From positions 1-64,000 of the forward strand of contig OZ241993.1 of assembly GCA_965204575.1 (NCBI GenBank): a stretch of DNA of 64,000 bases, given 5' to 3'. This document shows positions 1 to 64,000 of this stretch, one piece after another. Source of the DNA: an uncultured candidatus Porisulfidus sp. (GTDB lineage: Bacteria; Pseudomonadota; Gammaproteobacteria; Poriferisulfidales; Poriferisulfidaceae). The first letter of the stretch is position 1; the number at the start of each line of letters is the position of its first letter. A program made the position numbers and the translations under genes. The notes under the pieces were generated by a model. That model was not told the origin of the DNA. It was given only the letters and a program-made list of their open reading frames with translations, and did no database searches.

Positions 1-23
1 ACGAAAACTTCAGGTCAAACACC

Positions 24-296
24 ATGCCTAAATACATCATCGAACGCGAGATTCCCGGCGCCGGCAACCTGTCGGCCGAAGACCTGCACGGCATTTCCCA
101 AAAGTCCTGCAGCATCCTCGATGCCATGGGCCCGCAGATCCAGTGGGTCGAAAGCTACGTGACCGACGACAAGGTCTACTGCACCTACATCGCCCCCAAC
201 GAGGCGGCCATCCGCGAGCACGCCGAACAGGGCGGATTCCCGGCCAACCGCATCTCCGAAGTGCGGGCGGTCATCGATCCCACGACCGGCGAATAA
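24..296 (+). CDS. DUF4242 family small protein
   Basis: MPKYIIEREIPGAG...WVESYVTDDKVYCTYIAPNEAAIREHA...GFPANRISEV pattern. Confidence 0.8.
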   Translation: MPKYIIEREIPGAGNLSAEDLHGISQKSCSILDAMGPQIQWVESYVTDDKVYCTYIAPNEAAIREHAEQGGFPANRISEVRAVIDPTTGE

Positions 297-310
297 GCGG
301 CAGAGCCGAA

Positions 311-646
311 ATGAGCGCATTGGACCGGATCCGCGAGCAGGTCGCCGGCAACCCGGTGATCCTGTACATGAAGGGCACGCCGCAGATGCCGCAGTGCGGC
401 TTCTCCAGCCGCACCGCGCAGGCGTTGATGGAATGCGGCGAGGAATTCGCCTACGTCAACGTCCTGATGGACCCGGAAATCTTCCAGGACCTGCCGAAGT
501 TCGCCGACTGGCCGACCTTTCCGCAGTTGTACATCAGCGGCGAATTGGTCGGCGGCTGCGACATCACGCTGGAGCTTCACGAGAAAGGCGAGCTTCAGCA
601 GATGGTGCACGAGGCGCGCGGCGGCAGCGCCGAGTCAGTCGGCTGA
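311..646 (+). CDS. grxD: Monothiol glutaredoxin Grx4
   Basis: YMKGTPQMPQCGFS active site and WPTFPQLY...GGCD; start taken at ATG 311. Confidence 0.93.
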   Translation: MSALDRIREQVAGNPVILYMKGTPQMPQCGFSSRTAQALMECGEEFAYVNVLMDPEIFQDLPKFADWPTFPQLYISGELVGGCDITLELHEKGELQQMVHEARGGSAESVG

Positions 647-1294
647 TTTCTCTTCCGCCTGCATGCGGCGGGCCTCGTCGGCCAGCCTCCGGTATTCGTC
701 CTGCCAGCGGTTGACGATGCTGCAGAACACGCGCGCCGTCATGCAGGCATCGTAGCGGGCGCTGTGCGCCCGGTCCTCGTCCCAGCCCAAGCCCGCCTGT
801 TCCGCAATCCGTGACAGCACCGTCTGCCCGAATGCCACGGCCCCCAGGCTGACCGTATCCAGCGTACTGAACGGGTGGAACGGATTCCGTTTGATCCGGC
901 AGCGTTCACAGGCCGCGTTCACGACCGCCAAGTCGAAGGCCGCGTTGTGACCGAGCAGCACAGCTCGCTGGCAGTGATGTTCGCGAACGGCTAGGCGAAT
1001 CGCCTTAAACACGGTCTCCAGCGCTTCTTTCTCGGACACGGCTTCGCGTTCCGGGTCATGCGGGTCGATGCCGATCAGCTTGAGCGAGGCCGGATCGATG
1101 CGTGCCCCTTCGAACGGGCGAACCGCCAAGGCAAGCGGTTCCTCCGGAAACAGGTTGCCCTCGGCGTCCATGCGCAACAGCACGGCCGAGATCTCCAGCA
1201 GCGCATCGGTCTCCGGGACCAGGCCTCCCGTCTCCACGTCCACGGCGACCGGAAGAAATCCGCGAAACCGGTTCTCCAGGCTGATTCCGGTCAT
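635..1294 (-). CDS. rnt: Ribonuclease T
   Basis: RFRGFLPVAVDVETGG, GHNAAFD, NPFHPFSTLDT, AHSARYD (DEDDh exonuclease); adjacent to grxD. Confidence 0.92.
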   Translation of the reverse strand: MTGISLENRFRGFLPVAVDVETGGLVPETDALLEISAVLLRMDAEGNLFPEEPLALAVRPFEGARIDPASLKLIGIDPHDPEREAVSEKEALETVFKAIRLAVREHHCQRAVLLGHNAAFDLAVVNAACERCRIKRNPFHPFSTLDTVSLGAVAFGQTVLSRIAEQAGLGWDEDRAHSARYDACMTARVFCSIVNRWQDEYRRLADEARRMQAEEKSAD

Positions 1295-1335
1295 TTCCCT
1301 CCCCCGCATCAAGGCCCAACACCTATAATAGGGAA

Positions 1336-1631
1336 CTGATATGGATTTGATCTGTCGTTAGTTATAGTAACATTCTGCATAAGGTTGTAGTCCGCACACT
1401 GAGCCCAGGGCGCGGGAGGATCATACGGCGACGGTCTATCACTCTGATATCCGTGGGTTGGGTACCACCTGACCTGTCTCCGTCGTGGAGCTTCCTCTGT
1501 CTATATTCGTGGGTCGGCATGCTGGAGAGATTGCTCCCTGGCATGCACCACAAATTCCCGCCGAGGATTCTCCGGACCGGCCTCCCGCGCCCTGGGCTCA
1601 ATGTGCGGCTCATGATGCGTGTCCGGCCGGA
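1336..1631 (-). mobile_element. Orphan right end (3' non-coding region) of an IS110-family element
   Basis: Minus strand shares landmarks with the region downstream of the IS110 gene at 19067 (GAGAAxCCT, TAGACAxAGG, GGTAxCCAACCC); ends ...CCATATCAG at 1336-1344. Confidence 0.7.
1392..1608 (-). ncRNA. Putative bridge RNA (orphan)
   Basis: 28-bp closing inverted repeat 1392-1419/1581-1608 with one mismatch that is a G-U pair on the minus strand; internal hairpins; segments match own flank (GGGAA) and own end (CTGATAT). Confidence 0.6.
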
Positions 1632-1808
1632 TCAGTTGACCGCCCGCATGGCATAGGGCCTGCCGTTCACTTCGCAGGCGACCGCCCACAGGAACCCGAC
1701 CATGTGGTTCCAGACGAAGCGGCAGGCCCCGGCGGTGCCGTGCAGTTGCCGGTTCTTTCTTGCAGAACCCGGATGCAGGCGGTAGCGGACGGTGCGGTGG
1801 ACCTTCAT
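1632..1808 (-). pseudogene. Chimeric remnant: TnpB N-terminal HTH fused to IS110 transposase C-terminal tail
   Basis: MKVHRTVRYRLHPG...GACRFVWNH (IS605 OrfB HTH) joined to MVGFLWAVACEV (cf. ELTGFVWDIVCHE at the C-terminus of the IS110 protein at 19067). Confidence 0.7.
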
Positions 1809-1814
1809 GTAGTG

Positions 1815-1843
1815 ATTATGATGGGATGGTTTTTCCCTGTCAA
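1815..1843 (-). promoter_or_regulatory. Sigma70 promoter, probably giving a leaderless transcript
   Basis: Minus strand TTGACA (1843-1838)-17 bp-CATAAT (1820-1815), 6 nt before ATG 1808. Confidence 0.75.
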
Positions 1844-1905
1844 ATAATCTCGATAACTCCCCATATAATATAGTTTTTGTAGGCACCCTGCCGGATTCCG
1901 CCACC

Positions 1906-3108
1906 ATGCCTCAATACCAAAAAGTCGTGCTCGCCTATTCGGGCGGCCTGGACACTTCGATTATCCTGAAATGGCTGCAGGAGCGCTACGACTGCGAGGT
2001 CGTGACGTACACCGCCGACCTTGGCCAGCAGGAAGACCTTGAGCCGGCCCGGCAGCGGGCCCAGGCGCTGGGTGTCCAGGATATCCGGATTGAGGACCTG
2101 CGCGAGACTTTCGCCCGCGACTACATCTTCCCGATGCTGCGTGCCAATCCCTTGTACGAGGGACAGTACCTGCTCGGCACTGCCATTGCCCGGCCCTTGA
2201 TTACGGCTGGAATGGTGAAGGCGGCTCAGGAATCGGGTGCCGACGCGATCGCTCACGGTGCGACCGGGAAGGGAAACGACCAAGTGCGCTTCGAACTGTC
2301 CGCACGGGCACTGAATCCCGATCTGGCGGTCATTGCCCCTTGGCGGGAATGGGACCTCAACTCCCGGGCCGACCTGCTCGCGTACGCCCAGGAGCACGGG
2401 ATCGAAGTGGAGAAGAATCCGGACGGCGGCAGCCCTTACTCGATGGATGCCAACCTGCTGCACGTCTCCTACGAGGGAGGCGTGCTGGAAGACCCGGATG
2501 CCGCTCCGCCCGCCGGCATGTGGCGCTGGACCACGGACCCGCAGCAGGCACCGGACGAACCCCAGACCCTGCGGATCGCATTCGAGAACGGCGACCCGGT
2601 TGCCGTCGACGGCGAGGCGCTGGGCCCCGCTGCGCTAATGGAAGCCGTCAATGCGGCCGCTGCCCGCCACGGCATCGGCCGGGTCGACATGGTCGAGAAC
2701 CGGTACCTGGGCCTCAAGTCTCGGGGATGCTACGAAACCCCGGGCGGGACCGTGCTGATGGCTGCGCACCGGGCGGTCGAGTCGCTGACCCTGGACCGCG
2801 AAGTCGCGCACCTCAAGGAGGCGCTGATGCCGCAGTACGCGGCCCTGGTCTACAACGGCTACTGGTTCAGTCCGGAACGCGAGGCGTTGCAGCAATTGAT
2901 CGACCACTCCCAGAGCGAGGTCTGCGGAGAGGCCCGGCTGCGCCTGTACAAGGGCGCGGTCACCGTGGAAGGCCGGCAGTCCCCCAACAGCCGGTACGAC
3001 CCGGCCCAGGCGACCTTCGAGGACGACCGGGGCCGGTTCAACCAAGCCGACGCCGCCGGATTCATCCGGCTGTCCGGCCTGCGCCTGCGGCCTCCGGGAA
3101 AAGGTTGA
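1906..3108 (+). CDS. argG: Argininosuccinate synthase
   Basis: [45 protein letters not shown]. Confidence 0.97.
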
Positions 3109-3212
3109 GTGGTCAACCAAGCGATTCCAGGCGGGCGGTCCGCGCTGGACAACCTGTTGGGCAGGCAAGGTATAATAGGCATGCTTCCGCTATAGCCCGC
3201 GTACAAGTATCC

Positions 3213-3935
3213 ATGCCCCAACGCTCCCGCCGTTCCGCGATCGCTTTAATTTGCCTGCTGGCATTCTCCGGCTCCGCGCTGGCGGACAACCATGGAGCTG
3301 GCGATCCGCGCGACCCCTGGGAGGGCTACAACCGGGCGGTTTATGGATTCAACAAGGGCTTCGATTCGATCTTCTTGAGACCGGCCGCTGACGCCTACAA
3401 CGCGATAGCTCCGGAAGCGGTGAGCCAAGGCGTCACCAACTTTTTCTCCAATATCGGCGATGTCCGGAACTGCTTCAACAACTTCCTGCAGGGCAAGCCG
3501 GGTGAAGCCGCCAACTCCCTTGCCCGCCTGGTCATCAACAGCACGGCCGGGTTGCTGGGATTCGTCGACGTCGCCACGGAAATCGGGATCAAGAAATCGG
3601 AAGAGGATTTCGGCCAGACCCTGGGTGCCGGGGGGGCCGAGCCCGGACCCTATTTCGTGCTGCCGTTCCTGGGGCCCAGCACGGTCCGCGACACGATCGC
3701 CAAGCCGGTCGACTTTGCCTTGAATCCTTTCACCTGGGCGGATGACAGCGAAGTCCGGGTGGCGGCTCTCGGTCTCCGGGCCATCGACTACCGTGCCGAC
3801 CTGTTGGACACCGAGGAAGCCGTGGAAGGCATCACCGAGGACGAATACGCGCTGGTGCGCAATGCGTACCTGGACCAACGCCAGTTTGAAGTGAGCGACG
3901 GCGCGGTCGCCGGCACCTACGAAATCGAAGAATAA
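3213..3935 (+). CDS. mlaA: VacJ/MlaA family protein
   Basis: DPWEGYNR, EDFGQTLG, GPYFVLPFLGPSTVRD; signal peptide; start ATG 3213. Confidence 0.9.
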   Translation: MPQRSRRSAIALICLLAFSGSALADNHGAGDPRDPWEGYNRAVYGFNKGFDSIFLRPAADAYNAIAPEAVSQGVTNFFSNIGDVRNCFNNFLQGKPGEAANSLARLVINSTAGLLGFVDVATEIGIKKSEEDFGQTLGAGGAEPGPYFVLPFLGPSTVRDTIAKPVDFALNPFTWADDSEVRVAALGLRAIDYRADLLDTEEAVEGITEDEYALVRNAYLDQRQFEVSDGAVAGTYEIEE

Positions 3936-3957
3936 AAGCCTGCCCTGCCGGGCAGGC
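3931..3957 (-). terminator. Intrinsic terminator for the minus-strand small ORF
   Basis: Stem GCCTGCCC/GGGCAGGC (3938-3957) followed on the minus strand by TTTTATT. Confidence 0.65.
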
Positions 3958-3983
3958 GTCACATCAGAAAGTTTTGTCGCGGC

Positions 3984-4151
3984 TCAGCCGCCGAACAGTC
4001 TTTTCAGCCAGCCGCAAATTCCGCCACCGCCCTGACTGCTAGAGCTGGAATCGGAACTGGAACTGGATGCGGCAGGCGCGCTGTCTCCGCCACCCCGACT
4101 CATCATTTGTTCGTGATGACGTTTGAGAACAGAATCCGTGGGTGCGCTCAT
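3984..4151 (-). CDS. 55-aa small protein with C-terminal amphipathic helix (below the ORF-track cutoff)
   Basis: MSAPTDSVLKRHHEQMMSRGGG-(Ser-rich)-GGGGICGWLKRLFGG; GAGGG upstream of ATG, TACAAT further upstream, own terminator. Confidence 0.6.
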   Translation of the reverse strand: MSAPTDSVLKRHHEQMMSRGGGDSAPAASSSSSDSSSSSQGGGGICGWLKRLFGG

Positions 4152-4446
4152 TCTTGTCGGCCCTCATGCCGTTTATTGTCTCGCCATTGTACATAATTCT
4201 CTGACAGACCTTTCTTATGATCCTATTCCCCGGTTGTTCGGCGAACAACCGGCCTAACTACACATACTGAAAAGTATTTTCAATGTATCCGAACCGATTG
4301 ATTCTATTGTGATAAAGGGGGCATATTAGGAGTTTCTGATTTGAATCCGCCGGCGCGAGAATGGCGGGCCTGCTTTTGTCCGGAGGTCCGACATACACAC
4401 CGGGAGACTGATTTTCTCTCGCGTTTTGCCTCACCCCCCCTATATT

Positions 4447-4455
4447 ATTTCTAAT
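4447..4455 (+). other. Putative recombination site ATTT-CT-AAT, porin copy 1
   Basis: tATTTCTAATTGC; porin homology stops here. Confidence 0.6.
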
Positions 4456-6364
4456 TGCTTTGGCCCTGGCGGCGGCCCCGTTCGCAGCCCAAGCCGAAAC
4501 ATGGAACATATACGGCTGGCAGAACTATTCCTGGGAGTTCGTGGACGAAAAAAACAGTGGTCGCAGTTACGATCGAATTTCCGGAAACGCGGCCAACATC
4601 GGCTTCAGTGCCAACGTGGACACCGGCATGAACGGCATCCACGTCACTCTCCAGTGCGAGTCATGGACGCTCCACAATCACTGGGATGGTCAGGGTGGCT
4701 GGTGCACCCGCAACTCCAAGATCGGCCTGTCTCATCCCCAGATGGGCGAGATCATGTTTGCCACCTGGCTGCTGCCCTACAACGAGGGCGTGGCGCAGTG
4801 GATCGACCCGTTCTACGACGCGGGCGGGGACTCGCATACCAGCATCATGGGTTCGGTCGGTGGCTCTACCTGGTATCATTCTCCTGGCGACTGGAACAAT
4901 CGTTCCGACCCGGACCGACATCCCGACTATGCTACCGGTGTAGACACCGGCTTCAACCGTCGTCAGCAGGAGATCATCCAGTATTGGTCGCCGAACTGGA
5001 ACGGCTTCGTGTTCCGCTTTGCCTGGACTGCAGGATATGAAGATGAACAGCCGTGGGGAAGGAATAATGCCAAACTGGACCCGGTGATTCGCTCGTCCAG
5101 CCTGGCATACACCAACGGCCCATTGTGGTTGGCGGTGGCCTGGCAGGATCACGAGGACTGGACCGCTAGTCGGCAAAAAATTCGCGGAAAAATGGACGGT
5201 TCGGACGCGGAGAGCCTGCGCGTGGCGGGCCGCTACATCATGGACATGGGTGATGGCATGAGCGTTCAGATCTCGGCGATGTGGGAGACCCTGGAGTACG
5301 AGTTCAACGGCGTGACCAGCGTCGATGAAGTAATGGGAGCTTTCTATCTTGGTTCTTTCACCTCCACCTACGACCTGTATCACGACGGGAGCAAGATTGT
5401 CGGGACTCCGGCGGTTCCGGGTACTCCGGCTATGCAGGCCGAGGTCGACGAGAACGACGTCAAGGCTCAGAAGACCCTTGATCTTGTGCGTAAGTTGTTC
5501 TACAACCCAGACGCTACCAGCGAGGCCGCTCCTTATACACTCAAAACCGGTGTCGAGGGAACCGCGTGGGGTGATGTCACTACCCTTCTAGCGGCGGCCG
5601 GCTTTGCTCCGGCGGACGATCCCTTGACGGCGGCGGACGAAAGCAAGGCCGCGGGCAGTTGTGCTGCCACTACTCCCTCGACGTGTACTGACCTTAATCT
5701 CAACGTCTTGGCGGATACTGATACCGCTACTGCCGGGCAGCAGAATGTGCTTAAGGCTGCGATCGAGGCTCTGAACAACGCCCGCGACACGGTTCCGGAT
5801 GACAATAACGATGCGACAACCGAGGACGCAGGCATACAGCCTCCGAACTTGGACGTGGCTGTCGGCCAAACTGGCGCTGGCACTGTAGCTCAGAGAAACG
5901 CCCAGGCCCAATACGACCTTTTGGTCGAGATGGCTACAGCGGCTGCTGAGAAAAAAGCCGGGATGACAGAGGCTGTACCGGCCAAACCCGCAGTCAGCGC
6001 AGCTGCTAACAGAGCTGCAATGACTATGGGCGAGAACGTCAAGATCGAGCGCGACGCCTGGATGGTGTCCGGCAAGATCAAGTTCGGCGGTCCCATCGAC
6101 TTCCGCTTCTCCTACATGGACGCGGACGATCTTGAGGTCTCCTGCGCATCCTGCTCGGGCGACTGGGACGAGACCGCGGCCGACGCCTTCAACGTGGGCA
6201 TCTTCTACACCATGCCGGCCGGCACGGAACTGCGCCTGACCTACTCCGAAGTCAACAACGACGACAACGGCGCTTACGGTCAGGGTGTCACCGGTACCGG
6301 GATCGCCTCACCGGGCAATGAAATCGAAATGTTCGCAGTGGGCATCGTGCACTGGTTCGACTAA
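4448..6364 (+). CDS. Porin copy 1, silent cassette (no ATG/RBS/n-region) with variable central insertion
   Basis: IYG N-terminal strand, YWSPNWNGF, C-terminal GIVHWFD; frame begins FLIALALAAAPFAAQA with no Met-Lys-Lys or SD. Confidence 0.85.
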   Translation, partial: FLIALALAAAPFAAQAETWNIYGWQNYSWEFVDEKNSGRSYDRISGNAANIGFSANVDTGMNGIHVTLQCESWTLHNHWDGQGGWCTRNSKIGLSHPQMGEIMFATWLLPYNEGVAQWIDPFYDAGGDSHTSIMGSVGGSTWYHSPGDWNNRSDPDRHPDYATGVDTGFNRRQQEIIQYWSPNWNGFVFRFAWTAGYEDEQPWGRNNAKLDPVIRSSSLAYTNGPLWLAVAWQDHEDWTASRQKIRGKMDGSDAESLRVAGRYIMDMGDGMSVQISAMWETLEYEFNGVTSVDEVMGAFYLGSFTSTYDLYHDGSKIVGTPAVPGTPAMQAEVDENDVKAQKTLDLVRKLFYNPDATSEAAPYTLKTGVEGTAWGDVTTLLAAAGFAPADDPLTAADESKAAGSCAATTPSTCTDLNLNVLADTDTATAGQQNVLKAAIEALNNARDTVPDDNNDATTEDAGIQPPNLDVAVGQTGAGTVAQRNAQAQYDLLVEMATAAAEKKAGMTEAVPAKPAVSAAANRAAMTMGENVKIERDAWMVSGKIKFGGPIDFRFSYMDADDLEVSCASCSGDWDETAADAFNVGIFYTMPAGTELRLTYSEVNNDDNGAYGQGVTGTGIASPGNEIEMFAVGIVHWFD

Positions 6365-6394
6365 GACAGTCCAACTGAGGCACACCAAACAAAG

Positions 6395-6422
6395 CAGGCG
6401 CCCTTCGGGGCGCCTGTTTTTC
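6395..6422 (+). terminator. Porin intrinsic terminator
   Basis: CAGGCGCCC-TTCG-GGGCGCCTG-TTTTTT. Confidence 0.85.
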
Positions 6423-6474
6423 TGGAAAATAGCGGAGATCAAAACTTGGTCAATACAGTGTGAGCCCTATGGAC

Positions 6475-7785
6475 TTACAGGTCGTGCAGAAACTGCGCAT
6501 GGTACAGGGGCCAGGTCTGTATCACGCCATCACCTTTCCCGCCAACGTTTCCGACCAGCTTGACCGCACAGCGGGGACGGTATTGTTCAAGATAGGTACG
6601 CAGGCTGCGCGCACGGGTGCGCGCCCCACTCTTGACTTCTACAGGGATTATGTCGCCACGGCGCCCATGGTGCAGAAATTCAATTTCTGCCCGGGTACCC
6701 TGCCAACCGTAAGTGTGACGCCCGACATGGGTATGAATCTCGTTCTGCACGAAGTTCTCAGCGACGAAACCCTTAAAGCAGGTATCCTGTCGATGTTGGG
6801 CTGCATAGTCCAGATTCAGCATGTGGCCGAGCAGGCCAACATCGGATAGGTATAGCCTGAAGGCATTCTGTTTGGATTGCGGCAGCAGGGGCATCTGGGG
6901 CCTGCCGGAAATCAGGTGGCATTTCTGAGCCAACTGGGCCGCCACCAGCCAGTCGATGGGACTCTGAAGATCTGCGTAACGGCGTTTTTTCTCAATGACG
7001 TCCCGGAACCGATAGCGTTGCACGGATCCGTCCCGGCTCGCAGCAAGTTGCCGCGGGATGTCGGTGAAGACGGCATCAATGTGTTGGGCGTGAATGCGCC
7101 CGGCAGACTTGCCGAAATCATTTCGGAATCCGTCGATCATACGTCGCTGAATCTCCCGGACGCTCCGAATTCGAGCCACGATCTTCCCAGAAGTGCCAAA
7201 CCAGTGGCTAACGGCCCCCGGCATGCCTCCTACGAAATAGTAGTCCAAAAGCAATTCCCACAGTTGATCGTGAACCACGGGGGAGCGGTCCCGCTCCCGG
7301 AATGCCGCAAGCAACCGGTCACGGCCGGACGCCATCACGAACTCCTCAAAACATAGTGGAGGCAGGGTCAGCCAGTGAACCTTGCCGACCGGGAAGGAAT
7401 CCAGCAGCCCAAGATTGGAACCAGATGCACAGACGAAAGCCCTGGGCAGTCTTTCGGCAAAGTATTTCAGCGAATCAACGGCAGGCTGGCATTCTCCGAC
7501 TTCATCGAAGAAGATAAGATTCTGCTCGGGGTCAATGTCCGAGCCGAGATGCGTGGCCAAGTTCTTCAGAACGGTTTCCGGGGCAAGTCCCTGTGCGAAC
7601 AGTCGGGCAAGTTTTGGTTGTTCGCGGAAATCCAGGTGAATGACCCTGCGAAACCACTTCGGTCCGAAGATCTTGGTGATGAGGAAGGTCTTGCCGACCT
7701 GACGTGCACCGTCCAGAAGCACAGGCTCGCGCTCTGGCAATTGCCGCCATTCCTCTAAGTTGCTCTCAATGAGGCGAGACAGCAT
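6475..7785 (-). CDS. AAA+ ATPase with DUF4143 and C-terminal nuclease-like motif
   Basis: Walker A GARQVGKT, Walker B IFFDEV, YYFVGGMP, EIEF...PVEVKSG. Confidence 0.88.
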   Translation of the reverse strand: MLSRLIESNLEEWRQLPEREPVLLDGARQVGKTFLITKIFGPKWFRRVIHLDFREQPKLARLFAQGLAPETVLKNLATHLGSDIDPEQNLIFFDEVGECQPAVDSLKYFAERLPRAFVCASGSNLGLLDSFPVGKVHWLTLPPLCFEEFVMASGRDRLLAAFRERDRSPVVHDQLWELLLDYYFVGGMPGAVSHWFGTSGKIVARIRSVREIQRRMIDGFRNDFGKSAGRIHAQHIDAVFTDIPRQLAASRDGSVQRYRFRDVIEKKRRYADLQSPIDWLVAAQLAQKCHLISGRPQMPLLPQSKQNAFRLYLSDVGLLGHMLNLDYAAQHRQDTCFKGFVAENFVQNEIHTHVGRHTYGWQGTRAEIEFLHHGRRGDIIPVEVKSGARTRARSLRTYLEQYRPRCAVKLVGNVGGKGDGVIQTWPLYHAQFLHDL

Positions 7786-7846
7786 GTTTCAGCACCTTTG
7801 CAAAGAACGCACGCGTAGTGTAGCAAAGAATCAATCCAAACACTTA

Positions 7847-7900
7847 CACTTTTATCACCATATAAATATTATTTTTTACATTTCTATCACCATAAAAGTG
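7847..7900 (-). promoter_or_regulatory. 54-bp AT-rich element upstream of DUF4143 ATPase
   Basis: CACTTTTAT...ATAAAAGTG terminal inverted repeat; 42/54 identical to the reverse complement of 11926-11979. Confidence 0.5.
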
Positions 7901-8091
7901 GACATTTAGAGTGCTTGATAGGCATGCTGTTCCCAACACGGTCTAACCGAATGGCAGACCAAACAAGCAGACACCCTTCGGGCATCTGTTTTTTTCGAGC
8001 CACATCAATAATTTGCACGATTGCAGCAGACTTCTGTTGACAGGATGCGCCACCACTCTCACAATGGACGCACGACCTGCATGGATTCGGA

Positions 8092-8907
8092 ATGACTCAG
8101 GCACGAACGCTGAAGCCGGAAGAGTATACGGTTGAAAAAGAACCCTACTACGAGCCAATCGGCTCAGAAATTGAGGTATTCGAGGCCGCTTGGAAAAACC
8201 AGCTGCCGGTCCTCCTCAAGGGGCCAACCGGTTGCGGGAAGACCCGCTTCATGGAATACATGGCGTGGCGGCTCAAGCGTCCGCTGATCACGGTATCCTG
8301 CCACGATGACCTGACTTCCTCGGATCTGGTCGGGCGCTACCTGATCTCAGGTGGCGAAACAGTCTGGGTAGACGGGCCGCTGGCCCGAGCCGTGCGCTCC
8401 GGCAGCATCTGCTACCTCGACGAAGTGGTGGAAGCACGCAAGGACACCACGGTCGTCATCCATCCTCTGTGCGACGATCGCCGGGTCCTCCCGATGGAAA
8501 AACATGGCGAGTTATTGGAGGCCCCGGACGAGTTCTGCATGGCGATTTCCTACAATCCGGGCTACCAGAGCGTCCTCAAGGATATCAAGCAGAGCACCCG
8601 GCAGCGGTTTGTTGCACTGGAGTTCGACTACCCCAAAGCGGAAATCGAACAGAAGATCGTAATTCGAGAAACTTCAGTAGATGCCGAGACCGCCAGACTT
8701 TTGGTCAAGTTTGCTGAAATGACCCGCAACCTCAAAGGCAACGGCCTGGACGAAGGTGCCAGCACACGGCTTCTGGTCCATGCAGGGAAACTCATTCAGT
8801 CGGGAGTGGACCCGGTGGCGGCCTGCACCAGCGCAGTCTCCCAAGCACTGACCGACGACCCGGAGATGCTCCAAGCCGTCAACGAGTTGGGATCGTCAGT
8901 GTTCTGA
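8092..8907 (+). CDS. cbbQ: CbbQ/NirQ/NorQ family MoxR AAA ATPase
   Basis: [48 protein letters not shown]. Confidence 0.85.
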
Positions 8908-11247
8908 CGGCGTAAGCGTCATTGTGGCCAGAGCAGGCCCCGGCAGAAACGGGGTCGGCTTTCCTTCCAGCCAGTCGTTGTGCCCAGCGTTGTAGAACGG
9001 CGACAAGGGGTGGCCCGACTGCCCGGTGGGCATGTTCATGATTCCTTCTTCTTCTCGGCCGGGAGAAACAACCGTGCGATGTGAGGCCCCAAATGCCCGG
9101 TGTTCGACACGTGGAAGATTGAGGTCGCCAGACAAGGGGGATGATGGCGCATCCAGTAATCCTCCGAGAAACGGGAGGGCATGGGATAACGGGTGGCGGA
9201 TCCGGGCGTAGTTGCGTGCCCCCCAAGTCGCATCGGCCATGTCTCGTCCTCCCATTGTCATGTCTTCGATGGTCAGTTTCAGCGCAAGTGCCAGAAATTC
9301 ATCCCAATTCTGCATGCCCTTGGGCAGGAAATTCTGAGCCCCGCTGTCCAAGATGCGGGTCAAAGGACCGTCCAATTGCCACCGCAGGTGCCGGGTATGT
9401 CGGTCCGGGAACAAACCCAACCGGATCTGGAGTGCCAGCAGGAAGAGTTCGTGGGCGCGCTTCCGGAAGGTCCGAATAATCCGATAACCAACACTGTCGG
9501 CATTGCTGTGTCCATCCCATTCGGCAAGCCATTCGCGGATGCGGTGACGCTCCACCAGAGAAGCGATGCTGGCCTCGTTCATTGCCCGCTCCAGCCGGGG
9601 TCGCCATTCATCTAGGTAGTCGGCCCGATTGTCGCGCTGCAAAGCCAATAAGTCAGATTCGTTGAACGCGGTTTTTTCTCTCAAGCGATTTCGAATCTGC
9701 TGGGCCCGCATTCCAGAAGTGTAGCGGCCATCACCCAGCAACCCATACTGTTCGCCACCGATGTGGCGGCTGTTGGCCGACCAGAGACGCTGGCCGGGAG
9801 GGTTGAGGACTACAGGGTATTCATCCGGAGACAGCCACTGGGGGGCATGGCTTTCGAGCACATCGCTCTTGATCGGGGCCCGGCCGCTATAGCCTTTGCG
9901 TTTGGGCAAGGTCCCGGCAATGGTCCAGCCGATATTGCCTTCACGATCAGCGAGGAGAACATTTTGCCAAGGGATCGCGGATTGCTGGAACAAGGTCATT
10001 GCAGAGCGTAGGTCTTGTGCGACTTCGACTTGGCTGAAATTGATATGATCCCCTGTCAGCCAGTAAGAAGCCCAGCGCAAAGCACGCTTCCGGTTTTGGG
10101 AGTCCTCACTGACTACAGGTCCCCAATCAGAGACTTCGTATGCAAACTTCTCGTCCACTCCCAGGAGGACTTCCAGCACCTCCTCGACCATAGTCAGCGA
10201 AGGCTCCTCGGGGTCCAACACGATCAAGTCCTGGCTGTCCACATTGCTGTTGGTGAACCCCCAAGCGATTTGCCCGTTGCTGCCGGCAATCAGCCATGGG
10301 AGCCCCGGGAGGGTAAGGCCGCTGGCCATATGCTCCTTTCCGGCATCGCTCCATTGCCAATGCATCCGGTACCAGATATTTGGCACCAGCAGAACCAGAT
10401 GCATGTCGTTGGCAAGCAGGGCACTGCCGTGAGAGGTCAGTTCGCCGCTGACAGCGAAGGCGTTGCTACCGGGGTTTTCCCAGGACATCCGGACGTCTTT
10501 GAGATGTTCCGGATCTAGGGAAGTATCGCTCAGGTCTATTTCATGCGATTCGGGCACATGCGAGGCAAAAAGCGGTATCGGGGTGTCATCCAGCGGGGCA
10601 TCGTAGTGAGTTCCGACCGGTGCCAGGAAGTTTGCGACATCGGCTCCAAAGGTTTCATGCAGAAACCCCACTACGGAGTCGTATTTCCAGTGCCCGCCCT
10701 GGAGGACTAGGTGCATGGCAAAAAGTGACAGAATGCTGTCTTCCGGCTTCCACGGGTCGGGTCGGGATAGGAACAGGACATAGGGAAACGGCGAGACAGG
10801 AAGTGCGTCCAGCCCCTGGTTGACCCCTTCGGTATAGGCTTGCAGGATGGCATGTTCGGTTTCGGAGAGCCCGGCGACGATTTTCCGTGCCTGCTCGCGA
10901 AAACGATGAGGTCGGATTTCACGATCCTCTTCCAGAACAAAGGGTCCAAGCAAAGCGGCTAACTCGCCTGCGGCGAGCCGGCGGCGGGTATCCATGGATA
11001 GGAAGCGTTCCTGAGCATGGACGAATCCCGCTACCCGGGCAAGATCCAGTCGGGATTGAGCCTGGACCGTGGTATGTCCGATGGAGTCACGGGACACGGA
11101 AACTGGGAAATCCAGCCCTGAGATTGCGGCTGCGCCGGAAATCTGCGGGCGACTCAAATAAAGGGCCGCCGTCAAAGCTGAAATAAGGATGAGGATGGTA
11201 GCCAGCGCGACCCCCAGTGCCACACGCAACCGCTTGCGTCTTGCCAT
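8896..11247 (-). CDS. Penicillin acylase family (Ntn hydrolase)
   Basis: [39 protein letters not shown]. Confidence 0.9.
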
Positions 11248-11750
11248 CAGTGCAGGGCGGGAGAATTCAATTCGTCCGGATTATGAATCTCTTCTTCGGT
11301 CGCGTCCCGTACCTTCAGAATATTGAGGAAAAACTTCAGAGTTTTTCCCGCGAGGGGGTGATTGCCGTCCAAAGTCAGTTGGTCTCCGTCGATGGAAATC
11401 ACCCGGAATCGATGGATTTCCCCTACCTCGTTCTCGAAATCTGCTTCGGCACCCACATGGTGAAACTCCTCCGGGACATCGGACAGGCTCTGCGTCAACT
11501 GCAAGTCCGGGTCCAGGTCGCCAAAAGCGTCCTCGGGTTCAATCATGACTTCAACGGTATCGCCTGCCCGCCGGTTTTCCATCGCCGTTTCTATCCGTTG
11601 CCACAGGCCGCACTCGCTGCCGTGAACATAGGAGACAGGCAAATCGATTTGTTCCAGGACCTGCCCGCTTTCATCCATGATGCGGTAGGTGAATTCGACC
11701 AGTTTGTTTGGGCGAATGGGTTCGCCAGAAATGTAAGAGGTCATAGGCAA
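11247..11750 (-). CDS. slyD: FKBP-type peptidyl-prolyl isomerase, SlyD-like
   Basis: YVHG, PEDAFG, LDGNHPLAGKTLKF, VRDATEEE. Confidence 0.85.
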   Translation of the reverse strand: MPMTSYISGEPIRPNKLVEFTYRIMDESGQVLEQIDLPVSYVHGSECGLWQRIETAMENRRAGDTVEVMIEPEDAFGDLDPDLQLTQSLSDVPEEFHHVGAEADFENEVGEIHRFRVISIDGDQLTLDGNHPLAGKTLKFFLNILKVRDATEEEIHNPDELNSPALH

Positions 11751-11925
11751 TGCAACTAGGAGGGGGTTTTATAGATAGCAGACACCGCGAATATATCGCT
11801 TGAGTAATGAAAAAGTTTTTAGCATGTGGCCATTTTACCTAATTGAATCACTACCGTCCCGTTAAAGTATTTTCAATGCGAATCAAAATTAAAGAATGTG
11901 GCATTCTTTGGCACTCATCTACTCC

Positions 11926-11979
11926 CGCTTTTATGATGATCAAAATGTGAGAAATTGCATATATAGGGTCATAAAAGTG
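11926..11979 (+). promoter_or_regulatory. 54-bp AT-rich element upstream of the second DUF4143 ATPase
   Basis: Homologous to 7847-7900, same orientation relative to its gene. Confidence 0.5.
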
Positions 11980-12142
11980 TGGCTTTAAAATTAAGAACGG
12001 CAGCTTTTTCTTAAAAATTTCCATATTTTATGTGTGTTTAATATGGAAAAATACAATTTTTACCTACATAAAAGTTGCAGAAAAACAATCTTTATGTCAA
12101 TATGTCTAGGTGTTACACGATGATTTTCCTATCTTTATTTCC

Positions 12143-13456
12143 ATGTTGTCGCGAAAAATAACAGATCGCCTGAAGGAATGGAAAAGTCGGTCAAAACGCG
12201 ACCCTCTGTTGCTTGACGGCGCACGGCAGGTCGGGAAAACCTATACGGTCAAACACCTGTTTGGCCCAGAACATTTCCGCCGGGTCTGGCATTTCGATTT
12301 TCAAAACGACCCTGAATTGTCGAAATCATTTGAAAGGGGCTTGACCCCCATGACCATACTTGAATCTCTGGAGGCAAATTTCGATGCAAGTGTCGACATC
12401 GAGAAAGACCTGATTTTTTTTGACGAGATTGGGGACTGCCAGCCTGCCCTTGACTCCCTCAAGTACTTTTCCGAACTTCTCCCCGAGGCGTTTGTGTGCG
12501 CTTCCGGTTCCAATATTGGCCTGTTGAAGTCATTCCCAGTCGGCAAGGTTGAGATGTTGAGCGTGTTTCCGTTGTGCTTCGAGGAATTCTTGATGGCAAG
12601 CGGACAGTCCAGGCTTCTGGAGGCATTTCAAAATCGTCGATTTTCCCCGGGGATCCACAGAAAGTTCTGGGATATTCTTCTGGACTATTACTTCGTCGGC
12701 GGCATGCCCAAAGCGGTCGACAGTTGGTTTGATGACAGTGTTCGCACCTCCGACCGCATAAAAAGGGTCAAGCAAATTCATCATGATTTGGTCGAGGGCT
12801 ACCGGCTGGATTTTGGAAAGTATGCGGGAAAGCTGAACGCGCAGCATATCAATGCGATTTTCTCTAACGTGCCGCGCCAACTGGCATCGGATCATGACGA
12901 TTCCGTAAAACGCTACAGGTTCAAGGATGTGATTGAGAAGAAATCAAGTTATCGGGATCTGCGCGGCCCGATCGATTGGTTGGAAACAGCGAAACTGGTG
13001 CGCAAATGCTATCCCGTCTCGGGAAGACCAGAGATACCGCTTGTGATACAGGCCCGGCAAAACATTTTCAGGCTGTTTCTGTTTGATGTCGGCATATTGG
13101 GCCATATGCTAGATCTGAACTATGCCGATCAGAGGAGACAGGATTTCAGGTTCAAGGGTTTCATTGCGGAGAATTTCGTCCAGACTGAATTGAATTACGT
13201 TTGTGGGGAATATCCGACTTACGGGTGGGAAGAGGGTCAGGCCGAGGTAGAGTTTCTTCATCGCTGCCAAGACGGAGAGATTATCCCGGTGGAAGTCAAG
13301 AGCGGCTCCCGTTCCCGCGCCCGTAGTCTGCGTTCGTACCTGAGCCGGTACAACCCAACGCGAGCGATCAAGCTGGTGGGAAGTGCTGGAGGTGAGAATG
13401 ATGGTGCCGTGCAGACTTGGCCTTTGTACAGTGCACAGTTTCTTCGCGACTTGTAG
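12143..13456 (+). CDS. AAA+ ATPase with DUF4143, paralogue of 6475-7785
   Basis: GARQVGKT, IFFDEIG, YYFVGGMP, PVEVKSG; colinear with the 6475 protein. Confidence 0.88.
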   Translation: MLSRKITDRLKEWKSRSKRDPLLLDGARQVGKTYTVKHLFGPEHFRRVWHFDFQNDPELSKSFERGLTPMTILESLEANFDASVDIEKDLIFFDEIGDCQPALDSLKYFSELLPEAFVCASGSNIGLLKSFPVGKVEMLSVFPLCFEEFLMASGQSRLLEAFQNRRFSPGIHRKFWDILLDYYFVGGMPKAVDSWFDDSVRTSDRIKRVKQIHHDLVEGYRLDFGKYAGKLNAQHINAIFSNVPRQLASDHDDSVKRYRFKDVIEKKSSYRDLRGPIDWLETAKLVRKCYPVSGRPEIPLVIQARQNIFRLFLFDVGILGHMLDLNYADQRRQDFRFKGFIAENFVQTELNYVCGEYPTYGWEEGQAEVEFLHRCQDGEIIPVEVKSGSRSRARSLRSYLSRYNPTRAIKLVGSAGGENDGAVQTWPLYSAQFLRDL

Positions 13457-13489
13457 ATCACTCCCAACTCTTCAAGTATTCACCCCATG

Positions 13490-13517
13490 AAAAAACAGGC
13501 GCCCCGGAGGGCGCCTG
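13490..13517 (-). terminator. Porin intrinsic terminator
   Basis: Minus strand CAGGCGCCC-TCCG-GGGCGCCTG-TTTTTT. Confidence 0.85.
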
Positions 13518-13546
13518 CTTTGTAAGGTGTGCCTTGGCTGACTGGA

Positions 13547-15469
13547 TTAGTCGAACCAGTGCACGATGCCCACTGCGAACATTTCAATTTCTAAACCTGC
13601 CTTTCCAAGCCCAGTGCCAGAAATGCCCTGACCGTAGGTTCCGTTGTCGTCGTTGTTGACTTCGGAGTAGGTCAGGCGCAGTTCCGTGCCGGCCGGCATG
13701 GTGTAGAAGATGCCCACGTTGAAGGCGTCGGCCGCAGTCTCGTCCCAGTCGCCCGAGCAGGATGCGCAGGAGACCTCGAGGTCGTCCGCGTCCATGTAGG
13801 AGAAGCGGAAGTCGATGGGACCGCCCATCTTGATCTTGCCGGACACCATCCAGGCGTCGCGCTCGATCTTGACGTTCTGGCCCATAGTCATTGCAGCTCT
13901 GTTAGCAGCTGCGCTGACTGCGGGTTTGGCCGCTACGACCGGTGTCTTCCCAGCTTTGGCCTCAGCAGCATCTGTAGCTGCAGCGACCAGCGCCAGGTAC
14001 GCGACGTGAGCGTCTCTCTCATCCTGAGAACCGCCTGCAGTACCGTCACCGACAGCCGCAGTCAGATCCGGCGGCTGTACGCCTGCGTCTTCAGTTGTCG
14101 CATCGTTGTTGTCATCATCAACCGTGTCACGGGCATTATTCAACGCCGTGATCGAAGCCATGAGAGCTGTGCCGGTAGCACCTTCAGTGAGCACACTTGT
14201 GCCCCCGTTGCCTGCAACCGGATTGCCTTCAGCGTCTACGCCTTCATCCGCTTCGGTAGCAGGGTTGTCAGAGGTCGGTGGGACATAGTTAGGCAAAGAT
14301 GTGAGACCAGTAGGACATCCATTGGCATTATCGCCAGTCACGGCAGAGTTGTCATCGTCCCAACAGTTGGGGAACACCGTTCTCAGCAGGTCGATGGTCT
14401 TCTGCGCCTTGACGTCGTCCTCGTCAACCGGGACCTGCTCGCCTCCGCTCGCCGGAACCGCCGGAGTCATGCCGATGACTTCACCCGCACTATCCAGCAA
14501 GCTGTAGGAGGAACCGAAGTTGGAGTAGCCGAACGCAGTCATGGCCGCATCGACGTTGGTCACGCCGTTGAACTCGTACTCCAGGGTCTCCCACATCGCC
14601 GAGATCTGAACGCTCATGCCGCCGCCCATGTCCATGATGTAGCGGCCGGCCACGCGCAGGCTCTCCGCGTCCGAGGTCTCCATCTGGCCGACGGAAGCCG
14701 CGGTCCAGTCCTCGTGGTCCTGCCAGGTCACCGCCGCCCACACTGGGCCGTTGGTGTAGGCCAGGCTTGAGGAGCGGATCACCGGATCAGTGTCCTTGCC
14801 TGAGTCTGCCCCATACGAGGTTCCACCGTCATCGCGGTTACCGACGGTCCACGCGAAGCGGAACACGAAGCCGTTCCAGTTCGGCGACCAGTACTGGACG
14901 ATGCCTTCCTGGCGACGATTGAAGCCCGTGTCGTCGCCTGCCCCCGCGTAGTTGAACTCATCCCCAGCATAACCGGTGCCCGGCCCCGAGGCGGATGCCT
15001 GGAAGTCGAAGTCGCCGGTGTTGTAGAAGATGGTGCGGGCGCCGACCGAGCCCATGATGCTGGTATGCGATTCCGAGCCCGCGTCGTAGAACGGGTCCAC
15101 CCACTGCGCCACGCCCTCGTTGTAGGGCAACAGCCAGGTGGCCAGCATGATCTCGCCCATCTGCGGATGGGACAGGCCGATCTTGGAGTTGCGGTTGCAC
15201 CAGCCGGTGCCGCCCGCGAAGTGGTTCACGTACATGAACTGCTCGCACTGGACGTTGACCGAGAGGTCGTTGAAGCCGGTGGGCACGCTTGCGCGGAAGC
15301 CGATGTGGGCGGCCGCTCCCTCTATGCGGTCGTAACTGCGGTCAAAACCCGCCGCCTGCTCATCCACGAATTGCCATGAATGGTTCTGCCAACCATAAAT
15401 GTTCCATGTTTCGGCTTGTGCGGCAAACGGTGCTACAATCAAAGCCAAAGCAATTAGAAATGGTTTTTT
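13547..15469 (-). CDS. Porin copy 2, silent cassette (TAA in place of start codon)
   Basis: Minus strand TAA AAA AAA CCA TTT CTA ATT GCT TTG; same conserved barrel segments; ends GIVHWFD. Confidence 0.85.
   Translation of the reverse strand, partial: KKPFLIALALIVAPFAAQAETWNIYGWQNHSWQFVDEQAAGFDRSYDRIEGAAAHIGFRASVPTGFNDLSVNVQCEQFMYVNHFAGGTGWCNRNSKIGLSHPQMGEIMLATWLLPYNEGVAQWVDPFYDAGSESHTSIMGSVGARTIFYNTGDFDFQASASGPGTGYAGDEFNYAGAGDDTGFNRRQEGIVQYWSPNWNGFVFRFAWTVGNRDDGGTSYGADSGKDTDPVIRSSSLAYTNGPVWAAVTWQDHEDWTAASVGQMETSDAESLRVAGRYIMDMGGGMSVQISAMWETLEYEFNGVTNVDAAMTAFGYSNFGSSYSLLDSAGEVIGMTPAVPASGGEQVPVDEDDVKAQKTIDLLRTVFPNCWDDDNSAVTGDNANGCPTGLTSLPNYVPPTSDNPATEADEGVDAEGNPVAGNGGTSVLTEGATGTALMASITALNNARDTVDDDNNDATTEDAGVQPPDLTAAVGDGTAGGSQDERDAHVAYLALVAAATDAAEAKAGKTPVVAAKPAVSAAANRAAMTMGQNVKIERDAWMVSGKIKMGGPIDFRFSYMDADDLEVSCASCSGDWDETAADAFNVGIFYTMPAGTELRLTYSEVNNDDNGTYGQGISGTGLGKAGLEIEMFAVGIVHWFD
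13623..14773. repeat. 1151-bp inverted repeat with 22097-23247
   Basis: By eye identical except one SNP (VDEDD vs VDDDD); alternate-frame ORF translations agree. Confidence 0.85.
15453..15461 (-). other. Putative recombination site, porin copy 2
   Basis: Minus strand CATTTCTAATTGC, 13/13 match to the predicted RNA guides. Confidence 0.65.
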
Positions 15470-15539
15470 TTACTTTCGACAGTCTTGAAAACCCTTCGAA
15501 AAGGCTCTGGCGGTCCCGTATACTGGACTTCCAGCCGGG

Positions 15540-16463
15540 ATGGTCTGCTGTCGCTCTGTGTCTGACCCCGCACACCTTATAAAGTTCAGTCGAGCACGAT
15601 TGAGCGGCCGGCAGATTTCGGAACTGTTGGGATTGTGCAAGGGTCTGATCGCCGACGGGCGAATCACCCAGAGTGAAGCGGAATCGCTTTACGCTTGGTT
15701 GATAGATCAGGAACAATCAGGGCTCCCTCTTGTCCAGACCTTGCAGGCGCGGGTCGGGCAAATGCTCGGAGACGGTGTTCTGGATGCCGATGAAAGTGCG
15801 GAGCTGATGCGGTTGATTCGCGCCCTGATCGACCACCGCGCGGAAGCGGGAATCCCTTTGAGCCGTCGCGGCATGCGGACCAACAGGTTGGACGATTACC
15901 AGGTTTCTGCGTTGCTGGGGCTATGCCGGGGTCTGATCGCCGACGGCAAAATCAATCAGAGCGAGGCGGATGCGCTCCACACTTGGCTGGCGGCCCACGA
16001 AGAGACGGCAGAGAATCCGGTGATGGCGACGTTTAAGGAGAAATTGAAGGATTTTTCCCACGAAGAGACTAAAAACAGCAGTAAAAACATAGAGCTGTTG
16101 AAGCTGCTCGATGGGCTGGTTGGAGGCAAGACGGAAGTCGGGGAATGCCTTCGTGCCACAACCTTATGGCTGGACGACCCACCGCCGGAAGTCCAGTTCG
16201 AAGATCGAAAGTTCTGCCTGACCGGCAAGTTTTCCCACGGCAGGCGCCGGCAGTGCGAGGATGAAATTCGAGCCCGCGGGGGAAGCTGCCAGCAATCCCC
16301 GGCAAAGACGACGGACTACTTGGTGATCGGATCCTACGCCGAAGGCACCTGGATTCAGTCCGCGTACGGGCGCAAGATCGAAAAGGCCGTGGCGCTGCGT
16401 GCCAGCGGTCTGCCCGTTCGGATCATCTCCGAGACACACTGGCTTGCAGGCCTGCGGCAATAA
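15540..16463 (+). CDS. BRCT-domain protein with duplicated TerB-like N-terminal helical domain
   Basis: Two LLGLCxGLIADGxIxQSEA repeats; C-terminal FCLTGKF...TDYLVIG...YGRKIEKA...IISETHW; start uncertain. Confidence 0.8.
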   Translation: MVCCRSVSDPAHLIKFSRARLSGRQISELLGLCKGLIADGRITQSEAESLYAWLIDQEQSGLPLVQTLQARVGQMLGDGVLDADESAELMRLIRALIDHRAEAGIPLSRRGMRTNRLDDYQVSALLGLCRGLIADGKINQSEADALHTWLAAHEETAENPVMATFKEKLKDFSHEETKNSSKNIELLKLLDGLVGGKTEVGECLRATTLWLDDPPPEVQFEDRKFCLTGKFSHGRRRQCEDEIRARGGSCQQSPAKTTDYLVIGSYAEGTWIQSAYGRKIEKAVALRASGLPVRIISETHWLAGLRQ

Positions 16464-16619
16464 TCTTGGGATCTGTACAGGTTCACAGAATACGAGACAG
16501 GACCAGGTCTTGTTCGACATACAACGGATTTCGCCAAGCCACCGTGGCTCCCTCAATCATCACTCGTTAAAAATCGCGAGAATTATGTAGCAAAATCCCC
16601 AAGCGCGGATATAGGCAGC

Positions 16620-16820
16620 TTATTTCCAAACATTAAAAGCAAGGATTCCCAAACCGATTACAGTCGCAATTACCCAAGCCCCGATCTTTATCAAGGTATC
16701 TTTAACCCACTCTCTTATAGCCGTATGTTTGGCGTTTTCTTCCAGAACACCGACCCGTTCATGTATGTCTTTTTTTCTGGCGTATTCTGAAACGCCTTGG
16801 CGTTTTTCCCGCGGAGCCAT
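16620..16820 (-). CDS. Small protein with C-terminal transmembrane helix
   Basis: 66 aa, charged N-terminus then IGAWVIATVIGLGILAF; 2 bp from upstream ORF. Confidence 0.55.
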   Translation of the reverse strand: MAPREKRQGVSEYARKKDIHERVGVLEENAKHTAIREWVKDTLIKIGAWVIATVIGLGILAFNVWK

Positions 16821-16822
16821 AA

Positions 16823-17083
16823 TCAGTCAAGCCAATCCCACAACTTGCCGTCAAAGAAGCCGTAATAGGTATGGTTTATCTTGATTACAACGCCGTTCTT
16901 GGGGTTGTCGCTATCAAGGATACCTAGTTTCAACGCGACTATTTCAGCCACCAATTCCGTGCGGACCAGCAAGGTTTCCTTGCCGAGCCGGTAGCTGTCC
17001 TCAAACAATTCCTCGGCCACAGATTGAACATCTGTGTCCACAGAATAAACGACGTAAACCCGCTTTTCTGCTTCATCTGGCAT
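16823..17083 (-). CDS. Hypothetical 86-aa protein
   Basis: Compact alpha/beta pattern ending YYG...LWDWLD; operon-like with 16620-16820. Confidence 0.6.
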   Translation of the reverse strand: MPDEAEKRVYVVYSVDTDVQSVAEELFEDSYRLGKETLLVRTELVAEIVALKLGILDSDNPKNGVVIKINHTYYGFFDGKLWDWLD

Positions 17084-17129
17084 AGTGCAATCTTATCATG
17101 TCGACCTGTCAATTTCCTTGCGGATTTTG

Positions 17130-17969
17130 CTACATAATCCCCAAAATCGCAGGGCAGTCCAGATCTATGTCATGGTTAACCGTTAATTTCCACTTGGGAT
17201 TATCTATGTACGGTCTGGGATGAATTTCATCAAACCAGGAAACGGGAGGCCTGAGGAGCTTTACTGATCTTGCCTCTTTGGCAAAAGGCTCCAGCACCTC
17301 GGCTTGGCGTGCGTGCCCAACGAAATCCAGTAGGTAGCCGAGCCGGCGCACTGTGGAATTTTCGTAGTTTGAAGCGACATCCGCCAACTTCTTGGGTTCA
17401 GCCTTCATGCCCATGTCTTGGATGATTTGGGCCAAATTGTCAAAGCCGGCAACTTTTCGGAGATAACGGGCTCAATCCAGCAAGGTCACTTCTACGCCGC
17501 TCGCTTTGGCTTTTTCGCCCAAGCGACCTTGAACCGGCATGAGCCAATCCGGTCGATTTGTTTTCTCGAACATCGATGGAGCCTGAAAGACGAACCGGAC
17601 CTGGTTTCCATCGATGTCGAAGTCCCGCAGCTGCTTTGGCACGATGATCTGAAAGACCATGGGTGCCTGATGCGAAGCTCCGTGACAGCTGGCTGCGCCG
17701 AGCAAGCCAATCCGGTAATCCAGGCCTATATGCTTCATAAGCGGGTCGACCCAGTCGAGCACATGAGGAACTTGACCTCTGTCTTCCGGGCGTAGGATCA
17801 GGTAGAAACCACGGCGGGGAGACGCCAATCGACGCTTTTTGAGCAACCGACCCGCCGCCGCGATAAACGCCGAGGATTTCATGTCCAGCACTTTCAATGC
17901 CTCTTTCTTTGAGAAAAAAGCATGCCCTTGTGCTAGACGATCATCAAGGTATTGGCTCAATGCGGCCAT
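17130..17969 (-). pseudogene. Type IV TA antitoxin AbiEi with in-frame nonsense codon
   Basis: RRGFYLI, GLLGAASCHGASHQ, TLLD-TGA(17472-4)-ARYL..., RRLGYLLD continue in one frame. Confidence 0.75.
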
Positions 17970-18037
17970 CCCCCAATCATATACGAAAATAAGGGAATGT
18001 AGCGAAATCCGCAAGGGTGGTTAGTTGGGGGGCAAGG

Positions 18038-18256
18038 CTAATGAGAAGTCAATTCGATTCCAAGATAGCTTTCGACAATCCGCACTTTTTCTGGTGAATA
18101 CATTCCGTTTTAATCGGGGTCTGGCACCTGTATCACACGGTGATTTTCATTTTGCCAGAAGGTGGCAGTTTCCGTTCTCTCTTCTGATTTTTTGTAACCC
18201 ATAGCTGCCACCTTCTGATGTAGTTCTTCCTTCGACATCCAGCGATCATAGGTCAT
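18038..18256 (-). pseudogene. HicA-like toxin with internal stop
   Basis: MTYDRWMSKEELHQKVAAMGY...FWQNENHRVIQVPDPD-TAA(18110-2)-NGMYSPEKVRIVESYLGI; ATGA overlap with upstream gene. Confidence 0.5.
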
Positions 18257-18564
18257 GCTGGCACCAGACAAAATTCTTTATCTGACAAAACAAAAGAATC
18301 CTCTCTGATTTCTTGCTCGACCGTAGAATGATCCTCGGCCATGTGTGCCAGAAAATCATCCAGGGAAATAGCGGTTTCCACATTAAATTCACGTCCGGTC
18401 TTGATTTTCAGTATTTTTTTTATCGACGGAACCAGTTGACGATAAACTGTTGCTGCGTCTTCATTGGCCACCAGCAGCCCGTCGAGATCATCGGAAGTGA
18501 ATATGTGATGATCGTGCTCGAAGCGGTAAAGCACCTTTATCACCGCAACGGTTGATGACGACAT
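18253..18564 (-). CDS. HicB/DUF1902-like antitoxin
   Basis: IFTSDDLDGLLVA motif; SD AGGAG before ATG 18564. Confidence 0.6.
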   Translation of the reverse strand: MSSSTVAVIKVLYRFEHDHHIFTSDDLDGLLVANEDAATVYRQLVPSIKKILKIKTGREFNVETAISLDDFLAHMAEDHSTVEQEIREDSFVLSDKEFCLVPA

Positions 18565-18829
18565 TTTCTCTCTCCTGTCAATTAACGCCGAACACGCCGC
18601 ACTGCAAAGCGACCTGGTAAGCGGTTGAATGGCATGGTCTTTGTCCCGATTAATAAGGGACAATTCATGTTATCACAGGGCGGAAAAATTGAACAAGCGA
18701 CGGCGGCTGGTGACGGCGGCTGGCCAGGAAATAGTCAGCCAGACCTTGCAGATTTTGCTACATATTCCCAAGATATCTGCATATGATCGGGGAAGGAGCA
18801 ATAAGCTTAAGCTTTATTTGCACCTAGAA

Positions 18830-19050
18830 CCGGGCGCAGAAATCAGGATACCCCAACCCTTTGCAACAGCAGACCATCCAAGACTCGGGTTGGTTACCGA
18901 TGCGGTCTGTAGGAGTCGCGGAGTCAAGCCTTTGTCTAATTGCATGGATCACGATGCCAGACATGCCGCTTGGGCGTGAACGGCTTCGCACCGATGTAGA
19001 AATGCCAAGGGTTCTCCGACAGACTGGAGCATCCTGGTTTCTGCGGCCGG
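18830..19050 (-). ncRNA. Putative bridge RNA with guides matching the porin junction site
   Basis: 26-bp closing stem (19025-19050/18830-18855, 24 pairs including two G-U on the minus strand); guides CATTTCTA (19004-18997) and GCAATTAGA (18943-18935) flank an internal hairpin. Confidence 0.7.
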
Positions 19051-19066
19051 ACTTTCAATCAAGTAA

Positions 19067-20239
19067 TCAAGCCTCCTGCGTTACGCGGCTGATGCGGGAT
19101 TTCTCATGGCAAACGATGTCCCAGACAAATCCCGTCAATTCCCGTGCGATCGCGACGCAAACCACTTTCTGGTTCTTGCCTTCCGCGATTAGTTTCCGAT
19201 ACCGCCCGCACAGTCGTTTTTGCGCCTTCCACGCGATGGCCTGGGCATAGGCGGAAGCGCCTTCCGCCTTGCGGTTCATGTAGGCGGTCTGGCGGGCTGG
19301 AAACCGGTAGCACCAGGCCGACTCGACCAGCACCTGCCGGGCGTGGCGGTTCCCTGCCTGCGTGACGCCGCCGGTACGGCGGTGTGCTCCGGAACTGTAG
19401 ACACAAGGCACCAGCCCCAGATAACCCATCAACTGGTTGGGAGACCCGAAGCGGCTGATGTCGCCCAGTTCGGACAGCAGCGTGACCGCGGACAACTGGT
19501 CGAACCCGCGCAACGCCATCAGGCTGTTGGCCAGCGGCGCCCAGGACCAACCCCGCAGGACCTGGCTCAGTTTTTCATCCAGGTCGATCATGCGCGAGGA
19601 CGAAAGACGCACGGCCGCAATGTACTCGTCTCGGACTTCGGCCTGATAATCATATGAAAAATCAAGGCTTTCCAGCCATTCGAGATGTTTCTGCGTCCAG
19701 CGCTTCCGGTTGGTCGGCCAATGATGCCCGTGGCGCAGCACGAAGGCATTGAGCTGCTGGCGCAACTTCTGCTGTTGCGCCTTGAAGTCGGCGCGACAGC
19801 GGCACAGGTCGCGGACCGCTTCCTGTTCCTGGTCCGGCACCCAGACCTCGACCAACTCCCCGGCGCGCAGAAGCCGTGCCAGGCGCAACGCGTCCCTGCG
19901 GTCGGTCTTGATCTTTTCATTGCGCGGCGGGGCCACGACCTGGCAGTCCATGCCCATCGCGGTCAGGCTCTGGTACAGGGTGTACCCGCAAGGCCCGGCC
20001 TCGTAGCAAAGCAGGAAGGTTTCTTTTTCCGAATACAGCCGGTCGACGAGTTTGGCGACCGCTTTTTTCGTATTCGGTATGGTGCCCCAGGACTCGGGGG
20101 CTTCCCGACCCGCGTAGGCGACGGCGACGGCGATGCTGTCCTTGTGGACATCGAGTCCGACGTAGCCTGCGTAGGGTTTGGCGTGAGCCGAGTGGTCGGA
20201 AGGAGGGGTTCCGGCGGTTTCGGGGGGCTGTTGTTCCAT
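19067..20239 (-). CDS. IS110-family (Piv/DEDD) recombinase
   Basis: YVGLDVHK, CYEAGPCG, KTDRRDA, GYLGLVP..YSSG, AIAREL; SD GGAG before ATG 20239. Confidence 0.93.
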   Translation of the reverse strand: MEQQPPETAGTPPSDHSAHAKPYAGYVGLDVHKDSIAVAVAYAGREAPESWGTIPNTKKAVAKLVDRLYSEKETFLLCYEAGPCGYTLYQSLTAMGMDCQVVAPPRNEKIKTDRRDALRLARLLRAGELVEVWVPDQEQEAVRDLCRCRADFKAQQQKLRQQLNAFVLRHGHHWPTNRKRWTQKHLEWLESLDFSYDYQAEVRDEYIAAVRLSSSRMIDLDEKLSQVLRGWSWAPLANSLMALRGFDQLSAVTLLSELGDISRFGSPNQLMGYLGLVPCVYSSGAHRRTGGVTQAGNRHARQVLVESAWCYRFPARQTAYMNRKAEGASAYAQAIAWKAQKRLCGRYRKLIAEGKNQKVVCVAIARELTGFVWDIVCHEKSRISRVTQEA

Positions 20240-20484
20240 TGTTATCTCTCCTTGAAATCGGGGTGTATGAATAAACACTGGGAGCGGGTCCGAGTGCAGT
20301 AGTCTGGGCCACGATGAGAGACAACTCTCACGAAATGTTGATGGTCGTCTTCGGTTTATGGCCAACACATGATTTAGTCCTATTTCAAAGAGGTCAGTTC
20401 AGGGGAAATCGGAAAGAGGGGCAAGAGTTGACTTCCATTCAGACTAGTCGTATAATCTAGTCTAAATTTTGAGGGGAGGCAACA

Positions 20485-20727
20485 ATGAAAACGATCGGAG
20501 CCTATGAAGCCAAGACGCATCTGCCCAGGCTGCTTGACCGTGTGGCGCACGGCGAGCATCTGACTATCACCAAACACGGCAAACCCGTTGCCCAACTGGT
20601 GCCTGTCACCACAAGGGAAGAGCGCGCACAGGAAGCGATTGACCGCATCACCGAACTTCGCCGGCACATCAAGTTGGCGCCATTGGCAGAATTGATGGCC
20701 ATGACTCACGAAGGGCACCGCTATTGA
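20485..20727 (+). CDS. Phd/YefM antitoxin
   Basis: IGAYEAKTHLPRLLDRV...ITKHGKPVAQL; palindrome AGACTAG-N9-CTAGTCT at 20441-20463. Confidence 0.9.
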   Translation: MKTIGAYEAKTHLPRLLDRVAHGEHLTITKHGKPVAQLVPVTTREERAQEAIDRITELRRHIKLAPLAELMAMTHEGHRY

Positions 20728-21137
20728 TCGTCGTAGATAACTCCGTTTTCCTCGCCTGGTGCGTGGGCGAGGAAGAGGAAAGTGGCTTGGTTGCGGCCGA
20801 GACGGTCCTGCGCGTTGCCAATGAAGGCGGCGTCGCGCCGCACATATGGTGGTATGAATTCCGCAATGCGCTTCTGATGAATGAGCGCCGTGGACGCATT
20901 TCATCCGAGCAGACGTCAAGAATCCTGGCTGCCGGCCTTGCACTGAACGTAGAGGTTGACGAAAACCACGATGAAACACAACTCCTCGATTTGGCCCGCC
21001 GGTTCGACTTGACTGTCTATGATGCCGCATACTTGGAGGTTGCCTTCCGGCGTAGCCTGCCTCTGGCGACTTTTGACCGCCGCCTGAGCAAGGCGGCAGA
21101 AGCCGTCGGGGTTGCTGCAGTCCACCACGAGGTTTAA
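20724..21137 (+). CDS. vapC: VapC PIN-domain toxin
   Basis: IVVDNSV, YEFRNAL, LTVYDAAYLE, LATFD. Confidence 0.88.
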   Translation: MIVVDNSVFLAWCVGEEEESGLVAAETVLRVANEGGVAPHIWWYEFRNALLMNERRGRISSEQTSRILAAGLALNVEVDENHDETQLLDLARRFDLTVYDAAYLEVAFRRSLPLATFDRRLSKAAEAVGVAAVHHEV

Positions 21138-21160
21138 GAGTTCCGAGAGGTGAAAAAAAG

Positions 21161-21452
21161 CCATTTCTAATCGCCACGGCTTGGGTTTCGGTTCCGCTCG
21201 GGGTCCCAGTTGGGGTGGTTGTCATGAGCCGTTGTTTTTTAGAAACGGAAAAGGCTGGGCATCGGATTTCCCGTTGATTCTCTGTAGTTGTAAAAAAACA
21301 ACATTGGGAAGATTTGACAATTCTGCAAAGGCATAGACAATTCGCACTTGAATATGGCAGTTTTGCCACATTCCCGTGGGGAATGATCACCCTGCGGAAT
21401 TAGTAATATTTTTAGGAGTCCTAAAAAATGAAAAAACCATTTCTAATCGCCA
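21161..21452 (+). other. 276-bp porin promoter/RBS/ATG module bounded by 16-bp direct repeats
   Basis: CCATTTCTAATCGCCA at 21161-21176 and 21437-21452; CT cores at 21167 and 21443. Confidence 0.7.
21314..21418 (+). promoter_or_regulatory. Porin promoter, hairpinned 5' UTR and RBS
   Basis: TTGACA 21314-9, GACAAT 21336-41 (16-bp spacer), hairpins TGGCA/TGCCA and CATTCCC/GGGAATG, AGGAG 21414-8. Confidence 0.6.
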
Positions 21453-23323
21453 TGGCTTTGATTGTAGCACCGTTCGGTGCGCAAGCAGAGACGTGGAACA
21501 TTTATGGTTGGCAGAATCATTCTTGGGAGTTTGTGGATATCGACGGCGGACGCAGCTTCGACCGGATCCAGTCCAACGCGGGCAACATCGGATTCGCGGC
21601 GAGCGTGCCCACCGGCTTCAACGACCTCTCGGTCAACGTCCAGTGCGAGCAGTTCATGTACGTGAACCACTTCGCGGGCGGCACCGGCTGGTGCAACCGC
21701 AACTCCAAGATCGGCCTGTCTCACCCGCAGATGGGTGAGCTGATGCTGGCCACCTGGCTGCTCCCTTACAACGAGGGCGTGGCGCAGTGGGTCGACCCGT
21801 TCTATGACGCTGGCGCGGACTCGCATACCAGCATCATGGGATCGGTCGGTGCCAATACCATCTTCTACAACACTGGTGACTTCGACTTCCAGGCATCCGG
21901 CTCGAGTCCGGGCTCTGCTCAGACCGAGTTCAACTACCAGGTTGGCGGCTACGACACGGGCTTCAACCGTCGTCAGGAGAACATCATCCAGTACTGGTCT
22001 CCGAACTGGAACGGCTTCGTGTTCCGCTTCGCGTGGACCGCTGGCAACCGCGATGAGACCCCTCACATGGGAGGGGAAATCGACCCGGTAATCCGTTCCT
22101 CAAGCCTGGCCTACACCAACGGCCCAGTGTGGGCGGCGGTGACCTGGCAGGACCACGAGGACTGGACCGCGGCTTCCGTCGGCCAGATGGAGACCTCGGA
22201 CGCGGAGAGCCTGCGCGTGGCCGGCCGCTACATCATGGACATGGGCGGCGGCATGAGCGTTCAGATCTCGGCGATGTGGGAGACCCTGGAGTACGAGTTC
22301 AACGGCGTGACCAACGTCGATGCGGCCATGACTGCGTTCGGCTACTCCAACTTCGGTTCCTCCTACAGCTTGCTGGATAGTGCGGGTGAAGTCATCGGCA
22401 TGACTCCGGCGGTTCCGGCGAGCGGAGGCGAGCAGGTCCCGGTTGACGACGACGACGTCAAGGCGCAGAAGACCATCGACCTGCTGAGAACGGTGTTCCC
22501 CAACTGTTGGGACGATGACAACTCTGCCGTGACTGGCGATAATGCCAATGGATGTCCTACTGGTCTCACATCTTTGCCTAACTATGTCCCACCGACCTCT
22601 GACAACCCTGCTACCGAAGCGGATGAAGGCGTAGACGCTGAAGGCAATCCGGTTGCAGGCAACGGGGGCACAAGTGTGCTCACTGAAGGTGCTACCGGCA
22701 CAGCTCTCATGGCTTCGATCACGGCGTTGAATAATGCCCGTGACACGGTTGATGATGACAACAACGATGCGACAACTGAAGACGCAGGCGTACAGCCGCC
22801 GGATCTGACTGCGGCTGTCGGTGACGGTACTGCAGGCGGTTCTCAGGATGAGAGAGACGCTCACGTCGCGTACCTGGCGCTGGTCGCTGCAGCTACAGAT
22901 GCTGCTGAGGCCAAAGCTGGGAAGACACCGGTCGTAGCGGCCAAACCCGCAGTCAGCGCAGCTGCTAACAGAGCTGCAATGACTATGGGCCAGAACGTCA
23001 AGATCGAGCGCGACGCCTGGATGGTGTCCGGCAAGATCAAGATGGGCGGTCCCATCGACTTCCGCTTCTCCTACATGGACGCGGACGACCTCGAGGTCTC
23101 CTGCGCATCCTGCTCGGGCGACTGGGACGAGACTGCGGCCGACGCCTTCAACGTGGGCATCTTCTACACCATGCCGGCCGGCACGGAACTGCGCCTGACC
23201 TACTCCGAAGTCAACAACGACGACAACGGAACCTACGGTCAGGGCATCTCCGGTACCGGACTGGGTTCGCCTGGTGTGGAGATCGAGATGTTCGCAGTCG
23301 GTATCGTGCACTGGTTCGACTAA
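21428..23323 (+). CDS. Porin copy 3, the only complete (expression-site) copy
   Basis: Full signal peptide MKKPFLIAMALIVAPFGAQA, SD, intact frame to GIVHWFD. Confidence 0.92.
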   Translation: MKKPFLIAMALIVAPFGAQAETWNIYGWQNHSWEFVDIDGGRSFDRIQSNAGNIGFAASVPTGFNDLSVNVQCEQFMYVNHFAGGTGWCNRNSKIGLSHPQMGELMLATWLLPYNEGVAQWVDPFYDAGADSHTSIMGSVGANTIFYNTGDFDFQASGSSPGSAQTEFNYQVGGYDTGFNRRQENIIQYWSPNWNGFVFRFAWTAGNRDETPHMGGEIDPVIRSSSLAYTNGPVWAAVTWQDHEDWTAASVGQMETSDAESLRVAGRYIMDMGGGMSVQISAMWETLEYEFNGVTNVDAAMTAFGYSNFGSSYSLLDSAGEVIGMTPAVPASGGEQVPVDDDDVKAQKTIDLLRTVFPNCWDDDNSAVTGDNANGCPTGLTSLPNYVPPTSDNPATEADEGVDAEGNPVAGNGGTSVLTEGATGTALMASITALNNARDTVDDDNNDATTEDAGVQPPDLTAAVGDGTAGGSQDERDAHVAYLALVAAATDAAEAKAGKTPVVAAKPAVSAAANRAAMTMGQNVKIERDAWMVSGKIKMGGPIDFRFSYMDADDLEVSCASCSGDWDETAADAFNVGIFYTMPAGTELRLTYSEVNNDDNGTYGQGISGTGLGSPGVEIEMFAVGIVHWFD

Positions 23324-23331
23324 GACAGTCT

Positions 23332-23472
23332 AGCCAAGGCACACCTTGCAAAGCAGGCGCCCTCCGGGGCGCCTGTTTTTTTGCAGATGAAGCAGTCATC
23401 CAACTGGCGAGGAGGAGGCTGACAGACAGTGTATGATGCCCGGTATCATTGAGAAAATGTTATGGATCGCCG
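23332..23472 (+). repeat. 141-bp direct repeat of 40025-40165 (terminator, promoter and first 11 nt of the AAA gene)
   Basis: One mismatch; ends ATGGATCGCCG. Confidence 0.85.
23354..23382 (+). terminator. Porin intrinsic terminator
   Basis: CAGGCGCCC-TCCG-GGGCGCCTG-T7. Confidence 0.85.
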
Positions 23473-24284
23473 AGTGGTTACTTCTCCGATTCCGGTGGTA
23501 CCAGCGAATCAAGCAATACCAATAATTGAAGGAGTCCTTATCGATGTCAAACCAAAACTGAATTTCCCGTTTCTGTGAGTGTGAATAAAAGAAGAGCCGT
23601 CGTACAATAATCCCCAGAAAATCTCTGGAAAGATTCTGGTCCGTCAAACTCACCGACAAGCGGTTTTTTTAGTACCCCCATGAAAGAAGACCAGCACATC
23701 GAATGGAAGGCATCCTGGCGTGATGAATACCTGAAATGGTTGTGCGGTTTTGCCAATGCACAGGGCGGCGTGCTGGAAGTTGGCCGCAATGATAAGGGAA
23801 AGGTGGTGGGCCTTGAAGATGCCACTCGGCTGATGGAGGAATTGCCGAACAGGTTGCGCGATCTGCTTGGGATCGTAGCGGACATTGATCTCCAGAAGGA
23901 GAGCGGAAAACCGTATTTACGGATTTCTATTGCACCGTATCCGATACCGATCAGTTACAAGGGCGAATATCACTATCGCAGTGGCAGCACCAAGCAGGTT
24001 CTCAAGGGTGTAGCCCTGAGCCGCTTCCTCCTGAACAAGATGGGCAAATGCTGGGATTCGGTGCCAGTGCCGAACGCCGGTTTTGATGATTTGGACACCA
24101 AAGCTCTGGACAATTTCCGTAGGCGAGCGATACGCGCCAAGCGTTTGGAAATGGTATGAAAGCCGCCTGGCCTTGGCGACCGGATTACTGGGAGAGGGTG
24201 AATCCTCCAGTGAGTCCGGACGGCATCTAGGGTGCCAAAGGTGGACAATAGGCGACTTCAACGAGCCAGACTGGAGGATTCGAG

Positions 24285-25313
24285 ATGGAGTATAGCAATA
24301 AACCGGTGGTCGGCGTGGATACCGCGAAGCACGTGTTCCAACTGCACTGGGTGGAGGCCGGCGGCGAACTGGTCGATCTGAAGCTGTCGCGGCAGAAGTT
24401 CGTCGAGCACTTTGCCAACCGGGCGCCCTGCCGGATCGGGTTGGAAGCCTGCGGCGGTTCGCAGGAGTGGGCGCGCCGGTTCCGGCAGATGGGACACGAG
24501 GTGACCGTGTTGCCGGCGCAGTCGGTGCGGGCGTTCGTCACCGGCAACAAGAGCGACGTGCAGGATGCGCGGGCGATCTGGACGGCGGTGCAGCATCCGC
24601 GGTCGAAGTCGGTGGCGATCAAGGACGAGGAGCAGCAGATGATTCTGGGGCTGCACCGCCTGCGGCAGCAGCAGGTGAAGTTCCGCACGGCGACGATCAA
24701 TAGCCTGCGCGGCCTGCTGGGCGAATACGGGGAGGTGATGCCGCAAGGACGGGCCGGGCTGAGCCGGGAGATCGAAGGCGTGCTGGACCGGCTGGCTGGG
24801 CGAGTCCCGGAGATGGGTCGGGAAGAGTTATCCGCGCAGTGGCGTCGCGTCCACGAGCACGACGAGGCGATTGCGCGGGTCGAGCGGAAGCTGGAGGCAT
24901 GGTGCACAAGCCATGAGGCTTGCCGGCGACTGCGGGAGGTGCCGGGCATCGGCCTGCTGACCGCGACCGCCCTGGTCGCCGCCGCGGGAGACGCGCGGGC
25001 GTTCCGCAACGCTCGGGAGTTCGCGGCCTGGCTGGGGCTGGTGCCGCGCCACAGCGGCACTGGCGGGAAGACCCGCATTCTCGGCATCAGCAAGCGGGGC
25101 GACCGCTACCTGCGCACGCTGCTGATCCATGGCGCCCGGTCACTGCTGGCCAACGGCCGGGAGCTGCCCGAGTGGGTCGAGAAGATCAAGCGGAACAAGC
25201 CGTTCAACGTCGCCGCGGTGGCAGTCGCCAACCGGCAGGCGAGAATCGCCTGGGCCTTGCTGGCCCATGGCCGCAAGTACCAGAAAGATTACGTCTGTCC
25301 GCCGCGCGGCTGA
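24285..25313 (+). CDS. IS110/IS1111 transposase
   Basis: VGVDTAKHVFQ, LEACGG, NKSDVQDA, AAWLGLVP..SGTGGK, GDRYLR. Confidence 0.95.
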   Translation: MEYSNKPVVGVDTAKHVFQLHWVEAGGELVDLKLSRQKFVEHFANRAPCRIGLEACGGSQEWARRFRQMGHEVTVLPAQSVRAFVTGNKSDVQDARAIWTAVQHPRSKSVAIKDEEQQMILGLHRLRQQQVKFRTATINSLRGLLGEYGEVMPQGRAGLSREIEGVLDRLAGRVPEMGREELSAQWRRVHEHDEAIARVERKLEAWCTSHEACRRLREVPGIGLLTATALVAAAGDARAFRNAREFAAWLGLVPRHSGTGGKTRILGISKRGDRYLRTLLIHGARSLLANGRELPEWVEKIKRNKPFNVAAVAVANRQARIAWALLAHGRKYQKDYVCPPRG

Positions 25314-25379
25314 CGGCTCCCGACACTGACTTCACCAGAGGAGGTGGCACGAAACAGGTTGCGCAAGGCATTCCCGATT

Positions 25380-25560
25380 GTGATGGCAAGCAGGACCAGA
25401 CCTGACGACCCGTCAGCCTGGCAGTCTCTTTGAGCTACGAGCTCGTTTTGGAAATGAGGACCGGGTCGGCAGATTCCATCAGGGCCAGTGGGCGAAGCTT
25501 CGGCGGGACCCGCATCAACAGGTCGAATATAAAACTGCAATCTGGCCGCCCCCAACACGG
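25380..25560 (+). ncRNA. Putative seek/bridge RNA of the IS1111 element (limits approximate)
   Basis: CTCTT (25426-30) and TTTGGAA (25447-53) match the reconstructed target; CCAT (25476-9) and ATATAAAA (25527-34) match the circle junction. Confidence 0.6.
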
Positions 25561-26959
25561 TCTGGAGAGTAACTTGCGTTACAGGCGGCCTTCATATAAA
25601 GAGCATGCGCTTGAGGATAATGACCTCGATTTGGTGAAACAGTTGAAACTGGTCGATGACCCATACCTCAAACGTTCCGCCATCCTCCTGTTTCATCCCG
25701 AGCCTGATCGTTTCTTCACAGGTGCGAGAGTCAAGATTGGCTACTTTGAGAGCGAGGCCGAAGTGCTTTATCACGACGAAGTGGATGGCGATTTGCTCTC
25801 CCAGGTCCGCAGGACAATGGATTTGTTGCTGACCAAATACCTGAAAGCGGTGATCAGTTACGAGGGCATCCAGCGTATTGAAACCTACCCGGTACCTGAT
25901 GATGCATTACGGGAAGCCGTGCTGAATGCTGTCATCCACCGAAATTACGGAGTGCCAGCACCGATTCAGATCCGAGTCTACGCTGATCGGTTGTGGATAT
26001 GGAATCCAGGTGAGTTGCCCGCAGATTGGTCTTTGGAGACTCTGCTTAGCCCGCATTCTTCGCAACCTTTCAATCCAGATATTGCCAGCGTTTTTTTCTG
26101 GGCAGGTGAGATCGAGTCTTGGGGACGCGGGATTCAGCGTATTTTCGATGCCTGTCGACAGGAAAGGATGCCGGATCCACACCTGGAGGTGGCTCCGGGA
26201 GGATTGTGGGTCAAGTTTCAATTTTCGAACACTTACCTTCGCGCCCTTCACCTTATCCCGAAAGAAACCACACAAGAAGATGCACAAAAAACGGTGCAGG
26301 AAAATATCCTTGCCCAATTACGCAAAAACCCAGGAATAGCCCAAAAGGTGTTGGCAGACCACCTCGGGATCTCCTATGGAAGCGTCAGGTATCATATTGG
26401 AAAACTTAAAGAATATGGACACATTCGTCGTGTCGGTTCAGAAAGGAAAGGTCTCTGGGAAGTCGTTGATGGAAAATCGGAAGGAGGGCTTAAAAAACAG
26501 GCAGAAAACAGGCAGAAAGAAATTCTTTCCTTGCTATGCAGGAACCCGGAAATGACTCAAAAAGCGTTGGCAGAGCATGTTGGGATCACCTATGGAAGCG
26601 CTAGGTATCATATTGAAAAACTTAAAGAATACGGATACATTCGTCGTGTGGGCTCAGAGAGGAAAGGTCTCTGGGAAGTCGTTGATGATAAATCGGAAGG
26701 AGGGCTTAAAAAACAGGCAGAAAACAGGCAGAAAAAATCCGCCCAAGAAAACAACCCAGAAACAACCCAGAGGGAATTCTGCCGCATGAAACCTAAGCAT
26801 CATCCCGGAAACCTGTAGCAGGAACTCAGGACATTACTGTCCACCACTCAAGATATAATGTGTTCGGTTCCGCGAGGCCCGTGTACGGGAGCCAATTGAA
26901 AGTAGGCAGCCCACCTGCTTGACGGTTTTTCCCGCGATTGAGCAACGGAGATCACCCAA

Positions 26960-27937
26960 ATGAAACACCACTTCAAACCACTCACCCTTCATGTTTTCCT
27001 GGCCATGGCGCTCGTTGCGTGTGGCGGCGGTGGCGGCGGTGGCGGCGTGACGGCTTCCCCGGTTCCGGACGACCTGTCCGACATCGCCTGGGCCATTGAT
27101 GCGGCGGCAGCGCGCCAAGCGGTGGCAGGCAGCCAGGCATTGACGATCACACTCGCCCAAGCCGCTGAACAGATCACAGCGATCGAGAACAATCTGGACG
27201 CCACAAGTGTCGGCGACGTATTGGTCTATCGGGGAACAGGGAACCCGGTTCGTATTCCTGGCACATGTTCGGGATTAAGTTGCACGTTCACTCTTGGTGA
27301 AACCAGTTCGACGGTTAACTTTGGCGTGCCTGCGTCGGAAACGGGAACCAGTGAAAGCCAATTGATTATGGCTCACAACGGGGTGTCCCTGGGACAAACT
27401 CGCCATAGGGATGGAAAGGGCACGGCAAATCAAGTTGAATTTCTCGTATATGGCGGCTGGCTCACGCATAGCGCCTTCGAAATCGGGGTGATTGCGTCTC
27501 CAAGCATCGCAAGATCACAAGTTTCGGCAGCCCTGACTCTAAGTTATGGAGACGGCGTCGAAACGAATCCTTCCGAGAGCGCCGGCATGACCGCCACCTG
27601 GACAGGCGTGATGGCCGGCATGGACGTGAGCGCGGCCAATCGGGAAAACTTCATTCATGGCGAAGCGACGGCAACGGTCGATTTCGTCAACTCCGACATG
27701 GACCTGGCTTTCTCGAACCTGGTAGACCTGAATGACGCGAACCGCAACAGCGACCTGAACGATATGGACTGGACCTGGGAGAATCTGAGTCTGGCCAATG
27801 GCGCCTTCCAATCCGGCTCAGGCACAAACCAGGTCGAAGGCCAGTTCTACGGGTCGAACCACGAGGAAGTGGGCGGAACGTTCGAACGCAATCAGGTGCT
27901 CGGCGCATTCGGTGCCGCCCGTCAGGAGGACCAATAA
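26960..27937 (+). CDS. Surface lipoprotein with TbpB-like C-terminal beta-barrel
   Basis: Lipobox LVAC, Gly8 linker, C-terminal GQFYGSNHEEVGGTF...GAFGAAR. Confidence 0.8.
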   Translation: MKHHFKPLTLHVFLAMALVACGGGGGGGGVTASPVPDDLSDIAWAIDAAAARQAVAGSQALTITLAQAAEQITAIENNLDATSVGDVLVYRGTGNPVRIPGTCSGLSCTFTLGETSSTVNFGVPASETGTSESQLIMAHNGVSLGQTRHRDGKGTANQVEFLVYGGWLTHSAFEIGVIASPSIARSQVSAALTLSYGDGVETNPSESAGMTATWTGVMAGMDVSAANRENFIHGEATATVDFVNSDMDLAFSNLVDLNDANRNSDLNDMDWTWENLSLANGAFQSGSGTNQVEGQFYGSNHEEVGGTFERNQVLGAFGAARQEDQ

Positions 27938-28034
27938 GCCGGTTCCAAAGGATTCAAGGCTGGTAGAGACTGCCCAGAGCGAGGCTTCAGGACCGGCAGC
28001 CTCGCTTTCATGGCGGATGTTTCCTTCGCGCGCA

Positions 28035-28099
28035 GGTAGGACGCTGGAGGGTTCACCCCCTCATCCAATCATGCAGGTCGGGCAGCCTTCATACTATTT
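28035..28099 (-). mobile_element. Remnant left end of a related IS1111-type element
   Basis: Minus strand AAATAGTATGAAGGCTGCC...GGGTGAACCCTCCAG aligns with 24149-24210. Confidence 0.55.
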
Positions 28100-28152
28100 A
28101 TAATGGGGTCGTGCGGGAAGGCCTGCACCGCGAACTAGCCCCCAACGCCAGA

Positions 28153-28491
28153 ATGAAACCAGCTGCCGTCGACCAGCTTTTGCCGAAAATGGTGGAAACC
28201 ATCGTGACCGAGGTTGACCCGGAACAAGTGATCCTGTTCGGTTCGCATGCGCGAGGCGACGCTTCGGAGGATTCGGATATCGACTTGATCGTTGTGGAAA
28301 CGGAGCCGTTTGACCAGAATCGCGACCGGGGCGCCGAAGCCGTACGCCTCTGGCGGGCGCTCGCCGGATTTTCAGTCTCCAAAGACATCCTGGTCTATAG
28401 CCGCGACGAAGTGGAATACTGGCGTGATTCCTTGAACCACGTCCTCGCGCGCGCATTGAGAGAAGGCCGGGTGCTCTATGAGCGACCTTAA
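28153..28491 (+). CDS. Minimal nucleotidyltransferase (MNT antitoxin)
   Basis: VILFGSHARGDASEDSDIDL. Confidence 0.88.
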   Translation: MKPAAVDQLLPKMVETIVTEVDPEQVILFGSHARGDASEDSDIDLIVVETEPFDQNRDRGAEAVRLWRALAGFSVSKDILVYSRDEVEYWRDSLNHVLARALREGRVLYERP

Positions 28492-28870
28492 GCTCGCCCG
28501 CGTACTTCCTGCTGCGGCAGAACGGGACATCACCGCCCGTCGCGGCATGGCAGACACAGATGTTTTTGCTGGCGAGATCTTCGGTTTCCATGTGCGGCAA
28601 GCTGCCGAGAAGCTCCTCAAGGCCAGCCTCTCTTTGCTGGAAGACCCCTATCCGGCAACCCACGACTTGACGCGACTTCTGGAGTGGCTTAAAGCCCACC
28701 AGCCGGAAGCGGGAAGCCGTTTCGGCGACCGGGTCGCGTATAACCCTTACGCCGTTCAACTTCGCTATAGTGTTGGCGACCCTGGTCTGGCTCCACCGGA
28801 CCGAAAGGCTGCCACACAAGTCCCCCAGGTTTTTTCCGCACGGAGCCGGAAGAACGTAGCAGAAAATTAA
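28478..28870 (+). CDS. HEPN-domain protein, possibly degenerate
   Basis: FHVRQAAEKLLKA, THDL, YAVQLRY; overlaps MNT gene. Confidence 0.75.
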   Translation: MSDLKLARVLPAAAERDITARRGMADTDVFAGEIFGFHVRQAAEKLLKASLSLLEDPYPATHDLTRLLEWLKAHQPEAGSRFGDRVAYNPYAVQLRYSVGDPGLAPPDRKAATQVPQVFSARSRKNVAEN

Positions 28871-28937
28871 TTCCCGCCAAACCTTTGCCACTGAAATGTC
28901 TCCCGACCCAGCCGCCATGCCCGGCGGCCCGCCCAGC

Positions 28938-29912
28938 ATGGCCCTGAATCAGATTCGCGCACTGGTCGCTGACGACCTCGCCGCGGTAGACCGCCTGTTG
29001 CGCGAACAGTCGCGCTCCGAGGTCAGCCTGGCGAACCAGGTCGCCCAATACATCATCGAGGCCGGCGGCAAACGCCTTCGGGCCGTCCTCGTGCTCCTGT
29101 GCGGCCGCGCGCTGGGTGGACTGCGCTGCCCGGATTCCACCATCATGCTGGCGGCGGTCATCGAATTCATCCATACCGCCACCCTGCTGCACGACGACGT
29201 GGTGGACGACTCGGAAATCCGGCGGGGCCGGAAGACGGCGAACAAGGTCTGGGGCAACGAGGCCAGCGTGCTCGGCGGAGATTTCTTCTATTCCCGCGCC
29301 TTCGGCATGATCTCCGAGATCGACCAGTCCGAAGTCACCCGGACCCTGGCCCACGCCTCCAATGCGATCGCAGAAGGCGAACTGCTGGAACTGATGCATG
29401 CCGGCCACGTCGAACTGGACGAAGAGCAGTACCTGACCATCATCGAAGGAAAAACAGCCAAGCTGTTCGAAGCCTCCTGCGAAGCGGCCGCCCGCATCGA
29501 GGAAGCGAGCGATGAACGTACCCGGGAACTGGCCCACTTCGGCCGTCTGCTTGGCGCGGCCTTCCAGATTGCGGATGATGCCATCGATTACATGGAGGAC
29601 AACCCGGAAGCGGACAAGAGCGTCGGCGATGACCTCGCCGGCGGACGCCTGACCCTGCCCTACATCTACGCCCTTCGCGAAGCCCCGGAAGAAGATCGGG
29701 AATTCCTTTGCCGCGTAATCCAGTCGGGCAAACGCGAACACATCGGGGAAGTCTGCGAAATTATGCGCCGGTCCGGAGCAATCGACTATGCCCGGAAACG
29801 GGCCTGGGAATTCGCGCAGCGAGCCCAAAGCCACCTGGACACCCTGGATCCCTCTCCATGGCGGGATGCGCTGGAAGGCGTGACTGAATTTTCAGTCTCC
29901 CGAAAGTATTAA
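28938..29912 (+). CDS. ispB: Polyprenyl (octaprenyl) diphosphate synthase
   Basis: GGKRLR, HTATLLHDDVVD...RRG, KTAKLF, FQIADD; start may be 28896. Confidence 0.9.
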   Translation: MALNQIRALVADDLAAVDRLLREQSRSEVSLANQVAQYIIEAGGKRLRAVLVLLCGRALGGLRCPDSTIMLAAVIEFIHTATLLHDDVVDDSEIRRGRKTANKVWGNEASVLGGDFFYSRAFGMISEIDQSEVTRTLAHASNAIAEGELLELMHAGHVELDEEQYLTIIEGKTAKLFEASCEAAARIEEASDERTRELAHFGRLLGAAFQIADDAIDYMEDNPEADKSVGDDLAGGRLTLPYIYALREAPEEDREFLCRVIQSGKREHIGEVCEIMRRSGAIDYARKRAWEFAQRAQSHLDTLDPSPWRDALEGVTEFSVSRKY

Positions 29913-29948
29913 GGCGAGGGTCCACACCCCCTACCCGTCATTTCTTCC

Positions 29949-30353
29949 CTAGTGTTCGGCGGGATTAATTTGCCGTATCGGCCCGGGGTAATTCGCGGCG
30001 ATTCTATCCGTGGTCAAAAGAGTCAGCCCTTCGGCTTGAGCCTGTGCCACCAAAACTCGATCAAATGGGTCCTTATGTATTGGAGGAAGCGCACTCACTG
30101 CAGCCGCATGGTTGCCCGCTACAACCAATTCCAGATAATCGTTCTCCAACAAATGCCGACGCAATAGGAAAGGGTCTACTTTGAAGTCCGTACGCTCCTT
30201 GCTGCTTTTGATCGCAACCTCCCAAATGGATGCCGCACTGAAGAACACCTGGTTGTCCTGATCCTCAATCAGCGCACGTACGGAAGCTGGCAGCGATTTC
30301 GACTCTCCCGCTGCCACCCAAAGCAGGACATGGGTATCCAGAAGCAGTTTCAC
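29949..30353 (-). CDS. vapC: VapC PIN-domain toxin
   Basis: LLLDTHVLLW, SAASIWE, HKDPFDR. Confidence 0.92.
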   Translation of the reverse strand: MKLLLDTHVLLWVAAGESKSLPASVRALIEDQDNQVFFSAASIWEVAIKSSKERTDFKVDPFLLRRHLLENDYLELVVAGNHAAAVSALPPIHKDPFDRVLVAQAQAEGLTLLTTDRIAANYPGPIRQINPAEH

Positions 30354-30604
30354 TTGCTGCCGTCCTCGCCCTCGAACAGGGCTACGATTTCTTCAGAATA
30401 CATGCGGTCGAAATCATCCGGGATCTCAATCTGCCCGCTCATGAAACCGACCCTGCGCTTCGCCTTGGACTCCGGGGCCGTCACTGCCGTAACCCTGACC
30501 ATGGGCGTGCCCGAAATCGCAATAATGAAAGGCTCACCATCTACCGCGGCCTTGACGAGACGCGAAAGATGGGTTTTTGCTTCGTGCATGTTGACCGTGC
30601 GCAT
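30350..30604 (-). CDS. Phd/YefM antitoxin
   Basis: VNMHEAKTHLSRLV, IPDDFD. Confidence 0.9.
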   Translation of the reverse strand: MRTVNMHEAKTHLSRLVKAAVDGEPFIIAISGTPMVRVTAVTAPESKAKRRVGFMSGQIEIPDDFDRMYSEEIVALFEGEDGSK

Positions 30605-30719
30605 GTCATACTCTCAAACTTGGTTTAGTTAGTTTAGTCTATTTTTCAGGGATTGTGAAATCTGCGCTGAGCCTGGTATTTTCAAAGTCCCATACTAATT
30701 CACTGTTAAAGTAGGCAAC

Positions 30720-32816
30720 ATGGCTTATAAGAAAGACTTAATCCAGCGCTATAACTGTCGCGAAATCTCGCAATTGCAGTTCAACCTGCGGGTCGTCATG
30801 CAGGGGGCGGACAAGAGCACGCCGGTACTGGAGCGCCTGCGCTTCCTGTGCATCGCCAGCCGCAACCTGGACGAGTTCTTCGAGGTCCGGGTCGCCGCCC
30901 TGCACCAGCTGGTCAAGTACGGCACCGAGGCGCAAAGCGGCGAAGGCCTGACCGCCCAGGAGATCCTCGCCGAAATCTCCAGGCAGGCCCACGCCATCGT
31001 CAAGCTCCAGTACCGCCTGCTGCAGAGAAGCGTATTGACCGCGCTGCGCAAACGCGACATCTGCTTCCTGCGCCGCCACGAATGGGACAAGGCCCAGCGG
31101 CAGTGGATCCGCCAGTACTTCCGCCGCAACATCCTGCCCATCCTCTCCCCGCTCGGACTGGACAGCCGCCACCCGTTCCCGCGCGTGCAGAACAAGAGCC
31201 TCAACTTCATGGTCAAGCTCGCCGGCAAGGACGCCTACGGCCGAAGCACCGAATACGCGGTCGTCACCGCGCCGCGCTCCCTGCCCCGCATCGTGCGCCT
31301 GCCGGACGAGGTCGGCAACAAGCGCGACAGCTACGTCTTCCTCTCCTCGATCATCCACGACAACCTTGAGGACCTGTTCCCCGGCCTCAAGATCAAGGGC
31401 TGCCACCAGTTCCGCGTCACCATGGACAGCAACCTGTTCTACGACGAGGAAGAGGTGGAGAGCCTGCGCGACGTCCTCGCCGGCGTGCTGCCGGAGCGCC
31501 AGTACGGCGAAGCCGTGCGCCTGGAAGTCGTCAACGACTGCCCGCGCGACATCATCCGCTTCCTGCGCGAGCAGTACCGGCTCGACGCCGGCAGCGTCTA
31601 CGAAGTCAACGGGCCGGTCAACCTGTACCGCCTGATGAACTTCCCGGAATTGATCGACCGCCCCGACCTGCGCTACCCGCCCTACCGCCCGAAGACACCC
31701 AAGGCGTTCCAGGGCCTGCCGCCCTCGGGAAACCTGTTCGACTTGCTCGACCGGCAGGATGTCCTGCTGCATCACCCGTTCAATTCGTTCAAGTGGACGA
31801 TCCGGTTCCTGCGCGAAGCCGCGGCGGACCCCAAGGTGGTCGCCATCAAGCAGACGATCTACCGGACCGGGCTGGAGTCCGACCTGACGGATATCCTGGA
31901 GTCGGCGGCCCGGTCAGGCAAGGAAGTCACCGTGATCATCGAACTGAGCGCGCGTTTCGACGAGGAAGCCAACATCCAGTTGGCCCAGCGGCTGGAACAG
32001 GCCGGGGCCCAGGTGCTGTACGGCGTGGTCGGCCACAAGACCCATGCCAAGATGATGCTGGTGGTCCGCCAGGACCAAGACGGCCTGCGCCGCTACGCAC
32101 ACCTCGGCACGGGCAACTACCACCCGGTCACGACCCGCCTGTACACCGACTACGCCCTGCTGACATCCAACCAGGACCTGTGCGAGGACGTGCACAAGAT
32201 CTTCCTCCAGGTGGCCAGCCTCGGGCGCGCGCCCAAGCTCAGCCTGATGTACCAGTCGCCGCTGACCCTGGGCAAGGGAATCATCCGGAAGATCCTGGCG
32301 GCCGCCGAGCAGGCCCGCAAGGGGGAAACGGCGATCATCTACGCCAAGATGAATGCGCTGACCGAATACGGCGTCGTCGACGCCCTCTACGAGGCTTCCC
32401 AGGCCGGGGTCACCATCGACCTCCTGGTGCGCGGCGAATGCCGGCTGCGCCCCGGCGTCAAGGGCCTCTCGGAAAACATCCGCGTCCGCTCCATCGTCGG
32501 GCGCTTCCTGGAGCACACCCGGGTGTTCTACTTCCGTTCCGGAGAGGACGAGGAAATGTACCTCTCCAGCGCCGACTGGATGACCCGGAACATCCACCGC
32601 CGCGTGGAAACCATGTTCCCGGTACTGGACGAGGGCATCAAGAAGCGGGTCATGCGGGAGATTTTCGAGACTTACTCTGCGGACAACTGCCAGAGTTGGC
32701 AACTGGAGCCTGACGGCACCTACACCAAGACCCCCATCGGCCGCGGGCACAAGCGGTTCGCCGCGCAGGAAGCGCTGATGGCCATGCACGGAGAGATAGA
32801 TGACACCCACGTATAG
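30720..32816 (+). CDS. ppk1: Polyphosphate kinase 1
   Basis: NLDEFFEVRVA, HPFP, LLHHP, ARFDEEANI, KTHAK, GRFLEH, SSADWM. Confidence 0.97.
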   Translation: MAYKKDLIQRYNCREISQLQFNLRVVMQGADKSTPVLERLRFLCIASRNLDEFFEVRVAALHQLVKYGTEAQSGEGLTAQEILAEISRQAHAIVKLQYRLLQRSVLTALRKRDICFLRRHEWDKAQRQWIRQYFRRNILPILSPLGLDSRHPFPRVQNKSLNFMVKLAGKDAYGRSTEYAVVTAPRSLPRIVRLPDEVGNKRDSYVFLSSIIHDNLEDLFPGLKIKGCHQFRVTMDSNLFYDEEEVESLRDVLAGVLPERQYGEAVRLEVVNDCPRDIIRFLREQYRLDAGSVYEVNGPVNLYRLMNFPELIDRPDLRYPPYRPKTPKAFQGLPPSGNLFDLLDRQDVLLHHPFNSFKWTIRFLREAAADPKVVAIKQTIYRTGLESDLTDILESAARSGKEVTVIIELSARFDEEANIQLAQRLEQAGAQVLYGVVGHKTHAKMMLVVRQDQDGLRRYAHLGTGNYHPVTTRLYTDYALLTSNQDLCEDVHKIFLQVASLGRAPKLSLMYQSPLTLGKGIIRKILAAAEQARKGETAIIYAKMNALTEYGVVDALYEASQAGVTIDLLVRGECRLRPGVKGLSENIRVRSIVGRFLEHTRVFYFRSGEDEEMYLSSADWMTRNIHRRVETMFPVLDEGIKKRVMREIFETYSADNCQSWQLEPDGTYTKTPIGRGHKRFAAQEALMAMHGEIDDTHV

Positions 32817-33729
32817 CGTTCTGGATCTCGGATCCAACAGCTTCCACATGATCTATGCCCGCGTCGAGGAGGACGGGAAAATCGCTATTCTCGACAAGTT
32901 CAAGCAGTACGTCTCGCTCGGGGCCGGCCTCAAGCAAAACGGCGAGATCCGGGAGCGCTACCAGCATGCCGCCGTCAACTGCCTCCGGGAAGCCGCCAAG
33001 GTGATCCGCCGGCAGCAACCCGACTATTTCTCCGCAGTCGCGACCAATGCCTTCCGTTGCCAGAAGGACGACTATTTCAAGAATCTGTGCGAACGCGCGC
33101 TGGGACGCCCGATCCGCGTCCTGAGCAGCGAGGAGGAAGGCGATTACATCTACCGGGGCGTGGTGCAGACCACCCCCCTGTCCGGTCAAGACCACTGCAT
33201 TCTCGACATCGGCGGCAGCAGCACCGAATTCATCCTCGGCAGCGGTGCCCGCGCCAGCTGCATCCTCAGCTGGCAACTCGGCAGCGCCATTCTGACCGAA
33301 CGCTTTTTCGACACCCGCACACTGCGCCCCGCCAACTGGCAGGCTGCGGTCGATTACGCGGATGAAACCATGACGCTGGCCGGCAAGGGCCGCATCCACC
33401 TGCCCGGCATTGAGACGATGTATGGTGCTTCCGGAGCCATCCGCGCCATCAGCAACACCATGATCAAACTGGGCATCAACGACACCGGGACCATTGATGC
33501 AGGGGCAGTGGAAGAGCTGGTCCAAAGCCTGCTGAACATCCGCATCGGCTCTCACTTCAAACACCTGGACCGTTACCGCGTACAGGTTTTCCTGGGCGGG
33601 CTCGCGATCCTGCACGCCATTTTCGAACTGCTGGACGTCCACGACTTGAAGCCGGCCCGAGGGGCGATTCGGGAAGGCGTGCTGCTAGAAATGCACCAGC
33701 AGGCCCTGACTACCGCAAAAGCCGCATAG
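32800..33729 (+). CDS. ppx: Exopolyphosphatase (Ppx/GppA, short form)
   Basis: DLGSNSFHM, VATNAFR, DIGGSSTE, AIREGV. Confidence 0.9.
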   Translation: MTPTYSVLDLGSNSFHMIYARVEEDGKIAILDKFKQYVSLGAGLKQNGEIRERYQHAAVNCLREAAKVIRRQQPDYFSAVATNAFRCQKDDYFKNLCERALGRPIRVLSSEEEGDYIYRGVVQTTPLSGQDHCILDIGGSSTEFILGSGARASCILSWQLGSAILTERFFDTRTLRPANWQAAVDYADETMTLAGKGRIHLPGIETMYGASGAIRAISNTMIKLGINDTGTIDAGAVEELVQSLLNIRIGSHFKHLDRYRVQVFLGGLAILHAIFELLDVHDLKPARGAIREGVLLEMHQQALTTAKAA

Positions 33730-33767
33730 TTCTACAGATGGACCGGTCTCCGTAGCCGAGCTCCGGA

Positions 33768-34049
33768 TCACAGGCTTAATTCACTGTGAGAGCCCAAGCG
33801 GGCCAATTGCAAAGTCTCCGGGTTAGGCTTTCGATAGATGAGTACCAGGTCAGGCATTAGATGACAATCTCGATGACCCTGCCACTGCCCCGCCAAAGCA
33901 TGATCGCGGTAACGCTCATCCAGGGCCTGGTCATTAGCAAGCAGGAACAGTGCTTCAGTCAGAGCGGTGTCAAGCACAGCACGATGCCGACCTTTACGTT
34001 CCCGCTTGTAGTCCAGTTTGAATTTCTTGGCGCGTTCAATCCGGCGCAT
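33768..34049 (-). CDS. yafQ: YafQ family toxin
   Basis: DHALAGQWQGHRDCHLMPDLVLIY, RLGSHSEL. Confidence 0.9.
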   Translation of the reverse strand: MRRIERAKKFKLDYKRERKGRHRAVLDTALTEALFLLANDQALDERYRDHALAGQWQGHRDCHLMPDLVLIYRKPNPETLQLARLGSHSELSL

Positions 34050-34299
34050 TCAGGTCTTCCATTAACGCCTCGATACTTTTGAAAGACTCCACTTTGCCTT
34101 GTAGAACATCACGCATAGCGGCAATAGTCTCCGCATTGGGCACCAATGGATCAAACGGCAACGCTTTTTCAACCGCCACACGGGTCAACATCATCCGGAA
34201 AGCATCAGAAACCGTCAGGCCCATGCTGGCCAATACGATTACGGCCTCATTCTTGATCTCCTCGTTGATGCGAGCGCGAACAACAGCATTTGCAGACAT
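34036..34299 (-). CDS. dinJ: RelB/DinJ antitoxin
   Basis: VVRARI, GLTVSDAFR, LPF..PNAETIAAM; palindrome GGCTA-N5-TAGCC upstream. Confidence 0.9.
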   Translation of the reverse strand: MSANAVVRARINEEIKNEAVIVLASMGLTVSDAFRMMLTRVAVEKALPFDPLVPNAETIAAMRDVLQGKVESFKSIEALMEDLNAPD

Positions 34300-34435
34300 G
34301 GCCTATTCCTCTCTCGCCAAATATGTGGCTATATTGTAGCCCAAAAAATCAGAATTGCAATGAAAATACTCCGGGTTACTTCTGGGCGGAAGCGGGCCGC
34401 AAGGTAAACTATATGCTGCTGGTACAGAGGCAGAC

Positions 34436-34663
34436 ATGAAGCTTACTATCGCCGTCGATAACGAGATTCTTGAACGAGTCCGTGCTCGGGCGAATCGAGA
34501 GAATACGTCCGTGAATATGCTGATCCAAAAATATCTGGAAGAATACGGTGGATCTGGCCAACATCGTGCTGAAACTTGCGAACGATTGTTGGCCTTGTCG
34601 CGGTCCAGCCAGTCGCGACGCGGCAATAACAAGTGGACGAGAGAAGAACTTTACGAGCGTTGA
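34436..34663 (+). CDS. Orphan RHH antitoxin (DUF6364-like)
   Basis: MKLTIAVD...SVN...KWTREELYER; no toxin follows. Confidence 0.7.
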   Translation: MKLTIAVDNEILERVRARANRENTSVNMLIQKYLEEYGGSGQHRAETCERLLALSRSSQSRRGNNKWTREELYER

Positions 34664-34766
34664 GCCAAAGCTAATATAGAAATTAGTTCGACGAAAACAA
34701 AAAAATCCACGACACTCTAGTCTTTATAATCAGCAGCGCAACAAAGCTGCCCACTCCGAATCCAAC

Positions 34767-36452
34767 ATGCCCCGCCTGCCGCGCCCGCATTCCAGCGTGA
34801 TCGTCGACGGACTGGAACGGGCTCCTGCCCGCTCCATGCTTCGTGCCGTTGGTTTCAGCGACGGCGACTTCCGCCGCCCCCAGATCGGCATCGCTTCCAC
34901 CTGGAGCGAAGTGACGCCTTGCAACATGCACATCGACCGGCTGGCCCGCCAAGCGGCCGCAGGTGCCAACCAGGCTGGCGGCAAGTCCGTCACCTTCAAC
35001 ACCATCACCATATCCGATGGCATCTCCATGGGCACCGAGGGCATGAAATATTCCCTGGTCTCCCGGGAACTGATCGCCGACAGCATCGAAGCGGTAACCG
35101 CCGGAGAAGGTTTCGACGCACTGGTGGCGATCGGCGGCTGCGACAAGAACATGCCGGGCTGTCTGATGGCGATCGCGCGACTCAATCGTCCGGCCGTGTT
35201 CGTTTATGGCGGGACTATCGCCCCCGGACGGCACCATGGAAAGAACATCGACATCGTCTCGGTATTCGAAGCAGTCGGGGAACGCGCCAAGGGCAAGATT
35301 TCCGGGAAGGAATTGACCTCGATTGAATCCTGCGCCATTCCCGGGGCTGGTTCGTGCGGTGGCATGTACACCGCCAACACCATGGCCTCGGCAATCGAAG
35401 CGCTGGGCATGAGCCTGCCCGGCAGTTCGGCACAGATGGCAACCTCCAAGGCCAAGCGCGAAGACTGCCGCCAGGCTGGCGAAATGGCAGTCCAGTTGCT
35501 GAAACTCGGTGTCACTCCGCGCGACATCATGACGCGCAAGGCCTTCCTCAACGCCATCGCCGTAGCAACCGCTCTGGGCGGCTCCACCAATGTCGTCCTG
35601 CATCTGCTGGCCATGGCCCGCTCCATGGGCGTGCGGCTTTCACTGGACGATTTCGCGCGGGTCGGCCGCAAGGTGCCCGTGGTCGCGGACCTGCGCCCGT
35701 CCGGCCGCTACATGATGTCGGAACTGGTCCGGATTGGAGGGATTCGCCCCCTGATGAAACGCCTACTGGACGCCGGGCTCCTGCACGGAGACTGTCGGAC
35801 GGTCACCGGGCGCACCATGGCCGAAGATCTCGACAAAACGCCGGACTACCCGGAAAACCAGAAGATCATCCTCCCGTTTTCCGACCCGATCAAGCCGGAC
35901 GGCCACCTGGTCATCCTGCGCGGAAACCTGGCGCCCGAGGGCGCCGTGGCCAAGATCTCCGGCAAGGAGGGTTCCACCTTCGCCGGACGAGCCCGCGTGT
36001 TCGACTCCGAGGAACGGGCCCTGCGCGCCATCCTTGACGGCTCCATCCGTGCCGGCGACATAGTGGTGATCCGCTACGAAGGCCCCCGCGGCGGACCTGG
36101 CATGCGCGAGATGCTCGCCCCGACTTCCGCCATCATGGGTCGCGGGCTCGGCAGCGACGTGGCCCTGATTACCGATGGACGCTTTTCCGGCGGTTCACAC
36201 GGATTTGTGATCGGGCACATCACTCCAGAGGCTGCCGTCGGTGGCCCATTAGCCCTAGTGAAAAACGGTGACCGCATCGCCATCGACGCCACGCGCCGGG
36301 AAATCACGCTGAAGGTGCCGAAAAGGGAACTCGACCGACGCCGGAAAGCCTTGAAGCCGCGCCGCCCACGCTACCGCACCGGTGTGCTCGCAAAATACGC
36401 GCGCAGCGTACGTTCAGCCTCGGAAGGCGCAGTCACCGACGTGCCGGACTGA
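34767..36452 (+). CDS. ilvD: Dihydroxy-acid dehydratase
   Basis: [41 protein letters not shown]. Confidence 0.97.
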
Positions 36453-36782
36453 ATTCCCTCCTGATTCTCACCCGGTCCTCCAATACTGACTTTAAATCAG
36501 TCGGTAGTTTGAATTTAAATTGGTCGGAAATGGTTTCCTGGATATTCGTTCTGCAGTCCAGAATCTGTACATGCCTGAGTAAAATCATCTTATATCATTG
36601 TTAAAAAAGTAATTTACTAGATTTATCTCCAACATGACTCCTGCAAATAAATCCCTTGGCTCCATACGGAAAACTCGTTTATATTCTTCGCTGAAATGAG
36701 CAAATGCAAGCCAGAATTTAAATTAGCCAATACCTTTACATAATATTCCAGACTGCCCCCCTTTACGAAGTAACTCAATATT

Positions 36783-36791
36783 ATTTCTAAT
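36783..36791 (+). other. Putative recombination site, porin copy 4
   Basis: tATTTCTAATCGC; homology to copy 3 starts here. Confidence 0.6.
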
Positions 36792-36847
36792 CGCCATGGC
36801 TTTGATTGTAGCACCGTTCGGTGCGCAAGCAGAGACGTGGAACATTT

Positions 36848-38195
36848 GGGTCTTCACGGAATTGTGTGGAACGGAGGTCTCGGATACAGGTCGAGTCCGC
36901 CCAAGTGAAAGTAGATGGCTTCACGGAAGCGCTCGCGGCTGCGGTAGCCGCAGGCTTGGCGTTTGATCCACTGCACTTTCGCGTTGATGGATTCCGACAG
37001 GGCATTGCTGATGCCCAGCACGGCGGCGTTCAGGATCTCTTCCACATGCTTCCAGATCGTCTCCGCCGCCTTGATCACCGGGGCCAGCCGCGAGCGTTTC
37101 GCCGCCTGATGCCAGGCTTCCCAGGCGTAGTAGGCCAGGGTCCGGTCGCGCAACGCCCAGATCTCCGCCGCCCGTTCCTTCAGGATCCAGGCCCGGGCCA
37201 CCTTCAGGTCCTCCTTGCGTAACGCTTCCAGACGCTGGCGCCGGGCCGGGCCCATCCGCTCCTCGGTCATCAGCCAGTCGAAACGGGTGCCCGCCAGGCG
37301 GGCATCGCCTTGCGCCAGCAACCTCTTGTGCTCCGCCCGGCGCACCTGGTCCACCGCCTGGTTGAGCAGGCTCACCACATGGAAGCGGTCGATGCAGATG
37401 TCGGCCTGGGTGTACTTCAGGGTCGCCGCGATGTAGGCCGGCGCCAGATCCATCGCGGCCGTCTCAACCTGCGCGCAGGCGGCGTCGCCCAACTCTCTGA
37501 AAAACGGCTCCACCGCTGCCTGATCCTTGCGGTCTCCCACATACAGCACCACCCCCTTGCGCCCGGACGCCGGCTTCTGATCGACCACGATCGAGACATA
37601 TTCATGCCGCTTCTGGAACGAGGTCTCGTCGATGCCGATCCGCTTCGGTGCCTGCGGCCCGCGTCGCGCCAATCCGCGCCGCACCGCCCGCGAGCGGATG
37701 CCGTCCGCCTGATGCCAGCTCAGCCCCCACTTCTGCGCCACCGCCCGCAGCGGCATCGCCAGCAGGTCCTCGATCACCTCCGTCTCGAAGCGCATCGTGA
37801 AACGACCGTGGGACTCCGCCCACGGCACCGCGATCTGCCGAATCCCGTGCTCCGGGCAGTTCGCCCGCGGCACCTCGGCCCGCAAGGTCGTGCGCCAACC
37901 CATCAAATCCAGGTCCCGCCACTCCCGCGCCTTCGTGTCGTGCCGCTTGCACAAGGTCCCGCATTCCGGACACGGCACCAGGCTCTTCGCCTGATAGGCC
38001 AACTCGATCGTGACGCGCCCCGGGCTGCGATCCTCGCCTCCTTCCCGACAGGACACCGAGACCACCTCCCACGGCGGATGCAGAAACATCAGCATCTCGC
38101 AAAACTTGTTCACTGCTTCCATCAGACCACACTCCAGACTAAAACGCGGAAGCATTATCCCTGACCCTCTATTCCACACAAAACCGTGATGCGCC
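36848..38195 (-). mobile_element. ISL3-family element, 1348 bp
   Basis: 24-bp imperfect terminal IRs (19/24) and 8-bp TSD GAACATTT at 36840-7 and 38196-203. Confidence 0.93.
36854..38122 (-). CDS. ISL3 transposase
   Basis: CPECG zinc finger, RIGIDETS, AMDL, DRFHV, SESINAKV...GYRS. Confidence 0.95.
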   Translation of the reverse strand: MEAVNKFCEMLMFLHPPWEVVSVSCREGGEDRSPGRVTIELAYQAKSLVPCPECGTLCKRHDTKAREWRDLDLMGWRTTLRAEVPRANCPEHGIRQIAVPWAESHGRFTMRFETEVIEDLLAMPLRAVAQKWGLSWHQADGIRSRAVRRGLARRGPQAPKRIGIDETSFQKRHEYVSIVVDQKPASGRKGVVLYVGDRKDQAAVEPFFRELGDAACAQVETAAMDLAPAYIAATLKYTQADICIDRFHVVSLLNQAVDQVRRAEHKRLLAQGDARLAGTRFDWLMTEERMGPARRQRLEALRKEDLKVARAWILKERAAEIWALRDRTLAYYAWEAWHQAAKRSRLAPVIKAAETIWKHVEEILNAAVLGISNALSESINAKVQWIKRQACGYRSRERFREAIYFHLGGLDLYPRPPFHTIP

Positions 38196-40046
38196 GAACA
38201 TTTATGGTTGGCAGAATCATTCTTGGGAGTTTGTGGATATCGACGGCGGACGCAGCTTCGACCGGATCCAGTCCAACGCGGGCAACATCGGATTCGCGGC
38301 GAGCGTGCCCACCGGCTTCAACGACCTCTCGGTCAACGTCCAGTGCGAGCAGTTCATGTACGTGAACCACTTCGCGGGCGGCACCGGCTGGTGCAACCGC
38401 AACTCCAAGATCGGCCTGTCTCACCCGCAGATGGGTGAGCTGATGCTGGCCACCTGGCTGCTCCCTTACAACGAGGGCGTGGCGCAGTGGGTCGACCCGT
38501 TCTATGACGCTGGCGCGGACTCGCATACCAGCATCATGGGATCGGTCGGTGCCAATACCATCTTCTACAACACTGGTGACTTCGACTTCCAGGCATCCGG
38601 CTCGAGTCCGGGCTCTGCTCAGACCGAGTTCAACTACCAGGTTGGCGGCTACGACACGGGCTTCAACCGTCGTCAGGAGAACATCATCCAGTACTGGTCT
38701 CCGAACTGGAACGGCTTCGTGTTCCGCTTCGCGTGGACCGCTGGCAACCGCGATGAGACCCCTCACATGGGAGGGGAAATCGACCCGGTAATCCGTTCCT
38801 CAAGCCTGGCCTACACCAACGGCCCAGTGTGGGCGGCGGTGACCTGGCAGGACCACGAGGACTGGACCGCGGCTTCCGTCGGCCAGATGGAGACCTCGGA
38901 CGCGGAGAGCCTGCGCGTGGCCGGCCGCTACATCATGGACATGGGCGGCGGCATGAGCGTTCAGGTCTCGGCGATGTGGGAGACCCTGGAGTACGAGTTC
39001 AACGGCGTGACCAACGTCGATGCGGCCATGACTGCGTTCGGGTACTCCAACTTCGGCACCTACGACCTGTATCACGACGAGAGCAAGATCGGAGCGACTG
39101 AGGCGAGTGGAAGGGCTCCTATGCCGATCGAGCCAACCGAAGACCAAGTCCAAGTCAAGGCTGAGATGACCCTTGAACTTTTCTGGGATCTGTTCACCGA
39201 TGGCGAAGATACCCCGGCGATAAACACTCTCGTCGCTGACTCCGACGGCGCTGCAATCACTGTCCCTGCCCTTCTGTCACCTGCGGCAGACAATCCTCTA
39301 ACGGCCGCGGATGAAAGCAAGACGACCGGTTGTAGTGCTGCCACGGCCGCTGTGGAAATGTGTAATGGCGGTCTCAACGTCTTGGCGGAGCCTGGCGGCA
39401 CCAACGCACTGAGGACTGCGGTCGAAGATCTGAACAATGCCCGTGATATGGATAGCACGACGGATGGTATTCAAGCGCCAGACCTGACAGTGGGTGCAGA
39501 TGCTGGTACCGTTGCCGAGGGTGATAGAGTCGGCGGCACTGTGGCTCAGAGAAACGCCCAGGTCCAGTACCGGCTGCTGGTCGACGCAGCCACAGCCGCT
39601 GCTAAGGCAAAGCTTGGAATGACGGAAGATACCCGTATGCCAGCACGCACTGAAGCAGAGAACAGAGCTGCGATGACTATGGGCCAGAACGTCAAGATCG
39701 AGCGCGACGCCTGGATGGTGTCGGGCAAGATCAAGTTCGGCGGCCCCATCGACTTCCGCTTCTCCTACATGGACGCGGACGACCTCGAGGTCTCCTGCGC
39801 ATCCTGCTCGGGCGACTGGGACGAAACCGCGGCCGACGCCTTCAACGTGGGCATCTTCTACACCATGCCGGCCGGCACGGAACTGCGCCTGACCTACTCC
39901 GAAGTCAACAACGACGACAACGGAACCTACGGTCAGGGCATCTCCGGTACCGGACTGGGTTCGCCTGGTGTGGAGATCGAGATGTTCGCAGTCGGTATCG
40001 TGCACTGGTTCGACTAATCCAGTCAGCCAAGGCACACCTTACAAAG

Positions 40047-40075
40047 CAGGCGCCCTCCGGGGCGCCTGTTTTTTT
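40047..40075 (+). terminator. Porin intrinsic terminator
   Basis: Same hairpin plus T7. Confidence 0.85.
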
Positions 40076-40154
40076 GCAGATGAAGCAGTCATCCAACTGG
40101 CGAGGAGGAGGCTGACAGACAGTGTATGATGCCCGGTATCATTGAGAAAATGTT

Positions 40155-41708
40155 ATGGATCGCCGCCAGCTTCCGATTGGAATTCAGGACTTCCGAGTCC
40201 TCCGCGAAGAGAGACATTACTATGTGGACAAGACTGCCTTCATCCGGCAGTTAGTGGAGGGGGGGCGCCATTATTTCCTGTCGCGGCCGCGGCGCTTCGG
40301 CAAGAGCCTGCTGATCGACACCCTGCAGGAACTGTTCGAAGGTAACGAGCCCCTGTTCCAGGGGCTGGCTATCCACGGGCACTGGGACTGGTCGGTCCGG
40401 CATCCGGTGCTGCGGCTGAGCTTTGGCGGGAAATACACCGAACCGGGAGACCTGGAAGCGAACATCCAGGACAAGCTGAACGGAATCGAGGAAGGTTTAG
40501 GGCTCGATCCGGAGCCTCGGGCCTTGCTCGGCCCGGAACGCCTGCAATCGCTTCTGCGCCGCCTGCACCGGACCACCGGTCGACAAGTGGTGGTGCTGAT
40601 CGACGAATACGACAAGCCAATCCTGGACGTGTTGAAGAATCCAGAACTGGCGGAAGCAAACCGAGACTACCTGCGCGGCTTCTACGGGATCATCAAGGAC
40701 AGCGCGAAACATGTGCGCTTCGTGTTCGTGACTGGGGTGAGCATGTTCTCGAAGGCGAGCCTGTTCTCGGGGCTCAACAACCTGAAGGATATCAGCCTGG
40801 ATCCGCGCTATGCCGCGATCTGCGGCTATACCGATCGCGACATCGATACCGTGTTCGCCCCGGAGTTGCCGGGGCTCGACCGGGAGGAGATCCGGGCCTG
40901 GTACAACGGCTACGGCTGGCGCGGCGAGGAGAAGCTCTACAACCCGTATGGCGTTTTGCTGCTGTTCGACAGCCGGGAGTTCCAACCACACTGGTTCGAG
41001 ACCGCGACCCCGACTTTTCTGTACCAACTGATGCGGGAACGGAGCGTGAATCCTCTGGAGCTGGAGAGCCGGCGGGTTGATGTGGCGCGCCTGTCGAAGC
41101 TGGATGTGAGCGACATGGACCTGCATGCGCTGATGTTTCAGACGGGCTACCTGACAATCGCGGGGGAGGAGCGCATCGGGACGGAGACCTTCTACCGGCT
41201 GGAATACCCGAACCTAGAGGTTCGGCAGAGTTTCAGTAAGGGTCTGATGGTGGATCTGGGCCGGGAAAGCGAAGAGGTCACGATGCAGGCACATGCCCTG
41301 CTGGGGCTGCTGGAGTCGAACGACTTCGAGGGATTTGCCCGACACCTCCAGTCCTATCTGGCTGGGGTTCCGCACCCGTGGTGGGAGGGGGCGGGAGAAT
41401 TAGGCCGGTACGAGTCGCATTATGCGGCGATGCTGTACATGACGCTGCGTGCGGTGGGGGCGGAGGTTCATGCGGAAGAATCTTCCAGCCACGGTCGTTC
41501 GGACCTAGTGATCCGGCAGGGAGGCCAGGTTTTCGTGCTGGAACTCAAGGTCGCGGAGGGAGAGGACGAGGCGGAAAGTACGCTGGATGCGGCACTGGAC
41601 CAGATTCAGGATCGGGGCTATGCGGAGAAGTACCGATCTGAGGGCGAGCCGGTGTACCTTCTGGGGCTGGTGTTCGGGAAGGAGGAGCGAACGTTACTTG
41701 GAATGTGA
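40155..41708 (+). CDS. AAA-ATPase-like protein with C-terminal PD-(D/E)xK nuclease
   Basis: LPIGIQDF, YVDKT, RPRRFGKSL, LIDEYDKP, WYNGY, GRSDL...VLELK. Confidence 0.92.
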   Translation: MDRRQLPIGIQDFRVLREERHYYVDKTAFIRQLVEGGRHYFLSRPRRFGKSLLIDTLQELFEGNEPLFQGLAIHGHWDWSVRHPVLRLSFGGKYTEPGDLEANIQDKLNGIEEGLGLDPEPRALLGPERLQSLLRRLHRTTGRQVVVLIDEYDKPILDVLKNPELAEANRDYLRGFYGIIKDSAKHVRFVFVTGVSMFSKASLFSGLNNLKDISLDPRYAAICGYTDRDIDTVFAPELPGLDREEIRAWYNGYGWRGEEKLYNPYGVLLLFDSREFQPHWFETATPTFLYQLMRERSVNPLELESRRVDVARLSKLDVSDMDLHALMFQTGYLTIAGEERIGTETFYRLEYPNLEVRQSFSKGLMVDLGRESEEVTMQAHALLGLLESNDFEGFARHLQSYLAGVPHPWWEGAGELGRYESHYAAMLYMTLRAVGAEVHAEESSSHGRSDLVIRQGGQVFVLELKVAEGEDEAESTLDAALDQIQDRGYAEKYRSEGEPVYLLGLVFGKEERTLLGM

Positions 41709-41769
41709 GCCGAGCGGTCATCCTGCCAACCATAGTTTGTCCGGCAACACCACAAAAGTCACGGATGAC

Positions 41770-42226
41770 AAACAAATCTTCGGCAAGATCCTCATTCTCA
41801 TACAAGATCATGACGTCAAAGAGATCACGCGGATGTTGCCGGTCAAGTGCTGCATGCAGTTTGCCACTGTAGAGGTCTTCAAACGCAAGGATATTCATTT
41901 CGGCGAAACCGAAATGCTCTGTCACCACGTCCGAGACCCTCATCGTCGGCGGCGGATACACGGTTTCGCGAGTCACCGCGGAGGTTTCGATCTTTATTGG
42001 CAATGGTCTCCGTAATCCGGCTGAGCGTCATGTCGATATCATTCAACGCAACCGCGCGGTCAGTGACTGGCAAGTAAGCAAGGTCTATGTCTATGGAAAG
42101 GCGCGGCATGTCCCGGTAGAACAGATTGATGGCTGTCCCGCCCTTAAGGGCGAAGGCTTCCTCGGCAGCGATATCCGGCAGTACGCCCAAGAGCAGGCGG
42201 ACTTGTTCGGCATAGCGATCAAGCAT
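41770..42226 (-). pseudogene. AbiEii nucleotidyltransferase toxin, deleted and frameshifted
   Basis: FALKGGTAINLFYRDMPRLSIDIDL, then other frame KLHAALDRQHPRDLFD; truncated. Confidence 0.8.
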
Positions 42227-42605
42227 TGGCTTTGGCCTCTTCCCCGTCGACAAGATTTTCCGGCACGTAGATCCGATATGCCGAGTGGACCCTGCCGCCC
42301 TTCACCAAGGCACGCGGCCCGGAACCGAAATCGATTTTCGATGCATCGAGATGCTTGCGCCACGGATGTCGATGCCTGTCCGAGAAAACGAAGAACAGCC
42401 GGCGCACTTTCACGCTCCGGCAACGCATAAGCAGCGCCATCAATTGCTTGGGCCGCAGGGTTACGAGTCCCTCGAAGATCTTGTCCAGGTTGTCGAAACC
42501 CGCATGGTGTGGCAGATCATCAAGTGCTTCGAGGATGGCGCGCTCTGGAGACGATGCCTTGACAGGCCAATGCCACACGCTCACCGTACGGCTGATTCCC
42601 TCCAC
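42219..42605 (-). pseudogene. AbiEi antitoxin C-terminal fragment
   Basis: SSPERAILE, LRPK...CRSVKVRRLF, DFGSGPRAL; 5' part missing. Confidence 0.8.
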
Positions 42606-42663
42606 GACAGTCTAGCTAAGGCACACCACACAAAGCAGGCGCCCTTCGGGGCGTCTGTCTTTT
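42606..42663 (+). terminator. Orphan porin 3' UTR and terminator with no porin upstream
   Basis: GACAGTCTAGCTAAGGCACACC..CAAAGCAGGCGCCCTTCGGGGCG matches the porin 3' ends. Confidence 0.8.
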
Positions 42664-42737
42664 AGACATATAATATTGGCGAAAGACGCGAGTTGGTTCG
42701 CCACAGTAGAACATCAGATATTTATGGAGGATTAGTC

Positions 42738-42992
42738 ATGCAAAAAGTCACATCTACTGAATATGAGAAAAACTTGGATTATTTTCATACTAAGGCAATC
42801 AAGTCTCCATTATCAGTTACCCGCCATGAGGGAAGCGCATTGGTAATTTTGTCTGCCAAGGAGTATGAACGCCTTATATGCCGCGACCGTCGAGCATTTG
42901 CCATAGAGGAATTGTCTGATGAAGAAGTCGAGGCGATTCTAAAGGCTGAACCACCAGAAGAAGCCAAGCAATACGACCATGAATTAGTCTAG
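42738..42992 (+). CDS. Phd-like antitoxin
   Basis: KVTSTE...SPLSVTRH...VILSAKEYERL; SD GGAGG. Confidence 0.75.
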   Translation: MQKVTSTEYEKNLDYFHTKAIKSPLSVTRHEGSALVILSAKEYERLICRDRRAFAIEELSDEEVEAILKAEPPEEAKQYDHELV

Positions 42993-42996
42993 CGAC

Positions 42997-43425
42997 GTGG
43001 CACTCCCTGAACCAGTACCGGGACTTGTCATTCGCTACGATTACCTTTGGCGACATGAAGCCGAACAAGGACGAATAGAAGCATCCAAATATCGACCCAG
43101 TGTGGTTGTTCTATCAATAACCGGCAAAGAAACTGACAAGAAAGTTGTGTGGGTTGCGCCAATTACTCGTCGCCAGCCTCATGATGCATCAGCCGCAATC
43201 GAGATACCAAATCAAGTAAAACAACGCCTTGGTCTGGACGCAGAGAAGTCGTGGATCATCATTTCCGAGGTAAATAGGTTCATATGGCCGGGACCGGATA
43301 TCCGTCCGGTCAGCCAAGGGCAGTGGGCGTACGGTGTGTTACCACATCGTCTATTTCAAGCAATCCTTGATAGGCTGAAAATTTATCGCGATCAACGCCA
43401 GACAAAGCAGGTTCAACGTGATTAA
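42997..43425 (+). CDS. PemK/MazF-like toxin
   Basis: PGLVIRYDYLW, KYRPSVVV, VAPIT, LGLD..SWII.SEVNRF.WPGPD. Confidence 0.75.
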   Translation: MALPEPVPGLVIRYDYLWRHEAEQGRIEASKYRPSVVVLSITGKETDKKVVWVAPITRRQPHDASAAIEIPNQVKQRLGLDAEKSWIIISEVNRFIWPGPDIRPVSQGQWAYGVLPHRLFQAILDRLKIYRDQRQTKQVQRD

Positions 43426-43456
43426 TCCCCACTTGCTGAATATTGACCAATTAAAA

Positions 43457-43465
43457 ATTTCTAAT
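43457..43465 (+). other. Putative recombination site, porin copy 5
   Basis: aATTTCTAATatt; in-frame TAA just upstream. Confidence 0.55.
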
Positions 43466-45219
43466 ATTTTTTGCCTTGGCGGCGATTCCATTCGCAGCCC
43501 AGGCCGAAACATGGAATATTTATGGTTGGCAGAATCATTCTTGGGAGTTTGTGGATATCGACGGCGGACGCAGCTTCGACCGGATCCAGTTCAACGCGGG
43601 CAACATCGGATTCGCGGCAAGCGTGCCCACCGGCATGAACGACATCTCGGTTAACGTGCAGTGCGAACAGTTTACGTACTACAACCAACTCGGTGGAAAA
43701 ACCGGCTGGTGTAACCGTAACTCCAAGATCGGCCTGTCTCACCCGCAGATGGGTGAGGTCATGCTGGCTACCTGGCTGCTCCCTTACAACGAGGGCGTGG
43801 CACAGTGGGTCGACCCGTTCTATGACGCTGGCGCGGACTCGCATACCAGCATCATGGGTTCGGTCGGTGCCAATACCATCTTCTACAACACCGGCGAGTT
43901 CGGCGCGTTCGACTACACTGTGGCCGGAGCCTACGACACCGGCTTCAATCGTCGCCAGGACAACATCATCCAGTACTGGTCGCCGAACTGGAACGGCTTC
44001 GTGTTCCGCTTCGCGTGGACCGCCGGCAACCGGGATGAGACAAAAGCCCGGAACGACCACGAGATCGATCCGGTGATTCGTTCCTCAAGCCTGGCCTACA
44101 CCAACGGCCCGCTGTGGGCGGCGGTGACCTGGCAGGACCACGAGGACTGGACCGCGGCTTCCGTCGGCCAGATGGAGGCCTCGGACGCGGAGAGCCTGCG
44201 CGTGGCCGGCCGCTACATCATGGATATGGGCGACGGCATGAGCGTTCAGATCTCGGCGATGTGGGAGACCCTGGAGTACGAGTTCAACAACGTGAGCAAT
44301 GTCGATGCGGCCATGGCTGCGTTCGGCTACAGCAACTTCGGCACCTACGACTTGTTCCACAACGGGAACAAGATTGTAGGGACTGATGCGGTTGCGGCAA
44401 AAAAAGCGGTCTACACGACCTATGACGGCCAGACCGACGAAGAGAAGGAAAATGCGGTCAAGGCACAGAAGACCCTTGAACTTGTGCGTAGTTTGTTCTA
44501 CGACGAAGCCACTGACGGCGGCGGACGAAAGTGCGACCGGTTGCGCTGCCGCTACTCCCCCGACGTGTACTGATCTCAGTCTCAACGTCTTGGCGGATAC
44601 TAATACCGCTACTGACGGGCAGCAGACTGTACTTAAGGCTGCGATCGATGCTCTGAACAATGCCCGCGACACTGATGCCTCCACGGATGGCGTACAGGCG
44701 CCGGACTTGTCTGACGCGGATAGTGGTACTACGGCCCAGAGAGACGCCGAGACGCAATACCAGCTACTGGTCGAGGCGGCTACGAAAGCAGCGATGGAGG
44801 CATTCGAGCCTGAACTGGTCACGGCTGCCGTAGATGCAGTCGCGGCCAAGACGGCGGCAGAAAACAGAGCTGCAATGACTATGAACCAAAACGTCAAGAT
44901 CGAGCGTGACGCCTGGATGGTGTCCGGCAAGATCAAGATGGGCGGTCCCATCGACTTCCGCTTCTCCTACATGGACGCGGATGACCTTGAGGTCTCCTGC
45001 GGCTCTTGCTCGTGTGACTGGGACGAAACCGCGGCCGACGCATGGAACGTGGGCATCTTCTACACCATGCCGGCCGGCACGGAACTGCGTCTGACCTACT
45101 CCGAAGTCTCCAACGACAAAAACGGAACCTACGGCCAGGGCATCTCCGGTACCGGACTGGGTACTGCTGGTGCGGAGATCGAGATGTTCGCAGTCGGTAT
45201 CGTGCACTGGTTCGACTAA
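43458..45219 (+). pseudogene. Porin copy 5, silent cassette with frameshift in the variable region
   Basis: Frame switch at ~44509-44513 (YDEAT to PLTAADES); both halves homologous to the other copies. Confidence 0.85.
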
Positions 45220-45249
45220 GACAGTCCAACTGAGGCACACCTTACAAAG

Positions 45250-45277
45250 CAGGGCCCTTCGGGGCGCCTGTTTTTTT
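45250..45277 (+). terminator. Porin intrinsic terminator (1-nt deletion in stem)
   Basis: CAGGGCCCTTCGGGGCGCCTG-T7. Confidence 0.8.
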
Positions 45278-45450
45278 ATGGGACACTAGTGAAATAAGAA
45301 AACGGCATTGGCAGTACATTTCAGACAGGAAGAAAACCGGAAATTGGACGGCATACTTAGCATACAATCAGACGGAATAGTAACCGTAAATTATCCGATA
45401 GGTTAGTGTGCAATAAGTCGGAGAAGTTGAGTCAAGTCGATCGGCCTCCT

Positions 45451-45579
45451 ATGGGTCCTTCCCTTTCTCTGTTTCCTAGACTAGTCGAGCCGGCTATCCG
45501 CACAGCCTTGGCGGACACTCCCGTCGTATGTGTCGTCGGTCCCCGGCAAAGTGGGGAGCCGGCTGCAAAAACTCAGTAG
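45451..45579 (+). pseudogene. N-terminal stub of a DUF4143-type AAA ATPase
   Basis: FPRLVEPAIRTALADTPVVCVVGPRQSG, truncated within Walker A. Confidence 0.65.
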
Positions 45580-45911
45580 CCCCCCTTGCGGCGGCTTTCG
45601 GGCAACCCGGAAATACGCCCTCCCTGCTTGCTCGGATCTCCGGGAAACAGGTCATAGAGGGTCTTGGCGTTGATCTTTTCATTCCAGAGCCTGCTCAGGT
45701 GTTTCACCAGGTTGCGGGTGTTCGGCTGGTTCCCGGCGTTCTGGAAAAATTCCTCGCGAAGATGCTTGATGACATCCCAGTGCCGCGATGTCAGTTCCAG
45801 GTCCTCGGATTTTGCGATTTGCTCGGCCAAGCCTTCGCTCCAATCGTCCGCATTGACCAGGTAGCCGCTCGGCGTAGTCTCTATCGTCTGTCCGTCAAAT
45901 TCAATGCCCAT
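45573..45911 (-). CDS. TusE/DsrC family protein lacking cysteines (RspA-like)
   Basis: GYLVNADDWSE, HWDVIKHLR, LYDLFPG, ends GLPESRRKGGY. Confidence 0.85.
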   Translation of the reverse strand: MGIEFDGQTIETTPSGYLVNADDWSEGLAEQIAKSEDLELTSRHWDVIKHLREEFFQNAGNQPNTRNLVKHLSRLWNEKINAKTLYDLFPGDPSKQGGRISGLPESRRKGGY

Positions 45912-46047
45912 GCAGTCCTCCGTGAATTTTTGAAAGATCGAGAAATGTATGCAGAAATTATAGTGCTACCTGAAGTCACTTGTGCGCAATCAAGTCCATG
46001 GAGAGGGTTCGAGACATGAAAAAAGGTCGTAGAGGTCTTTCATTCCG

Positions 46048-46656
46048 CTATTGCCGAGACGCAGCGACCGTTTCGAGGTAAGGTTGAAGGACTGACCAGA
46101 TGCGGGTCTTGTAGGCATATTGGGCGATTTCCGCAGGCTTCGCCTGGCCTGACTCCATAACGTTATGCAGGGCTTCAAGTGCGACGTCGAGACCCACGGC
46201 TTTCCTGAACCTGAAACAATCCACGACTGTCTTGGCAGGACTGAAAACGGGAACGGGCACGCCATCAATGGAGTGAACCTGCACACCAAGAGAAAATGCC
46301 GCCTCCCCGAACCTTGCAACACGTATCGGAGGGTATTCGACCTTGGGTTTCCGTGCTTTTGAATGTATGGCCACCCAGACCTGGCGCGGCAGTTGCAGGG
46401 TAAGCTCATGGAACTGTAGAGCGGAAACGAGGCAGATGATTCCTTTGGGGACGAGTTTCGCCACTTCGGCAAGACCGTGTTGTGCCGAAATATCGGCATC
46501 AGCAGACTGGTACAGGCCGCGGACGTCGCGAGTGATGGTGCCCTCCTTGACCAGCCGGGAGAGTGTTTCGGGATGGATACCCGCACGGATGAGTTCGGCA
46601 CAACGCAGGATGCCGTGTTTTTCGATGAGCTTGACTGCCCGGTCCCCTTGCGACAT
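46048..46656 (-). CDS. AbiEi family antitoxin (orphan)
   Basis: RGLY, IICLVSALQFHELT, PAKTVVDCFRFR..GLDVALEAL. Confidence 0.85.
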   Translation of the reverse strand: MSQGDRAVKLIEKHGILRCAELIRAGIHPETLSRLVKEGTITRDVRGLYQSADADISAQHGLAEVAKLVPKGIICLVSALQFHELTLQLPRQVWVAIHSKARKPKVEYPPIRVARFGEAAFSLGVQVHSIDGVPVPVFSPAKTVVDCFRFRKAVGLDVALEALHNVMESGQAKPAEIAQYAYKTRIWSVLQPYLETVAASRQ

Positions 46657-46775
46657 ATCCGTAGGGAAGGTAAGTGAATAATTGTCTATAGAAATATTCT
46701 ATCTATTATCATTATATCACAAACAATTACTTTATTTTCGGGCTTTAACCCAGACAGGCAACCGTATGCGAGACG

Positions 46776-47093
46776 CTATATCGTCGCCATGTCCTTTGCG
46801 CGACAACGCACCTGCATACGAATAGCCTCACCGCGTTCAACCAACTCTTTTGACAGTTCATGCACCTTTTGGGCATTCAACCAAAACTCTGGAGTCTGCT
46901 CGAAAAATGCAGCGAGTGCGATTGCCGTCTCCGCGCTGACGCCGCGACGTTCATATGCGATCTCATACAGACGGGTTGCTGGCAACCCTATGGCTCGGGC
47001 AACGCCATGTACGGTTAATCCCATTTCCTCAATCTGCCCGAGCAATAGCGCTCCGGGATGCGTGGCGACTCGTTGCGTGGGAATTAAGGTCAT
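46776..47093 (-). CDS. higA: HigA antitoxin (orphan)
   Basis: THPGALL, HTH, TPEFWLNAQ. Confidence 0.85.
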   Translation of the reverse strand: MTLIPTQRVATHPGALLLGQIEEMGLTVHGVARAIGLPATRLYEIAYERRGVSAETAIALAAFFEQTPEFWLNAQKVHELSKELVERGEAIRMQVRCRAKDMATI

Positions 47094-47368
47094 TTCCGTG
47101 CCTCATGCCTCGGAATTAAGGATGGTTCCAAATTCTGACCACCTAGATAAAACAAAGGGTCTCGGAAAGTTTTCCCAAGACTCTGTGGCCCGCCAACGAA
47201 ATGACGAGGGTGGTAGATGAAAAGTTTAACAGAAATTGGCAATGTCTAACCTACCCCTTAGGGGATATAATGACAAGTTCCCGGCTTACCCCATAGTGAA
47301 ATTTATATCTGCTTCAAAATCATTTATCCTACGCACTGGCCACGTGTTTGACAGGAGGACCGTGAACC

Positions 47369-48631
47369 ATGACAGACGAACAGCATAAAACGCCGATGCT
47401 GGACGACCTGGAGCAAGGGCCCTGGCCCAGCTTCATCTCCGGCATCAAGCGGCTCCGCGACCAACATCCCGACCAACGGATCAACGGCGTCGCGAACGAC
47501 CTTCTCGGGCAACTGGAGCATTCCTACGAAACCCGAAAGGGCTACTGGAAGGGAGGCACGGTCAGCGTCTACGGATACGGCAGCGGCATCATCCCGCGTT
47601 TCTCCGAAGTCGGCGCCACCTTCCCCGCCTCCAAAGAATTCCACACCCTGCGCGTGCAGCCGCCCGCAGGCAACTACTACACCACCGATGTTCTCCGCCA
47701 GCTCGGCAACAGCTGGGAACGCTGGGGTTCCGGCCTGGTGACCTTCCACGGCCAGACCGGCAACATCATGTTCATCGGCGCCAGCACGGAGAACACCCAG
47801 CACTTCTTCGACGAGATCAACGACTACGGGTTCGACCTCGGCGGGGCCGGCCCCTGCGTGCGAACCGGCATGTCCTGTGTCGGCGCGGCCCGCTGCGAGC
47901 AGTCCAACACCGACGAGATGCGGGTCCACCGGACATTGCTCAATAACTTCACCGACGACGTGCATCGCCCGGCCCTGCCGTACAAGTTCAAGTTCAAGGT
48001 GTCCGGTTGCGGCAACGACTGCATGAATTCGATCGAGCGTTCCGACTTCTCCATCATCGGAACCTGGCGCGACGACATGAAGGTCGACCAGGAAGCCATC
48101 GCCGGCTACCTCAAGACCAAGGGTCGCCAGTACCTGATCGACAACGTGGTCGCACGCTGTCCGACCAACGCCCTGTCCCTGTCGGACGACGACGAGTTGC
48201 TGGTCGACAACCGCAACTGCGTACGCTGCATGCATTGCCTGAACGTGCTGCCCAAGGCCCTGTCCCCGGGAGACGACAAGGGGGTGTCGATCCTGATCGG
48301 CGGCAAGCGCACGCTGAAGATCGGCGACCTGATGGGCACCATGATCGTGCCGTTCATGAAGCTCGAGACCGAGGAGGACTACGAGCGCCTGGTCGAACTC
48401 GCCGAGGAAACCATCGACTTCTGGGCCGAGAACGGGCTGGAGCACGAGCGCTGCGGCGAGATGATCGAGCGCATCGGCTTGGTCAACTTCCTGGAAGGCA
48501 TCGGCGTGGAGGTGGATCCCAACATGATCAACGAACCGCGCACGAGTTCCTATGTCCGCATGGACGACTGGGAGGAAGAGGCCGAGAAGTGGTTCCAGCG
48601 CAAGTCGGAAGAAACCCAGGCCGCGGCCTGA
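47369..48631 (+). CDS. dsrA: Reverse dissimilatory sulfite reductase alpha subunit
   Basis: GPWPSF, YWKGG, CVRTGMSCVGAARC, SGCGNDC. Confidence 0.98.
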   Translation: MTDEQHKTPMLDDLEQGPWPSFISGIKRLRDQHPDQRINGVANDLLGQLEHSYETRKGYWKGGTVSVYGYGSGIIPRFSEVGATFPASKEFHTLRVQPPAGNYYTTDVLRQLGNSWERWGSGLVTFHGQTGNIMFIGASTENTQHFFDEINDYGFDLGGAGPCVRTGMSCVGAARCEQSNTDEMRVHRTLLNNFTDDVHRPALPYKFKFKVSGCGNDCMNSIERSDFSIIGTWRDDMKVDQEAIAGYLKTKGRQYLIDNVVARCPTNALSLSDDDELLVDNRNCVRCMHCLNVLPKALSPGDDKGVSILIGGKRTLKIGDLMGTMIVPFMKLETEEDYERLVELAEETIDFWAENGLEHERCGEMIERIGLVNFLEGIGVEVDPNMINEPRTSSYVRMDDWEEEAEKWFQRKSEETQAAA

Positions 48632-48649
48632 GCGCGGAGGGACTGATCC

Positions 48650-49723
48650 ATGGCCACTGAACATCGCTCGCCGGTCGAATCCGGTTGCCCGGACGGCTTC
48701 CAGTACCTGCACCCGTTGATGCGCAAGCATTACGGGAACTGGGCCTACCACGAAGACCCGCGCCCCGGCGTGTTGCGCCATGTCGCGCACAACGGGGAAT
48801 CCATCTGGACCGTGCGCGCCGGCACCCAGCGCATCCTGGACGTGTTCACCCTGCGCAAGCTGTGCGACATCGGCGACGAGTTCGGCGACGGCTACGTCCG
48901 CTTCACCATCCGCAGCAACATCGAGTACATGGTGGCGGACCAGGAGAAGGTCGTACCGCTGATCGATGCGCTGGAAGACTCCGGCTTCATCGTCGGCGGC
49001 ACCAAGAACTCGGTGGCGATGATCTCGCACACCCAGGGCTGGCTGCACTGCGACATCCCCGGTACCGACGCCTCCGGCGTGGTCAAGGCGATGATGGACG
49101 AACTGATCGACGAGTTCCGCGGCTGGAACATGCCCAACCGGGTGCACATCACCACGTCCTGCTGCCAGATCAACTGCGGCGGCCAGGGCGACATCGCGAT
49201 CAACGTCCAGCACACCAAGCCGCCCAAGATCAACCACGACCTGGTCTCCAACGTCTGCGAGCGCCCGTCCGTGGTGGCACGCTGCCCGGTGGCGGCCATC
49301 CGCCCGGCCCTGGTCAACAACAAGCCTTCGCTTGAGGTCGACGAGAAGAAGTGCATCTGCTGCGGCGCCTGCTACCCGCCCTGCCCGCCCATGCAGATCA
49401 ACGACCCGGAGCACACCAAGCTCGCCATCTGGGTCGGCGGCAACCACTCCAACGCCCGCGGCAAGCCGACCTTCCAGAAACTGGTTGCGGCCGGCATCCC
49501 AAACAATCCGCCGCGCTGGCCGGAGGCCACCGCCGTGGTCAAGCGCATCCTGCGCGCCTACCGCGACGATGCCCGGGACTGGGAGCGCATGAACGACTGG
49601 ATCGAGCGGATCGGCTGGCCCCAGTTCTTCGAACGCAGCGGCCTGCCGTTCACCAAGTTCCATATCAACAACTGGCGCGGTTCCCGAGCCAGCTTGAACG
49701 CCTCGGCGCACATCCGCTTCTGA
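48650..49723 (+). CDS. dsrB: Reverse dissimilatory sulfite reductase beta subunit
   Basis: HTQGWLHC, TSCCQINCG, CICCGAC, NNPPRWP. Confidence 0.98.
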   Translation: MATEHRSPVESGCPDGFQYLHPLMRKHYGNWAYHEDPRPGVLRHVAHNGESIWTVRAGTQRILDVFTLRKLCDIGDEFGDGYVRFTIRSNIEYMVADQEKVVPLIDALEDSGFIVGGTKNSVAMISHTQGWLHCDIPGTDASGVVKAMMDELIDEFRGWNMPNRVHITTSCCQINCGGQGDIAINVQHTKPPKINHDLVSNVCERPSVVARCPVAAIRPALVNNKPSLEVDEKKCICCGACYPPCPPMQINDPEHTKLAIWVGGNHSNARGKPTFQKLVAAGIPNNPPRWPEATAVVKRILRAYRDDARDWERMNDWIERIGWPQFFERSGLPFTKFHINNWRGSRASLNASAHIRF

Positions 49724-49748
49724 GCCTTGACTCCTGGGAAGTGCCGCC

Positions 49749-50141
49749 GTGAAATTCGGAATCCTGGTCAACGAGGGTCCTTACCAGCACCAAGCCTCTG
49801 ATAGCGCCTATCAGTTCGCCCAGGCGGCGCTGGCCGCCGGGCACGAAATCTTTCGGATCTTCTTCTACCACGACGGGGTCAACAACGGCACCCGGCTGAC
49901 CGTGCCGCCGCAGGACGACCGCAACGTCGTGGACCGCTGGTCGGAACTGGCCCAGGAACACGAACTGGACCTGGTCCTCTGCGTGGCCGCCGCGCAGCGC
50001 CGCGGCCTGCTCGACGCCGACGAGGCCCAGCGCCACGGCAAGGACGCCGACAACATCGCCCCGGGCTTCCGCATCTCGGGACTCGGGCAGCTGATCGAAG
50101 CCGCCATCCAGTCGGACCGGCTGGTGACGTTCGGAGACTGA
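49749..50141 (+). CDS. dsrE: Sulfurtransferase DsrE
   Basis: FFYHDGV, LCVAAAQRRG, SGLGQL. Confidence 0.95.
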   Translation: MKFGILVNEGPYQHQASDSAYQFAQAALAAGHEIFRIFFYHDGVNNGTRLTVPPQDDRNVVDRWSELAQEHELDLVLCVAAAQRRGLLDADEAQRHGKDADNIAPGFRISGLGQLIEAAIQSDRLVTFGD

Positions 50142-50143
50142 GG

Positions 50144-50560
50144 ATGAGCGAAGAAGGCATCGTCAAGAAACTCATGTACGTCAACCGCAAGGCGCCGTAC
50201 GGCACGATCTATGCACTGGAATCCCTGGAAGTCGTCCTGATCGGCGCGGCATTCGACCAGCAGGTCAGCCTGGCCTTCGTCGACGACGGCGTGTACCAGT
50301 TGACCCGGAGCCAGAACACCGACGGCATCGGCATGAAGAACTTCTCTCCGACCTACGCCGCGCTCGGCGACTACGACGTCCGCCACATCTACGTGGAACG
50401 CGAGTCGCTGGAGGCGCGCGGGCTGACGGTCGAGGACCTGATGCCGCTCACCTACGAAGACGAAGACGACGACTGGGCGGAGAAGGAATCTCTGCGAATC
50501 GTCGACAGCAGCGAACTGGCCGCGGTGATGAGCGAACAGGACGTCGTGCTGAGTTTCTGA
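50144..50560 (+). CDS. dsrF: DsrF
   Basis: RKAPYGT, AAFDQ, DDGVYQL, ESLEARGL. Confidence 0.95.
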   Translation: MSEEGIVKKLMYVNRKAPYGTIYALESLEVVLIGAAFDQQVSLAFVDDGVYQLTRSQNTDGIGMKNFSPTYAALGDYDVRHIYVERESLEARGLTVEDLMPLTYEDEDDDWAEKESLRIVDSSELAAVMSEQDVVLSF

Positions 50561-50562
50561 CC

Positions 50563-50871
50563 ATGAGCCTGCTGCACACCGTCAACAAGTCTCCGTTCGA
50601 GCGCAACTCGCTCGAGTCCTGCCTGCGGCTGGCCGAAGACGGCCACGCGGTGCTGCTGATCGAGGACGCCGCCGTGGCGGCCCTGGACGGCACCGCACAC
50701 ATGGAAACGATCAAGAACGCAACCGGGCGCCTGTCCATGTACGTGCTGGGCCCCGACCTTGACGCGCGCGGTCTTTCGAGGGACCGCGTCATCGACGGCA
50801 TTGAAGTCGTCGATTACGACCGATTCGTGACGCTCGCGTGCGAACACGACAGCGTCCAATCATGGCTATAA
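50563..50871 (+). CDS. dsrH: DsrH
   Basis: LHTVNKSPF, LLIED, DLDARG, VDYDRFV, VQSW. Confidence 0.95.
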   Translation: MSLLHTVNKSPFERNSLESCLRLAEDGHAVLLIEDAAVAALDGTAHMETIKNATGRLSMYVLGPDLDARGLSRDRVIDGIEVVDYDRFVTLACEHDSVQSWL

Positions 50872-50907
50872 ATTTTAAAACAGTCTCAACGAGACGGGAG
50901 TCACATC

Positions 50908-51240
50908 ATGCCCCTTGAAGTGAACGGCAAAAGCTACGAAACCGACGAAGAAGGCTACCTGGCCAACATCAACGAATGGGAGCCCGGACTGGCGGACGCC
51001 ATGGCCGAGGCGGACGGCACCAGCCTGGGTGACAACCACTGGGAAGTCATCAACTTTCTTCGCGAGTACTACGAGGAATACCAGATCGCCCCGGCGGTCC
51101 GCGTCCTGACCAAGGCGATCGGCAAGAAGCTGGGCAAGGACAAGGGCAACAGCAAGTACCTGTACGAGCTTTTCCCCTACGGCCCGGCCAAACAAGCCTG
51201 TAAGTACGCGGGCCTGCCGAAACCGACCGGTTGCGTCTGA
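50908..51240 (+). CDS. dsrC: DsrC
   Basis: C-terminal KQACKYAGLPKPTGCV with both cysteines. Confidence 0.97.
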   Translation: MPLEVNGKSYETDEEGYLANINEWEPGLADAMAEADGTSLGDNHWEVINFLREYYEEYQIAPAVRVLTKAIGKKLGKDKGNSKYLYELFPYGPAKQACKYAGLPKPTGCV

Positions 51241-51282
51241 CCGGCGCGCGGCCGCCCGCCGGCGGCCCCGACGCACGTTGAC

Positions 51283-52020
51283 ATGGATGCAGCAAGCCTG
51301 GCTTTGACCTTCCTCTTTTACGGCGCCACCCTGGTGCTGGTGCTGGGTGTCGCCCTGCGCATCCGCCGGTACGCCACGGTTCCGGCCCCCCTCAAGATCC
51401 CGACCACGCCGGCTCCGACCAGCCGCACCGGCGTCGCCCTGCGCATGCTCCGGGAACTGACCCTGTTCGAGAGCCTGTTCAAGTCGAACAAGTGGATCTG
51501 GCTGTTCGGCTGGATGTTCCACTTCGGCCTGCTGCTGGTGCTGCTTCGCCACCTGCGCTACTTCACCGATCCCGTCTGGGGCTGGGTGGCGTTCCTGCAA
51601 CCGTACGGGAAGTACGCCTCCCTGATGATGGTGATCGGGCTGCTGGGGCTCTGGTTCCGGCGCGTGGCGGTCGACCGGGTGCGCTACATCTCCGCACTGT
51701 CCGACCACCTGATGCTGGCCCTGCTGATCGCCATCGGCGCCACCGGCATCGCCATGACCTTCGCCGTCGGCACGGACGTGGTTGCCGTCAAGGCATTCTT
51801 CCTCGGGCTGATGTGGTTCGACTGGCAGCCGCTGCCGGCCGACCCGCTCCTCTACCTGCACCTGGTACTCGTCGCCCTGCTGATGCTGGTGTTCCCGTTC
51901 AGCAAGCTGCTGCACGCCCCCGGCGTGTTCTTCAGCCCCACCCGCAATCAGGCCGACAACCCCCGGGAACACCGCCACGTCTCCGCCTGGGCGCTGAAAC
52001 TCGAGAAAGGAAATGGCTGA
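51283..52020 (+). CDS. dsrM: DsrM membrane cytochrome b
   Basis: KIPTTPAP, WMFH, RHLRYF, FPFSKLLH. Confidence 0.95.
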   Translation: MDAASLALTFLFYGATLVLVLGVALRIRRYATVPAPLKIPTTPAPTSRTGVALRMLRELTLFESLFKSNKWIWLFGWMFHFGLLLVLLRHLRYFTDPVWGWVAFLQPYGKYASLMMVIGLLGLWFRRVAVDRVRYISALSDHLMLALLIAIGATGIAMTFAVGTDVVAVKAFFLGLMWFDWQPLPADPLLYLHLVLVALLMLVFPFSKLLHAPGVFFSPTRNQADNPREHRHVSAWALKLEKGNG

Positions 52021-53545
52021 ACAACCCGCCTTCGATGTCCCGGAACTCAAGCCGTACCCGGTCATCCCGAAGCTGGTCGAGGATACGATGGCGCACAGCC
52101 AGCCGTTCGTCGCCAAGCCCGACTTCCAGGAACCGCTCGGCTTCCCGGGTGAACTGGTCGACGACTGGCAGGACGTCGCGATCAAGAAGATGGGCGAGTT
52201 GACGGACCGTTACCGCTCGCTGCAGGTGTTCCTCGATTCCTGCGTCAAGTGCGGCGCCTGCACCGACAAGTGCCACTACTATCTCGGCACCACCGACCCC
52301 AAGAACATGCCGGTCGCCCGCCAGGACCTGTTCCGCAAGGTGTACCGGCGCCACTACACGTTCGCCGGCAAGTACCTCCCGTGGCTGGTCGGCGCCGAGG
52401 ACCTGACCGAAGAGGTGCTCGACGACTGGTACAAGTACTTCCACCAGTGCTCGCAGTGCCGCCGCTGCTCGGTCTACTGCCCCTACGGCATCGACACCGC
52501 GGAGATCTCGATGGCGGCGCGCGAGGTCATGGATGCGATCGGCAAGGGCCAGAAGTACTGCAACGAGATCATCGGCAAGGTGCACACCATCGGCAACAAC
52601 CTGGGCCTGCCGGAACCGGCCCTGCTGGACACCCTGGAAGGCCTGGAGGAAGAAGTCGAGGAAGATACCGGCGTTGCGGTCAAGTTCCCGCTGGACCAGA
52701 AAGGCGCCGACATCCTGCTGGTGACCCCCTCGGCCGATTTCTTCGCCGAACCCCACGTCGACGGCCTGATCGGGTACGCCAAGGTCCTGCACGAGGCCGG
52801 GCTGTCCTGGACCCTGAGCTCGCACGCTTCGGAAGCCGCCAACTTCGGCATGTTCATCGGCAGCTACGAAAACATGCGCAAGGTCGCCCTGCGCATCCGG
52901 GAGGCGGCGCTGGACCTCGGCGTGAAGCGCATCGTGTTCGGCGAATGCGGCCACGCCTGGCGGGTCGCGTACAGCTTCCTCAACACGCTGGCCGGCCCCT
53001 TCGACTTCCTGGACCCCCGATACCCGGTCCCCCAGCACATCTGCGAAGTCACCCATGGCCTGATCCAGGAAGGCAAGCTCCGGCTCAACAAGTCGGAAAA
53101 CGACCACATGGTGCTGACCTACCACGATTCCTGCAACGTGGCCCGCGCCTCGCGCATGGGCGACATCCCGGGCGGACAGTTCGAGATCCCGCGCGCCATC
53201 ATCCGCGCCAGCTGCAACCATTTCTACGACATGCCGGCCGATACCGTCCGCGAAGCGACCTACTGCTGCGGCGGCGGCGGCGGGCTTCTGACCGACGACC
53301 TGATCGAGTTGCGCGTCAAGGGCGCCCTGCCCCGCATGGAGGCCCTCAAACAGGTTGTCGAGGACCACGGCGTCACCCACATGGCCGCCATCTGCGCCAT
53401 CTGCAAGAGCCAGTTCGCCAAGGTCCTGACCTACTACGGATTCCAGATGGACCAGATCGTCAGCGTTCACCAGTTGGTGAGCGAGGCCGTCATCCTGACC
53501 GGAAGCGAACAAGAGAAAGAGGCCGAGATGAGCGAGGCCGCTTGA
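52013..53545 (+). CDS. dsrK: DsrK
   Basis: CVKCGACTDKC, CSQCRRC, GECGH, CCGGGGG, CAIC. Confidence 0.96.
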   Translation: MAEQPAFDVPELKPYPVIPKLVEDTMAHSQPFVAKPDFQEPLGFPGELVDDWQDVAIKKMGELTDRYRSLQVFLDSCVKCGACTDKCHYYLGTTDPKNMPVARQDLFRKVYRRHYTFAGKYLPWLVGAEDLTEEVLDDWYKYFHQCSQCRRCSVYCPYGIDTAEISMAAREVMDAIGKGQKYCNEIIGKVHTIGNNLGLPEPALLDTLEGLEEEVEEDTGVAVKFPLDQKGADILLVTPSADFFAEPHVDGLIGYAKVLHEAGLSWTLSSHASEAANFGMFIGSYENMRKVALRIREAALDLGVKRIVFGECGHAWRVAYSFLNTLAGPFDFLDPRYPVPQHICEVTHGLIQEGKLRLNKSENDHMVLTYHDSCNVARASRMGDIPGGQFEIPRAIIRASCNHFYDMPADTVREATYCCGGGGGLLTDDLIELRVKGALPRMEALKQVVEDHGVTHMAAICAICKSQFAKVLTYYGFQMDQIVSVHQLVSEAVILTGSEQEKEAEMSEAA

Positions 53546-53567
53546 AGACCACTCCCAGGAGAACCCC

Positions 53568-55526
53568 ATGAGCAGTTCAAACGAGTCCCCAATGGAACAG
53601 AAACTCACCTTCCGTCGTTTTGAGGACGACGACTATCAGTGGTCCAGGCCGGGAGACTCGATCTTCGAGGCGGATCATTCGCACAAGTGCCCCACCTACG
53701 TGCACCGCACGCCGCCGTGCCAGGGCAGTTGCCCGTCCGGCGAGGACATCCGCGGCTGGCTGGACATCGTGCGCGGCATCGAGACCCCGCCGGAAGGCAT
53801 GAGCATGCAGGAGTACGCCTTCCGCCGCTCGACCGACGCCAACCCGTTCCCGTCCATGATGGGCCGGGTCTGCCCGGCCCCGTGCCAGGACGGCTGCAAC
53901 CGCAACCACGTCGAGGATTTCGTCGGCATCAATTCGGTCGAGCAGTACATCGGCGACTCGGCCTACGACGAGGGCTTCACGTTCGAACGCCCCGAGCAGA
54001 CCAGCGGCAAGCGGGTCGCCGTCATCGGCGGAGGCCCGGCGGGCCTGGCGGGCGCCTACCAGTTGCGCCGCCGCGGCCATGCCAGCACCGTCTTCGAGAG
54101 CCAGGAGGAACTCGGCGGCATGATGCGCTACGGCATCCCCGGCTACCGCACGCCCCGCGCCTACCTGGACCGCGAGATCGAGCGCATCCTGGAGATGGGC
54201 GACATCGAGGTGCGCAACAACACCAAGGTCGGGACCGACGTCACCATCGAGGAGCTGGAGAAGGAATTCGACGCCATCCTCTGGGCGGTCGGCTGCCAGA
54301 CCGGACGCAAGTTGCCGGTCCCCAACAGCGACGCCCCGAACTGCATCTCCGGTGTCGCCTTCCTCGAAGCCTTCAACAAGGGCCACCTGCAGGTGACCGC
54401 CAACCGCGTCATCTGCGTCGGCGGCGGCGACACCTCCATCGACGTGGTCTCCGTGGCACGACGCCTCGGCAAGATCCAGAGCATGGACGAAAAACTGCGC
54501 CCCGAGCACGTCGTCGGCGGATACGTGGCGCACGATTCCGCAATGGCCGCGGCCCGCGAAGGGGCCGACGTGACGCTCACTTCCCTGTTTCCCAAGGAAG
54601 AGATGACCGCGGCCGAGCACGAGGTGCACGATGCCCTGCACGAAGGCGTCACCATCCGCGATGGCGTCATGCCGGTCGAGGTGCTGCTGGACGACACCGG
54701 CCGCGCCCGCGCCCTGAAAATGGCGGAATGCACCATAGAGGAAGGCCGTCCAAGCCCCGTGGAAGGCACGGAATTCGAGATCGAGGCCGACCTGATCGTG
54801 TCCGCCATCGGCCAGGGCGGCGACCTCGGCGCAGGCCTGGCGGAACTCGACAACGGCCGCGGCCTGATCGACGCCAGCAAGTTCTTCGAGGTCGAAGGCC
54901 GGCCCGGGCATTTCGTGGCGGGCGACATCATCCGCCCGCACCTGCTGACCACCGCCATCGGGCAGGCATCCATCGCCGCCGAAGGCATCGACCAGTACCT
55001 GAAGCAGGCCGAACTGCGCAAGCGCCCGAAGGTGGACGTGCATCACTTCGACCTGCTGGCAAAACTGAGCGAGGCCGGGCTGGACCCCACGCCCTACGAG
55101 GTCGGCGAGACCCGGGGCACCTGCGACAGCGACTTCTCGGTTCACAACTACGAGGACCGCTCCAGCCAGGAGATCATCACCCACGAGAAGCTGTTCCTCG
55201 CCCACTTCCCCTATCAGTCCCGCACCCTGCGAGGCGAATCCGGGCCCGACAGCGAGGCCGTGCTGGGTCACTTCGAGGAACGCGTGATCGGCCTGAACGA
55301 AGAGGAGGCGGTCGCCGAGGCCGGACGCTGCATGAGCTGCGGCATGTGTTTCGAGTGCGACAACTGCGTCGTGTTCTGCCCTCAGGATGCCGTGTTCCGG
55401 GTCAAGAAGGACGAGCATACGACCGGACGCTACGTTGACACCGACTACGACAAGTGCATCGGCTGCCATATCTGCGCCGACGTCTGCCCGACCGGCTACA
55501 TCGACATGGCTCTGGGAGAGCATTAA
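53568..55526 (+). CDS. dsrL: DsrL iron-sulfur flavoprotein
   Basis: PPCQGSCP, GGGPAG, GGGDT, C-terminal ferredoxin motifs. Confidence 0.95.
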   Translation: MSSSNESPMEQKLTFRRFEDDDYQWSRPGDSIFEADHSHKCPTYVHRTPPCQGSCPSGEDIRGWLDIVRGIETPPEGMSMQEYAFRRSTDANPFPSMMGRVCPAPCQDGCNRNHVEDFVGINSVEQYIGDSAYDEGFTFERPEQTSGKRVAVIGGGPAGLAGAYQLRRRGHASTVFESQEELGGMMRYGIPGYRTPRAYLDREIERILEMGDIEVRNNTKVGTDVTIEELEKEFDAILWAVGCQTGRKLPVPNSDAPNCISGVAFLEAFNKGHLQVTANRVICVGGGDTSIDVVSVARRLGKIQSMDEKLRPEHVVGGYVAHDSAMAAAREGADVTLTSLFPKEEMTAAEHEVHDALHEGVTIRDGVMPVEVLLDDTGRARALKMAECTIEEGRPSPVEGTEFEIEADLIVSAIGQGGDLGAGLAELDNGRGLIDASKFFEVEGRPGHFVAGDIIRPHLLTTAIGQASIAAEGIDQYLKQAELRKRPKVDVHHFDLLAKLSEAGLDPTPYEVGETRGTCDSDFSVHNYEDRSSQEIITHEKLFLAHFPYQSRTLRGESGPDSEAVLGHFEERVIGLNEEEAVAEAGRCMSCGMCFECDNCVVFCPQDAVFRVKKDEHTTGRYVDTDYDKCIGCHICADVCPTGYIDMALGEH

Positions 55527-55554
55527 TTCTGAACTCTGGGGTGATCTTCGCGCC

Positions 55555-55983
55555 ATGCGAGCAATCTTGCTCATGCTGTCAGTTGTCGCACTGACAGCGT
55601 TTACGGACGCTTCGGCTGAAGGGTTGGGGCCGTTTATCCCCAAGGCCAAGGGCGAACAATGCGTCGAACCCACCCAGGTGATGCGCGAGCGGCACTGGGA
55701 ATTCATCCTGCACCAGCGCGACGAGACCGTGCACAAGGGCATCCGCACCACCCGCCACTCCCTGAAGAACTGCCTGGAATGCCACGTGCAGGCGGACGAG
55801 GAAGGACGCTTTCCACGGAGTACCGAGCCGGCCCACTTCTGCACCAACTGCCATGTCTTCGCCGGCATCCGCATCGACTGCTTCGAATGCCACGCCGACC
55901 GTCCGCATGAGGCCTACGGCGCAATCCCCCGCCACTCCCGGCTGAGCCTGAACGACCTGTTCCGCAGGAGGGTCGTCCGATGA
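55555..55983 (+). CDS. dsrJ: DsrJ triheme cytochrome c
   Basis: Signal peptide; CLECH, CTNCH, CFECH. Confidence 0.93.
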   Translation: MRAILLMLSVVALTAFTDASAEGLGPFIPKAKGEQCVEPTQVMRERHWEFILHQRDETVHKGIRTTRHSLKNCLECHVQADEEGRFPRSTEPAHFCTNCHVFAGIRIDCFECHADRPHEAYGAIPRHSRLSLNDLFRRRVVR

Positions 55984-56702
55984 GCCTGGATTTCACCCGG
56001 CGCGAATTCCTGCAGGGGGCCGGCGCGGCCGGCGCCCTGACCCTCGCCCCCGGCGTGTTCCTGTACGCCAAGGACCCGGAAGCCCCGGTGACCGATGCCG
56101 TGCGCTGGGGACTGCTGGTGGACACCCGGCTGTGCCAGGAAGACTGCGATGCCTGCGTGACGGCCTGCAACGAGGAGCACAACCTGGAGGATCTCGGCCG
56201 TCCCGAGACCGATGCGCAATGGATCCGGAAACTGACCGTCCGCGACCCGCTCGGGGGGCGGACGATCTCGCTACCGATGATGTGCCAGCACTGCGAGCAT
56301 CCCCCCTGCGTGGATGTCTGCCCGACGGGCGCCTCGTTCCGCCGCGAGGACGGCATCGTGCTGGTCGACAAGCACACCTGCATCGGCTGCCGCTACTGCA
56401 TGATGGCCTGCCCCTACAAGGCGCGCTCGTTCATCCATGAAAACCTGACCGAACAGCTGCCCGACGCGCCGCGCGGCAAGGGCTGCGTCGAAAGCTGCAC
56501 GATGTGCGTGCACAAGGTCGATGCCGGGGAGAACACGACCGCCTGCGCGGAAGCCTGCCACAAGGACGGGCACCAGGCCATCCTGTTCGGCGACCTGAAC
56601 GACCCGGGCAGCGAGATCTCCAAGCGCATCCGGGAGTTCGGCGCGACCCAGATCCGGGCCGACCTCGGGCTCAACACCGGCGTACGCTACCAGAACCTAT
56701 GA
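55980..56702 (+). CDS. dsrO: DsrO
   Basis: Tat signal TRREFL; multiple 4Fe-4S motifs. Confidence 0.95.
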   Translation: MSLDFTRREFLQGAGAAGALTLAPGVFLYAKDPEAPVTDAVRWGLLVDTRLCQEDCDACVTACNEEHNLEDLGRPETDAQWIRKLTVRDPLGGRTISLPMMCQHCEHPPCVDVCPTGASFRREDGIVLVDKHTCIGCRYCMMACPYKARSFIHENLTEQLPDAPRGKGCVESCTMCVHKVDAGENTTACAEACHKDGHQAILFGDLNDPGSEISKRIREFGATQIRADLGLNTGVRYQNL

Positions 56703-57898
56703 GCATCGCCTCGACCCGCTACGCTACCCTGGATGCCGGCCGCAGCTACTGGGGCCTGCTCGCCGTGCTGGCGGGGGTGACTCTGGCCGGGCTGGCCGGA
56801 TTCCTCCACCTGGAGCACGAGGGCCATTGGATCACCGGCATGAACAACCAGGTCGTGTGGGGCATCCCGCACGTCTTCGCCGTGTTCCTGATCGTCGCCG
56901 CTTCCGGTGCCCTGAACGTCGCGTCCATCGCCTCCGTATTCGGCCAAGTTACCTACAAGCCATTGGCCCGCCTGTCCGGGCTGCTGGCCGCAGGCCTCCT
57001 GATCGGCGGCCTGGCCATCCTGGTGCTGGATCTCGGCCGACCGGACCGGCTGATCGTGGCCATGACCTACTACAACTTCAAGTCCATCTTCGCCTGGAAC
57101 ATCTTCCTGTACACCGGGCTGCTGGCCGTGATCGCCATTTACATGTTCGTGCTGTTCCAGCCTGCGTTCGCCCGCTGGACCCGGGCCGCCGGCATCCTGG
57201 CCTTGCTGTGGCGCTTGATCCTGACCACTGGTACCGGCGCCATCTTCGGTTTTCTGGTCGCCCGCCAGGGATACGACGCGGCCATCATGGCACCCCTGTT
57301 CATCATCATGTCGTTCTCGTTCGGCACGGCCGTGTTCCTGCTGGTCCTGGCCGCGGCCTGCCACGGTTCCGGACGCGTCCTCGGTGACGCCCTGCTGTTC
57401 CGCCTGAAGAACCTGCTCGCCGTATTCGTCTCCGCGGTGCTTTACTTCGTCCTGGCCTACCATCTCACCAACCTCTATGCCACCGAGCACCATGGCTATG
57501 AGGCATTCATCCTGAATTTCGAGAGCCTGTACTCGAAGCTGTTCTGGCTTGGACAGGTCGGCCTCGGTTCTCTCTTGCCGCTGGCCCTGTTCTACTCCCC
57601 GAAGACCCGGCACTGCCGCGTCAGCACGCTTGTCGGCGCAAGCCTGGTTATCCTCGGCGGCCTGATCCAGATGTACGTCATCATCATCGCCGGGCAGGCG
57701 TACCCGCTAGTCCTGTTCCCCGGCATGGAGGAAAGCAGTTCGTTCTATGACGGCGTAGTCGCCTCTTACATCCCGAGCATCTGGGAGTTCCTGCTGGGCT
57801 TCACCGGCGTCGCCATCAGCCTGATCGTTGTGGTCGCGGGTTTGGGCGCGTTGGGCATTCTCCCCGAAAACCTGTCGGATCCCGAGCCGACCGCCTAG
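56699..57898 (+). CDS. dsrP: DsrP (NrfD family)
   Basis: VVWGIPH, LDLGRPDRL, SIFAWN; ATGA overlap with dsrO. Confidence 0.93.
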   Translation: MSIASTRYATLDAGRSYWGLLAVLAGVTLAGLAGFLHLEHEGHWITGMNNQVVWGIPHVFAVFLIVAASGALNVASIASVFGQVTYKPLARLSGLLAAGLLIGGLAILVLDLGRPDRLIVAMTYYNFKSIFAWNIFLYTGLLAVIAIYMFVLFQPAFARWTRAAGILALLWRLILTTGTGAIFGFLVARQGYDAAIMAPLFIIMSFSFGTAVFLLVLAAACHGSGRVLGDALLFRLKNLLAVFVSAVLYFVLAYHLTNLYATEHHGYEAFILNFESLYSKLFWLGQVGLGSLLPLALFYSPKTRHCRVSTLVGASLVILGGLIQMYVIIIAGQAYPLVLFPGMEESSSFYDGVVASYIPSIWEFLLGFTGVAISLIVVVAGLGALGILPENLSDPEPTA

Positions 57899-57907
57899 GC
57901 TTTGCCC

Positions 57908-59284
57908 ATGCCCGGCCAGAACCGCCGGCTTTACCTGTCGGCAAGCCGGAAGTCCAGCGGAAAGACCTGTCTCTCCATTGGCCTCCTGCACACGCTCGGC
58001 CAACAAGGAATCACTGCCCAACCTTTCAAGAAAGGGCCCGACTACATTGATCCGATGTGGCTGTCCCGCGCCGCCGGGCAGCCCTGCTACAACCTGGACT
58101 TCAACACGCAAAGCCATCAGGAGATCCTCGACACCGCTGCCCGCGATTCCGCTACCGGCTGCACCCTAATTGAGGGTAACTTGGGGCTGTTCGATGGCAT
58201 GGCAGAGGATGGCTCTGATAGCAATGCGGCTCTCGCGAAGCTGCTGCAGGCGCCCGTTGCGCTCGTGTTGGACTGCGAGGGCATGACCCGGGGCATTGCG
58301 CCGCTGGTCCTCGGCTACCAGCAGTTCGACCCCGAACTGCAATGGACCGGCGTGATTCTCAATCGAACCGCCGGCAGCCGGCATGAATCCAAACTCCTCC
58401 ATGCCGTGGAGCAGCACACCGACCTGTCCGTGCTTGGGGCTGTTGGGAGATCCCCAGACATGGAACTGACCGAGCGCCACCTCGGGCTCATCACTCGTAC
58501 GGAGCAAGTCGATGCGGATCAGCGCATTGAAAAGATGGGCCGAGTCGTAACCGAGAACATCGATATCGAAAGACTGTTCAGTCTGGCGAACGGCCCGGAC
58601 ACAGCTCCAGTGACAGGAGCCCCGATATCTACGCCCGAGCCGAATTTACGCATTGGCTATGCCCAGGATGCCGCGTTCGGGTTCTACTACGCGGACGACC
58701 TGGAACGGTTCGCCCAGTTGGGTGCAGAGTTGGTGCCGTTTGACACGCTGCACGACACCAAACTCCCCGAGATGGACGGCCTGTGGCTCGGCGGCGGGTT
58801 TCCGGAAACCCAAGCTGAAGCCCTCTCAGCCAACACCCCCATGAAGGAAGCCCTGTGTGAGCGTATCGCGGCCGGATTGCCGACCTACGCCGAGTGCGGC
58901 GGCCTCATGTACCTGTCCAGGAAAATCTCCTGGGAAGGCCAGACTCACGAGATGGTGGGCGTCGTCCCCGGCGATTGCGTGATGGATTCACGCCCGCAAG
59001 GACGAGGGCTGGTGGAACTGGAGGCCACGGGTGACTTCCCCTGGCCCGATGTGCCCTCGGAGCTGCAGGTGCCCGCACACGAATTTCATTACTCGCGCCT
59101 TGAAAATCTGGATGGCGGCCTGCGCTGGGGCTGGCGGGTCCGGCGCGGCACCGGCACGGCCGAGGAAATGGACGGCCTGATCCTAGGCAACCTGTTTGCC
59201 AGTTATTGTCACCTGCGTCATACGGAGCGCTTCGAGTGGATTCGGTATTTTCTTGAATTTGTGCGGAAATGTGAGGACATGTAA
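57908..59284 (+). CDS. dsrN: Siroheme amidase DsrN (CbiA/CobB-like)
   Basis: SSGKT, FKKGPDYID, ERHLGL, GGGFPE, AECGGLMYL, HEFHYS; last gene of dsr operon. Confidence 0.9.
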   Translation: MPGQNRRLYLSASRKSSGKTCLSIGLLHTLGQQGITAQPFKKGPDYIDPMWLSRAAGQPCYNLDFNTQSHQEILDTAARDSATGCTLIEGNLGLFDGMAEDGSDSNAALAKLLQAPVALVLDCEGMTRGIAPLVLGYQQFDPELQWTGVILNRTAGSRHESKLLHAVEQHTDLSVLGAVGRSPDMELTERHLGLITRTEQVDADQRIEKMGRVVTENIDIERLFSLANGPDTAPVTGAPISTPEPNLRIGYAQDAAFGFYYADDLERFAQLGAELVPFDTLHDTKLPEMDGLWLGGGFPETQAEALSANTPMKEALCERIAAGLPTYAECGGLMYLSRKISWEGQTHEMVGVVPGDCVMDSRPQGRGLVELEATGDFPWPDVPSELQVPAHEFHYSRLENLDGGLRWGWRVRRGTGTAEEMDGLILGNLFASYCHLRHTERFEWIRYFLEFVRKCEDM

Positions 59285-59382
59285 CTCTCAAAATATTTAA
59301 ATGTAATTCACTAAAAATAATGCCTTGATTTATTCTATAAGTAAGGATATACTTATAAAAGTAATGACACCTTTATTAATCA

Positions 59383-59622
59383 ATGCTTGAATCAACCATT
59401 ACCTCCAAGGGGCAGACCACGCTGCCAAAGCCTGTACGGGAAGCACTCGGGGCTTCTCCGGGAGACCGTGTACGCTACGTCATCCTTGATGACGGCATTC
59501 GAATCCTGCCTCTGCGATCAATCAAAACATTGTTCGGGGCATTCAAATCTCACTATAGTGGGCCGCCGGCAACGCTGGAAGACATGGATCGCGCCATCGC
59601 GAAAGGGGCATGCGAAGAATGA
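59383..59622 (+). CDS. AbrB/MazE-type antitoxin
   Basis: STITSKGQTTLPKPVREALG. Confidence 0.88.
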   Translation: MLESTITSKGQTTLPKPVREALGASPGDRVRYVILDDGIRILPLRSIKTLFGAFKSHYSGPPATLEDMDRAIAKGACEE

Positions 59623-60023
59623 TCGCGCTTGATACGAACGTATTGGTTCGTCATCTACTTGACGACGATGAACACCAAGCCAAGGCAGCGCGGAATCTGC
59701 TTTCGGAATTAACTCCCGAGCAGCCGGGCTTTATTTGTCGCGAAGTGACCGTCGAACTTGCTTGGGTTCTCCAAAATACCTATGGATTCTCCCGTGACCT
59801 AATCTCAGAAGCACTGGAAGACCTTATTGCCACTAAGGAACTCAAGTTTGAGGCTGCCGACGATGTTGTGTCCGCCATCAATCATTACAGAGAAGGCGGA
59901 GCTAGCTTGCCAGACCGGATGATTGTTGCAGCGTCAAAGCGGCGCGGAGCACATTCCCTTTTTACTTTCGATCAAAAGTTGGCGCGTCTTGAAGGGGTCT
60001 CTCTGCTGGGAGAGCCAGCTTGA
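59619..60023 (+). CDS. vapC: VapC PIN-domain toxin
   Basis: IALDTNVLVR, ELAWVL, TFD. Confidence 0.88.
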   Translation: MIALDTNVLVRHLLDDDEHQAKAARNLLSELTPEQPGFICREVTVELAWVLQNTYGFSRDLISEALEDLIATKELKFEAADDVVSAINHYREGGASLPDRMIVAASKRRGAHSLFTFDQKLARLEGVSLLGEPA

Positions 60024-60042
60024 AGATACTGTAAACGAAAGC

Positions 60043-60291
60043 CTACTTCATTAAATCATCGACACTGCGCCAATGAATCAATCCCTCTCCTGTCTGAGCT
60101 TGGCGAATGGCTTCACGAGTCTCCTCATTAGGGATATTCACCGGAAAAGGTAGACCTTGGCACAGAGCGACCTGTTTGTAGAACAATGTAATTGCTTCGG
60201 CCGCGGATAAACCGAGGGTCGAAAAGGCTTCTTCGGCGTCACGTTTGACGTCAGGATCTACGCGAGCTCGAATTGTTACAGTCTTGGCCAT
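60043..60291 (-). CDS. RelB/DinJ antitoxin (orphan)
   Basis: IRARVD, GLPF..PNEETREAI; no toxin downstream. Confidence 0.85.
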   Translation of the reverse strand: MAKTVTIRARVDPDVKRDAEEAFSTLGLSAAEAITLFYKQVALCQGLPFPVNIPNEETREAIRQAQTGEGLIHWRSVDDLMK

Positions 60292-60298
60292 GAAGTCC

Positions 60299-61333
60299 CT
60301 ACTCCATCAGGTTAACCGCCACTCCTTTTTCTTGCAGGTGCTCCGCCCGCACTTGAATGTAACGCTGGAATTCGTCGTATTCTAAATACGCTCCCGAAGC
60401 CACATAGTCCAGGATGGACTGCACGTGAAAGGCCTTGACATAGCCTTCGTTCCGGAAAACTTCCTTACCTTCCGGATCGAACATTACTTGCGTCGGGACG
60501 ACCTTGACTCCCAGGTGCATCGCCCAGTTCAAGGAGTCCGTCTCTTTCCCTGAGGGGGTTGTCAGCGGTGCTCTCTCGCGGATATCCAATACTGCGATCT
60601 CGAATTTCTCAAGAACGTCCCGCGTTTCCGGCCGGCGAAAAATATCCTGATGCAGTTCGTCACAGCCCAAGCACTCTTTTTGTTCGAACATGACTAACAG
60701 GGGCTTGTCAGGATCGCGCTTTGTCAGATCAAACGGCGGCCCGGACACAGTCGAAGACTCGACATGGAGAGTTCCGCTCCCGGCCTGCTTGTCCTGGCTT
60801 CCGTAGTACTCGACGAACCGCTCGCTCGTATAGCGTCGTTCCGAGATGAAACGCATCACAGCCCGGAACCGGGGCGGCGTGTAGTAGCCGTTCATGCGAA
60901 AGATGACCAAACCGTCCTCGCCAAAAACCAAAAGGGTCGGAGTAAACATCACCCGGACCTTCATTGCGAATTCGCTCTCGGGCAGAACCTCTCCATCCAC
61001 ATCGGTCACTTCCAGGGAGCCGAACATGTTGATTGCCACGATGTCGAAGTGCTGCTGGGCATATTCGGCAATGTCGTACTGGCCCAAGTCATTCTCAATG
61101 AACATCTTGCAGTACGGACAACCATCCTGATAGAAATACAACATCAGGTGGCGGTCTTCCGCAGAGGCTTCCTCAATATCCTCGTTCAGGTCCAGAAACG
61201 ACTGCTTGAACCACTCCGGATGGGGCACGTAGCCCGGATTGGTCATGTCCGAACCCAATGCGGGGTCAGACTCGGCCCAAGCCGCAGGCCAAGCCAGCGT
61301 ACAGATCAAAAGAGCGGCAAACAGCCTGCGCAT
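60299..61333 (-). CDS. soxW: Periplasmic double-thioredoxin protein, SoxW-like
   Basis: WFKQSFLDL, CPYC, FTPT, CLGC; in sox cluster. Confidence 0.75.
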   Translation of the reverse strand: MRRLFAALLICTLAWPAAWAESDPALGSDMTNPGYVPHPEWFKQSFLDLNEDIEEASAEDRHLMLYFYQDGCPYCKMFIENDLGQYDIAEYAQQHFDIVAINMFGSLEVTDVDGEVLPESEFAMKVRVMFTPTLLVFGEDGLVIFRMNGYYTPPRFRAVMRFISERRYTSERFVEYYGSQDKQAGSGTLHVESSTVSGPPFDLTKRDPDKPLLVMFEQKECLGCDELHQDIFRRPETRDVLEKFEIAVLDIRERAPLTTPSGKETDSLNWAMHLGVKVVPTQVMFDPEGKEVFRNEGYVKAFHVQSILDYVASGAYLEYDEFQRYIQVRAEHLQEKGVAVNLME

Positions 61334-61341
61334 AACTCCGG

Positions 61342-61809
61342 TTACTCTTCGAATTCCAGGTCGCTCATGACCTCATCGATCCCGGCTTGGGCGCAGACCT
61401 CGTCAATTTCCCCGGTCGCGCCGGAAACCCCCACACCCCCGTAGAACTGGCCTCCCGCCTCGATCGGCAGTCCGCCGCGCAAACGAGTCAATTTCTTGCT
61501 GGCACGCGCCAGGGGTTTTGGAACTTCCATGCTTGCCAGGCGCATGTTCGCTGAAGTCTTGGCCTTTTTCTTGGCGATTTTGACCGTGACCGGCGAAGCG
61601 AGCGCATGGCGTAACAACGCCTGGATCCGCCCATCGCGCGCCACCACTGCGGCCGTGACCTGGTAGCCTTCCTTGGCGCAATGCTCCAAGGCGGTCACCA
61701 CGATCCGCTGGGCAATGTCCGCGGTGATCAACTTGACCGTGACCGTATTGCCTGCGACGACAGGCGCCGCAAGGCAAAACAGCAATAAACCTGTAGCGAT
61801 TCGTTTCAT
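61342..61809 (-). CDS. GlcG/HbpS heme-binding protein
   Basis: Signal peptide; KKAKTS, GGLPI, GVGVSGA...DEVCA. Confidence 0.85.
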   Translation of the reverse strand: MKRIATGLLLFCLAAPVVAGNTVTVKLITADIAQRIVVTALEHCAKEGYQVTAAVVARDGRIQALLRHALASPVTVKIAKKKAKTSANMRLASMEVPKPLARASKKLTRLRGGLPIEAGGQFYGGVGVSGATGEIDEVCAQAGIDEVMSDLEFEE

Positions 61810-61829
61810 GAATTCCTCCTTTTGAAGTT

Positions 61830-63575
61830 TCAGAGCCCAATCCCTGGGTTGTTTTCAACGTTCAGCAGGCGCGGCTGGTTGAGCGTCGCAAGATTGACTT
61901 CCTTTCGCGAGAGCAGCCAATTCTTCACTATATCCCAAACCGGCGGCCCCGGCGCCACCGAGCCGACCACTCCCCAGCCCGTCACCTTGTAGCGGCGCTT
62001 CGGATCCAGCGCTGCGCCGTCACGGGTGCGCAGGTCCCGGAGCCTTTCCCCGATCGGGGCCATCGGGTCCAGGCTGTATTCGACCCCAGCCACGCGCACC
62101 ATGTCCCCTCCCTGCTGCTGGTAGGGATCCAGGTTGAAGAGGTTGTCCGCCACATCCTCCAGAATCAGCTTGATCTGCTCCCCGCTCATCTCGTTCATGT
62201 ACGTTTCCGGGTACGTGATGGCCGTCTGGGCCAGGACGTGCTCCATGGTCAGGGTTTTACCCGGCAATACGCTCGTCCCCCAGCGGAAGCCCGGAGACAG
62301 GGCGATTTCGGCATCGTAGTGCTCCAGAAGCGCCTCGCAGATGACCTGGTCGAAAGTCCCGTTGAAATTGCCCCGGCGGTACAGGGTCTGCCCCGCCACA
62401 GCAAGCGGCTGGTTCAGGGTTTCCAGGTGCGGGAACCGCGCCTGATCGATCCAGTTCTGCATTTCAGGATCCGGCGGAAGCAGCGAGGAGAATACCGGGA
62501 GCAAACGATAGCGAGCTTCGGCCATGCGACCCTGCTTCACTTGAAAATCCATGACGCCCAGGAATTTGCCATTCGACCCCGCATTGGTCACCAGCGTCAT
62601 CCCTCCGGAATTCTTGACTTCGATCGCCGCCGGCACCCCGTCGTGGGTATGCCCGCCGAAAATCGCATCCAGCCCCGACACCCGGGAAGCAAGTTTGAGA
62701 TCCACGTCCATGCCGTTGTGCGACAACAGCAGGACAAGGCCCGGATTGTGGCGTGCGCGAATTTCTCCGACCAACGCCTGCAGGGCGGCCTCCTGGATAC
62801 CGTAACTCCAGTCGGGAACGAATCGCCTGGGATTCGCAACCGGCGTGTACGGGAACGCCTGCCCGATCACAGCCACCTGCACACCCCCGACATCGCGCAG
62901 GGTGTAGGGCTGGAAGGCATGCCCGGTCTCCTCGTCGAATGCCGGACGTTCATCGAACAGGGCCTCTTCCGTCAGGAAAACGTTCTGGGCAACGAATTCG
63001 GCTTCCGACTGCGCCAGATTGGCACGCAGCGCTTCCTCTCCGTACGTGAATTCCCAGTGTCCGGTCATCACATCCACGCCCAAGCGGTTGCACGCTTCCA
63101 CCATGTCCGCGCCCTTGCTCCACATGGCGGTCGCCGACCCCTGCCAAGTGTCGCCACCGTCCAGCAGCAAGGTATTCCCTGCGCCCGCAGCCTCCCTCAG
63201 GCGCGAAATCAAGGTCGATAGATGCGCAAAGCCTCCCACCTTGCCGTATTTTTCCGCCAAAGACGGAAAATCGAGATAGGTCAGCGCATGCGCTTCCGCA
63301 CTGCCTGCACTCAGGCCGAAGTGATCCAGGAAAGCTTGCCCGACCAAGTGGGGCGGTCTCCCCTGCGCCGGCCCGAACCCCAGATTGGTGGACGGCTCGC
63401 GAAAGTAGACCGGCAGCAACTGCGCGTGGCAGTCGGTGAAGTGCAGGATTCTGACGTTGCCGAAAGATGGGAGGTCGTACAGGGCATCCGCAGCCCGCGC
63501 ACCGCGGTACGGCAGGATCCCTGCCGCTGAAGCCGCCACCATCACCGACAGAAATTCGCGTCGGTTCAGGTGCAT
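61830..63575 (-). CDS. soxB: Thiosulfohydrolase SoxB
   Basis: Tat RREFL, HFTDCHAQL, DGGDTWQGS, GHWEFT, GGHTH, RRGNFNG, QGGDMVR. Confidence 0.97.
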   Translation of the reverse strand: MHLNRREFLSVMVAASAAGILPYRGARAADALYDLPSFGNVRILHFTDCHAQLLPVYFREPSTNLGFGPAQGRPPHLVGQAFLDHFGLSAGSAEAHALTYLDFPSLAEKYGKVGGFAHLSTLISRLREAAGAGNTLLLDGGDTWQGSATAMWSKGADMVEACNRLGVDVMTGHWEFTYGEEALRANLAQSEAEFVAQNVFLTEEALFDERPAFDEETGHAFQPYTLRDVGGVQVAVIGQAFPYTPVANPRRFVPDWSYGIQEAALQALVGEIRARHNPGLVLLLSHNGMDVDLKLASRVSGLDAIFGGHTHDGVPAAIEVKNSGGMTLVTNAGSNGKFLGVMDFQVKQGRMAEARYRLLPVFSSLLPPDPEMQNWIDQARFPHLETLNQPLAVAGQTLYRRGNFNGTFDQVICEALLEHYDAEIALSPGFRWGTSVLPGKTLTMEHVLAQTAITYPETYMNEMSGEQIKLILEDVADNLFNLDPYQQQGGDMVRVAGVEYSLDPMAPIGERLRDLRTRDGAALDPKRRYKVTGWGVVGSVAPGPPVWDIVKNWLLSRKEVNLATLNQPRLLNVENNPGIGL

Positions 63576-63582
63576 GGGAATT

Positions 63583-63894
63583 TTATTGCAGGAAAGGATC
63601 GAGTCCGACTTTGCCAGCCTGCGAAGTCATTTGCTCGTAGCCCCGGTGTCCCTGGTGCTCCGCTTTCTTCGCCAACTTGATGGCCCCTTCGAAATCGCCT
63701 TCCTCAGCCTTTTTCTTGGCCTCTTTCAGCATCTTTGCGGTATCGCGCCATTCGCCGCTGACCGAAGCCGCTTTCTGCTGCGCAGCGACCGCTGCCTCGT
63801 ATGCCTTGTCGAAGCCCGCCTGATCGGCCGCCAACGCAACCGTCGAACCCAGGCACAAGGCCAAGACCACAAGAACTGGCATTCTCGATTTCAT
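63583..63894 (-). CDS. soxK: SoxAX-binding protein
   Basis: Signal peptide; GEWRDT motif; between soxA and soxB. Confidence 0.8.
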   Translation of the reverse strand: MKSRMPVLVVLALCLGSTVALAADQAGFDKAYEAAVAAQQKAASVSGEWRDTAKMLKEAKKKAEEGDFEGAIKLAKKAEHQGHRGYEQMTSQAGKVGLDPFLQ

Positions 63895-63901
63895 AATCGC
63901 C

Positions 63902-64000
63902 TCACTTTCGTGCTGCCGGCCCGTTCAGGGGCAAACCGTTGCTCATATGGGTATGGAAGTATTCCAGGTTCCGGTACTCCTCGCCCTGGGCCTCGAACGG
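63902..64000 (-). CDS. soxA: SoxA C-terminus (partial, runs off the window)
   Basis: QGEEYRNLEYFHTHMSNGLPLNGPAARK. Confidence 0.8.
   Translation of the reverse strand, partial: PFEAQGEEYRNLEYFHTHMSNGLPLNGPAARK

Follow-up and report, generated by a model that had tools for sequence, protein, structure and literature searches.

A putative RNA-guided IS110-family recombinase beside a multi-cassette porin locus in an uncultured Porisulfidus sponge symbiont

Why does a bacterium keep five porin paralogues when only one of them has an SD and an ATG ahead of it, and what could act on the short site at which all five begin? The question is raised by a 64,000-nucleotide stretch of DNA (the window; positions 1 to 64,000 of contig OZ241993.1, assembly GCA_965204575.1) from an uncultured candidatus Porisulfidus sp., whose genome is called G000 here, with G001 and so on for its relatives. 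An earlier note on this DNA had proposed one expression site and several silent cassettes, and this was supported, as the layout of one promoter and many start-less cassettes recurs in the genus. The five paralogues lie within 41 kb, as had been claimed, and their homology stops in all five at the nine bases ATTTCTAAT, found at 4447 (+), 15453-15461 (-), 21439 (+), 36783 (+), and 43457 (+). The window contains this sequence six times versus 0.10 expected, and 0/100 shuffles reached 6. The sixth occurrence, at 21163, is part of a short leftover of a porin 5' end (GTGAAAAAAAGCC-ATTTCTAAT-CGCCACGGCTT, 21150-21195, +), which is out of frame and present in G000 only. The reading frame at ATTTCTAAT is always Phe-Leu-Ile, again as stated earlier, and the site corresponds to codons 4-7 of the porin signal peptide, while the five flanks upstream of it are mutually unrelated. 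A tblastn search of the 1.8-Mb genome gave no further porin copies.

Only copy 3 (21428-23323, +; 631 aa, junction site at 21439-21447) has TAGGAGTCCT-N5-ATG AAA AAA CC ahead of ATTTCTAAT, and this bears out the observation that an SD with ATG-Lys-Lys is restricted to 21428. The promoter and leader of this expression site (21230-21427, +) are conserved and unique in the genome, with TTGACA-16-GACAAT at 21314-21341 and the SD TAGGAGTCCT. The four remaining copies had been taken as silent cassettes, and this fits copies 1 and 2, which are intact and start-less, but copies 4 and 5 are broken, i.e., 2/4 cassettes in G000. Copy 1 (4448-6364, +) has 638 codons, from Phe-Leu-Ile to ...GIVHWFD, and its junction site (4447-4455, +) follows a unique flank with neither SD nor ATG. 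Copy 2 (13547-15460, -) has 637 codons and 93% identity to copy 3; it retains AAAAAACC, and within its junction site and flank GTAAAAAAAACC (15453-15473, -) a TAA occupies the expected ATG position. In copy 4, the 5' piece (36783-36847, +; 100% identity to 21439-21503) is separated from the rest (38196-40017, +) by an ISL3-family insertion of 1348 bp (36848-38195, -) that has an 8-bp duplication and is present elsewhere in the genome as two further identical copies. Copy 5 (43457-45219, +; junction site at 43457) is frameshifted near 44.5 kb, and the in-frame TAA reported upstream of copies 2 and 5 was found in both. Another insertion sequence, of the IS110 family, is located at 24145-25603 and has a second copy in the genome. 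The first ~57 nt downstream of the stop codon are common to all porin copies, and the terminator assigned to each of them was found as a stem plus T-run at 23352-23382 (+) after copy 3, with the same sequence after every copy; an orphan copy of this terminator region lies at 42606-42663 (+).

Copy 3 itself had no Pfam match. Homologues of 442-446 aa, 74-78% identical to it, matched Porin_4 (PF13609) with E-values of 2.7e-22 and 1.8e-20, and its structure model, of low confidence (pLDDT 57.7), matched Omp32, chitoporin, PorB, and OmpF at E ~1e-10. Through these homologues and the model, the paralogues are predicted to be Gram-negative general porins of the 16-strand barrel type. The porin also contains a variable insert of ~200 aa, and the same low-confidence model does not place it on either side of the membrane.

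The earlier note made no mention of the recombinase gene and the guide RNA beside the expression site, and both are added by the present analysis. The gene (19067-20239, -) sits in the gap that separates copy 2 from the expression site and encodes a 390-aa protein that matched DEDD_Tnp_IS110 (PF01548, E 2.6e-17) and Transposase_20 (PF02371, E 4e-18), with both matches exceeding the curated cut-offs. A phmmer search of the PDB with this protein alone gave 0 matches, and a profile built from 13 orthologues matched IS621 (8wt6) with an E-value of 4.8e-4. In this alignment, D30, E80, D113, D116, and S283-G284 fall on IS621 residues that we take to be catalytic, and these positions are invariant in 13/13 orthologues, all of them intact and ~390 aa long. 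The domains and residues identify the protein as an IS110-family DEDD recombinase. It is unlikely to be a mobile insertion sequence, judging from its single copy in G000 and in 10/12 relatives having one, its synteny, with 66-92% identity among orthologues across 13 genomes, and the lack of IS termini or a subterminal repeat in the module. G007 and G015 also have more distant paralogues, with 55% and 52-60% identity, respectively. A porin 5' end lies within ~1.5 kb of the recombinase in 9/13 loci, and a 307-aa protein (15540-16463, +) with a weak C-terminal BRCT match adjoins it in most relatives.

The ~230 nt past the recombinase stop codon are conserved in 13/13 orthologues and correspond in the window to a putative guide RNA (18824-19054, -), directly 3' of the gene, with a long closing stem and two arms. 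In its RNAalifold structure, 96.1% of cells were paired, and both-sided changes were observed in 28/65 pairs, versus 10.7 ± 2.1 upon shuffling (0/500) and 3-9 in slid controls. A search of Rfam with 15000-22000 at E<=1 gave a sub-threshold snoZ6 only, and no match for the guide RNA. The arm-1 internal loop contains in its 5' strand (18997-19004, -) CAUUUCUA, identical to the porin site's top strand (left arm, then CT and A), and in its 3' strand (18935-18940, -) AUUAGA, equal to the bottom strand (complement of TCTAAT). The two segments overlap on CT, and this match to both strands supported the crossover at the CT of ATTTCTAAT that had been suggested earlier. When compared with CCATTTCTAAT, both guide segments agreed with what is found in a target loop. 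Moreover, the loop columns ATTTCTA and TTAGA are invariant in the 13-orthologue alignment, and CATTTCTA and ATTAGA were found together in 0/20000 dinucleotide shuffles of the RNA. The left arms of the silent sites match the guide over 4-5 nt plus the core only.

RNAs of the same family in other elements were compared by regex and alignment. CUA and UAGA were present in the homologous loop of 33/40 distinct family RNAs, with 27 different guide pairs, and the 5' guide of 17 mobile elements predicted the 6 nt lying beyond the right end of the IS (79/102 matches versus 35.4 permuted, 0/5000). The loop homologous to the arm-1 loop is, therefore, the target loop in the mobile relatives. The donor motif of these relatives, AUAUCAG (ATATCAG as DNA), is missing from 13/13 porin-linked RNAs, the arm-2 loops differ between species, and no further guide loop that could serve a partner site was found in the RNA. 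The donor loop and the IS ends have been lost from the porin-linked system, and the 3' RNA is best described as a putative bridge/seek-type RNA that has the conserved structure and the target loop, and no donor-matching loop. Other candidate guides were discarded. One in the recombinase 5' leader was rejected, as the CATTTC of the window is CGTTCC in relatives; the arm-2 hairpin loop UAACCAAC, considered as a guide for TACC-type left arms, was taken as structural because it is kept in a paralogue and in mobile relatives with other targets; and the agreement in G000 between UCCUA, the 5' loop of arm 2, and the SD region GGAGTCCTA was attributed to chance, this loop being different in other species.

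The recombinase gene, the RNA, and the site were found together in 12/15 of the genus genomes searched. G006, the only complete genome among those lacking them (assembled in one contig, 98% complete), has neither recombinase nor RNA, and its four porins have their own ATG each; other genera have a single porin, also with its own ATG. Across species, the site was found in 31 silent and 9 promoter-type contexts, and in G013, 10 copies share 91-100% identity on the right of the site and no relatedness on its left, with all four flank/body combinations present. In G000, the module is flanked by inverted sites (15453-15461, -, and 21439-21447, +), and the same arrangement was observed in G001, G003, G008, G009, G010, and G013, so that a promoter-bearing segment is enclosed by inverted sites as in inversion switches of the Piv, vsa, or shufflon type. 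In G000, G001, and G008, the promoter points towards ispB-ppk, and in G003 and G009 it points towards amidase-CbbQ, i.e., the promoter module occurs in both orientations among species (3 versus 2 genomes). Between G000 and G001, the entire locus is collinear, with no rearrangement, and switching would therefore be too slow to randomise assemblies.

In the sequencing runs X1-X3, contigs break at 15444/15473, even though the 30-mers there are unique in the genome. The 12-nt loose contig ends correspond to the body and the flank of copy 1, and they match the expectation for a k=31 graph if flank-2/body-1 and flank-1/body-2 junctions exist. In all three runs, the breaks are compatible with an inversion between copy 1 and copy 2, and a second strain, instead of active switching, could also give this signal. 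Among the loose ends listed, from contigs that drop rare variants, none joined the promoter flank to another body. Screening metagenomes with the flank of the expression site gave two contigs, both with the usual arrangement.

Collectively, these observations led us to propose, with a probability of about 0.72, that a domesticated bridge-RNA (seekRNA)-guided recombinase runs a multi-cassette porin switch by inversion. One module carries the promoter, the SD, ATG-AAA-AAA-CC, the recombinase gene, and the putative guide RNA, and the guide match would set the DEDD/Ser recombinase on the CT core. Two inverted sites would then recombine and the intervening DNA would flip, so that the promoter, together with the first codons, becomes fused in frame to a different porin body and the one used before loses its start; repeated inversions would reach cassettes in either orientation. 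Because a transposase-derived recombinase lies beside the promoter, together with a guide RNA that matches the site, the cell can probably swap which porin gets made. The guide RNA is presumably made and bound by the recombinase, both partner sites may be read by one loop (homotypic synapsis), expression is likely limited to the promoter-linked copy, and surface variation would be the benefit. For IS621 excision, a preprint (10.64898/2026.08.31.748434) reports that one-loop (DBL-DBL) recognition suffices. This precedent is DBL-DBL and not TBL-TBL, and we found no experimental precedent for homotypic use of a target loop. More tentatively, and with the odds somewhat against it, the locus may represent a host-owned bridge recombinase without a donor loop, with one guide loop acting on two copies of the same site, i.e., a surface-antigen invertase or 'shufflon' programmed by RNA, with new cassette positions arising via excised circles that re-enter half-matching sites. 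If such circles do re-enter, the TACC/TATT-type left arms would be explained.

Porins could instead be switched by general homologous recombination or gene conversion between paralogues, as in Campylobacter fetus sap and Neisseria pilE/pilS, with the IS110-like gene and the RNA as bystanders and the 5' border as the mere end of homology. In its favour, copies 3 and 4 show 100% identity over the first 65 and 105 nt and copies 2 and 3 show 93% identity; the porin bodies are mosaic between G000 and G001, and the module inversion between species could be a crossover within the 93%-identical inverted porin bodies. We consider this explanation unlikely, because homologous exchange is not expected to hold the homology border at one and the same 9 bp in 40 different contexts from several species, the adjoining RNA loop matches that exact 9-mer on both strands, and the contig breaks place the exchange within 18 nt common to copies 1 and 2 rather than in longer stretches of identity. 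Nor is it at all probable that the recombinase and its RNA are a still-selfish insertion sequence with a chance preference for the porin 5' end as its target. The family is indeed mobile elsewhere with the same RNA scaffold, but the single-copy, syntenic recombinase, at its level of identity over 13 genomes, is without termini and donor guide, and no insertion interrupting a porin site was found among the copies examined.

The start-less copies might also be dead relics of IS-driven rearrangement, with no switching at all, a view in line with the several insertion sequences of the region (the ISL3 element in copy 4 and the IS110-family element at 24145-25603) and with the damage to copies 4 and 5. 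It is very unlikely in light of the full-length frames kept in 23/26 start-less copies of G000 and six relatives; in these relatives, 21/22 read through to the conserved C-terminus. Moreover, the copy-2 type of flank, lacking the ATG, is shared by G000 and five relatives (G001, G003, G005, G008, and G011), and the flanks were rejected as IS ends, as the upstream 1-kb flanks of the five sites contain no repeats found elsewhere in the genome. We give as little credence to an ordinary paralogue family in which each copy is expressed separately from a downstream TTG or other start. The ORF listing does place TTG starts a few codons past the site, at 4460, 15448, and 43476, but the resulting signal peptides would be of 12 residues with no charged N-region, no SD or promoter-like conserved sequence precedes these TTGs, and copies 2 and 5 have in-frame stop codons immediately ahead.

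The RNA-guided porin switch resembles several known systems. Piv of Moraxella lacunata/bovis is a host-kept IS110 relative that inverts DNA and changes the pilin. The analogy with Moraxella pilin inversion drawn in the earlier note thus falls on the right enzyme family, as Piv inverts surface-protein DNA and a recombinase of its family (IS110/DEDD) with an intact catalytic set adjoins the expression site. Piv swaps two pilin C-terminal segments, whereas the porin system would move a promoter and four codons among <=10 bodies, and no guide RNA for Piv was reported in the bridge-RNA, seekRNA, and Piv literature searched. Mycoplasma pulmonis vsa/HvsR, Campylobacter fetus sap, and the R64 shufflon combine a single expression site with several silent cassettes of either orientation and switch through inversion at a short site in or near the 5' coding end, as proposed here; these use tyrosine recombinases or RecA, whereas the candidate enzyme at the porin locus would be RNA-guided. 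The bridge-RNA/seekRNA elements IS621 and ISEc11 (IS110/IS1111; Durrant 2024, PMC11208160; Siddiquee 2024, PMC11187229) have recombinases of the same DEDD plus Ser family, and in IS1111-type elements the structured RNA occupies the 3' non-coding region, like the RNA of the porin-linked recombinase. In contrast to IS621 and ISEc11, the porin-linked recombinase is immobile, without element ends, and has lost the donor-matching segment; its target is a multicopy host coding sequence, and the presumed outcome is chromosomal inversion, not insertion. PMC11187229 places Piv in the IS492/IS621 branch, with ~320 aa, compared with 390 aa plus the 3' RNA here. TldR, exapted from TnpB, is likewise reported to be an RNA-guided transposon protein kept by the host that controls a surface structure; it is a nuclease-dead repressor, whereas the porin-linked recombinase retains its catalytic residues and would rearrange DNA.

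To our knowledge, bridge recombinases have so far been known as selfish IS110/IS1111 elements and engineered editors. In the literature searched on bridge RNAs, seekRNAs, Piv, and domesticated IS110 recombinases, we found no natural host use of such a recombinase and its guide RNA for the regulation of the host's own genes, and nothing comparable was found under the genus name. If confirmed, the porin locus would represent such a use, with a natural one-loop guide architecture, and it would explain how a Piv-like invertase locates its site. It would also mean that a sponge symbiont with a reduced genome invests in varying its major porin, which would point to phage or host pressure on this protein, in line with the phage or host evasion suggested earlier as the possible purpose of porin switching.

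Chance would give 0.10 occurrences of the 9-mer ATTTCTAAT (hereafter, the site) in the window; six were found, a number that none of 100 shuffles reached. Five of these lie at the 5' ends of the five porin paralogues, copies 1 to 5, at 4447 (+), 15453-15461 (-), 21439 (+), 36783 (+) and 43457 (+), and the sixth, at 21163, belongs to a 45-nt leftover of a porin start. No further porin copy was detected in the 1.8-Mb single-contig genome (G000) by tblastn with copy 3 as the query. The earlier note had proposed that only the copy starting at 21428 has an SD and ATG-Lys-Lys, and this was borne out: before the site, copy 3 alone has TAGGAGTCCT, five A and ATG AAA AAA CC. Its flank, the promoter flank, reads ATGAAAAAACC ahead of the site, and the promoter region occurs once in the genome. 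The loss of homology at the site claimed for copies 1, 4 and 5 was also observed, with similarity ending immediately 5' of ATTTCT, as was the in-frame TAA upstream of copies 2 and 5; copy 2 retains AAAAAACC with TAA replacing ATG, and the TAA of copy 5 is in frame. We rejected the possibility that the upstream flanks are IS ends, as each site's 1-kb flank is unique sequence. Copy 1 is an uninterrupted frame of 638 codons and copy 2 one of 637, both ending in the conserved GIVHWFD; copy 4 is interrupted by an ISL3 element of 1348 bp (8-bp duplication; two more identical copies of this element are in the genome), and copy 5 carries a frameshift. Copy 3 is followed by a stem and T-run whose sequence is common to all copies, and an orphan terminator was found at 42606-42663. 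Beyond the porin locus, G000 has three more sites, at 67466 (+), 349268 (-) and 350634 (-), which may have arisen by chance or may be off-targets.

The proteins of the five copies are porins. The Pfam search with copy 3 gave no match; its 442-446-aa homologues in two relatives, which share 74-78% identity with it by alignment, matched Porin_4 with E values of 2.7e-22 and 1.8e-20. The AlphaFold model of copy 3, built with 34 homologues, was poor (pLDDT 57.7) yet strand-rich, and Foldseek with this low-confidence model retrieved Omp32, chitoporin, PorB and OmpF, with E values of about 1e-10 and TM scores to the target of at most 0.69. In the window copies, the conserved N- and C-terminal parts of the barrel are separated by a hypervariable insert of about 200 residues.

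The porin was present in 35 of 41 related genomes, G000 included, and is multi-copy within the genus. When the clusters were extracted from six complete relatives (G001, G008, G009, G010, G013 and G015), SD-ATG-A(A/G)A-AAA-CC preceded the site in one copy of each, and in two copies of G013. Each also has copies, up to eight, whose similarity stops at the site, and 21 of the 22 start-less copies in these relatives are open through to the conserved C-terminus. Across all the loci retrieved, the 60-nt site contexts comprised 40 distinct sequences, of which 31 were silent and 9 were of the promoter type. The ten copies of G013 share 91-100% identity over the 120 nt right of the site and are unrelated to its left (20-38%), except for a few duplicated flanks; moreover, the same flank is joined to different body types, and the same body type to different flanks. 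The copy 2 flank has orthologues in G001, G003, G005, G008 and G011, all without ATG, and an in-frame stop (TAA/TAG) within it was read directly in G000, G001 and G008. In other genera of the order, the porin is a single gene that has its own ATG and lacks the site, and G006, a member of the genus, has four porins, each with ATG and a different sequence at the site position.

The stretch between copy 2 and the expression site contains an IS110-family recombinase gene (19067-20239, -; Pfam DEDD_Tnp_IS110 and Transposase_20) whose behaviour is not that of an IS. G000 has one copy of it, and a match was found in 12 of the 15 other genus genomes, at 66-92% identity; there too it is single, apart from more distant paralogues in G007 and G015. 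It was not found in G006 or in two fragmented assemblies. All 13 orthologues are intact, and in 9 of the 13 loci a porin 5' end is within about 1.5 kb. The profile of the orthologues matches IS621 (8wt6, E 4.8e-4), and the invariant residues D30, E80, D113, D116 and S283-G284 align with its DEDD and Ser positions. A different IS110-family element, with a 342-aa transposase, was found at 24145-25603 (+), just downstream of the expressed porin; its second copy, 99.9% identical, is at genome 713401-714859, and it is a true mobile IS.

The locus has other genes as well. A 307-aa protein with a weak C-terminal BRCT match (15540-16463, +), which may be an accessory factor, is a constant neighbour of the putative guide RNA described below in G000, G001, G003, G008, G009, G013 and three other contigs, and does not adjoin it in G010 or G015. 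A Phd/YefM antitoxin and PIN-domain toxin pair (20485-21137, +) lies within the invertible module, with the recombinase leader on one side and the porin promoter on the other; it is also in G008, and not in G001, G009 or G013. Two AAA_14/DUF4143 ATPase genes, 59% identical (6475-7785, -; 12110-13456, +), lie on either side of the CbbQ-amidase block that separates cassette 1 from cassette 2, and a predicted AAA-ATPase with a PD-(D/E)XK domain (40155-41708, +) follows cassette 4. Adjacent to the expressed porin is a lipoprotein with a transferrin-binding-protein-B-type beta-barrel domain (26960-27937, +), syntenic in G001.

About 230 nt located 3' of the recombinase stop codon (18824-19054, -) are conserved in all 13 orthologues. 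RNAalifold folded them into a long closing stem and two arms with 96.1% of cells paired; both sides change in 28 of 65 pairs, against 10.7 ± 2.1 when shuffled (0/500) and 3-9 with slid partners. The RNA had no match in Rfam. The internal loop of arm 1 has GGCAUUUCUA as its 5' strand, which is the top strand of the porin site, and CAAUUAGACA as its 3' strand, which is the bottom strand; the two overlap on TCTA, and the invariant loop columns are ATTTCTA and TTAGA. Both CATTTCTA and ATTAGA were present in 0 of 20000 dinucleotide shuffles of the RNA. The guide is unpaired at the 4-5 nt left of ATTTCT, which over all loci are mostly TACC, AACC or TAT(T/A/C) at silent sites and AAACC at the expression site. 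This arm-1 layout is that described for bridge RNAs, whose left and right guides pair with the bottom and top strands, respectively, and both contain the core dinucleotide (PMC11208160). In IS1111-type elements, the RNA is 3' of the gene and the order of the two segments is reversed (PMC11187229).

The recombinase profile, run against GTDB genomes, returned 80 loci, many of them multi-copy elements at 43-61% identity that share the same RNA scaffold. CUA and UAGA were found in the arm-1 loop of 33 of 40 distinct RNAs, with 27 different guide pairs. For the 17 elements with a placeable right terminus, the reverse complement of the 5' guide agreed with the six bases outside that terminus at 79 of 102 positions, against 35.4 when permuted (0/5000); on the left side, with only six elements, there were 26 matches of 36, and 183 of 5000 permutations were equal or better. 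Since the guide predicts the bases outside the element termini, arm 1 is the target-binding loop. In mobile members, arm 2 holds AUAUCAG, identical to their own right terminus. This motif was in none of the 13 RNAs of the genus, and the window module has no such terminus and no subterminal repeat; arm-2 loops differ among species and arm-2 stems covary. With the arm-1 loop retained and both AUAUCAG and the terminus missing, the target loop is thus kept and aimed at the host porin start, and the donor recognition of the ancestral element is lost. In G007, the scaffold was also found 3' of a second, 55%-identical recombinase paralogue (L049, G007:C39) with the loop letters CGUUUCUUC and AAGAGAG, and it would therefore aim at another site.

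We propose that the RNA-recombinase complex would read ATTTCTAAT at two sites and swap strands at CT, and that exchange between inverted sites would flip the interval between them. A flip of 15462-21438 would place the promoter and the first four codons ahead of body 2; the sites of copies 1, 4 and 5, now in inverted orientation, would then become available for further inversions. The earlier note's point that a crossover at CT would complete the signal peptide of any cassette holds in this scheme, as every product would be in frame, reading Met-Lys-Lys-Pro followed by Phe-Leu-Ile. Recognition of both partners by one loop (DBL-DBL) suffices for IS621 excision (preprint 10.64898/2026.08.31.748434), which makes a homotypic mode plausible; by analogy, synapsis here could rely on the target loop, the precedent concerning the DBL. 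Collectively, we consider it probable, at about 0.72, that an RNA-guided recombinase switches the porin genes.

Possible traces of recombination were found among species and within samples. Three genomes, G000, G001 and G008, share the order argG, mlaA, (porin), CbbQ-like, amidase, silent porin, the module (BRCT-like, recombinase, promoter), expressed porin, ispB and ppk. In G003 and G009, the module is inverted, so that the promoter drives the amidase-side porin and a copy-2-type flank abuts the ispB-side porin. The end points of this flip fall in the two porin 5' ends, and a homologous crossover within the inverted bodies would look the same as site-specific exchange. The strain comparison called for by the earlier note thus yielded the module in both orientations among species, while G000 and G001 are collinear, so switching is not rapid on that scale.

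The search for alternative junctions, also suggested there, was made in Logan contigs of three runs (X1, X2 and X3) from two samples of one organism, and found contig breaks and loose ends; among the loose ends listed, none joined the promoter flank to another body. The contigs break at 15444 and 15473, which span 12 nt of flank 2 plus 18 nt common to copies 1 and 2. Every 30-mer there is unique in the assembled genome; a break at 21468, by contrast, is expected from copy 4. Loose ends of exactly 12 nt match the start of body 1 in X1 and X3, and the end of flank 1 in X3. This pattern is what junctions of flank 2 with body 1 and of flank 1 with body 2, the two products of inverting 4456-15452, would leave in a k=31 graph. 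A second strain behind the breaks would give the same picture, and contigs give no junction frequencies.

One expression site with several silent cassettes is the layout of Mycoplasma vsa and Campylobacter sap, and the porin locus resembles both. Its putative guide RNA is of the bridge/seekRNA kind, and its recombinase shares an enzyme family with Piv, the Moraxella pilin invertase (PMC11187229). Full-text searches on bridge RNAs, seekRNAs, Piv and domesticated IS110 recombinases turned up neither a bridge recombinase kept by its host for phase or antigenic variation nor a guide RNA for Piv; Durrant et al. (PMC11208160) name only 'invertase homologues of IS110s', and a search on the genus name gave no such case. 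In G015, the recombinase is at 725 kb (L045), with its RNA, 90-370 kb from both porin clusters, and if the system is active in that genome, its action would have to be in trans.

Follow-up and report, generated by a model that had tools for sequence, protein, structure and literature searches.

A candidate RNA-programmed porin invertase derived from an IS1111/IS110-type element in Candidatus Porisulfidus

The window analysed here is a stretch of 64,000 nucleotides (contig OZ241993.1, positions 1 to 64,000) from the 1.82 Mb genome of a Ca. Porisulfidus species, designated G000. It contains one IS110/IS1111-type DEDD recombinase gene, which runs on the minus strand from an ATG at 20239 to a stop at 19067 and encodes 390 amino acids. 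The product has an N-terminal DEDD (RuvC-like) domain and a C-terminal Tnp domain with the conserved serine, matching Pfam PF01548 (2e-17) and PF02371 (3.3e-18), and it scores 234 bits against a cut-off of 140 with the NCBIfam model NF033542, 'IS110 family RNA-guided transposase'. The motifs DVHK, CYEA, KTDRRDA and GLVPCVYSSG are intact, in agreement with an earlier reading made from the sequence alone, in which an intact DEDD and serine recombinase had been recognized here. Across 13 orthologues DVHK, CYEA, KTD.RDA and VYSSG are invariant, as are 184 of 395 alignment columns. A phmmer search of the recombinase against PDB chains, the solved IS621 chains included, returned no match at E<=0.01. 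Judged by its domains and motifs, the assignment to the IS110/IS1111 family is unambiguous.

Downstream of the recombinase gene, a 221-nt RNA of the bridge/seek type is predicted on the minus strand (19050-18830). As had been proposed, it is closed by a stem, here of 29 bp, which encloses a target-loop domain and a second domain that formerly held the donor loop. The fold has a z-score of -4.0; a scan of the window with Rfam 15 at gathering thresholds found nothing. Among 13 orthologues the structure comprises 65 pairs (96.1% paired), with double changes at 28 pairs compared with 10.8±2.3 in shuffles (0/500). Stems and the apical hairpin vary, while the loop segments are invariant. Two guide segments, CAUUUCUA (19004-18997, minus) and GCAAUUAGA (18943-18935, minus), lie exactly where the sequence-only reading had put them. 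They face each other across one internal loop of this covariation-supported structure, which answers the concern that they might fall outside the target loop. The 5' side of the loop (GGCAUUUCUA, 18997-19006, minus; columns 47-56 of alignment A3) carries the guide CAUUU and the core CUA in the same sense as the porin coding strand, and its AUUUCUA is invariant in 13/13 orthologues. The 3' side (CAAUUAGACA, 18933-18942, minus; columns 112-121 of A3) has the guide CAAU and the core UAG, is the complement of the porin coding strand, and reads AUUAGA in 12 of the 13. Thus a structured RNA adjacent to the gene has internal-loop sides that match both target strands around a short core.

The matched strands belong to an array of porin genes. 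Porin copy 3 (21428-23323, plus; 631 aa) is presently joined to a promoter, a ribosome-binding site and an ATG at 21428; the copy itself falls below the Pfam threshold and its paralogues match Porin_4. The promoter-like element, TTGACA-16-GACAAT (21314-21341, plus), is a consensus match upstream of the sole porin start codon with a ribosome-binding site, in a region (21228-21438) that is 83-84% conserved in relatives. Inside codons 4-7 lies the predicted expression-locus recombination site, ATTTCTAAT (21439-21447, plus). The remaining copies are silent cassettes. Copy 2 (13547-15461, minus; site 15453-15461) is preceded by a 'left' sequence, GTAAAAAAAACC, without an ATG; homology of copy 1 (4447-6364, plus; site 4447-4455) to the other copies starts exactly at its site; copy 4 (36783-40017, plus; site 36783-36791) is split by an ISL3-family insertion sequence at about 36860-38200; and copy 5 (43457-45217, plus; site 43457-43465) is shorter. 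One further site, at 21163-21171 (plus), has no porin body: GTGAAAAAAAGCC stands on its left, only 5 nt on its right are porin-like, and it is specific to G000. In the 1.8 Mb genome ATTTCTAAT is found 9 times against 2.7 expected, and the six occurrences in the porin region are all cassette junctions or the bodyless site. The array therefore has features of a shufflon, namely one expression site with the promoter and 5' end, several bodies that lack them, and a shared short site that marks each junction and occurs in either orientation.

In its calibrated register the G000 RNA codes for CATTT-CTA-ATTG, which agrees at 12/12 positions with porin copy 2. The 13-mer previously derived from the guides, CATTTCTAATTGC, has no mismatch at 15450-15462 (minus), one at each of 4446, 21162 and 21438, and two at 36782; copy 5, at 43457, agrees at 9/13 positions (counted by eye). 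Five matches compare with 0.88 expected, and five were reached in 1/100 shuffles. These counts stand as originally given; the outer positions of the 13-mer do not, since only ATTTCTAAT, usually CATTTCTAAT, is invariant in guides and sites across species. Position 11 as coded by the RNA is T in eight species, A in three and C in one, the sites having T or C, and the RNA of one genome (G013) lacks the C of CATTT that its sites retain. The covariation of guides and sites to which the sequence-only reading had looked was not found across species beyond the invariant 9-10 bp, a point against the model.

The register was calibrated on mobile relatives from metagenomes. The orphan RNA at 1392-1608 (minus), to which the sequence-only reading had turned for its guide positions, is a homologue. 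Of 80 loci, 65 gave a loop; ten of these, whose P3 helix is non-canonical and whose loops are probably mislocated, were set aside together with one orthologue (L084), and 54 were kept. The two sides of the loop follow the patterns G+6 variable+CUA and G+4 variable+UAGA, and the guide positions that had been assumed coincide with positions that are hypervariable in IS-type relatives. They also match insertion flanks, which were readable for 20 elements on the left and 27 on the right. The reverse complement of the 5' loop agrees with the right flanks at 84/162 positions, some clearly misidentified right ends being retained in the count, compared with 40.9±5.7 in permutations (0/2000); the 3' loop agrees with the left flanks at 41/80 positions, compared with 22.3±3.9 (0/2000). 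This strand order, reversed from that of IS621, follows element ends read by eye and the description in PMC11187229; in the IS621-like order the flank test gave no match.

The second domain of the RNA has fared differently. A donor-end heptamer, ATMTCAG, equal to the right end of mobile relatives (CATATC-AG), was seen in 8/8 IS-type RNAs. It occurs in 0/13 of the domesticated RNAs, which have no second loop matching the element's own ends. The second-domain loops of the G000 RNA likewise had no other match above chance in the window. By this comparison, the donor guide of the domesticated RNA has decayed. The canonical two-loop mechanism therefore cannot operate, which is a point against the model, and the target-type loop would be left to read both partner sites.

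It is likely that this domesticated IS1111/IS110-type recombinase and the bridge (seek) RNA encoded beside it act as the invertase for a porin switch with several cassettes. A single locus would supply the promoter, ribosome-binding site, ATG and first three codons, while the five porin bodies would share the 9-bp site at codons 4-7. The internal loop of the RNA would pair with both strands of the site around a CT (AG) core, through CAUUU+CUA on one strand and CAAU+UAG on the other. Recombination between inverted sites would flip the intervening DNA so that a different porin body comes to stand behind the promoter and ATG, and successive inversions would bring further cassettes within reach. 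As the target-type loop would read both partner sites, two ribonucleoproteins may meet in a homotypic, loop-to-loop synapsis. That the enzyme catalyses inversion, that it requires the RNA and that it acts in this homotypic mode are points that we infer. The earlier proposal of a domesticated, RNA-programmed porin invertase gains support from the comparative evidence, and every prediction of it that could be checked appears to hold.

Protein-DNA contacts have long been assumed for site recognition by Piv, the pilin invertase of Moraxella. By analogy, the recombinase could be the porin invertase and yet recognize its sites directly, the complementarity of the RNA being left over from the target preference of the ancestral insertion sequence. 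The absence of covariation at the outer guide positions fits such a scheme, as does the decay of the donor guide, which implies that parts of the RNA are free to drift. Against it, compensatory changes maintain the RNA structure across dS 0.5-1.9, and the loop segments are invariant although unpaired. In the one exception (G004), the 3' loop reads GUUAGA, a single A-to-G change that keeps the pairing as a G-T wobble. Leftover sequence without selection would not survive such divergence, and direct recognition by the protein alone is accordingly considered unlikely.

Evidence for inversion itself comes from a comparison of five genomes with a collinear backbone. The predicted invertible segment (15462-21438) lies between two inverted sites and contains the silent left sequence, ORF307, a G000-specific 2.4-kb insert, the RNA, the recombinase, a Phd/PIN pair and the promoter with its ATG. 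The segment between the sites is reversed in two of the five (G003 and G009). These two group together in a quick tree, so that one event suffices, and the comparison indicates that at least one inversion has taken place during evolution. Five of the six G000 sites are in direct orientation, which alone would lead to deletions rather than inversions and counts against the model. A 6025-nt assembly contig from runs X1 and X2 spans 15444-21468 in one piece. The contigs of four runs revealed the reference arrangement only, and no alternative junction; contigs drop rare variants, so this absence is weak evidence. Loose contig ends at 21439, 21494, 21503, 15444 and 15461 are explained by the genome's other porin loci. 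A single joint between opposite strands (15000/21947) reflects the similarity of porin copies 2 and 3.

That similarity raises the prospect that the inverted porin genes recombine with each other through RecA-dependent homology and so invert the DNA, in which case the recombinase and RNA would be a passenger retained for a different reason. Copies 2 and 3 share 92% protein identity over about 1.9 kb in inverted orientation; such repeats could invert the DNA between them and yield the orientation difference observed among the genomes. However, homology among the cassettes begins at one identical 9-mer in every copy and species. Sites without a body exist, at 21163 in G000 and as ATTTCTAAC in G015, silent copies lack start codons, and the site differs where the type of recombinase differs. 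Homologous recombination is thus quite improbable as the cause.

The last of these observations comes from the distribution of the site across the genus. In the genomes that carry the recombinase, 30/30 porin 5' ends have ATTTCTAAT. It is found at 0/4 porin 5' ends in G006, the single complete genome without the recombinase, which has no IS110-family gene and whose porins have a different shared junction. G006 instead carries a tyrosine recombinase in the same slot between porins, found in 1/16 genomes of the genus; no orthologue of it was detected in G000 at E<=1e-30, and by that search a tyrosine recombinase as invertase, the mark of Rci/HvsR-type switches, is missing there. The site therefore changes together with the recombinase type. 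It might also be that the array does not switch at all. Static porin paralogues and pseudogene-like fragments might keep the 9-mer simply as code for the signal-peptide residues P-F-L-I: the 9-mer is coding sequence, and population heterogeneity was not seen in the assembly contigs of the four runs. Yet G006 encodes K-K-T-S-L-I with other DNA, and in G000 four of the five porin bodies have no start codon but remain open over 530-634 aa. Within the 9-mer, moreover, third-codon positions are the same at each of the 30 porin 5' ends, whereas those that come next differ, a comparison that is supporting only, as the set was selected by the motif itself. A static array is very unlikely.

The recombinase and RNA appear to have been retained over a long period. 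Both are single-copy, and the recombinase has one match in its own genome; the further copies inserted in the target, feared as a sign of an ordinary insertion sequence, are absent from it. Orthologues occur, one per genome, in 12/15 other species of the genus (70-93% identity) and are under purifying selection, with dN/dS of 0.04-0.15 at dS 0.5-1.9. In a quick tree, the 14 domesticated sequences fall into a single clade (SH-aLRT 100) with mobile elements around it. All this bears out the proposal of a domesticated gene. Single-copy synteny with porin arrays, a further point raised by the sequence-only reading, holds in 7/9 genomes with enough context. The exceptions, which count against the model, are G015, where the recombinase is more than 90 kb away from the porins, and G004, where they are on different contigs. 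Of the ends of the ancestral element, relics read by eye persist: a right end at 18777-18790 (minus), CATATGCAG compared with CATATCAG in mobile relatives, and a left end at 20355-20381 (minus), ATCATGTGTTGGCC compared with ATCATGTTTTGACC in a mobile relative. As had been observed, the unit does not interrupt its own target, and it sits between two complete sites in inverted orientation. Several copies or variable presence, intact ends and a split target, the marks of an insertion sequence, are all missing. An ordinary mobile IS1111-family element present in the porin region by chance can hardly be credited, for although both ends are visible as relics and the family is beyond doubt, the unit is single-copy whereas ISL3 in the same genome has three identical copies, it occupies the same locus in 7 genomes, its donor guide is lost, and full inverted sites rather than split half-sites flank it.

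A fuller description of the proposed porin invertase is favoured with less confidence, although it is still thought rather probable. The system would be a natural RNA-programmed shufflon that has shed its donor guide and works by homotypic target-loop synapsis. It would serve as many as seven porin cassettes in trans, some of its sites lying more than 90 kb away, would give an obligate sponge symbiont a variable cell surface, and would be interchangeable within the genus with a tyrosine-recombinase version. No member of the family is known to use a homotypic target-loop mode, which counts against the model. There are published precedents in its favour: a short seekRNA with target matches alone suffices for ISEc11 (PMC11187229), and DBL-DBL 'half-match' recombination is reported for IS621 (10.64898/2026.08.31.748434).

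The closest known elements are those of the IS1111 family with a seekRNA (ISEc11, ISPa11 and ISKpn4; Siddiquee et al. 2024, PMC11187229), which share the DEDD recombinase with a GL-P----SG motif and a non-coding RNA encoded downstream of its gene. Mobile relatives have sub-terminal repeats at their ends. Unlike IS1111-family elements, the present unit exists as a single copy, is fixed within one genus, retains only relics of its ends and has lost the donor-end heptamer. Its 'target' is a family of 5-7 genomic sites, which lie where porins have their 5' ends and face both ways, and the predicted outcome is inversion, not insertion. With IS621/IS110 (Durrant et al. 2024, PMC11208160; Hiraizumi et al. 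2024, PMC11208158) it shares the protein family NF033542, guides on both internal-loop sides and a 2-nt CT core; for IS621/IS110, inversion between inverted sites has been demonstrated on engineered substrates. The IS621 RNA lies upstream of the gene and has two working loops (target and donor), whereas here the RNA lies downstream and only the target-type loop keeps a conserved guide.

The unit also resembles Piv in being an IS110-family DEDD recombinase kept by the host, with inversion of DNA and the switching of a surface protein as its predicted action. It differs in serving several cassettes where Piv switches between two pilin ends. PMC11187229 assigns Piv to the IS492/IS621 branch of short proteins (315-330 aa); a length of 390 aa and a downstream RNA point to the IS1111-like side instead. 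No guide RNA for Piv was found in the literature searched. The tyrosine recombinases of Mycoplasma pulmonis vsa/HvsR and of the R64 shufflon (Rci) read DNA directly. As in those systems, one promoter-bearing 5' end, promoterless bodies, a short junction site and a recombinase within the locus occur here; within the genus, the tyrosine-recombinase version is confined to G006. No prior description of a system like the present one was found in the literature searched, and lists of predicted bridge/seek RNAs may already include this RNA subfamily.

To our knowledge, bridge/seek RNAs are known only from selfish insertion sequences and as engineered genome editors. If the present reading is correct, this would be the first case in nature of a host putting a bridge-RNA recombinase to use, and would imply that bacteria have co-opted RNA-guided recombination for gene regulation, as they have other RNA-guided proteins derived from transposons. 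For engineering, it would provide a naturally evolved, inversion-dedicated pair free of a donor loop, of about 390 aa and 220 nt. It raises the question of whether long-known IS110-family invertases such as Piv are RNA-guided too. For the symbiosis, it would mean that programmed porin variation may be set against phage or host recognition in the reduced genomes of sponge symbionts.

Five porin-like bodies lie within 4.4-45.2 kb of the window (copies 1 to 5, at 4447, 15461 on the minus strand, 21428, 36783 and 43457), and none elsewhere in the genome that holds it (G000, a single contig of 1.82 Mb whose initial 64 kb are the window). Copies 1 and 2 match Porin_4, and copy 4 is split by an ISL3-family IS (36860-38200; 441-aa transposase, PF01610, PF14690 and PF13542) that is present in three identical copies in the genome. 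Copy 3 (21428) is the sole copy with an RBS, an ATG and a promoter-like TTGACA-16-GACAAT. The similarity of the other copies to it starts exactly at ATTTCTAAT (codons 4-7), to the left of which they carry differing sequence with no in-frame start. The 9-mer at these junctions, the presumed recombination site, has nine occurrences genome-wide where 2.7 are expected; of these, six fall in the porin region, at the five cassette junctions and at a site without a porin body, and only that of copy 2 is on the minus strand. The bodyless site (21163-21171) is in direct orientation 276 bp upstream of the expression site, its left arm has a start-like GTG put out of frame by one extra base, and the stretch around it (21127-21229) is missing in the congener G008. 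It may have been left behind by an aberrant event, or serve to excise the promoter.

The backbone is collinear on both sides of the segment in five genomes of the genus, with the promoter arm on one side in G000, G001 and G008 and on the opposite side in G003 and G009. As the latter two group together in the tree, one inversion event suffices. At population level, the data were assembly contigs with the reference arrangement, and at each of the two sites a 6025-nt contig breaks off within the repeat. The segment could also be inverted by homologous recombination of one porin gene with another, but this would explain neither the common 9-mer boundary, nor the bodyless sites, nor the exchange of the site in the congener G006.

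An RNA-guided shufflon, in which an IS110 recombinase and a bridge RNA switch the porins, had been proposed by the sequence-only reading. The recombinase (390 aa; ATG 20239 to stop 19067, minus strand) matches PF01548 and PF02371 and scores 234 bits against NCBIfam NF033542, 'IS110 family RNA-guided transposase' (cut-off 140). One orthologue apiece, at 70-93% identity, is found in 12 of the 15 other genomes of the genus, with invariant catalytic motifs and, relative to G000, dN/dS of 0.04-0.15 at dS of 0.5-1.9. In a quick tree, the 14 domesticated sequences form one clade (SH-aLRT 100) inside the diversity of mobile elements, the nearest of which have normal ends and flanks matching their loops. 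An unpublished mobile relative, G346, was included for the IS ends, the donor heptamer and the tree; no conclusion rests on it. Both IS ends of the recombinase/RNA unit are reduced to relics. An ordinary IS would be expected in multiple copies, whereas this gene is single copy in G000, and the unit sits between two complete inverted sites with no split half-sites at its flanks. In sequence, then, the unit bears the signs of domestication from a mobile element.

Directly 3' of the gene lies a stem-closed RNA of 221 nt (19050-18830, minus strand; fold z = -4.0), which follows the recombinase gene in every one of the 12 congeneric orthologues. A consensus structure derived from the 13 orthologous RNAs alone has 65 pairs, with 96.1% of cells paired; 28 pairs are changed on both sides, against 10.8 ± 2.3 in shuffles (0/500 as high) and at most nine in slid controls. 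A 29-bp closing stem is followed by two domains; in the first, a variable hairpin caps an internal loop of 10+10 nt (GGCAUUUCUA / CAAUUAGACA). AUUUCUA of this loop is invariant in all 13 RNAs, and AUUAGA is found in 12, that of G004 being GUUAGA, which retains pairing with the site as G-T. The putative guide segments are the two sides of one internal loop in this covariation-supported fold, and comparative analysis supports the RNA as being of the bridge/seek kind, conserved and structured.

The register of the guides was calibrated on 80 loci taken from metagenome contigs: one orthologue, and 79 relatives with 43-64% identity. Loops were locatable in 65 of them. Their 5' side reads G, six variable positions and CUA, and their 3' side G, four variable positions, UAGA and two more; as the loops are hypervariable around CUA/UAGA, the presumed guides are the hypervariable positions flanking this family-wide core. 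The ends of the mobile relatives are TAGACAT.ATG (left) and CATATC-AG (right). At 27 loci the 6 nt after the right end match the reverse complement of the 5' loop at 84/162 positions (permutations 40.9 ± 5.7), and at 20 loci the 4 nt before the left end match the 3' loop at 41/80 (22.3 ± 3.9), with 0/2000 permutations as high in either case. Ten right flanks match at 5/6, the mismatch always being the outermost position. Read in this register, the RNA of G000 specifies CATTT-CTA-ATTG, which is matched at 12/12 positions by copy 2 and at 10-11/12 by copies 1, 3 and 4 and the bodyless site, a fit at least as good as that between mobile relatives and the sites where they are inserted. The AG/CT core dinucleotide is the same as that of IS621, and is also reported for ISPpu9 (PMC12288879). 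The match of the 13-mer originally read from the guides is confirmed: five sites fit it, with 0, 1, 1, 1 and 2 mismatches respectively, where 0.88 such sites are expected (1/100 shuffles as high). Covariation with the sites is absent at the outer positions of the guides, which speaks against the RNA-guided reading or weakens it.

A homologous orphan RNA (1608-1392, minus strand; fold z = -7.2) is preceded by the final codons of an IS110-type transposase that is truncated; the RNA is thus what is left of the 3' part of a decayed element. The two loop sides of this RNA disagree on a common core, and a dead remnant is therefore more probable than a second guide. Further upstream, in flanks to about 1800, a putative TnpB-like ORF start was judged by eye.

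In the second RNA domain, ATMTCAG is found in 8/8 IS-type RNAs and 0/13 domesticated ones. Since its sense is that of the mobile elements' right end, it is their donor guide. At this position the loops of domesticated RNAs vary freely between species, and no other match to the second-domain loops of the G000 RNA was found within the window. IS621 is described as using two loops (PMC11208158), a mechanism which cannot apply where the donor guide is absent. Instead, the target-type loop would read both recombining sites, which we consider the likely mode. A short ISEc11 RNA with target matches only is reported to support transposition (PMC11187229), and the donor loop of IS621 alone reportedly can recombine two donor-type sites (10.64898/2026.08.31.748434); these reports make a target-loop-only mode plausible, although neither demonstrates it. 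Our literature search found no natural host-retained bridge/seek-RNA recombinase described in phase or antigenic variation, and nothing on porin switching in Porisulfidus.

The invertible segment has other contents. A 307-aa ORF (15540-16463, plus strand), whose BRCT match is weak (E 5e-4) and does not reach the Pfam cut-off, is kept inside it in six of the seven linked genomes, being missing in G010, and could encode an accessory factor. Accessory DNA occupies 16448-18828 and 20485-21137: the former is a 2.4-kb insert, with an AbiEi-like ORF (17472-18014), that has no match in the loci of seven relatives compared, and the latter a Phd/PIN toxin-antitoxin pair that G008 has too. Run X3, a second sample from this organism, shows threefold differences in contig depth along 15444-21468 (66, 16, 32) and has loose ends at 17600, 17797 and 20796, which indicates strains differing in the accessory insert.

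Synteny with porin arrays, a check suggested with the original proposal, holds in seven genomes with context (G000, G001, G003, G008, G009, G010 and G013), where two divergent porin bodies flank the recombinase and its RNA, with the promoter/ATG arm at one segment end and a start-less arm at the other; it fails in G015 and G004, in which the gene is unlinked to porins. The same downstream arm is seen in six further contigs. The porin cassettes of G015 (L054, G015:C1:816000-835000), at least six in number, form two clusters, one 90 kb away from its recombinase and the other >370 kb away; this genome also has two bodyless ATTTCTAAC sites whose left arm is that of the cassettes. Non-expressing left arms with an ATG occur at site 8362 of L032 (G009) and site 8912 of L033 (G010); in these silent arms an A-run of five rather than six puts the porin out of frame, and such a change in length could add slipped-strand switching as a second layer.

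In genomes with the recombinase, protein similarity identified 30 porin 5' ends, and all 30 carry the 9-mer. A natural control is provided by G006, a complete genome with no IS110-family gene, whose four alternating porins (0/4 with the 9-mer) share a different junction that starts just before their ATG. Between them lies a tyrosine recombinase of 358 aa (L053, G006:C1:438000-457900, ORF 9460-10536, minus strand; PF00589) present in only 1/16 genomes of the genus. The site thus changes together with the type of recombinase, an apparent non-orthologous replacement of the invertase along with its site.

What the first reader, a model, noticed from the sequence alone, without database searches (positions are those of the whole stretch)
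18860..18930. Donor-binding loop appears collapsed in the porin-targeting RNA
Seen: in the orphan RNA, GGTACCCAACCC is followed by GGATATCAG matching its element end. Here GGTAACCAACCC is followed by GAGTCTTGGATGGTCTG, which pairs back on CAGACC and matches neither end. The protein also has a short VVAPPRNEKIKTD segment; from memory, relatives carry about 5 more residues there. Inference: loss of self-mobilisation and a shift to target-by-target recombination using one guide loop twice, which would interest genome engineers.
Basis: inference. Interest (0 to 1): 0.7.

Follow-up and report, generated by a model that had tools for sequence, protein, structure and literature searches.

The report
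Domesticated bridge recombinase switching porin genes
A transposase of the RNA-guided "bridge recombinase" kind appears to have been tamed by its host: it has lost the parts that let it move itself, and keeps a guide RNA whose one intact guide loop matches the start of a family of porin genes that look shuffled at exactly that spot.

Summary
The RNA (window 19050-18830) lies 3' of an IS110/IS1111-family DEDD recombinase. In 27 of 27 aligned mobile-type RNAs, the window's orphan included, the second loop carries an AUAUCAG-type 7-mer equal to the element's right end. All 13 RNAs of this clade lack it, and that strand is zipped into a covarying helix (CAGACC/GGUCUG). The protein is 5 residues shorter before KTDxxDA in 13 of 13 orthologues.

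The gene is single-copy, present in 12 of 15 congeners, under purifying selection (dN/dS 0.04-0.16), and lacks a right terminal repeat. Its first loop is nearly invariant. Read in IS621 geometry it specifies CATTT-CT-AATTGC, and the only 4 genomic matches (up to 1 mismatch) are porin gene starts. I listed 47 porin-cassette junctions in 14 genomes; homology starts at ATTTCTAAT. Each of 10 genomes shows one junction with ribosome site and ATG. In 10 of 13 genomes the recombinase lies beside porin cassettes. The segment is inverted between species. One congener lacks recombinase, RNA and site, and has a tyrosine recombinase between its porins.

Best reading (0.6): a domesticated, one-loop RNA-guided invertase for porin switching. 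Inversion in a population, RNA expression and RNA dependence are untested.

The parts
18830..19050 (-). Structured guide RNA (about 221 nt) 3' of the recombinase gene: a long closing stem, loop A and loop B
   Evidence: Conserved in 13 orthologous loci. RNAalifold gives 65 pairs, 27 with compensatory changes. Single-sequence fold z = -3.99. Homologous to the 3' RNAs of mobile relatives (A3). No Rfam family at gathering score.
18997..19006 (-). Loop A 5' strand GGCAUUUCUA: left-target guide plus CU core. It has the same sense as the porin coding strand CATTT-CT-A
   Evidence: Unpaired in the consensus. AUUUCUA is present in 13 of 13 orthologues. The homologous strand is variable among mobile relatives. 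In copy L078 the flank read in antisense is AGGAGGCT, matching loop strand AGCCUCCU.
18933..18942 (-). Loop A 3' strand CAAUUAGACA: antisense to CT-AATTG of the porin site, followed by two handshake-like bases
   Evidence: With the preceding G it is a 9/9 complement of TCTAATTGC at porin starts 4450 and 15458. The geometry is that of IS621 loops (PMC11208160, passages read).
18863..18919 (-). Loop B, the former donor-binding loop. Basal stem GCGAC/GUUGC; helix CAGACC (18909-18904) / GGUCUG (18875-18870); mini-hairpin UCGG-UAACCAAC-CCGA (18900-18885); variable strand GUCUUGGAU (18884-18876)
   Evidence: Covariation in the helix and the mini-hairpin. The AUAUCAG-type donor guide is present in 27 of 27 mobile-type RNAs and 0 of 13 of this clade. 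The variable strand finds no consistent partner.
19067..20239 (-). IS110/IS1111-family DEDD recombinase (390 aa from the ATG at 20239)
   Evidence: PF01548 E 2e-17 and PF02371 E 3.3e-18. Motifs GLDVHKD, CYEAGPCG, KTDRRDA and GLVPCVYSSG are present. A profile of the clade reaches IS621 8wt6 at E 3e-7. dN/dS is 0.04-0.16 against 11 orthologues, with 1 pair not computable.
19901..19939 (-). Shortened segment VVAPPRNEKIKTD, directly before the catalytic KTDxxDA
   Evidence: There are 6 residues between P and KTD, against 11 in the mobile sisters and 14 in IS621.
20360..20402 (-). Decayed left-end relic: GGACTAAATCATGTGTTGGCC resembles the left terminus and subterminal repeat CTAGACATCATGTATTGACC of mobile relatives. 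The conserved upstream block starts at CTGAACTGACC
21437..21450 (+). Expression ('ON') junction: taggag, ATG (21428), AAAAAA, then CCATTT-CT-AATCGC, fused to porin P3 (21428-23323)
   Evidence: The same junction type was seen once in each of 10 genomes.
21314..21341 (+). Promoter-like site (TTGACA-16-GACAAT, 10 of 12) inside the segment, upstream of the ON junction
   Evidence: This is a consensus match only.
15450..15463 (-). Silent junction, inverted relative to ON: gtaaaaaaaaCCATTT-CT-AATTGC with no ATG, fused to porin P2 (15469-13550). An exact match to the composite guide target
15464..21436 (.). Candidate invertible segment. It holds the BRCT-like gene (15540-16463), small cassettes, the RNA, the recombinase, Phd/PIN genes and the promoter-like site
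   Evidence: It is flanked by inverted sites and is inverted relative to outer blocks in G003 and G009 versus the window, G001 and G008. Contigs of X1 and X2 break exactly at 15444 and 21468.
4445..4458 (+). Silent junction ctatattATTTCTAATTGC fused to porin P1 (4460-6364; Porin_4)
36781..36794 (+). Silent junction caatattATTTCTAATCGC of porin P4. Its body (to 40017) is interrupted by another IS at 36854-38179
43457..43465 (+). Junction aaaaATTTCTAATattttt of porin P5 (43455-45216)
21161..21174 (+). Extra site copy GTGaaaaaaagCCATTTCTAATCGC with a divergent signal-peptide-like remnant, 276 bp upstream of ON and in direct orientation
   Evidence: (D11).
1336..1700 (-). The 'orphan': right-end remnant of a mobile relative. 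It comprises the last codons of a transposase, a complete RNA (closing-stem arms 1608-1581 and 1419-1392), donor guide GGAUAUCAG (1452-1444), subterminal repeat 1356-1341 and the terminus at 1336
   Evidence: (I19).

Best explanation
An IS1111-type, RNA-guided (bridge/seekRNA) recombinase has been domesticated in this genus as a site-specific recombinase for a porin gene family.

The RNA keeps one working guide loop, loop A. [quoted passage not shown] That sequence lies in codons 4-8 of the porin signal peptide, where every porin cassette begins.

The former donor loop (loop B) has lost its guide for the element's right end and is zipped into a helix. The element's own ends have decayed. The enzyme therefore cannot recognise itself as a donor, and both DNA partners are porin sites.

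Recombination at the CT core between the single expression junction (promoter, ribosome site, ATG-AAA-AAA-CC) and an inverted silent cassette would invert the DNA between them and put a different porin behind the promoter. Successive inversions would reach further cassettes.

Shown here: the anatomy, the conservation, the guide-site match, the cassette boundaries, and the inversion between species.

Inferred: that this enzyme makes the inversions, that the RNA guides it, and that two RNPs each contribute loop A to one synapse.
For: (1) The donor side is lost. The AUAUCAG-type guide is in 27 of 27 mobile-type RNAs and 0 of 13 of this clade. In mobile relatives that guide equals the right terminus in 44 of 55 parsed loci, with covarying variants. 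There is no right subterminal repeat here and only a left relic.

(2) The gene is domesticated.
- One copy in the 1.8-Mb genome.
- Orthologues at 69-92% identity in 12 of 15 congeners.
- All 13 matched stretches lack stop codons; dN/dS is 0.04-0.16 at dS 0.5-1.8.
- One clade (SH-aLRT 100, stem length 0.49) nested among multi-copy IS (quick tree).
- Identity falls in step with that of the neighbouring BRCT-like gene.

(3) Loop A is an unpaired 10 x 10 internal loop, nearly invariant in 13 of 13 orthologues while the stems covary. The homologous strands vary among mobile relatives, which marks it as the target loop.

(4) The composite target CATTTCTAATTGC has 1 exact and 3 one-mismatch hits in the whole genome. 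All 4 are at porin cassette starts. Permuted 13-mers average 0.61 hits. Six of the 9 genomic ATTTCTAAT copies are at porin starts.

(5) I listed 47 junctions in 14 genomes. Homology starts at ATTTCTAAT, mostly behind unrelated left flanks. One junction with ribosome site and ATG was seen in each of 10 genomes.

(6) The recombinase and RNA lie between inverted porin starts in the window and in 6 of 7 relatives' 20-kb loci, and beside porin cassettes in 3 draft genomes.

(7) The segment is inverted relative to the outer blocks in G003 and G009 compared with the window, G001 and G008.

(8) Contig joints exist at the site. X4 joins 4446 to 21439 with 9 shared letters, and X2 has P1's left flank running into a P2-type body.

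(9) Natural control: G006 (complete genome) has no recombinase or RNA. Its porin starts read ACGTCCCTAAT, and a tyrosine recombinase (PF00589, E 1.3e-17) sits between divergent porins. That enzyme is absent from this genome and from 10 other loci.

(10) Same-loop synapsis has a proposed precedent in IS621.
Against: - There is no guide-site covariation. Both are nearly invariant, so RNA guidance rests on the match and its geometry.
- Pairing is short: 4-5 nt left of the core, against 7 in IS621. The fourth right-arm position is mismatched at many sites (AATCGC against guide CAAUU). Genomes with guide CUAUU show no site that fits it better.
- Only one of the two handshake-like bases would pair in a site-by-site exchange.
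- The four genomic hits are paralogues, so they are not independent.
- The sites were collected with a motif search, so the 47 share the motif by construction. Only G015 (6 of 6 with it) and G006 (0 of 4) were collected by protein alone.
- The silent junction beside the BRCT-like gene resembles the ON junction upstream of the site too, so not all left flanks are unrelated.
- P2 and P3 are 1.9-kb inverted repeats, 98% identical over 1256 nt, so ordinary homologous recombination could invert the segment.
- In 3 of 13 genomes (G004, G014, G015) the module is not near porin genes in what I examined.
- The recombinase was also not found in G011 and G012, which carry the site. Both are draft assemblies, so this is not informative.
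- There are no raw reads, and whether the RNA is made is unknown.
Confidence: 0.6

Rival explanations
1. Piv-like invertase without RNA guidance. The recombinase does invert the porin segment but recognises the sites through protein-DNA contacts. The RNA would be a structural cofactor or a relic.
For: Piv of Moraxella is an IS110-family relative that inverts pilin gene segments (PMC11187229, passages read). The searches found no paper describing a guide RNA for it. Pairing arms here are short and do not covary with the sites.
Against: Both strands of loop A match the two halves of the site around a shared CT, in the exact register of characterised loops. Those 20 nt are nearly invariant across dS of about 1 or more while the stems drift.
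Confidence: 0.1
2. Immobile IS remnant. An IS that once targeted the porin start was stranded there. The porin shuffling is made by homologous recombination among paralogues or by another enzyme.
For: There are long inverted porin repeats. Mosaic contig joints lie inside porin bodies (5914 to 22967, and 22356 to 5365). No direct link between the enzyme and the rearrangements has been shown.
Against: A relic should not keep an intact frame at dN/dS 0.04-0.16 in 13 species, nor invariant guide strands. Homologous recombination does not explain a common boundary at one nucleotide in front of many different flanks. No other recombinase family was found among the 8 segment ORFs scanned. G006 swaps enzyme and site together.
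Confidence: 0.15
3. Still mobile by a non-canonical route. The module moves through half-match recombination or as part of a larger unit, and the porin start is simply its insertion target.
For: The module lies in at least three contexts in the genus: between porins, next to kdsA in G004 and G014, and elsewhere in G015. Flexible half-match recombination and expanded IS110 elements have been reported (abstract of 10.64898/2026.08.14.744561). In G001 and G003 the left-end relic reads GTCTAATTG/C, complementary to the loop A 3' strand.
Against: There is one copy per genome for this clade in every genome searched. There is no right terminus. The sites around the segment are inverted, not direct. 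Porin starts occur many times without the element.
Confidence: 0.1
4. Antisense regulator. The RNA acts on porin mRNA, with GCAAUUAGA pairing to codons 6-8, as MicF-type small RNAs do, and not on DNA.
For: It is a 9-nt complement to the 5' coding region of porin mRNAs. Porin-regulating small RNAs are established knowledge (recalled, not from a call).
Against: This does not explain the sense-strand match CAUUUCUA abutting at the core, the conserved catalytic recombinase, or the cassette boundaries.
Confidence: 0.05

Closest known systems
IS1111-group insertion sequences with a 3' seekRNA / bridge RNA (PMC11187229; PMC11208160)
   Same: The DEDD recombinase has the GL-P----SG motif. The RNA lies downstream of the gene. 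The RNA is homologous, column by column, to those of 55-64%-identical multi-copy IS found here, which have subterminal repeats ATGTATTGACCTG / CAGGTCAATACAT. The target loop geometry is retained.
   Different: There is no right subterminal repeat or terminus, and the left end has decayed. The donor guide is lost and its loop is zipped. There is a 5-residue deletion before KTDxxDA. The gene is single-copy, vertically conserved and under purifying selection. The target occurs as a family of host gene starts.
IS621 bridge RNA system (IS110 group; PDB 8wt6)
   Same: [quoted passage not shown] Handshake positions follow the core.
   Different: The protein is only distantly related (profile E 3e-7). 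The RNA is at the other end of the gene and, relative to the recombinase gene, is read on the opposite strand. Only one programmable loop remains. The left arm is 4-5 nt rather than 7.
Piv pilin invertase of Moraxella (Piv/MooV family)
   Same: A host-kept IS110-family recombinase that switches alternative surface-protein genes by inversion at sites in their 5' parts.
   Different: Piv belongs to the short IS492/IS621 branch. This protein belongs to an IS1111-like branch and carries a recognisable guide RNA matching the sites. It serves a multi-cassette porin family rather than two pilin genes.
Shufflons and tyrosine-recombinase surface-gene inversion systems
   Same: There is one expression site and several silent cassettes in both orientations, with a short common crossover site at the start of the cassette.
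   Different: The enzyme class and the mode of site recognition differ. Congener G006 appears to use the tyrosine-recombinase solution at the same porin family, with a different site.
Same-loop (DBL-DBL) recombination of IS621 (preprint 10.64898/2026.08.31.748434)
   Same: A synapse in which two RNAs contribute the same kind of loop, as needed here.
   Different: There it is the donor loop, it serves excision, and it is an inferred side pathway. Here it would be the target loop and the only pathway.

Membership tests
IS110-family DEDD recombinase (protein) | N-terminal RuvC-like DEDD domain | tested here: met
   PF01548 E 2e-17. D in GLDVHKD, E in CYEAGPCG and D..D in KTDRRDA are present and invariant in 7 aligned sequences.
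IS110-family DEDD recombinase (protein) | C-terminal Tnp domain with the G(L)-P----S/T-G motif (as defined in PMC11187229, section 6) | tested here: met
   PF02371 E 3.3e-18. GLVPCVYSSG starts at residue 276. A profile aligns it to IS621 residues 202-266.
IS1111-group insertion sequence (mobile element) | Subterminal inverted repeats at both ends | tested here: not met
   Mobile relatives have them. Here only a left relic remains (20360-20380). Nothing follows the RNA, and in 7 orthologues homology stops right after the closing stem.
IS1111-group insertion sequence (mobile element) | Several copies, or insertion polymorphism | tested here: not met
   One match in the own genome. One orthologue per genome in 12 congeners.
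IS1111-group insertion sequence (mobile element) | Long non-coding region with the RNA downstream of the transposase gene | tested here: met
Bridge RNA / seekRNA | Internal loop whose two strands match the two strands of a DNA site, overlapping at a core | tested here: met
   Loop A against CATTT-CT-AATTGC. Geometry as in the passages of PMC11208160.
Bridge RNA / seekRNA | A second loop or guide that recognises the element's own ends (the donor) | tested here: not met
   0 of 13 RNAs carry the AUAUCAG-type guide, against 27 of 27 mobile-type RNAs. The strand is variable and partly base-paired.
Bridge RNA / seekRNA | The RNA is made and binds the recombinase | not testable with these tools
   The tools on hand cannot show either.
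Site-specific inversion switch (Piv type or shufflon type) | Recombinase gene within or beside a segment bounded by inverted sites at the 5' ends of alternative genes | tested here: met
   The window and 6 of 7 relatives' 20-kb loci.
Site-specific inversion switch (Piv type or shufflon type) | Both orientations are found | tested here: inconclusive
   The segment is inverted between species, and there are two contig-level joints at the site. There is no read-level evidence within one population.

The most novel reading that the evidence does not exclude
A natural one-loop guide RNA with its recombinase forms a symmetric target-by-target synapse, in which two RNPs each use the same loop. It works as a host-owned, RNA-programmed DNA invertase that runs a porin shufflon. 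It arose once from an IS1111-type element through loss of the donor guide and the ends, together with a 5-residue deletion next to the active site. In one congener it was replaced by a tyrosine recombinase with a new site.
Probability: 0.45. Interest if true: 0.9.

Novelty: new variant of a known kind. Interest (0 to 1): 0.82.

Why it matters
Bridge and seekRNA recombinases are known only as selfish insertion sequences and as engineered tools. If this reading is right, it would be a case of a cell taking one over for its own programmed DNA rearrangement. My four literature searches found no such report.

It would show that one guide loop can suffice for recombination between two like sites, giving a smaller programmable invertase design. 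It would give Piv-type invertases a possible RNA-guided relative. It would also describe a porin variation system in a small-genome bacterium, where porins are likely targets of phages or of a host. The G006 replacement offers a natural comparison of two solutions to the same task.

Tried and rejected
- Rfam at gathering score over the whole window gave 0 matches.
- A single-sequence search of PDB chains gave 0 hits. Only the profile reached IS621.
- A search of the IS621 structure paper for residues of the shortened loop (K89, R98 and others) found no mention. The role of that loop stays open.
- No RNA holder was listed among 23 runs, so whether the RNA is made is unknown.
- All four runs laid are Logan contigs. 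The 6025-nt contig that ends at both sites (15444-21468) would break there at any inverted repeat, so it proves nothing. Joints inside porin bodies may be graph paths.
- I searched for a partner of the variable loop B strand in 7 genomes and found only self-hits and scattered 8-mers. One 9-mer at 17415 in the window is at chance level (about 0.5 expected by my arithmetic).
- I considered pairing of GGUAACCAACCC with the downstream GGGUUGGGG. It is not supported by covariation, whereas the hairpin UCGG/CCGA is.
- I considered the long inverted repeat around each RNA as element ends. Rejected: both arms lie downstream of the gene and covary as an RNA stem.
- G011 and G012 carry sites, but no recombinase was found. 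Both are draft assemblies (120 and 30 contigs), so this is not informative.
- The careful tree search did not finish, so the quick tree was used.
- Supplementary files of the papers were not opened. They may hold IS1111 RNA models that bear on the loop assignment.

Full report
WHAT IS AT THE COORDINATES

The finding lies on the minus strand, in the non-coding stretch after an IS110-family gene. That gene matches PF01548 (E 2e-17) and PF02371 (E 3.3e-18). The coding sequence runs 20239-19067. GGTAACCAACCC is at 18898-18887, and the second copy of the motif, GGTACCCAACCC, is at 1466-1455.

The region folds better than shuffles (z = -3.99). Orthologous loci from 12 other genomes of the genus carry the same RNA. 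RNAalifold on the 13 sequences gives 65 pairs, 27 of them with compensatory changes. The structure has three parts:
- a long closing stem (19050... with ...18830);
- loop A, a 10 x 10 internal loop (GGCAUUUCUA at 19006-18997, CAAUUAGACA at 18942-18933) under a variable hairpin;
- loop B (18919-18863).

THE FAMILY, AND WHICH LOOP DOES WHAT

A scan of species genomes with a protein alignment returned 80 loci at 54-64% identity, plus one identical to the query's first sequence. Many of these elements are multi-copy within one genome. Copy comparisons give elements of about 1.5-1.7 kb with subterminal inverted repeats: left CTAGACATC-ATGTATTGACCTG, right CAGGTCAATACAT-ATCAG. This is the IS1111-group hallmark described in PMC11187229 (section 6 read) and PMC11208160 (passages).

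Their 3' RNAs align with the window's RNA (A3: 40 rows, made of 13 of this clade, the orphan, L017 and 25 mobile loci that I picked from the 80).

In the mobile RNAs the strand between the mini-hairpin and the basal stem of loop B is always 20 nt (27 of 27 rows). It reads G-N-AUAUCAG-NNN-GAUC-N-ACC. With a pattern search, 70 of 81 loci could be parsed:
- 62 have ATATCAG, 4 ATCTCAG, 3 ATACCAG and 1 CTATCAG;
- in the 55 loci where the right terminus was also parsed, the guide equals the terminal 7-mer in 44;
- the 11 exceptions differ by 1-2 nt;
- covarying cases are L092 and L120 (ATACCAG) and, by eye, L144-146 (ATATGAG).

Loop B is therefore the donor loop of this family.

Loop A's strands are the variable ones. 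In copy L078 the flank read in antisense is AGGAGGCT, matching loop strand AGCCUCCU. [quoted passage not shown] This agrees with the 'reversed order' stated in the abstract of PMC11187229.

THE OBSERVATION, CHECKED

The orphan (about 1700-1336, minus strand) is the right-end remnant of such a mobile element. It holds the last transposase codons, a full RNA, GGAUAUCAG at 1452-1444, a subterminal repeat at 1356-1341 and the terminus at 1336. Its target guide also fits its own flank: GGGAA against TTCCC.

In the window's main RNA, and in all 13 of its clade, the AUAUCAG-type guide is absent (0 of 13). The homologous bases form a helix with the 5' strand. That helix is CAGACC/GGUCUG here, CAGGCU/AGCCUG in G003 and CAGGCC/GGCCUG in G002 and G009; pair 154:203 is GC 6, AU 4, GU 2, UG 1. 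What stays single-stranded (GUCUUGGAU) varies in sequence and length among orthologues and finds no consistent partner.

The strand is 17 nt here against 20 nt, so the loop is zipped and re-written rather than deleted.

The protein claim also holds. There are 6 residues between VVAP and KTD in 13 of 13 orthologues. There are 11 in all 67 mobile loci that could be parsed of 81, and 14 in IS621.

NOT A MOVING ELEMENT ANY MORE

- The gene has one copy in the 1.8-Mb single-contig genome.
- It has one orthologue in each of 12 of 15 congeners. G006 and G011 have none, and G012 has only a 31% relative.
- The matched stretches of all 13 lack stop codons. dN/dS against the window is 0.04-0.16 with dS 0.5-1.8 in 11 pairs; one pair was not computable.
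- In a quick maximum-likelihood tree (85 rows after dropping 10 identical rows; the careful search did not finish) the 13 form one clade. It has SH-aLRT 100, sits on a stem of 0.49, and is nested among mobile elements.
- No right subterminal repeat follows the RNA. In 7 orthologues homology ends at the closing stem, next to the 3' end of a BRCT-like gene.
- A decayed left relic remains at 20360-20380.

WHAT LOOP A POINTS AT

The two strands specify CATTT-CT-AATTG(C). In the whole genome this 13-mer has 1 exact and 3 one-mismatch hits (15462, 4446, 21162, 21438). All 4 are at the starts of porin paralogues. Permuted 13-mers give 0.61 hits on average, with a maximum of 6. In the window there are 5 hits at up to 2 mismatches, against 0.88 expected.

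The paralogue at 4460-6364 is a Porin_4 protein (E 3.7e-17). The others gave no Pfam hit but are 65-92% identical to each other.

The window holds five porin bodies and six site copies. Only 21439 has taggag, ATG and six A in frame. The copy at 15461 is inverted and has no ATG. Those at 4447, 36783 and 43457 have unrelated left flanks. The copy at 21163 is an extra fragment.

A promoter-like match lies at 21314-21341, inside the segment.

ACROSS THE GENUS

I listed 47 junctions in 14 genomes. Homology begins at ATTTCTAAT, and upstream of it most left flanks differ. The BRCT-side silent junction is an exception, because it resembles the ON junction further upstream. One ON-type junction was seen in each of 10 genomes. 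Most of this list came from a motif search, so the shared motif is partly by construction. The protein-only collections are G015 (6 of 6 with the motif) and G006 (0 of 4).

The recombinase and RNA lie between two inverted porin starts in the window and in 6 of 7 relatives' 20-kb loci. They lie beside porin cassettes on the same contig in G002, G005 and G007. They are not near porin genes in G004 or G015. No porin was found in G014, whose assembly is 76% complete. Those three keep the loop A strands.

Synteny shows the segment inverted relative to outer blocks B (window 8020-11755) and C (28900-35700). In the window, G001 and G008 the silent side faces B. In G003 and G009 the ON side faces B.

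Contigs of run X4, a related strain, join 4446 to 21439 with 9 shared letters. In X2 the contig over P1's left flank stops 12 nt earlier than in X1, and a 12-letter branch (TTTGATTGTAGC) continues as a P2-type body. I read this as a minority join of P1's flank to P2's body. This is weak evidence: contigs only, depth unknown.

A NATURAL CONTROL

G006 is a complete genome with neither recombinase nor RNA. It has four porin genes in alternating orientation. All have their own ATG, and all read ACGTCCCTAAT where the others read CCATTTCTAAT. A 358-aa tyrosine recombinase (PF00589, E 1.3e-17) lies between two divergent porins. It is absent from the window's genome and from 10 other loci. Enzyme and site thus change together. 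This is the strongest indirect argument that the DEDD enzyme serves the ATTTCTAAT site.

MECHANISM

I propose that loop A recognises every porin site, and that two RNPs synapse an ON site with an inverted silent site. Strands would be exchanged at the CT core, as in IS621, through composite RuvC-Tnp active sites and a Holliday junction (PMC11208158 and PMC11208160, passages).

A same-loop synapse has been proposed for IS621 (DBL-DBL; preprint 10.64898/2026.08.31.748434; abstract and sections 7 and 9 read).

The evidence against this reading is set out in the Against line. In brief: no guide-site covariation, short arms, a frequent mismatch at the fourth right-arm position, long homologous inverted repeats that could do the same job, three genomes with the module elsewhere, and no read-level or RNA data.

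NOVELTY

Four full-text searches found no report of a bridge or seekRNA recombinase kept by a host for gene switching:
- 'bridge RNA' + 'phase variation';
- IS110 / domesticated / invertase / Piv;
- 'bridge RNA' + domesticat + IS110;
- IS110 / DNA inversion / outer membrane / antigenic variation.

The nearest items were Piv, and a preprint on IS110-Nop5 kinship that I saw only in the search listing. Supplements were not opened, and subscription journals are not covered. I file the finding as a new variant of a known kind.

Noticed in passing
window 16582-16603, 17117-17138, 17997-18016, 18745-18764: A 20-nt motif (TATGTAGCAAAATC[CT]GCAAGG, in both orientations) brackets small ORF cassettes between the BRCT-like gene and the RNA. 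They include an AbiEi-like protein (17472-18014, PF09407 E 6e-9). The array is absent from most orthologous loci and looks like a cassette array of its own.
   Followed up: partly
window 36854-38179 (minus strand): A 441-aa transposase ORF with its ends interrupts the silent porin cassette P4, between its first ~20 codons (36783-36850) and the rest (38197 onward). Its end sequence also shows up as a loose end in run X2 at 21503.
   Followed up: partly
L064:377-1453 (G006), between porin genes: A tyrosine recombinase (PF00589) sits between divergent porin genes in the one complete congener that lacks the DEDD recombinase and its RNA. The four porin starts there share homology up to TAAATG.
   Followed up: partly
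L004 and L006 (G001, G003), about 250 nt upstream of the recombinase ATG; window 20372-20380: The left-end relic reads GTCTAATTG (G001) or GTCTAATTC (G003). This is complementary to the loop A 3' strand including the handshake-like bases. The window has GGACTAAAT there. It may be a retained half-site, or it may be chance.
   Followed up: no
window 15463-15475; L024 site 8062; L025 site 9212: The A-tract before CC-ATTTCTAAT differs in length. ATG + A6 is in frame at ON junctions. ATG + A5 is out of frame, running into TAA, at the second junction of G009 and G010. The window has GTA + A8. Slipped-strand switching could be a second control layer.
   Followed up: no
window 13540-14795 and 22075-23330: The 3' 1256 nt of porins P2 and P3 are 98% identical inverted repeats, while their 5' thirds are 80-88% identical. 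This suggests gene conversion of the 3' parts.
   Followed up: no
window 15540-16463: A 307-aa protein with two internal 90-nt repeats and a weak BRCT match (E 5e-4, below the cut-off) lies next to the RNA end in the window and in 6 of 7 relatives' loci. It is a possible accessory factor.
   Followed up: no
window 21161-21201: A second, divergent copy of the porin start (47 nt, 79% identical) lies 276 bp upstream of the real one, in direct orientation. The promoter-like site lies between the two. Recombination there would remove or bypass the promoter.
   Followed up: no
window 24549-25166; genome 713838, 1242205, 1814136: Distant IS110-family matches (24-26% identity to this recombinase), so other unrelated family members live in the same genome.
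   Followed up: no

Follow-up and report, generated by a model that had tools for sequence, protein, structure and literature searches.

Porin cassettes and the expression region

The window, a stretch of 64,000 nucleotides from the 1.82-Mb single-contig genome of an uncultured candidatus Porisulfidus species (G000; contig OZ241993.1, positions 1 to 64,000), carries a gene of about 630 aa in five paralogous copies, and these are all the copies of the genome. Copy 1 (4447–6364, plus strand) is silent, has 'atatt' as its left arm and adjoins mlaA. Copy 2 (13547–15469, minus strand) is likewise silent; its site lies at 15453–15461 on the minus strand with the core CT at 15456–15457, next to a dead left arm of the form AGT-A8-CC. 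Copy 3 (21428–23323, plus strand, 631 aa) alone among the cassettes of the window combines a promoter with an in-frame start. Copy 4 (36783–40017, plus strand) is silent and interrupted at 36848–38195 by an ISL3 element, of which the genome holds two further copies with 100% identical transposase. Copy 5 (43457–45219, plus strand) is silent and falls into two reading frames. Copies 1, 3, 4 and 5 are thus alike in orientation and copy 2 is opposite. Homology among the five paralogues begins at ATTTCTAAT. Rightward of this motif copies 3 and 4 are 100% identical over 65 + 300 nt, the right arm of copy 4 being the same as that of copy 3, and leftward of it they are unrelated. The 3'-terminal 1256 nt of copies 2 and 3 (13540–14795 and 22075–23330) are 98% identical in inverted orientation, compared to 86–88% for the 5' parts, which suggests a recent conversion between the cassettes that flank the presumed invertible segment described below. 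The 3'UTR and terminator of a cassette recur as orphans at about 42597–42663, with no cassette in front of them, and represent the debris of a lost copy.

The gene received no Pfam or NCBIfam name, and a phmmer search against PDB sequences gave no match. A homologue of 444 aa from outside the genus, with the C-terminal sequence ...GIVHAF, was assigned to Porin_4 porins in the ESM Atlas (features 0.98, structure TM 0.78). Inferred by way of this homologue, the fold of the cassette products would be that of porins with a long variable insert. The cassette family is multi-copy in all 15 other genomes of the genus, and the sequencing runs that contain the window come from sponge, coral and other marine metagenomes.

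An earlier note, made from the letters of this stretch, had described a 276-bp 'jumping promoter' which relocates among the cassettes and is bounded by direct copies of the recombination site. Its account of the parts was borne out. The 16-mer CCATTTCTAATCGCCA is present in two exact copies on the plus strand, at 21161–21176 and 21437–21452, with a spacing of 276 bp; a search with up to three mismatches returned four matches, with 0.55 expected. CCATTTCTAAT occurs three times in the whole genome, namely in the upstream copy, the expression copy and copy 2, and ATTTCTAAT nine times (about 2.7 expected), six of these being the five cassettes and the upstream copy. Promoter, 5'UTR, ribosome binding site and ATG, which the pair of 16-mers was said to enclose, could all be located. 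The promoter has the form TTGACA-16-GACAAT at 21314–21341 (−35 at 21314–21319, −10 at 21336–21341) and belongs to a conserved stretch of promoter and 5'UTR at 21229–21427 (plus strand), in which AGGAG is found at 21414–21418. The proposed hairpins of the 5'UTR were recovered as two hairpins upon folding (fold z −3.4). The ATG at 21428 (plus strand) opens the expression arm ATGAAAAAACC, which with the expression site covers 21428–21452; here the core CT of the 16-mer lies at 21443–21444. The module 21177–21436 is present in one copy in the genome. As also stated before, the GTG at 21150 reads out of frame, the upstream copy runs on as a decayed signal-peptide sequence which reads PFLIATAWVSVPLGV in the cassette frame, and deletion of 21167–21442 would formally silence copy 3.

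A cassette relic upstream of the promoter

The upstream 16-mer is part of a lineage-specific cassette 5'-end fragment of 76 nt (21153–21228, plus strand), which consists of A7-G-CC, the site at 21161–21176 with its core CT at 21167–21168, and about 52 nt of decayed signal-peptide sequence. In an ungapped comparison of 21177–21228 with the signal sequence of copy 3 (21453–21504), 26 of 52 positions are identical, and 21 of 33 over the first 33. Counted rightward from ATTTCTAAT, 22 of 23 bases are still copy 3-like and the remainder is decayed. In other genomes the relic matched cassette 5' ends only, with 80% identity over 46 nt in G010 and 75% over 55 nt in G005.

In five other species the conserved promoter is immediately preceded by the motif GGAAAATTGTGAAG..AGAT, the place of which is taken by 21153–21228 in the window genome. 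In genome G008 and at locus L065, vapC lies directly before the promoter and the upstream site is absent. A second direct site with at most one mismatch was found in none of 13 other expression regions. When two mismatches were allowed over the 800 nt upstream of 14 expression sites, three matches appeared besides the window genome's own copy, with about 0.2 per region expected by chance; they lie on the minus strand of the window genome, on the plus strand of G010 at 277 nt and on the minus strand of L062, and the match in G010, at 9 of 11 positions, is at chance level. Homology between the relic and the vapC–promoter spacer of L065 was considered and rejected as not significant, 337 of 500 shuffles scoring as high.

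To the left and to the right of its core the relic resembles a cassette. Since a single conservative crossover alters one side only, the relic must have arisen in another way, probably as a non-reciprocal copy made by cassette-templated repair or conversion, or by insertion of a cassette and subsequent deletion of most of it. Other cassette debris in the window comprises the orphan 3'UTR and terminator, the IS-broken copy 4 and the out-of-frame copy 5.

The recombination site in related genomes

In six of the seven other genomes whose loci were compared, the cassettes diverge from their paralogues precisely 5' of (CC)ATTTCTAAT. One arm in each of these six genomes, or two in G013, is of the type AGGAG(TCC)...ATGA(A/G)AAAACC, that is AGGAG...ATGAAAAAACC; the remaining arms have lost the ATG or contain A5 for A6 with a frame shift (G009, G010). 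This pattern supports the view that one expression arm and several silent cassettes recombine at a site within the porin gene. Within the cassette sites, ATTTCTAAT is invariant in the 13 genomes which have the RNA candidate described below. Site-specific recombination would take place at ATTT-CT-AAT, in codons 4–6 of the porin genes, with the crossover presumably at the CT core. The dead arms at L034:13362 (G009) and L037:7912 (G010) keep the ATG, have A5 before CC and reach a TAA within the site, and in these arms the A-run could be an additional slippage switch.

A single-copy IS110-family recombinase

The gene at 19067–20239 (minus strand) encodes an IS110-family (DEDD) recombinase of 390 aa, counted from a conserved ATG. 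It matched PF01548 and PF02371, as is characteristic of RNA-guided recombinases of the IS110 family, and the model NF033542 'IS110 family RNA-guided transposase' with 234 bits (cut-off 140) over positions 1–342 of 343; phmmer against PDB sequences gave no match. Orthologues with 70–93% identity are found in 12 of the 15 other genomes of the genus. Outside the genus a match was obtained in one of 15 genomes (G024), with 32% identity and in five copies. The recombinase gene of the window is single-copy in its genome; the other IS110 and ISL3 genes of the window are not. It thus lacks the features of a mobile multi-copy element: there is one copy per genome, and the neighbours are the same in eight genomes. 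Single copy number and constant neighbours together point to a domesticated gene.

Enzymes of the XerC/D type and serine invertases were considered and rejected, as no candidate gene lies near the locus. The genome contains only two tyrosine recombinase genes (PF00589), at 489 kb and 891 kb and far from the window, and it has no serine recombinase gene. In G015 the recombinase gene and its RNA (L055:5433–6814) are located about 95 kb from the nearest porin cluster, a distance which implies that the enzyme can act in trans. A different IS110-family gene at 24285–25313 (plus strand) shares 24% identity with the domesticated recombinase (tblastn); it has an identical second copy at 714 kb and is an ordinary insertion sequence within a region of Schlafen and HTH genes.

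Two further loci lie near the recombinase gene. A BRCT-like gene (15540–16463, plus strand, 307 aa, weak BRCT match) is located beside the dead arm; it has internal 288-bp repeats, is kept beside the dead arm in at least nine genomes, and may encode an accessory factor. A vapB–vapC toxin-antitoxin pair (20485–21137, plus strand) is inserted between the recombinase gene and the promoter, where relatives have 0–3 pairs. In this gap no vapBC-type pair was found in G001, G003, G009, G010 and G013, one is present in the window genome, one decayed pair in G008, and three vapB-like matches in G007 (L051:4096–11311). The gap is a hotspot for insertions of vapBC-type toxin-antitoxin genes.

A candidate structured RNA with a site-matching loop

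A candidate structured non-coding RNA of about 216 nt (18832–19047, minus strand) begins 20 nt past the stop codon of the recombinase gene. BLAST detected it in 10 of the 15 other genomes of the genus, once per genome and always after the recombinase gene, and it was recognised by eye in G004 and G014, giving a total of 13 genomes. Its conservation is far above that of the flanks, with a mean column identity of 84% in 10 genomes. RNAalifold revealed a 24-bp closing stem and two arms, with 63 pairs and 98.2% of the cells paired. Changes on both sides were counted for 14 pairs, and none of 500 shuffles came to this number. Control alignments slid along the sequence gave at most five such pairs and 34–43% paired cells.

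The first arm contains an internal loop, the 5' strand of which, GGCAUUUCUA at 18997–19006, equals the top strand of the site, CATTTCTA, and the 3' strand of which, CAAUUAGACA at 18933–18942, is the reverse complement of TCTAATTG. Both halves of CCATTTCTAATTG are matched in this way, the core dinucleotide included. In the window the loop carries CAUUUCUA and AAUUAGA, which match the half-sites around the CT core. UUAGA is common to all 13 RNA-bearing genomes and CAUUUCUA to 12 of them, with AAUUUCUA in G013. In the second arm (alignment columns 130–194), which is structured as well, the loops are variable and match no site. Judged from this agreement between loop and site, the recombinase is probably guided by the candidate RNA encoded just downstream of its gene. 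The upstream site agrees with the guides at 8 of 9 positions on the left and 6 of 7 on the right, and the expression site at 7 of 9 and 6 of 7. Genome-wide, the best match to the left guide is the upstream site, and a perfect right half occurs in copies 1 and 2. By its guide match the upstream site would be a competent substrate; excision of the 276-bp piece is chemically plausible and was not seen in the contigs.

The stretch upstream of the recombinase gene (20240–20484) was rejected as a guide RNA; its conservation is patchy, its consensus fold is weak, and it has no invariant site-matching segment. An Rfam search of 15000–26000 with E values up to 1 returned one chance-level snoRNA match only. 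In G006 the recombinase gene and the RNA are absent, and a tyrosine recombinase gene (PF00589; L033:9460–10536) is found in the equivalent position, between divergent porin cassettes. The cassettes of this genome start at L033:6077, 9255, 10584 and 13650, have kept the ATG in four of four cases and share the junction AAAAAACGTCCCTAATCG. The different enzyme is accompanied by a different junction, and hence site and enzyme appear to have been exchanged together.

A segment in opposite orientations between species

The site cores of copies 2 and 3 delimit a segment of about 6 kb (15458–21442), which we infer to be the invertible unit and which is found in opposite orientations between species. 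Its genes include those of the recombinase, the BRCT-like protein, an AbiEi-like protein and vapBC; it also takes in the dead arm, the relic, the promoter and the guide-RNA candidate. Promoter and 5'UTR can be aligned from about 21229–21231 (CGTTGTTTTTT) to the ATG in G000, G001, G003, G007, G008 and G009, and both are recognisable also in G010, G013 and G015 as well as in four further contigs; in G013 the promoter was missed by BLAST and is visible in the alignment. In eight genomes (G000, G001, G003, G007, G008, G009, G010 and G013) the recombinase gene is located between two divergent cassette sites. Six of these eight show the order dead arm, BRCT-like gene, recombinase, 0–3 vapBC pairs, promoter and expression site. 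For G010, BLAST gave no match to the BRCT-like gene, and recombinase gene and expressed cassette have the same direction.

In G000, G001 and G008 the promoter is directed towards the flank with polyprenyl synthase and ppk; in G003 and G009 it is directed towards the one with amidase and cbbQ. As in an inversion of the Piv type, the sites lie at the 5' ends of the genes in opposite orientations, and the gene bodies are swapped on a fixed promoter. The two orientation states between species indicate that the promoter changes its cassette by inversion of the whole segment. Of the earlier proposal that the promoter relocates, one part therefore stands: the promoter switches its partner by inversion, the segment that bears it being turned towards opposite flanks from species to species. 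No support was found for the 276 bp as the moving unit. The promoter is tied to the recombinase gene on the 6-kb segment in eight genomes, and the upstream site is missing from the 13 other expression-site regions.

Taken as a mechanism, 21229–21438 with promoter, 5'UTR, ribosome binding site and ATG-A6-CC would be the ancestral fixed expression arm of a system of porin antigenic variation. Recombination at the porin sites would be carried out by the domesticated single-copy IS110-family recombinase, probably under RNA guidance. Promoter, recombinase gene and dead arm would share the 6-kb segment between two divergent cassettes, and inversion of this segment, or of larger stretches between opposite sites, would bring another cassette body to the promoter.

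Arrangements in population contigs

Arrangements within the population were examined in the Logan contigs of four public runs, which were used in place of raw reads and in which rare variants are dropped. Record 10 of run X18 crosses 15444–21468 and record 28 of run X20 crosses 18796–21468, both without interruption. Record 6 of run X1, from another study, covers 20159–21450 with 42 differences and 14 gap letters in about 1290 nt; indels were listed only at 20423 and 20769, and the strain is about 97% identical. The arrangement of vapBC, site and module hence recurs in the reference, X18, X20 and X1.

Excision of the module would create new 31-mers, and contigs of X18, X20 and X1 would therefore break at 21147–21176. 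No branch is present there in any of the three, that is, neither the excised circle nor the empty copy 3 site which the earlier note had envisaged was detected in the contigs of the four runs. Had the module been placed before copy 2, the contigs would break at 15453, and no such break was found; placement before other copies, likewise proposed, is not seen in the contigs of the four runs, and the module is single-copy in the genome. As far as the contigs show, the module is fixed at copy 3 and the upstream site is a scar, the outcome which the earlier note itself had named as contrary to its proposal. Loose ends at 21439–21503 are all explained by the reference copies 4 and 5 and the ISL3 element.

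The contigs of X18 and X20 break at 15444–15473, a 30-mer that is unique in the genome, and the loose end of X18 at this place has 12 letters equal to the right arm of copy 1. By the 31-mer expectation, such a break is what would be given by a minor form in which the left arm of copy 2 is joined at the site to the body of copy 1; this form would arise by inversion between the opposite copies 1 and 2, or by conversion. Recombination within the population is visible only in this copy 2–copy 1 junction, a minor form comparable to those that excision or relocation of the module would leave in the same contigs. A junction of the expression arm with copy 2 was not found in the population contigs, and the core inversion therefore rests on the comparison between species.

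In X20 the region 15200–21900 has loose ends at 17600, 17797, 20436 and 20796 as well as depth steps of 66, 16 and 32; both point to a second strain with different segment content. A copy 3-like contig of X20 differs at 23 of 292 positions. In X1 and X2 parts of the compared stretch have no contig cover.

Discussion

We consider it reasonably probable, at roughly 0.65, that the 276-bp stretch consists of a fixed expression arm and an inert or merely tolerated relic of 76 nt, and that the porins are shuffled by a domesticated, apparently RNA-guided IS110-type recombinase. This reading starts from the repeat and the cassette origin of the relic, from the conservation and linkage of the parts in related genomes, from the two orientation states, and from the RNA structure with its site-matching loop. 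The claim of a jumping promoter is probably wrong, and the upstream copy would be a scar beside a fixed arm. Several observations speak against the scar: judged by its guide match, the upstream site equals the expression site as a substrate, no feature of the sequence would prevent excision, and the preservation of 22 of 23 site-proximal bases next to decayed sequence could mean that the site is maintained. Against the part concerning RNA guidance stands the second arm of the RNA, which has no conserved guide-like loop, unlike the IS621 bridge RNA.

In terms of the IS110 family, a jumping promoter would be a 276-bp circle that is excised and inserted before any cassette, in either orientation. 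It would draw on direct and exact sites at both ends of the module, of which the upstream one is the best left-guide match of the genome. With IS621, sites in the same orientation lead to excision and opposite sites to inversion (PMC11208160, PMC11187229), and the ISPpu9 transposase, an IS110-family enzyme, forms minicircles of MITEPpu9/ssr9, a small transposase-less module with end-like sequences (PMC12288879). The common orientation of copies 1, 3, 4 and 5 is moreover awkward for a system that relies on inversion only. We nevertheless regard such a circle as improbable. The module is single-copy, the reference, X18, X20 and X1 share one arrangement with an unbranched upstream site, this site is absent from the 13 other expression regions, and the promoter keeps its linkage with the recombinase gene in eight genomes and lies behind vapC without the site in G008 and L065. 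The decay of the relic implies that the arrangement has been stable for some time. MITEPpu9/ssr9 differs in that circles and multiple copies were observed there, and the window module has one copy with neither circle nor empty site in the contigs. A variant which is highly doubtful sees in the 276 bp a non-autonomous mini-IS110, a bridge-RNA-guided 'promoter transposon' that would insert at the CT core of any cassette and would be recent in this lineage; if true, it would permit porin switching without inverting housekeeping genes.

The upstream site could also serve as an active inversion partner only. Recombination with copy 2 would then flip the part with recombinase and vapBC and leave the promoter unmoved, as a futile or rate-damping event. 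We find this rather unlikely. Its guide match makes the site competent, its orientation is opposite to that of copy 2, and it is well kept beside a decayed flank, but X18 and X20 contain no joint between the left arm of copy 2 and the relic, which would break the contigs at 15453 and not at 15444, and the upstream site is lineage-specific. That the duplication is an assembly artefact appears scarcely conceivable: the region is rich in repeats, with five paralogous genes and several insertion sequences, yet independent contigs cross it unbroken (X18 15444–21468, X20 18796–21468, X1 20159–21450).

With the fixed expression arm and whole-segment inversion as the preferred reading, the locus can be compared to known switching systems. 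The vsa, vsp and vpma shufflons of Mycoplasma have one promoter with an arm for start and signal peptide and silent genes without these, which are activated by site-specific inversion in the 5' coding end through tyrosine recombinases. At the window locus, in contrast, no tyrosine recombinase is present, and the relative G006 has one at the equivalent locus. In the pilin inversion of Moraxella by Piv, bodies of a surface-protein gene meet one fixed promoter and N-terminal coding end. Piv resembles the present system in that an IS110-related DEDD enzyme is used by the host for DNA inversion. The window differs in having several scattered cassettes in place of one two-state segment, and its recombinase gene lies inside the invertible segment. 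Piv belongs to the short branch (315–330 aa) with IS492 and IS621 (PMC11208160, PMC11187229); the length of 390 aa argues against a place of the window recombinase in this branch, and its domestication probably took place independently of Piv.

The closest mechanistic parallel is the bridge RNA or seekRNA of IS621 and IS110 elements (Durrant et al. 2024, Siddiquee et al. 2024). Both systems have a recombinase with DEDD and Tnp domains and an adjacent structured RNA; in the loop, the left half-site up to and including the CT core is matched by the 5' strand, which is identical to its top strand, and the right half-site, from the core onwards, by the 3' strand, which is complementary to it. In IS110-type RNAs the match to the bottom strand is placed 5' and that to the top strand 3' (PMC11208160, PMC11187229), an order that is also found in the RNA candidate of the window. 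Most members of the family have such RNAs upstream of the gene, and some have them downstream (PMC11208160, PMC11187229). Unlike the IS621 and IS110 elements, the recombinase of the window is single-copy, syntenic and not mobile, and its RNA sits downstream of the gene. Unlike in IS621, only one loop has conserved guides, and the partners are the 5' ends of host porin genes and not an element junction and a target. In the literature searched, neither such a domesticated IS110 system nor porin switching in Ca. Porisulfidus was found described.

The interest of the locus sits in the porin-shuffling system that surrounds the 276 bp, and the claim of a jumping promoter can now be tested with defined substrates. 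If our reading holds, a host-domesticated IS110-type recombinase with a guide RNA of single specificity drives antigenic variation of the major porin in an uncultured sponge symbiont, and bridge-RNA recombination would be linked to programmed shuffling of host genes. The locus would also represent a compact natural inversion system with a defined site of 9+7 nt. For the biology of the organism, the porin system would suggest selection on surface variation in a beneficial symbiosis.
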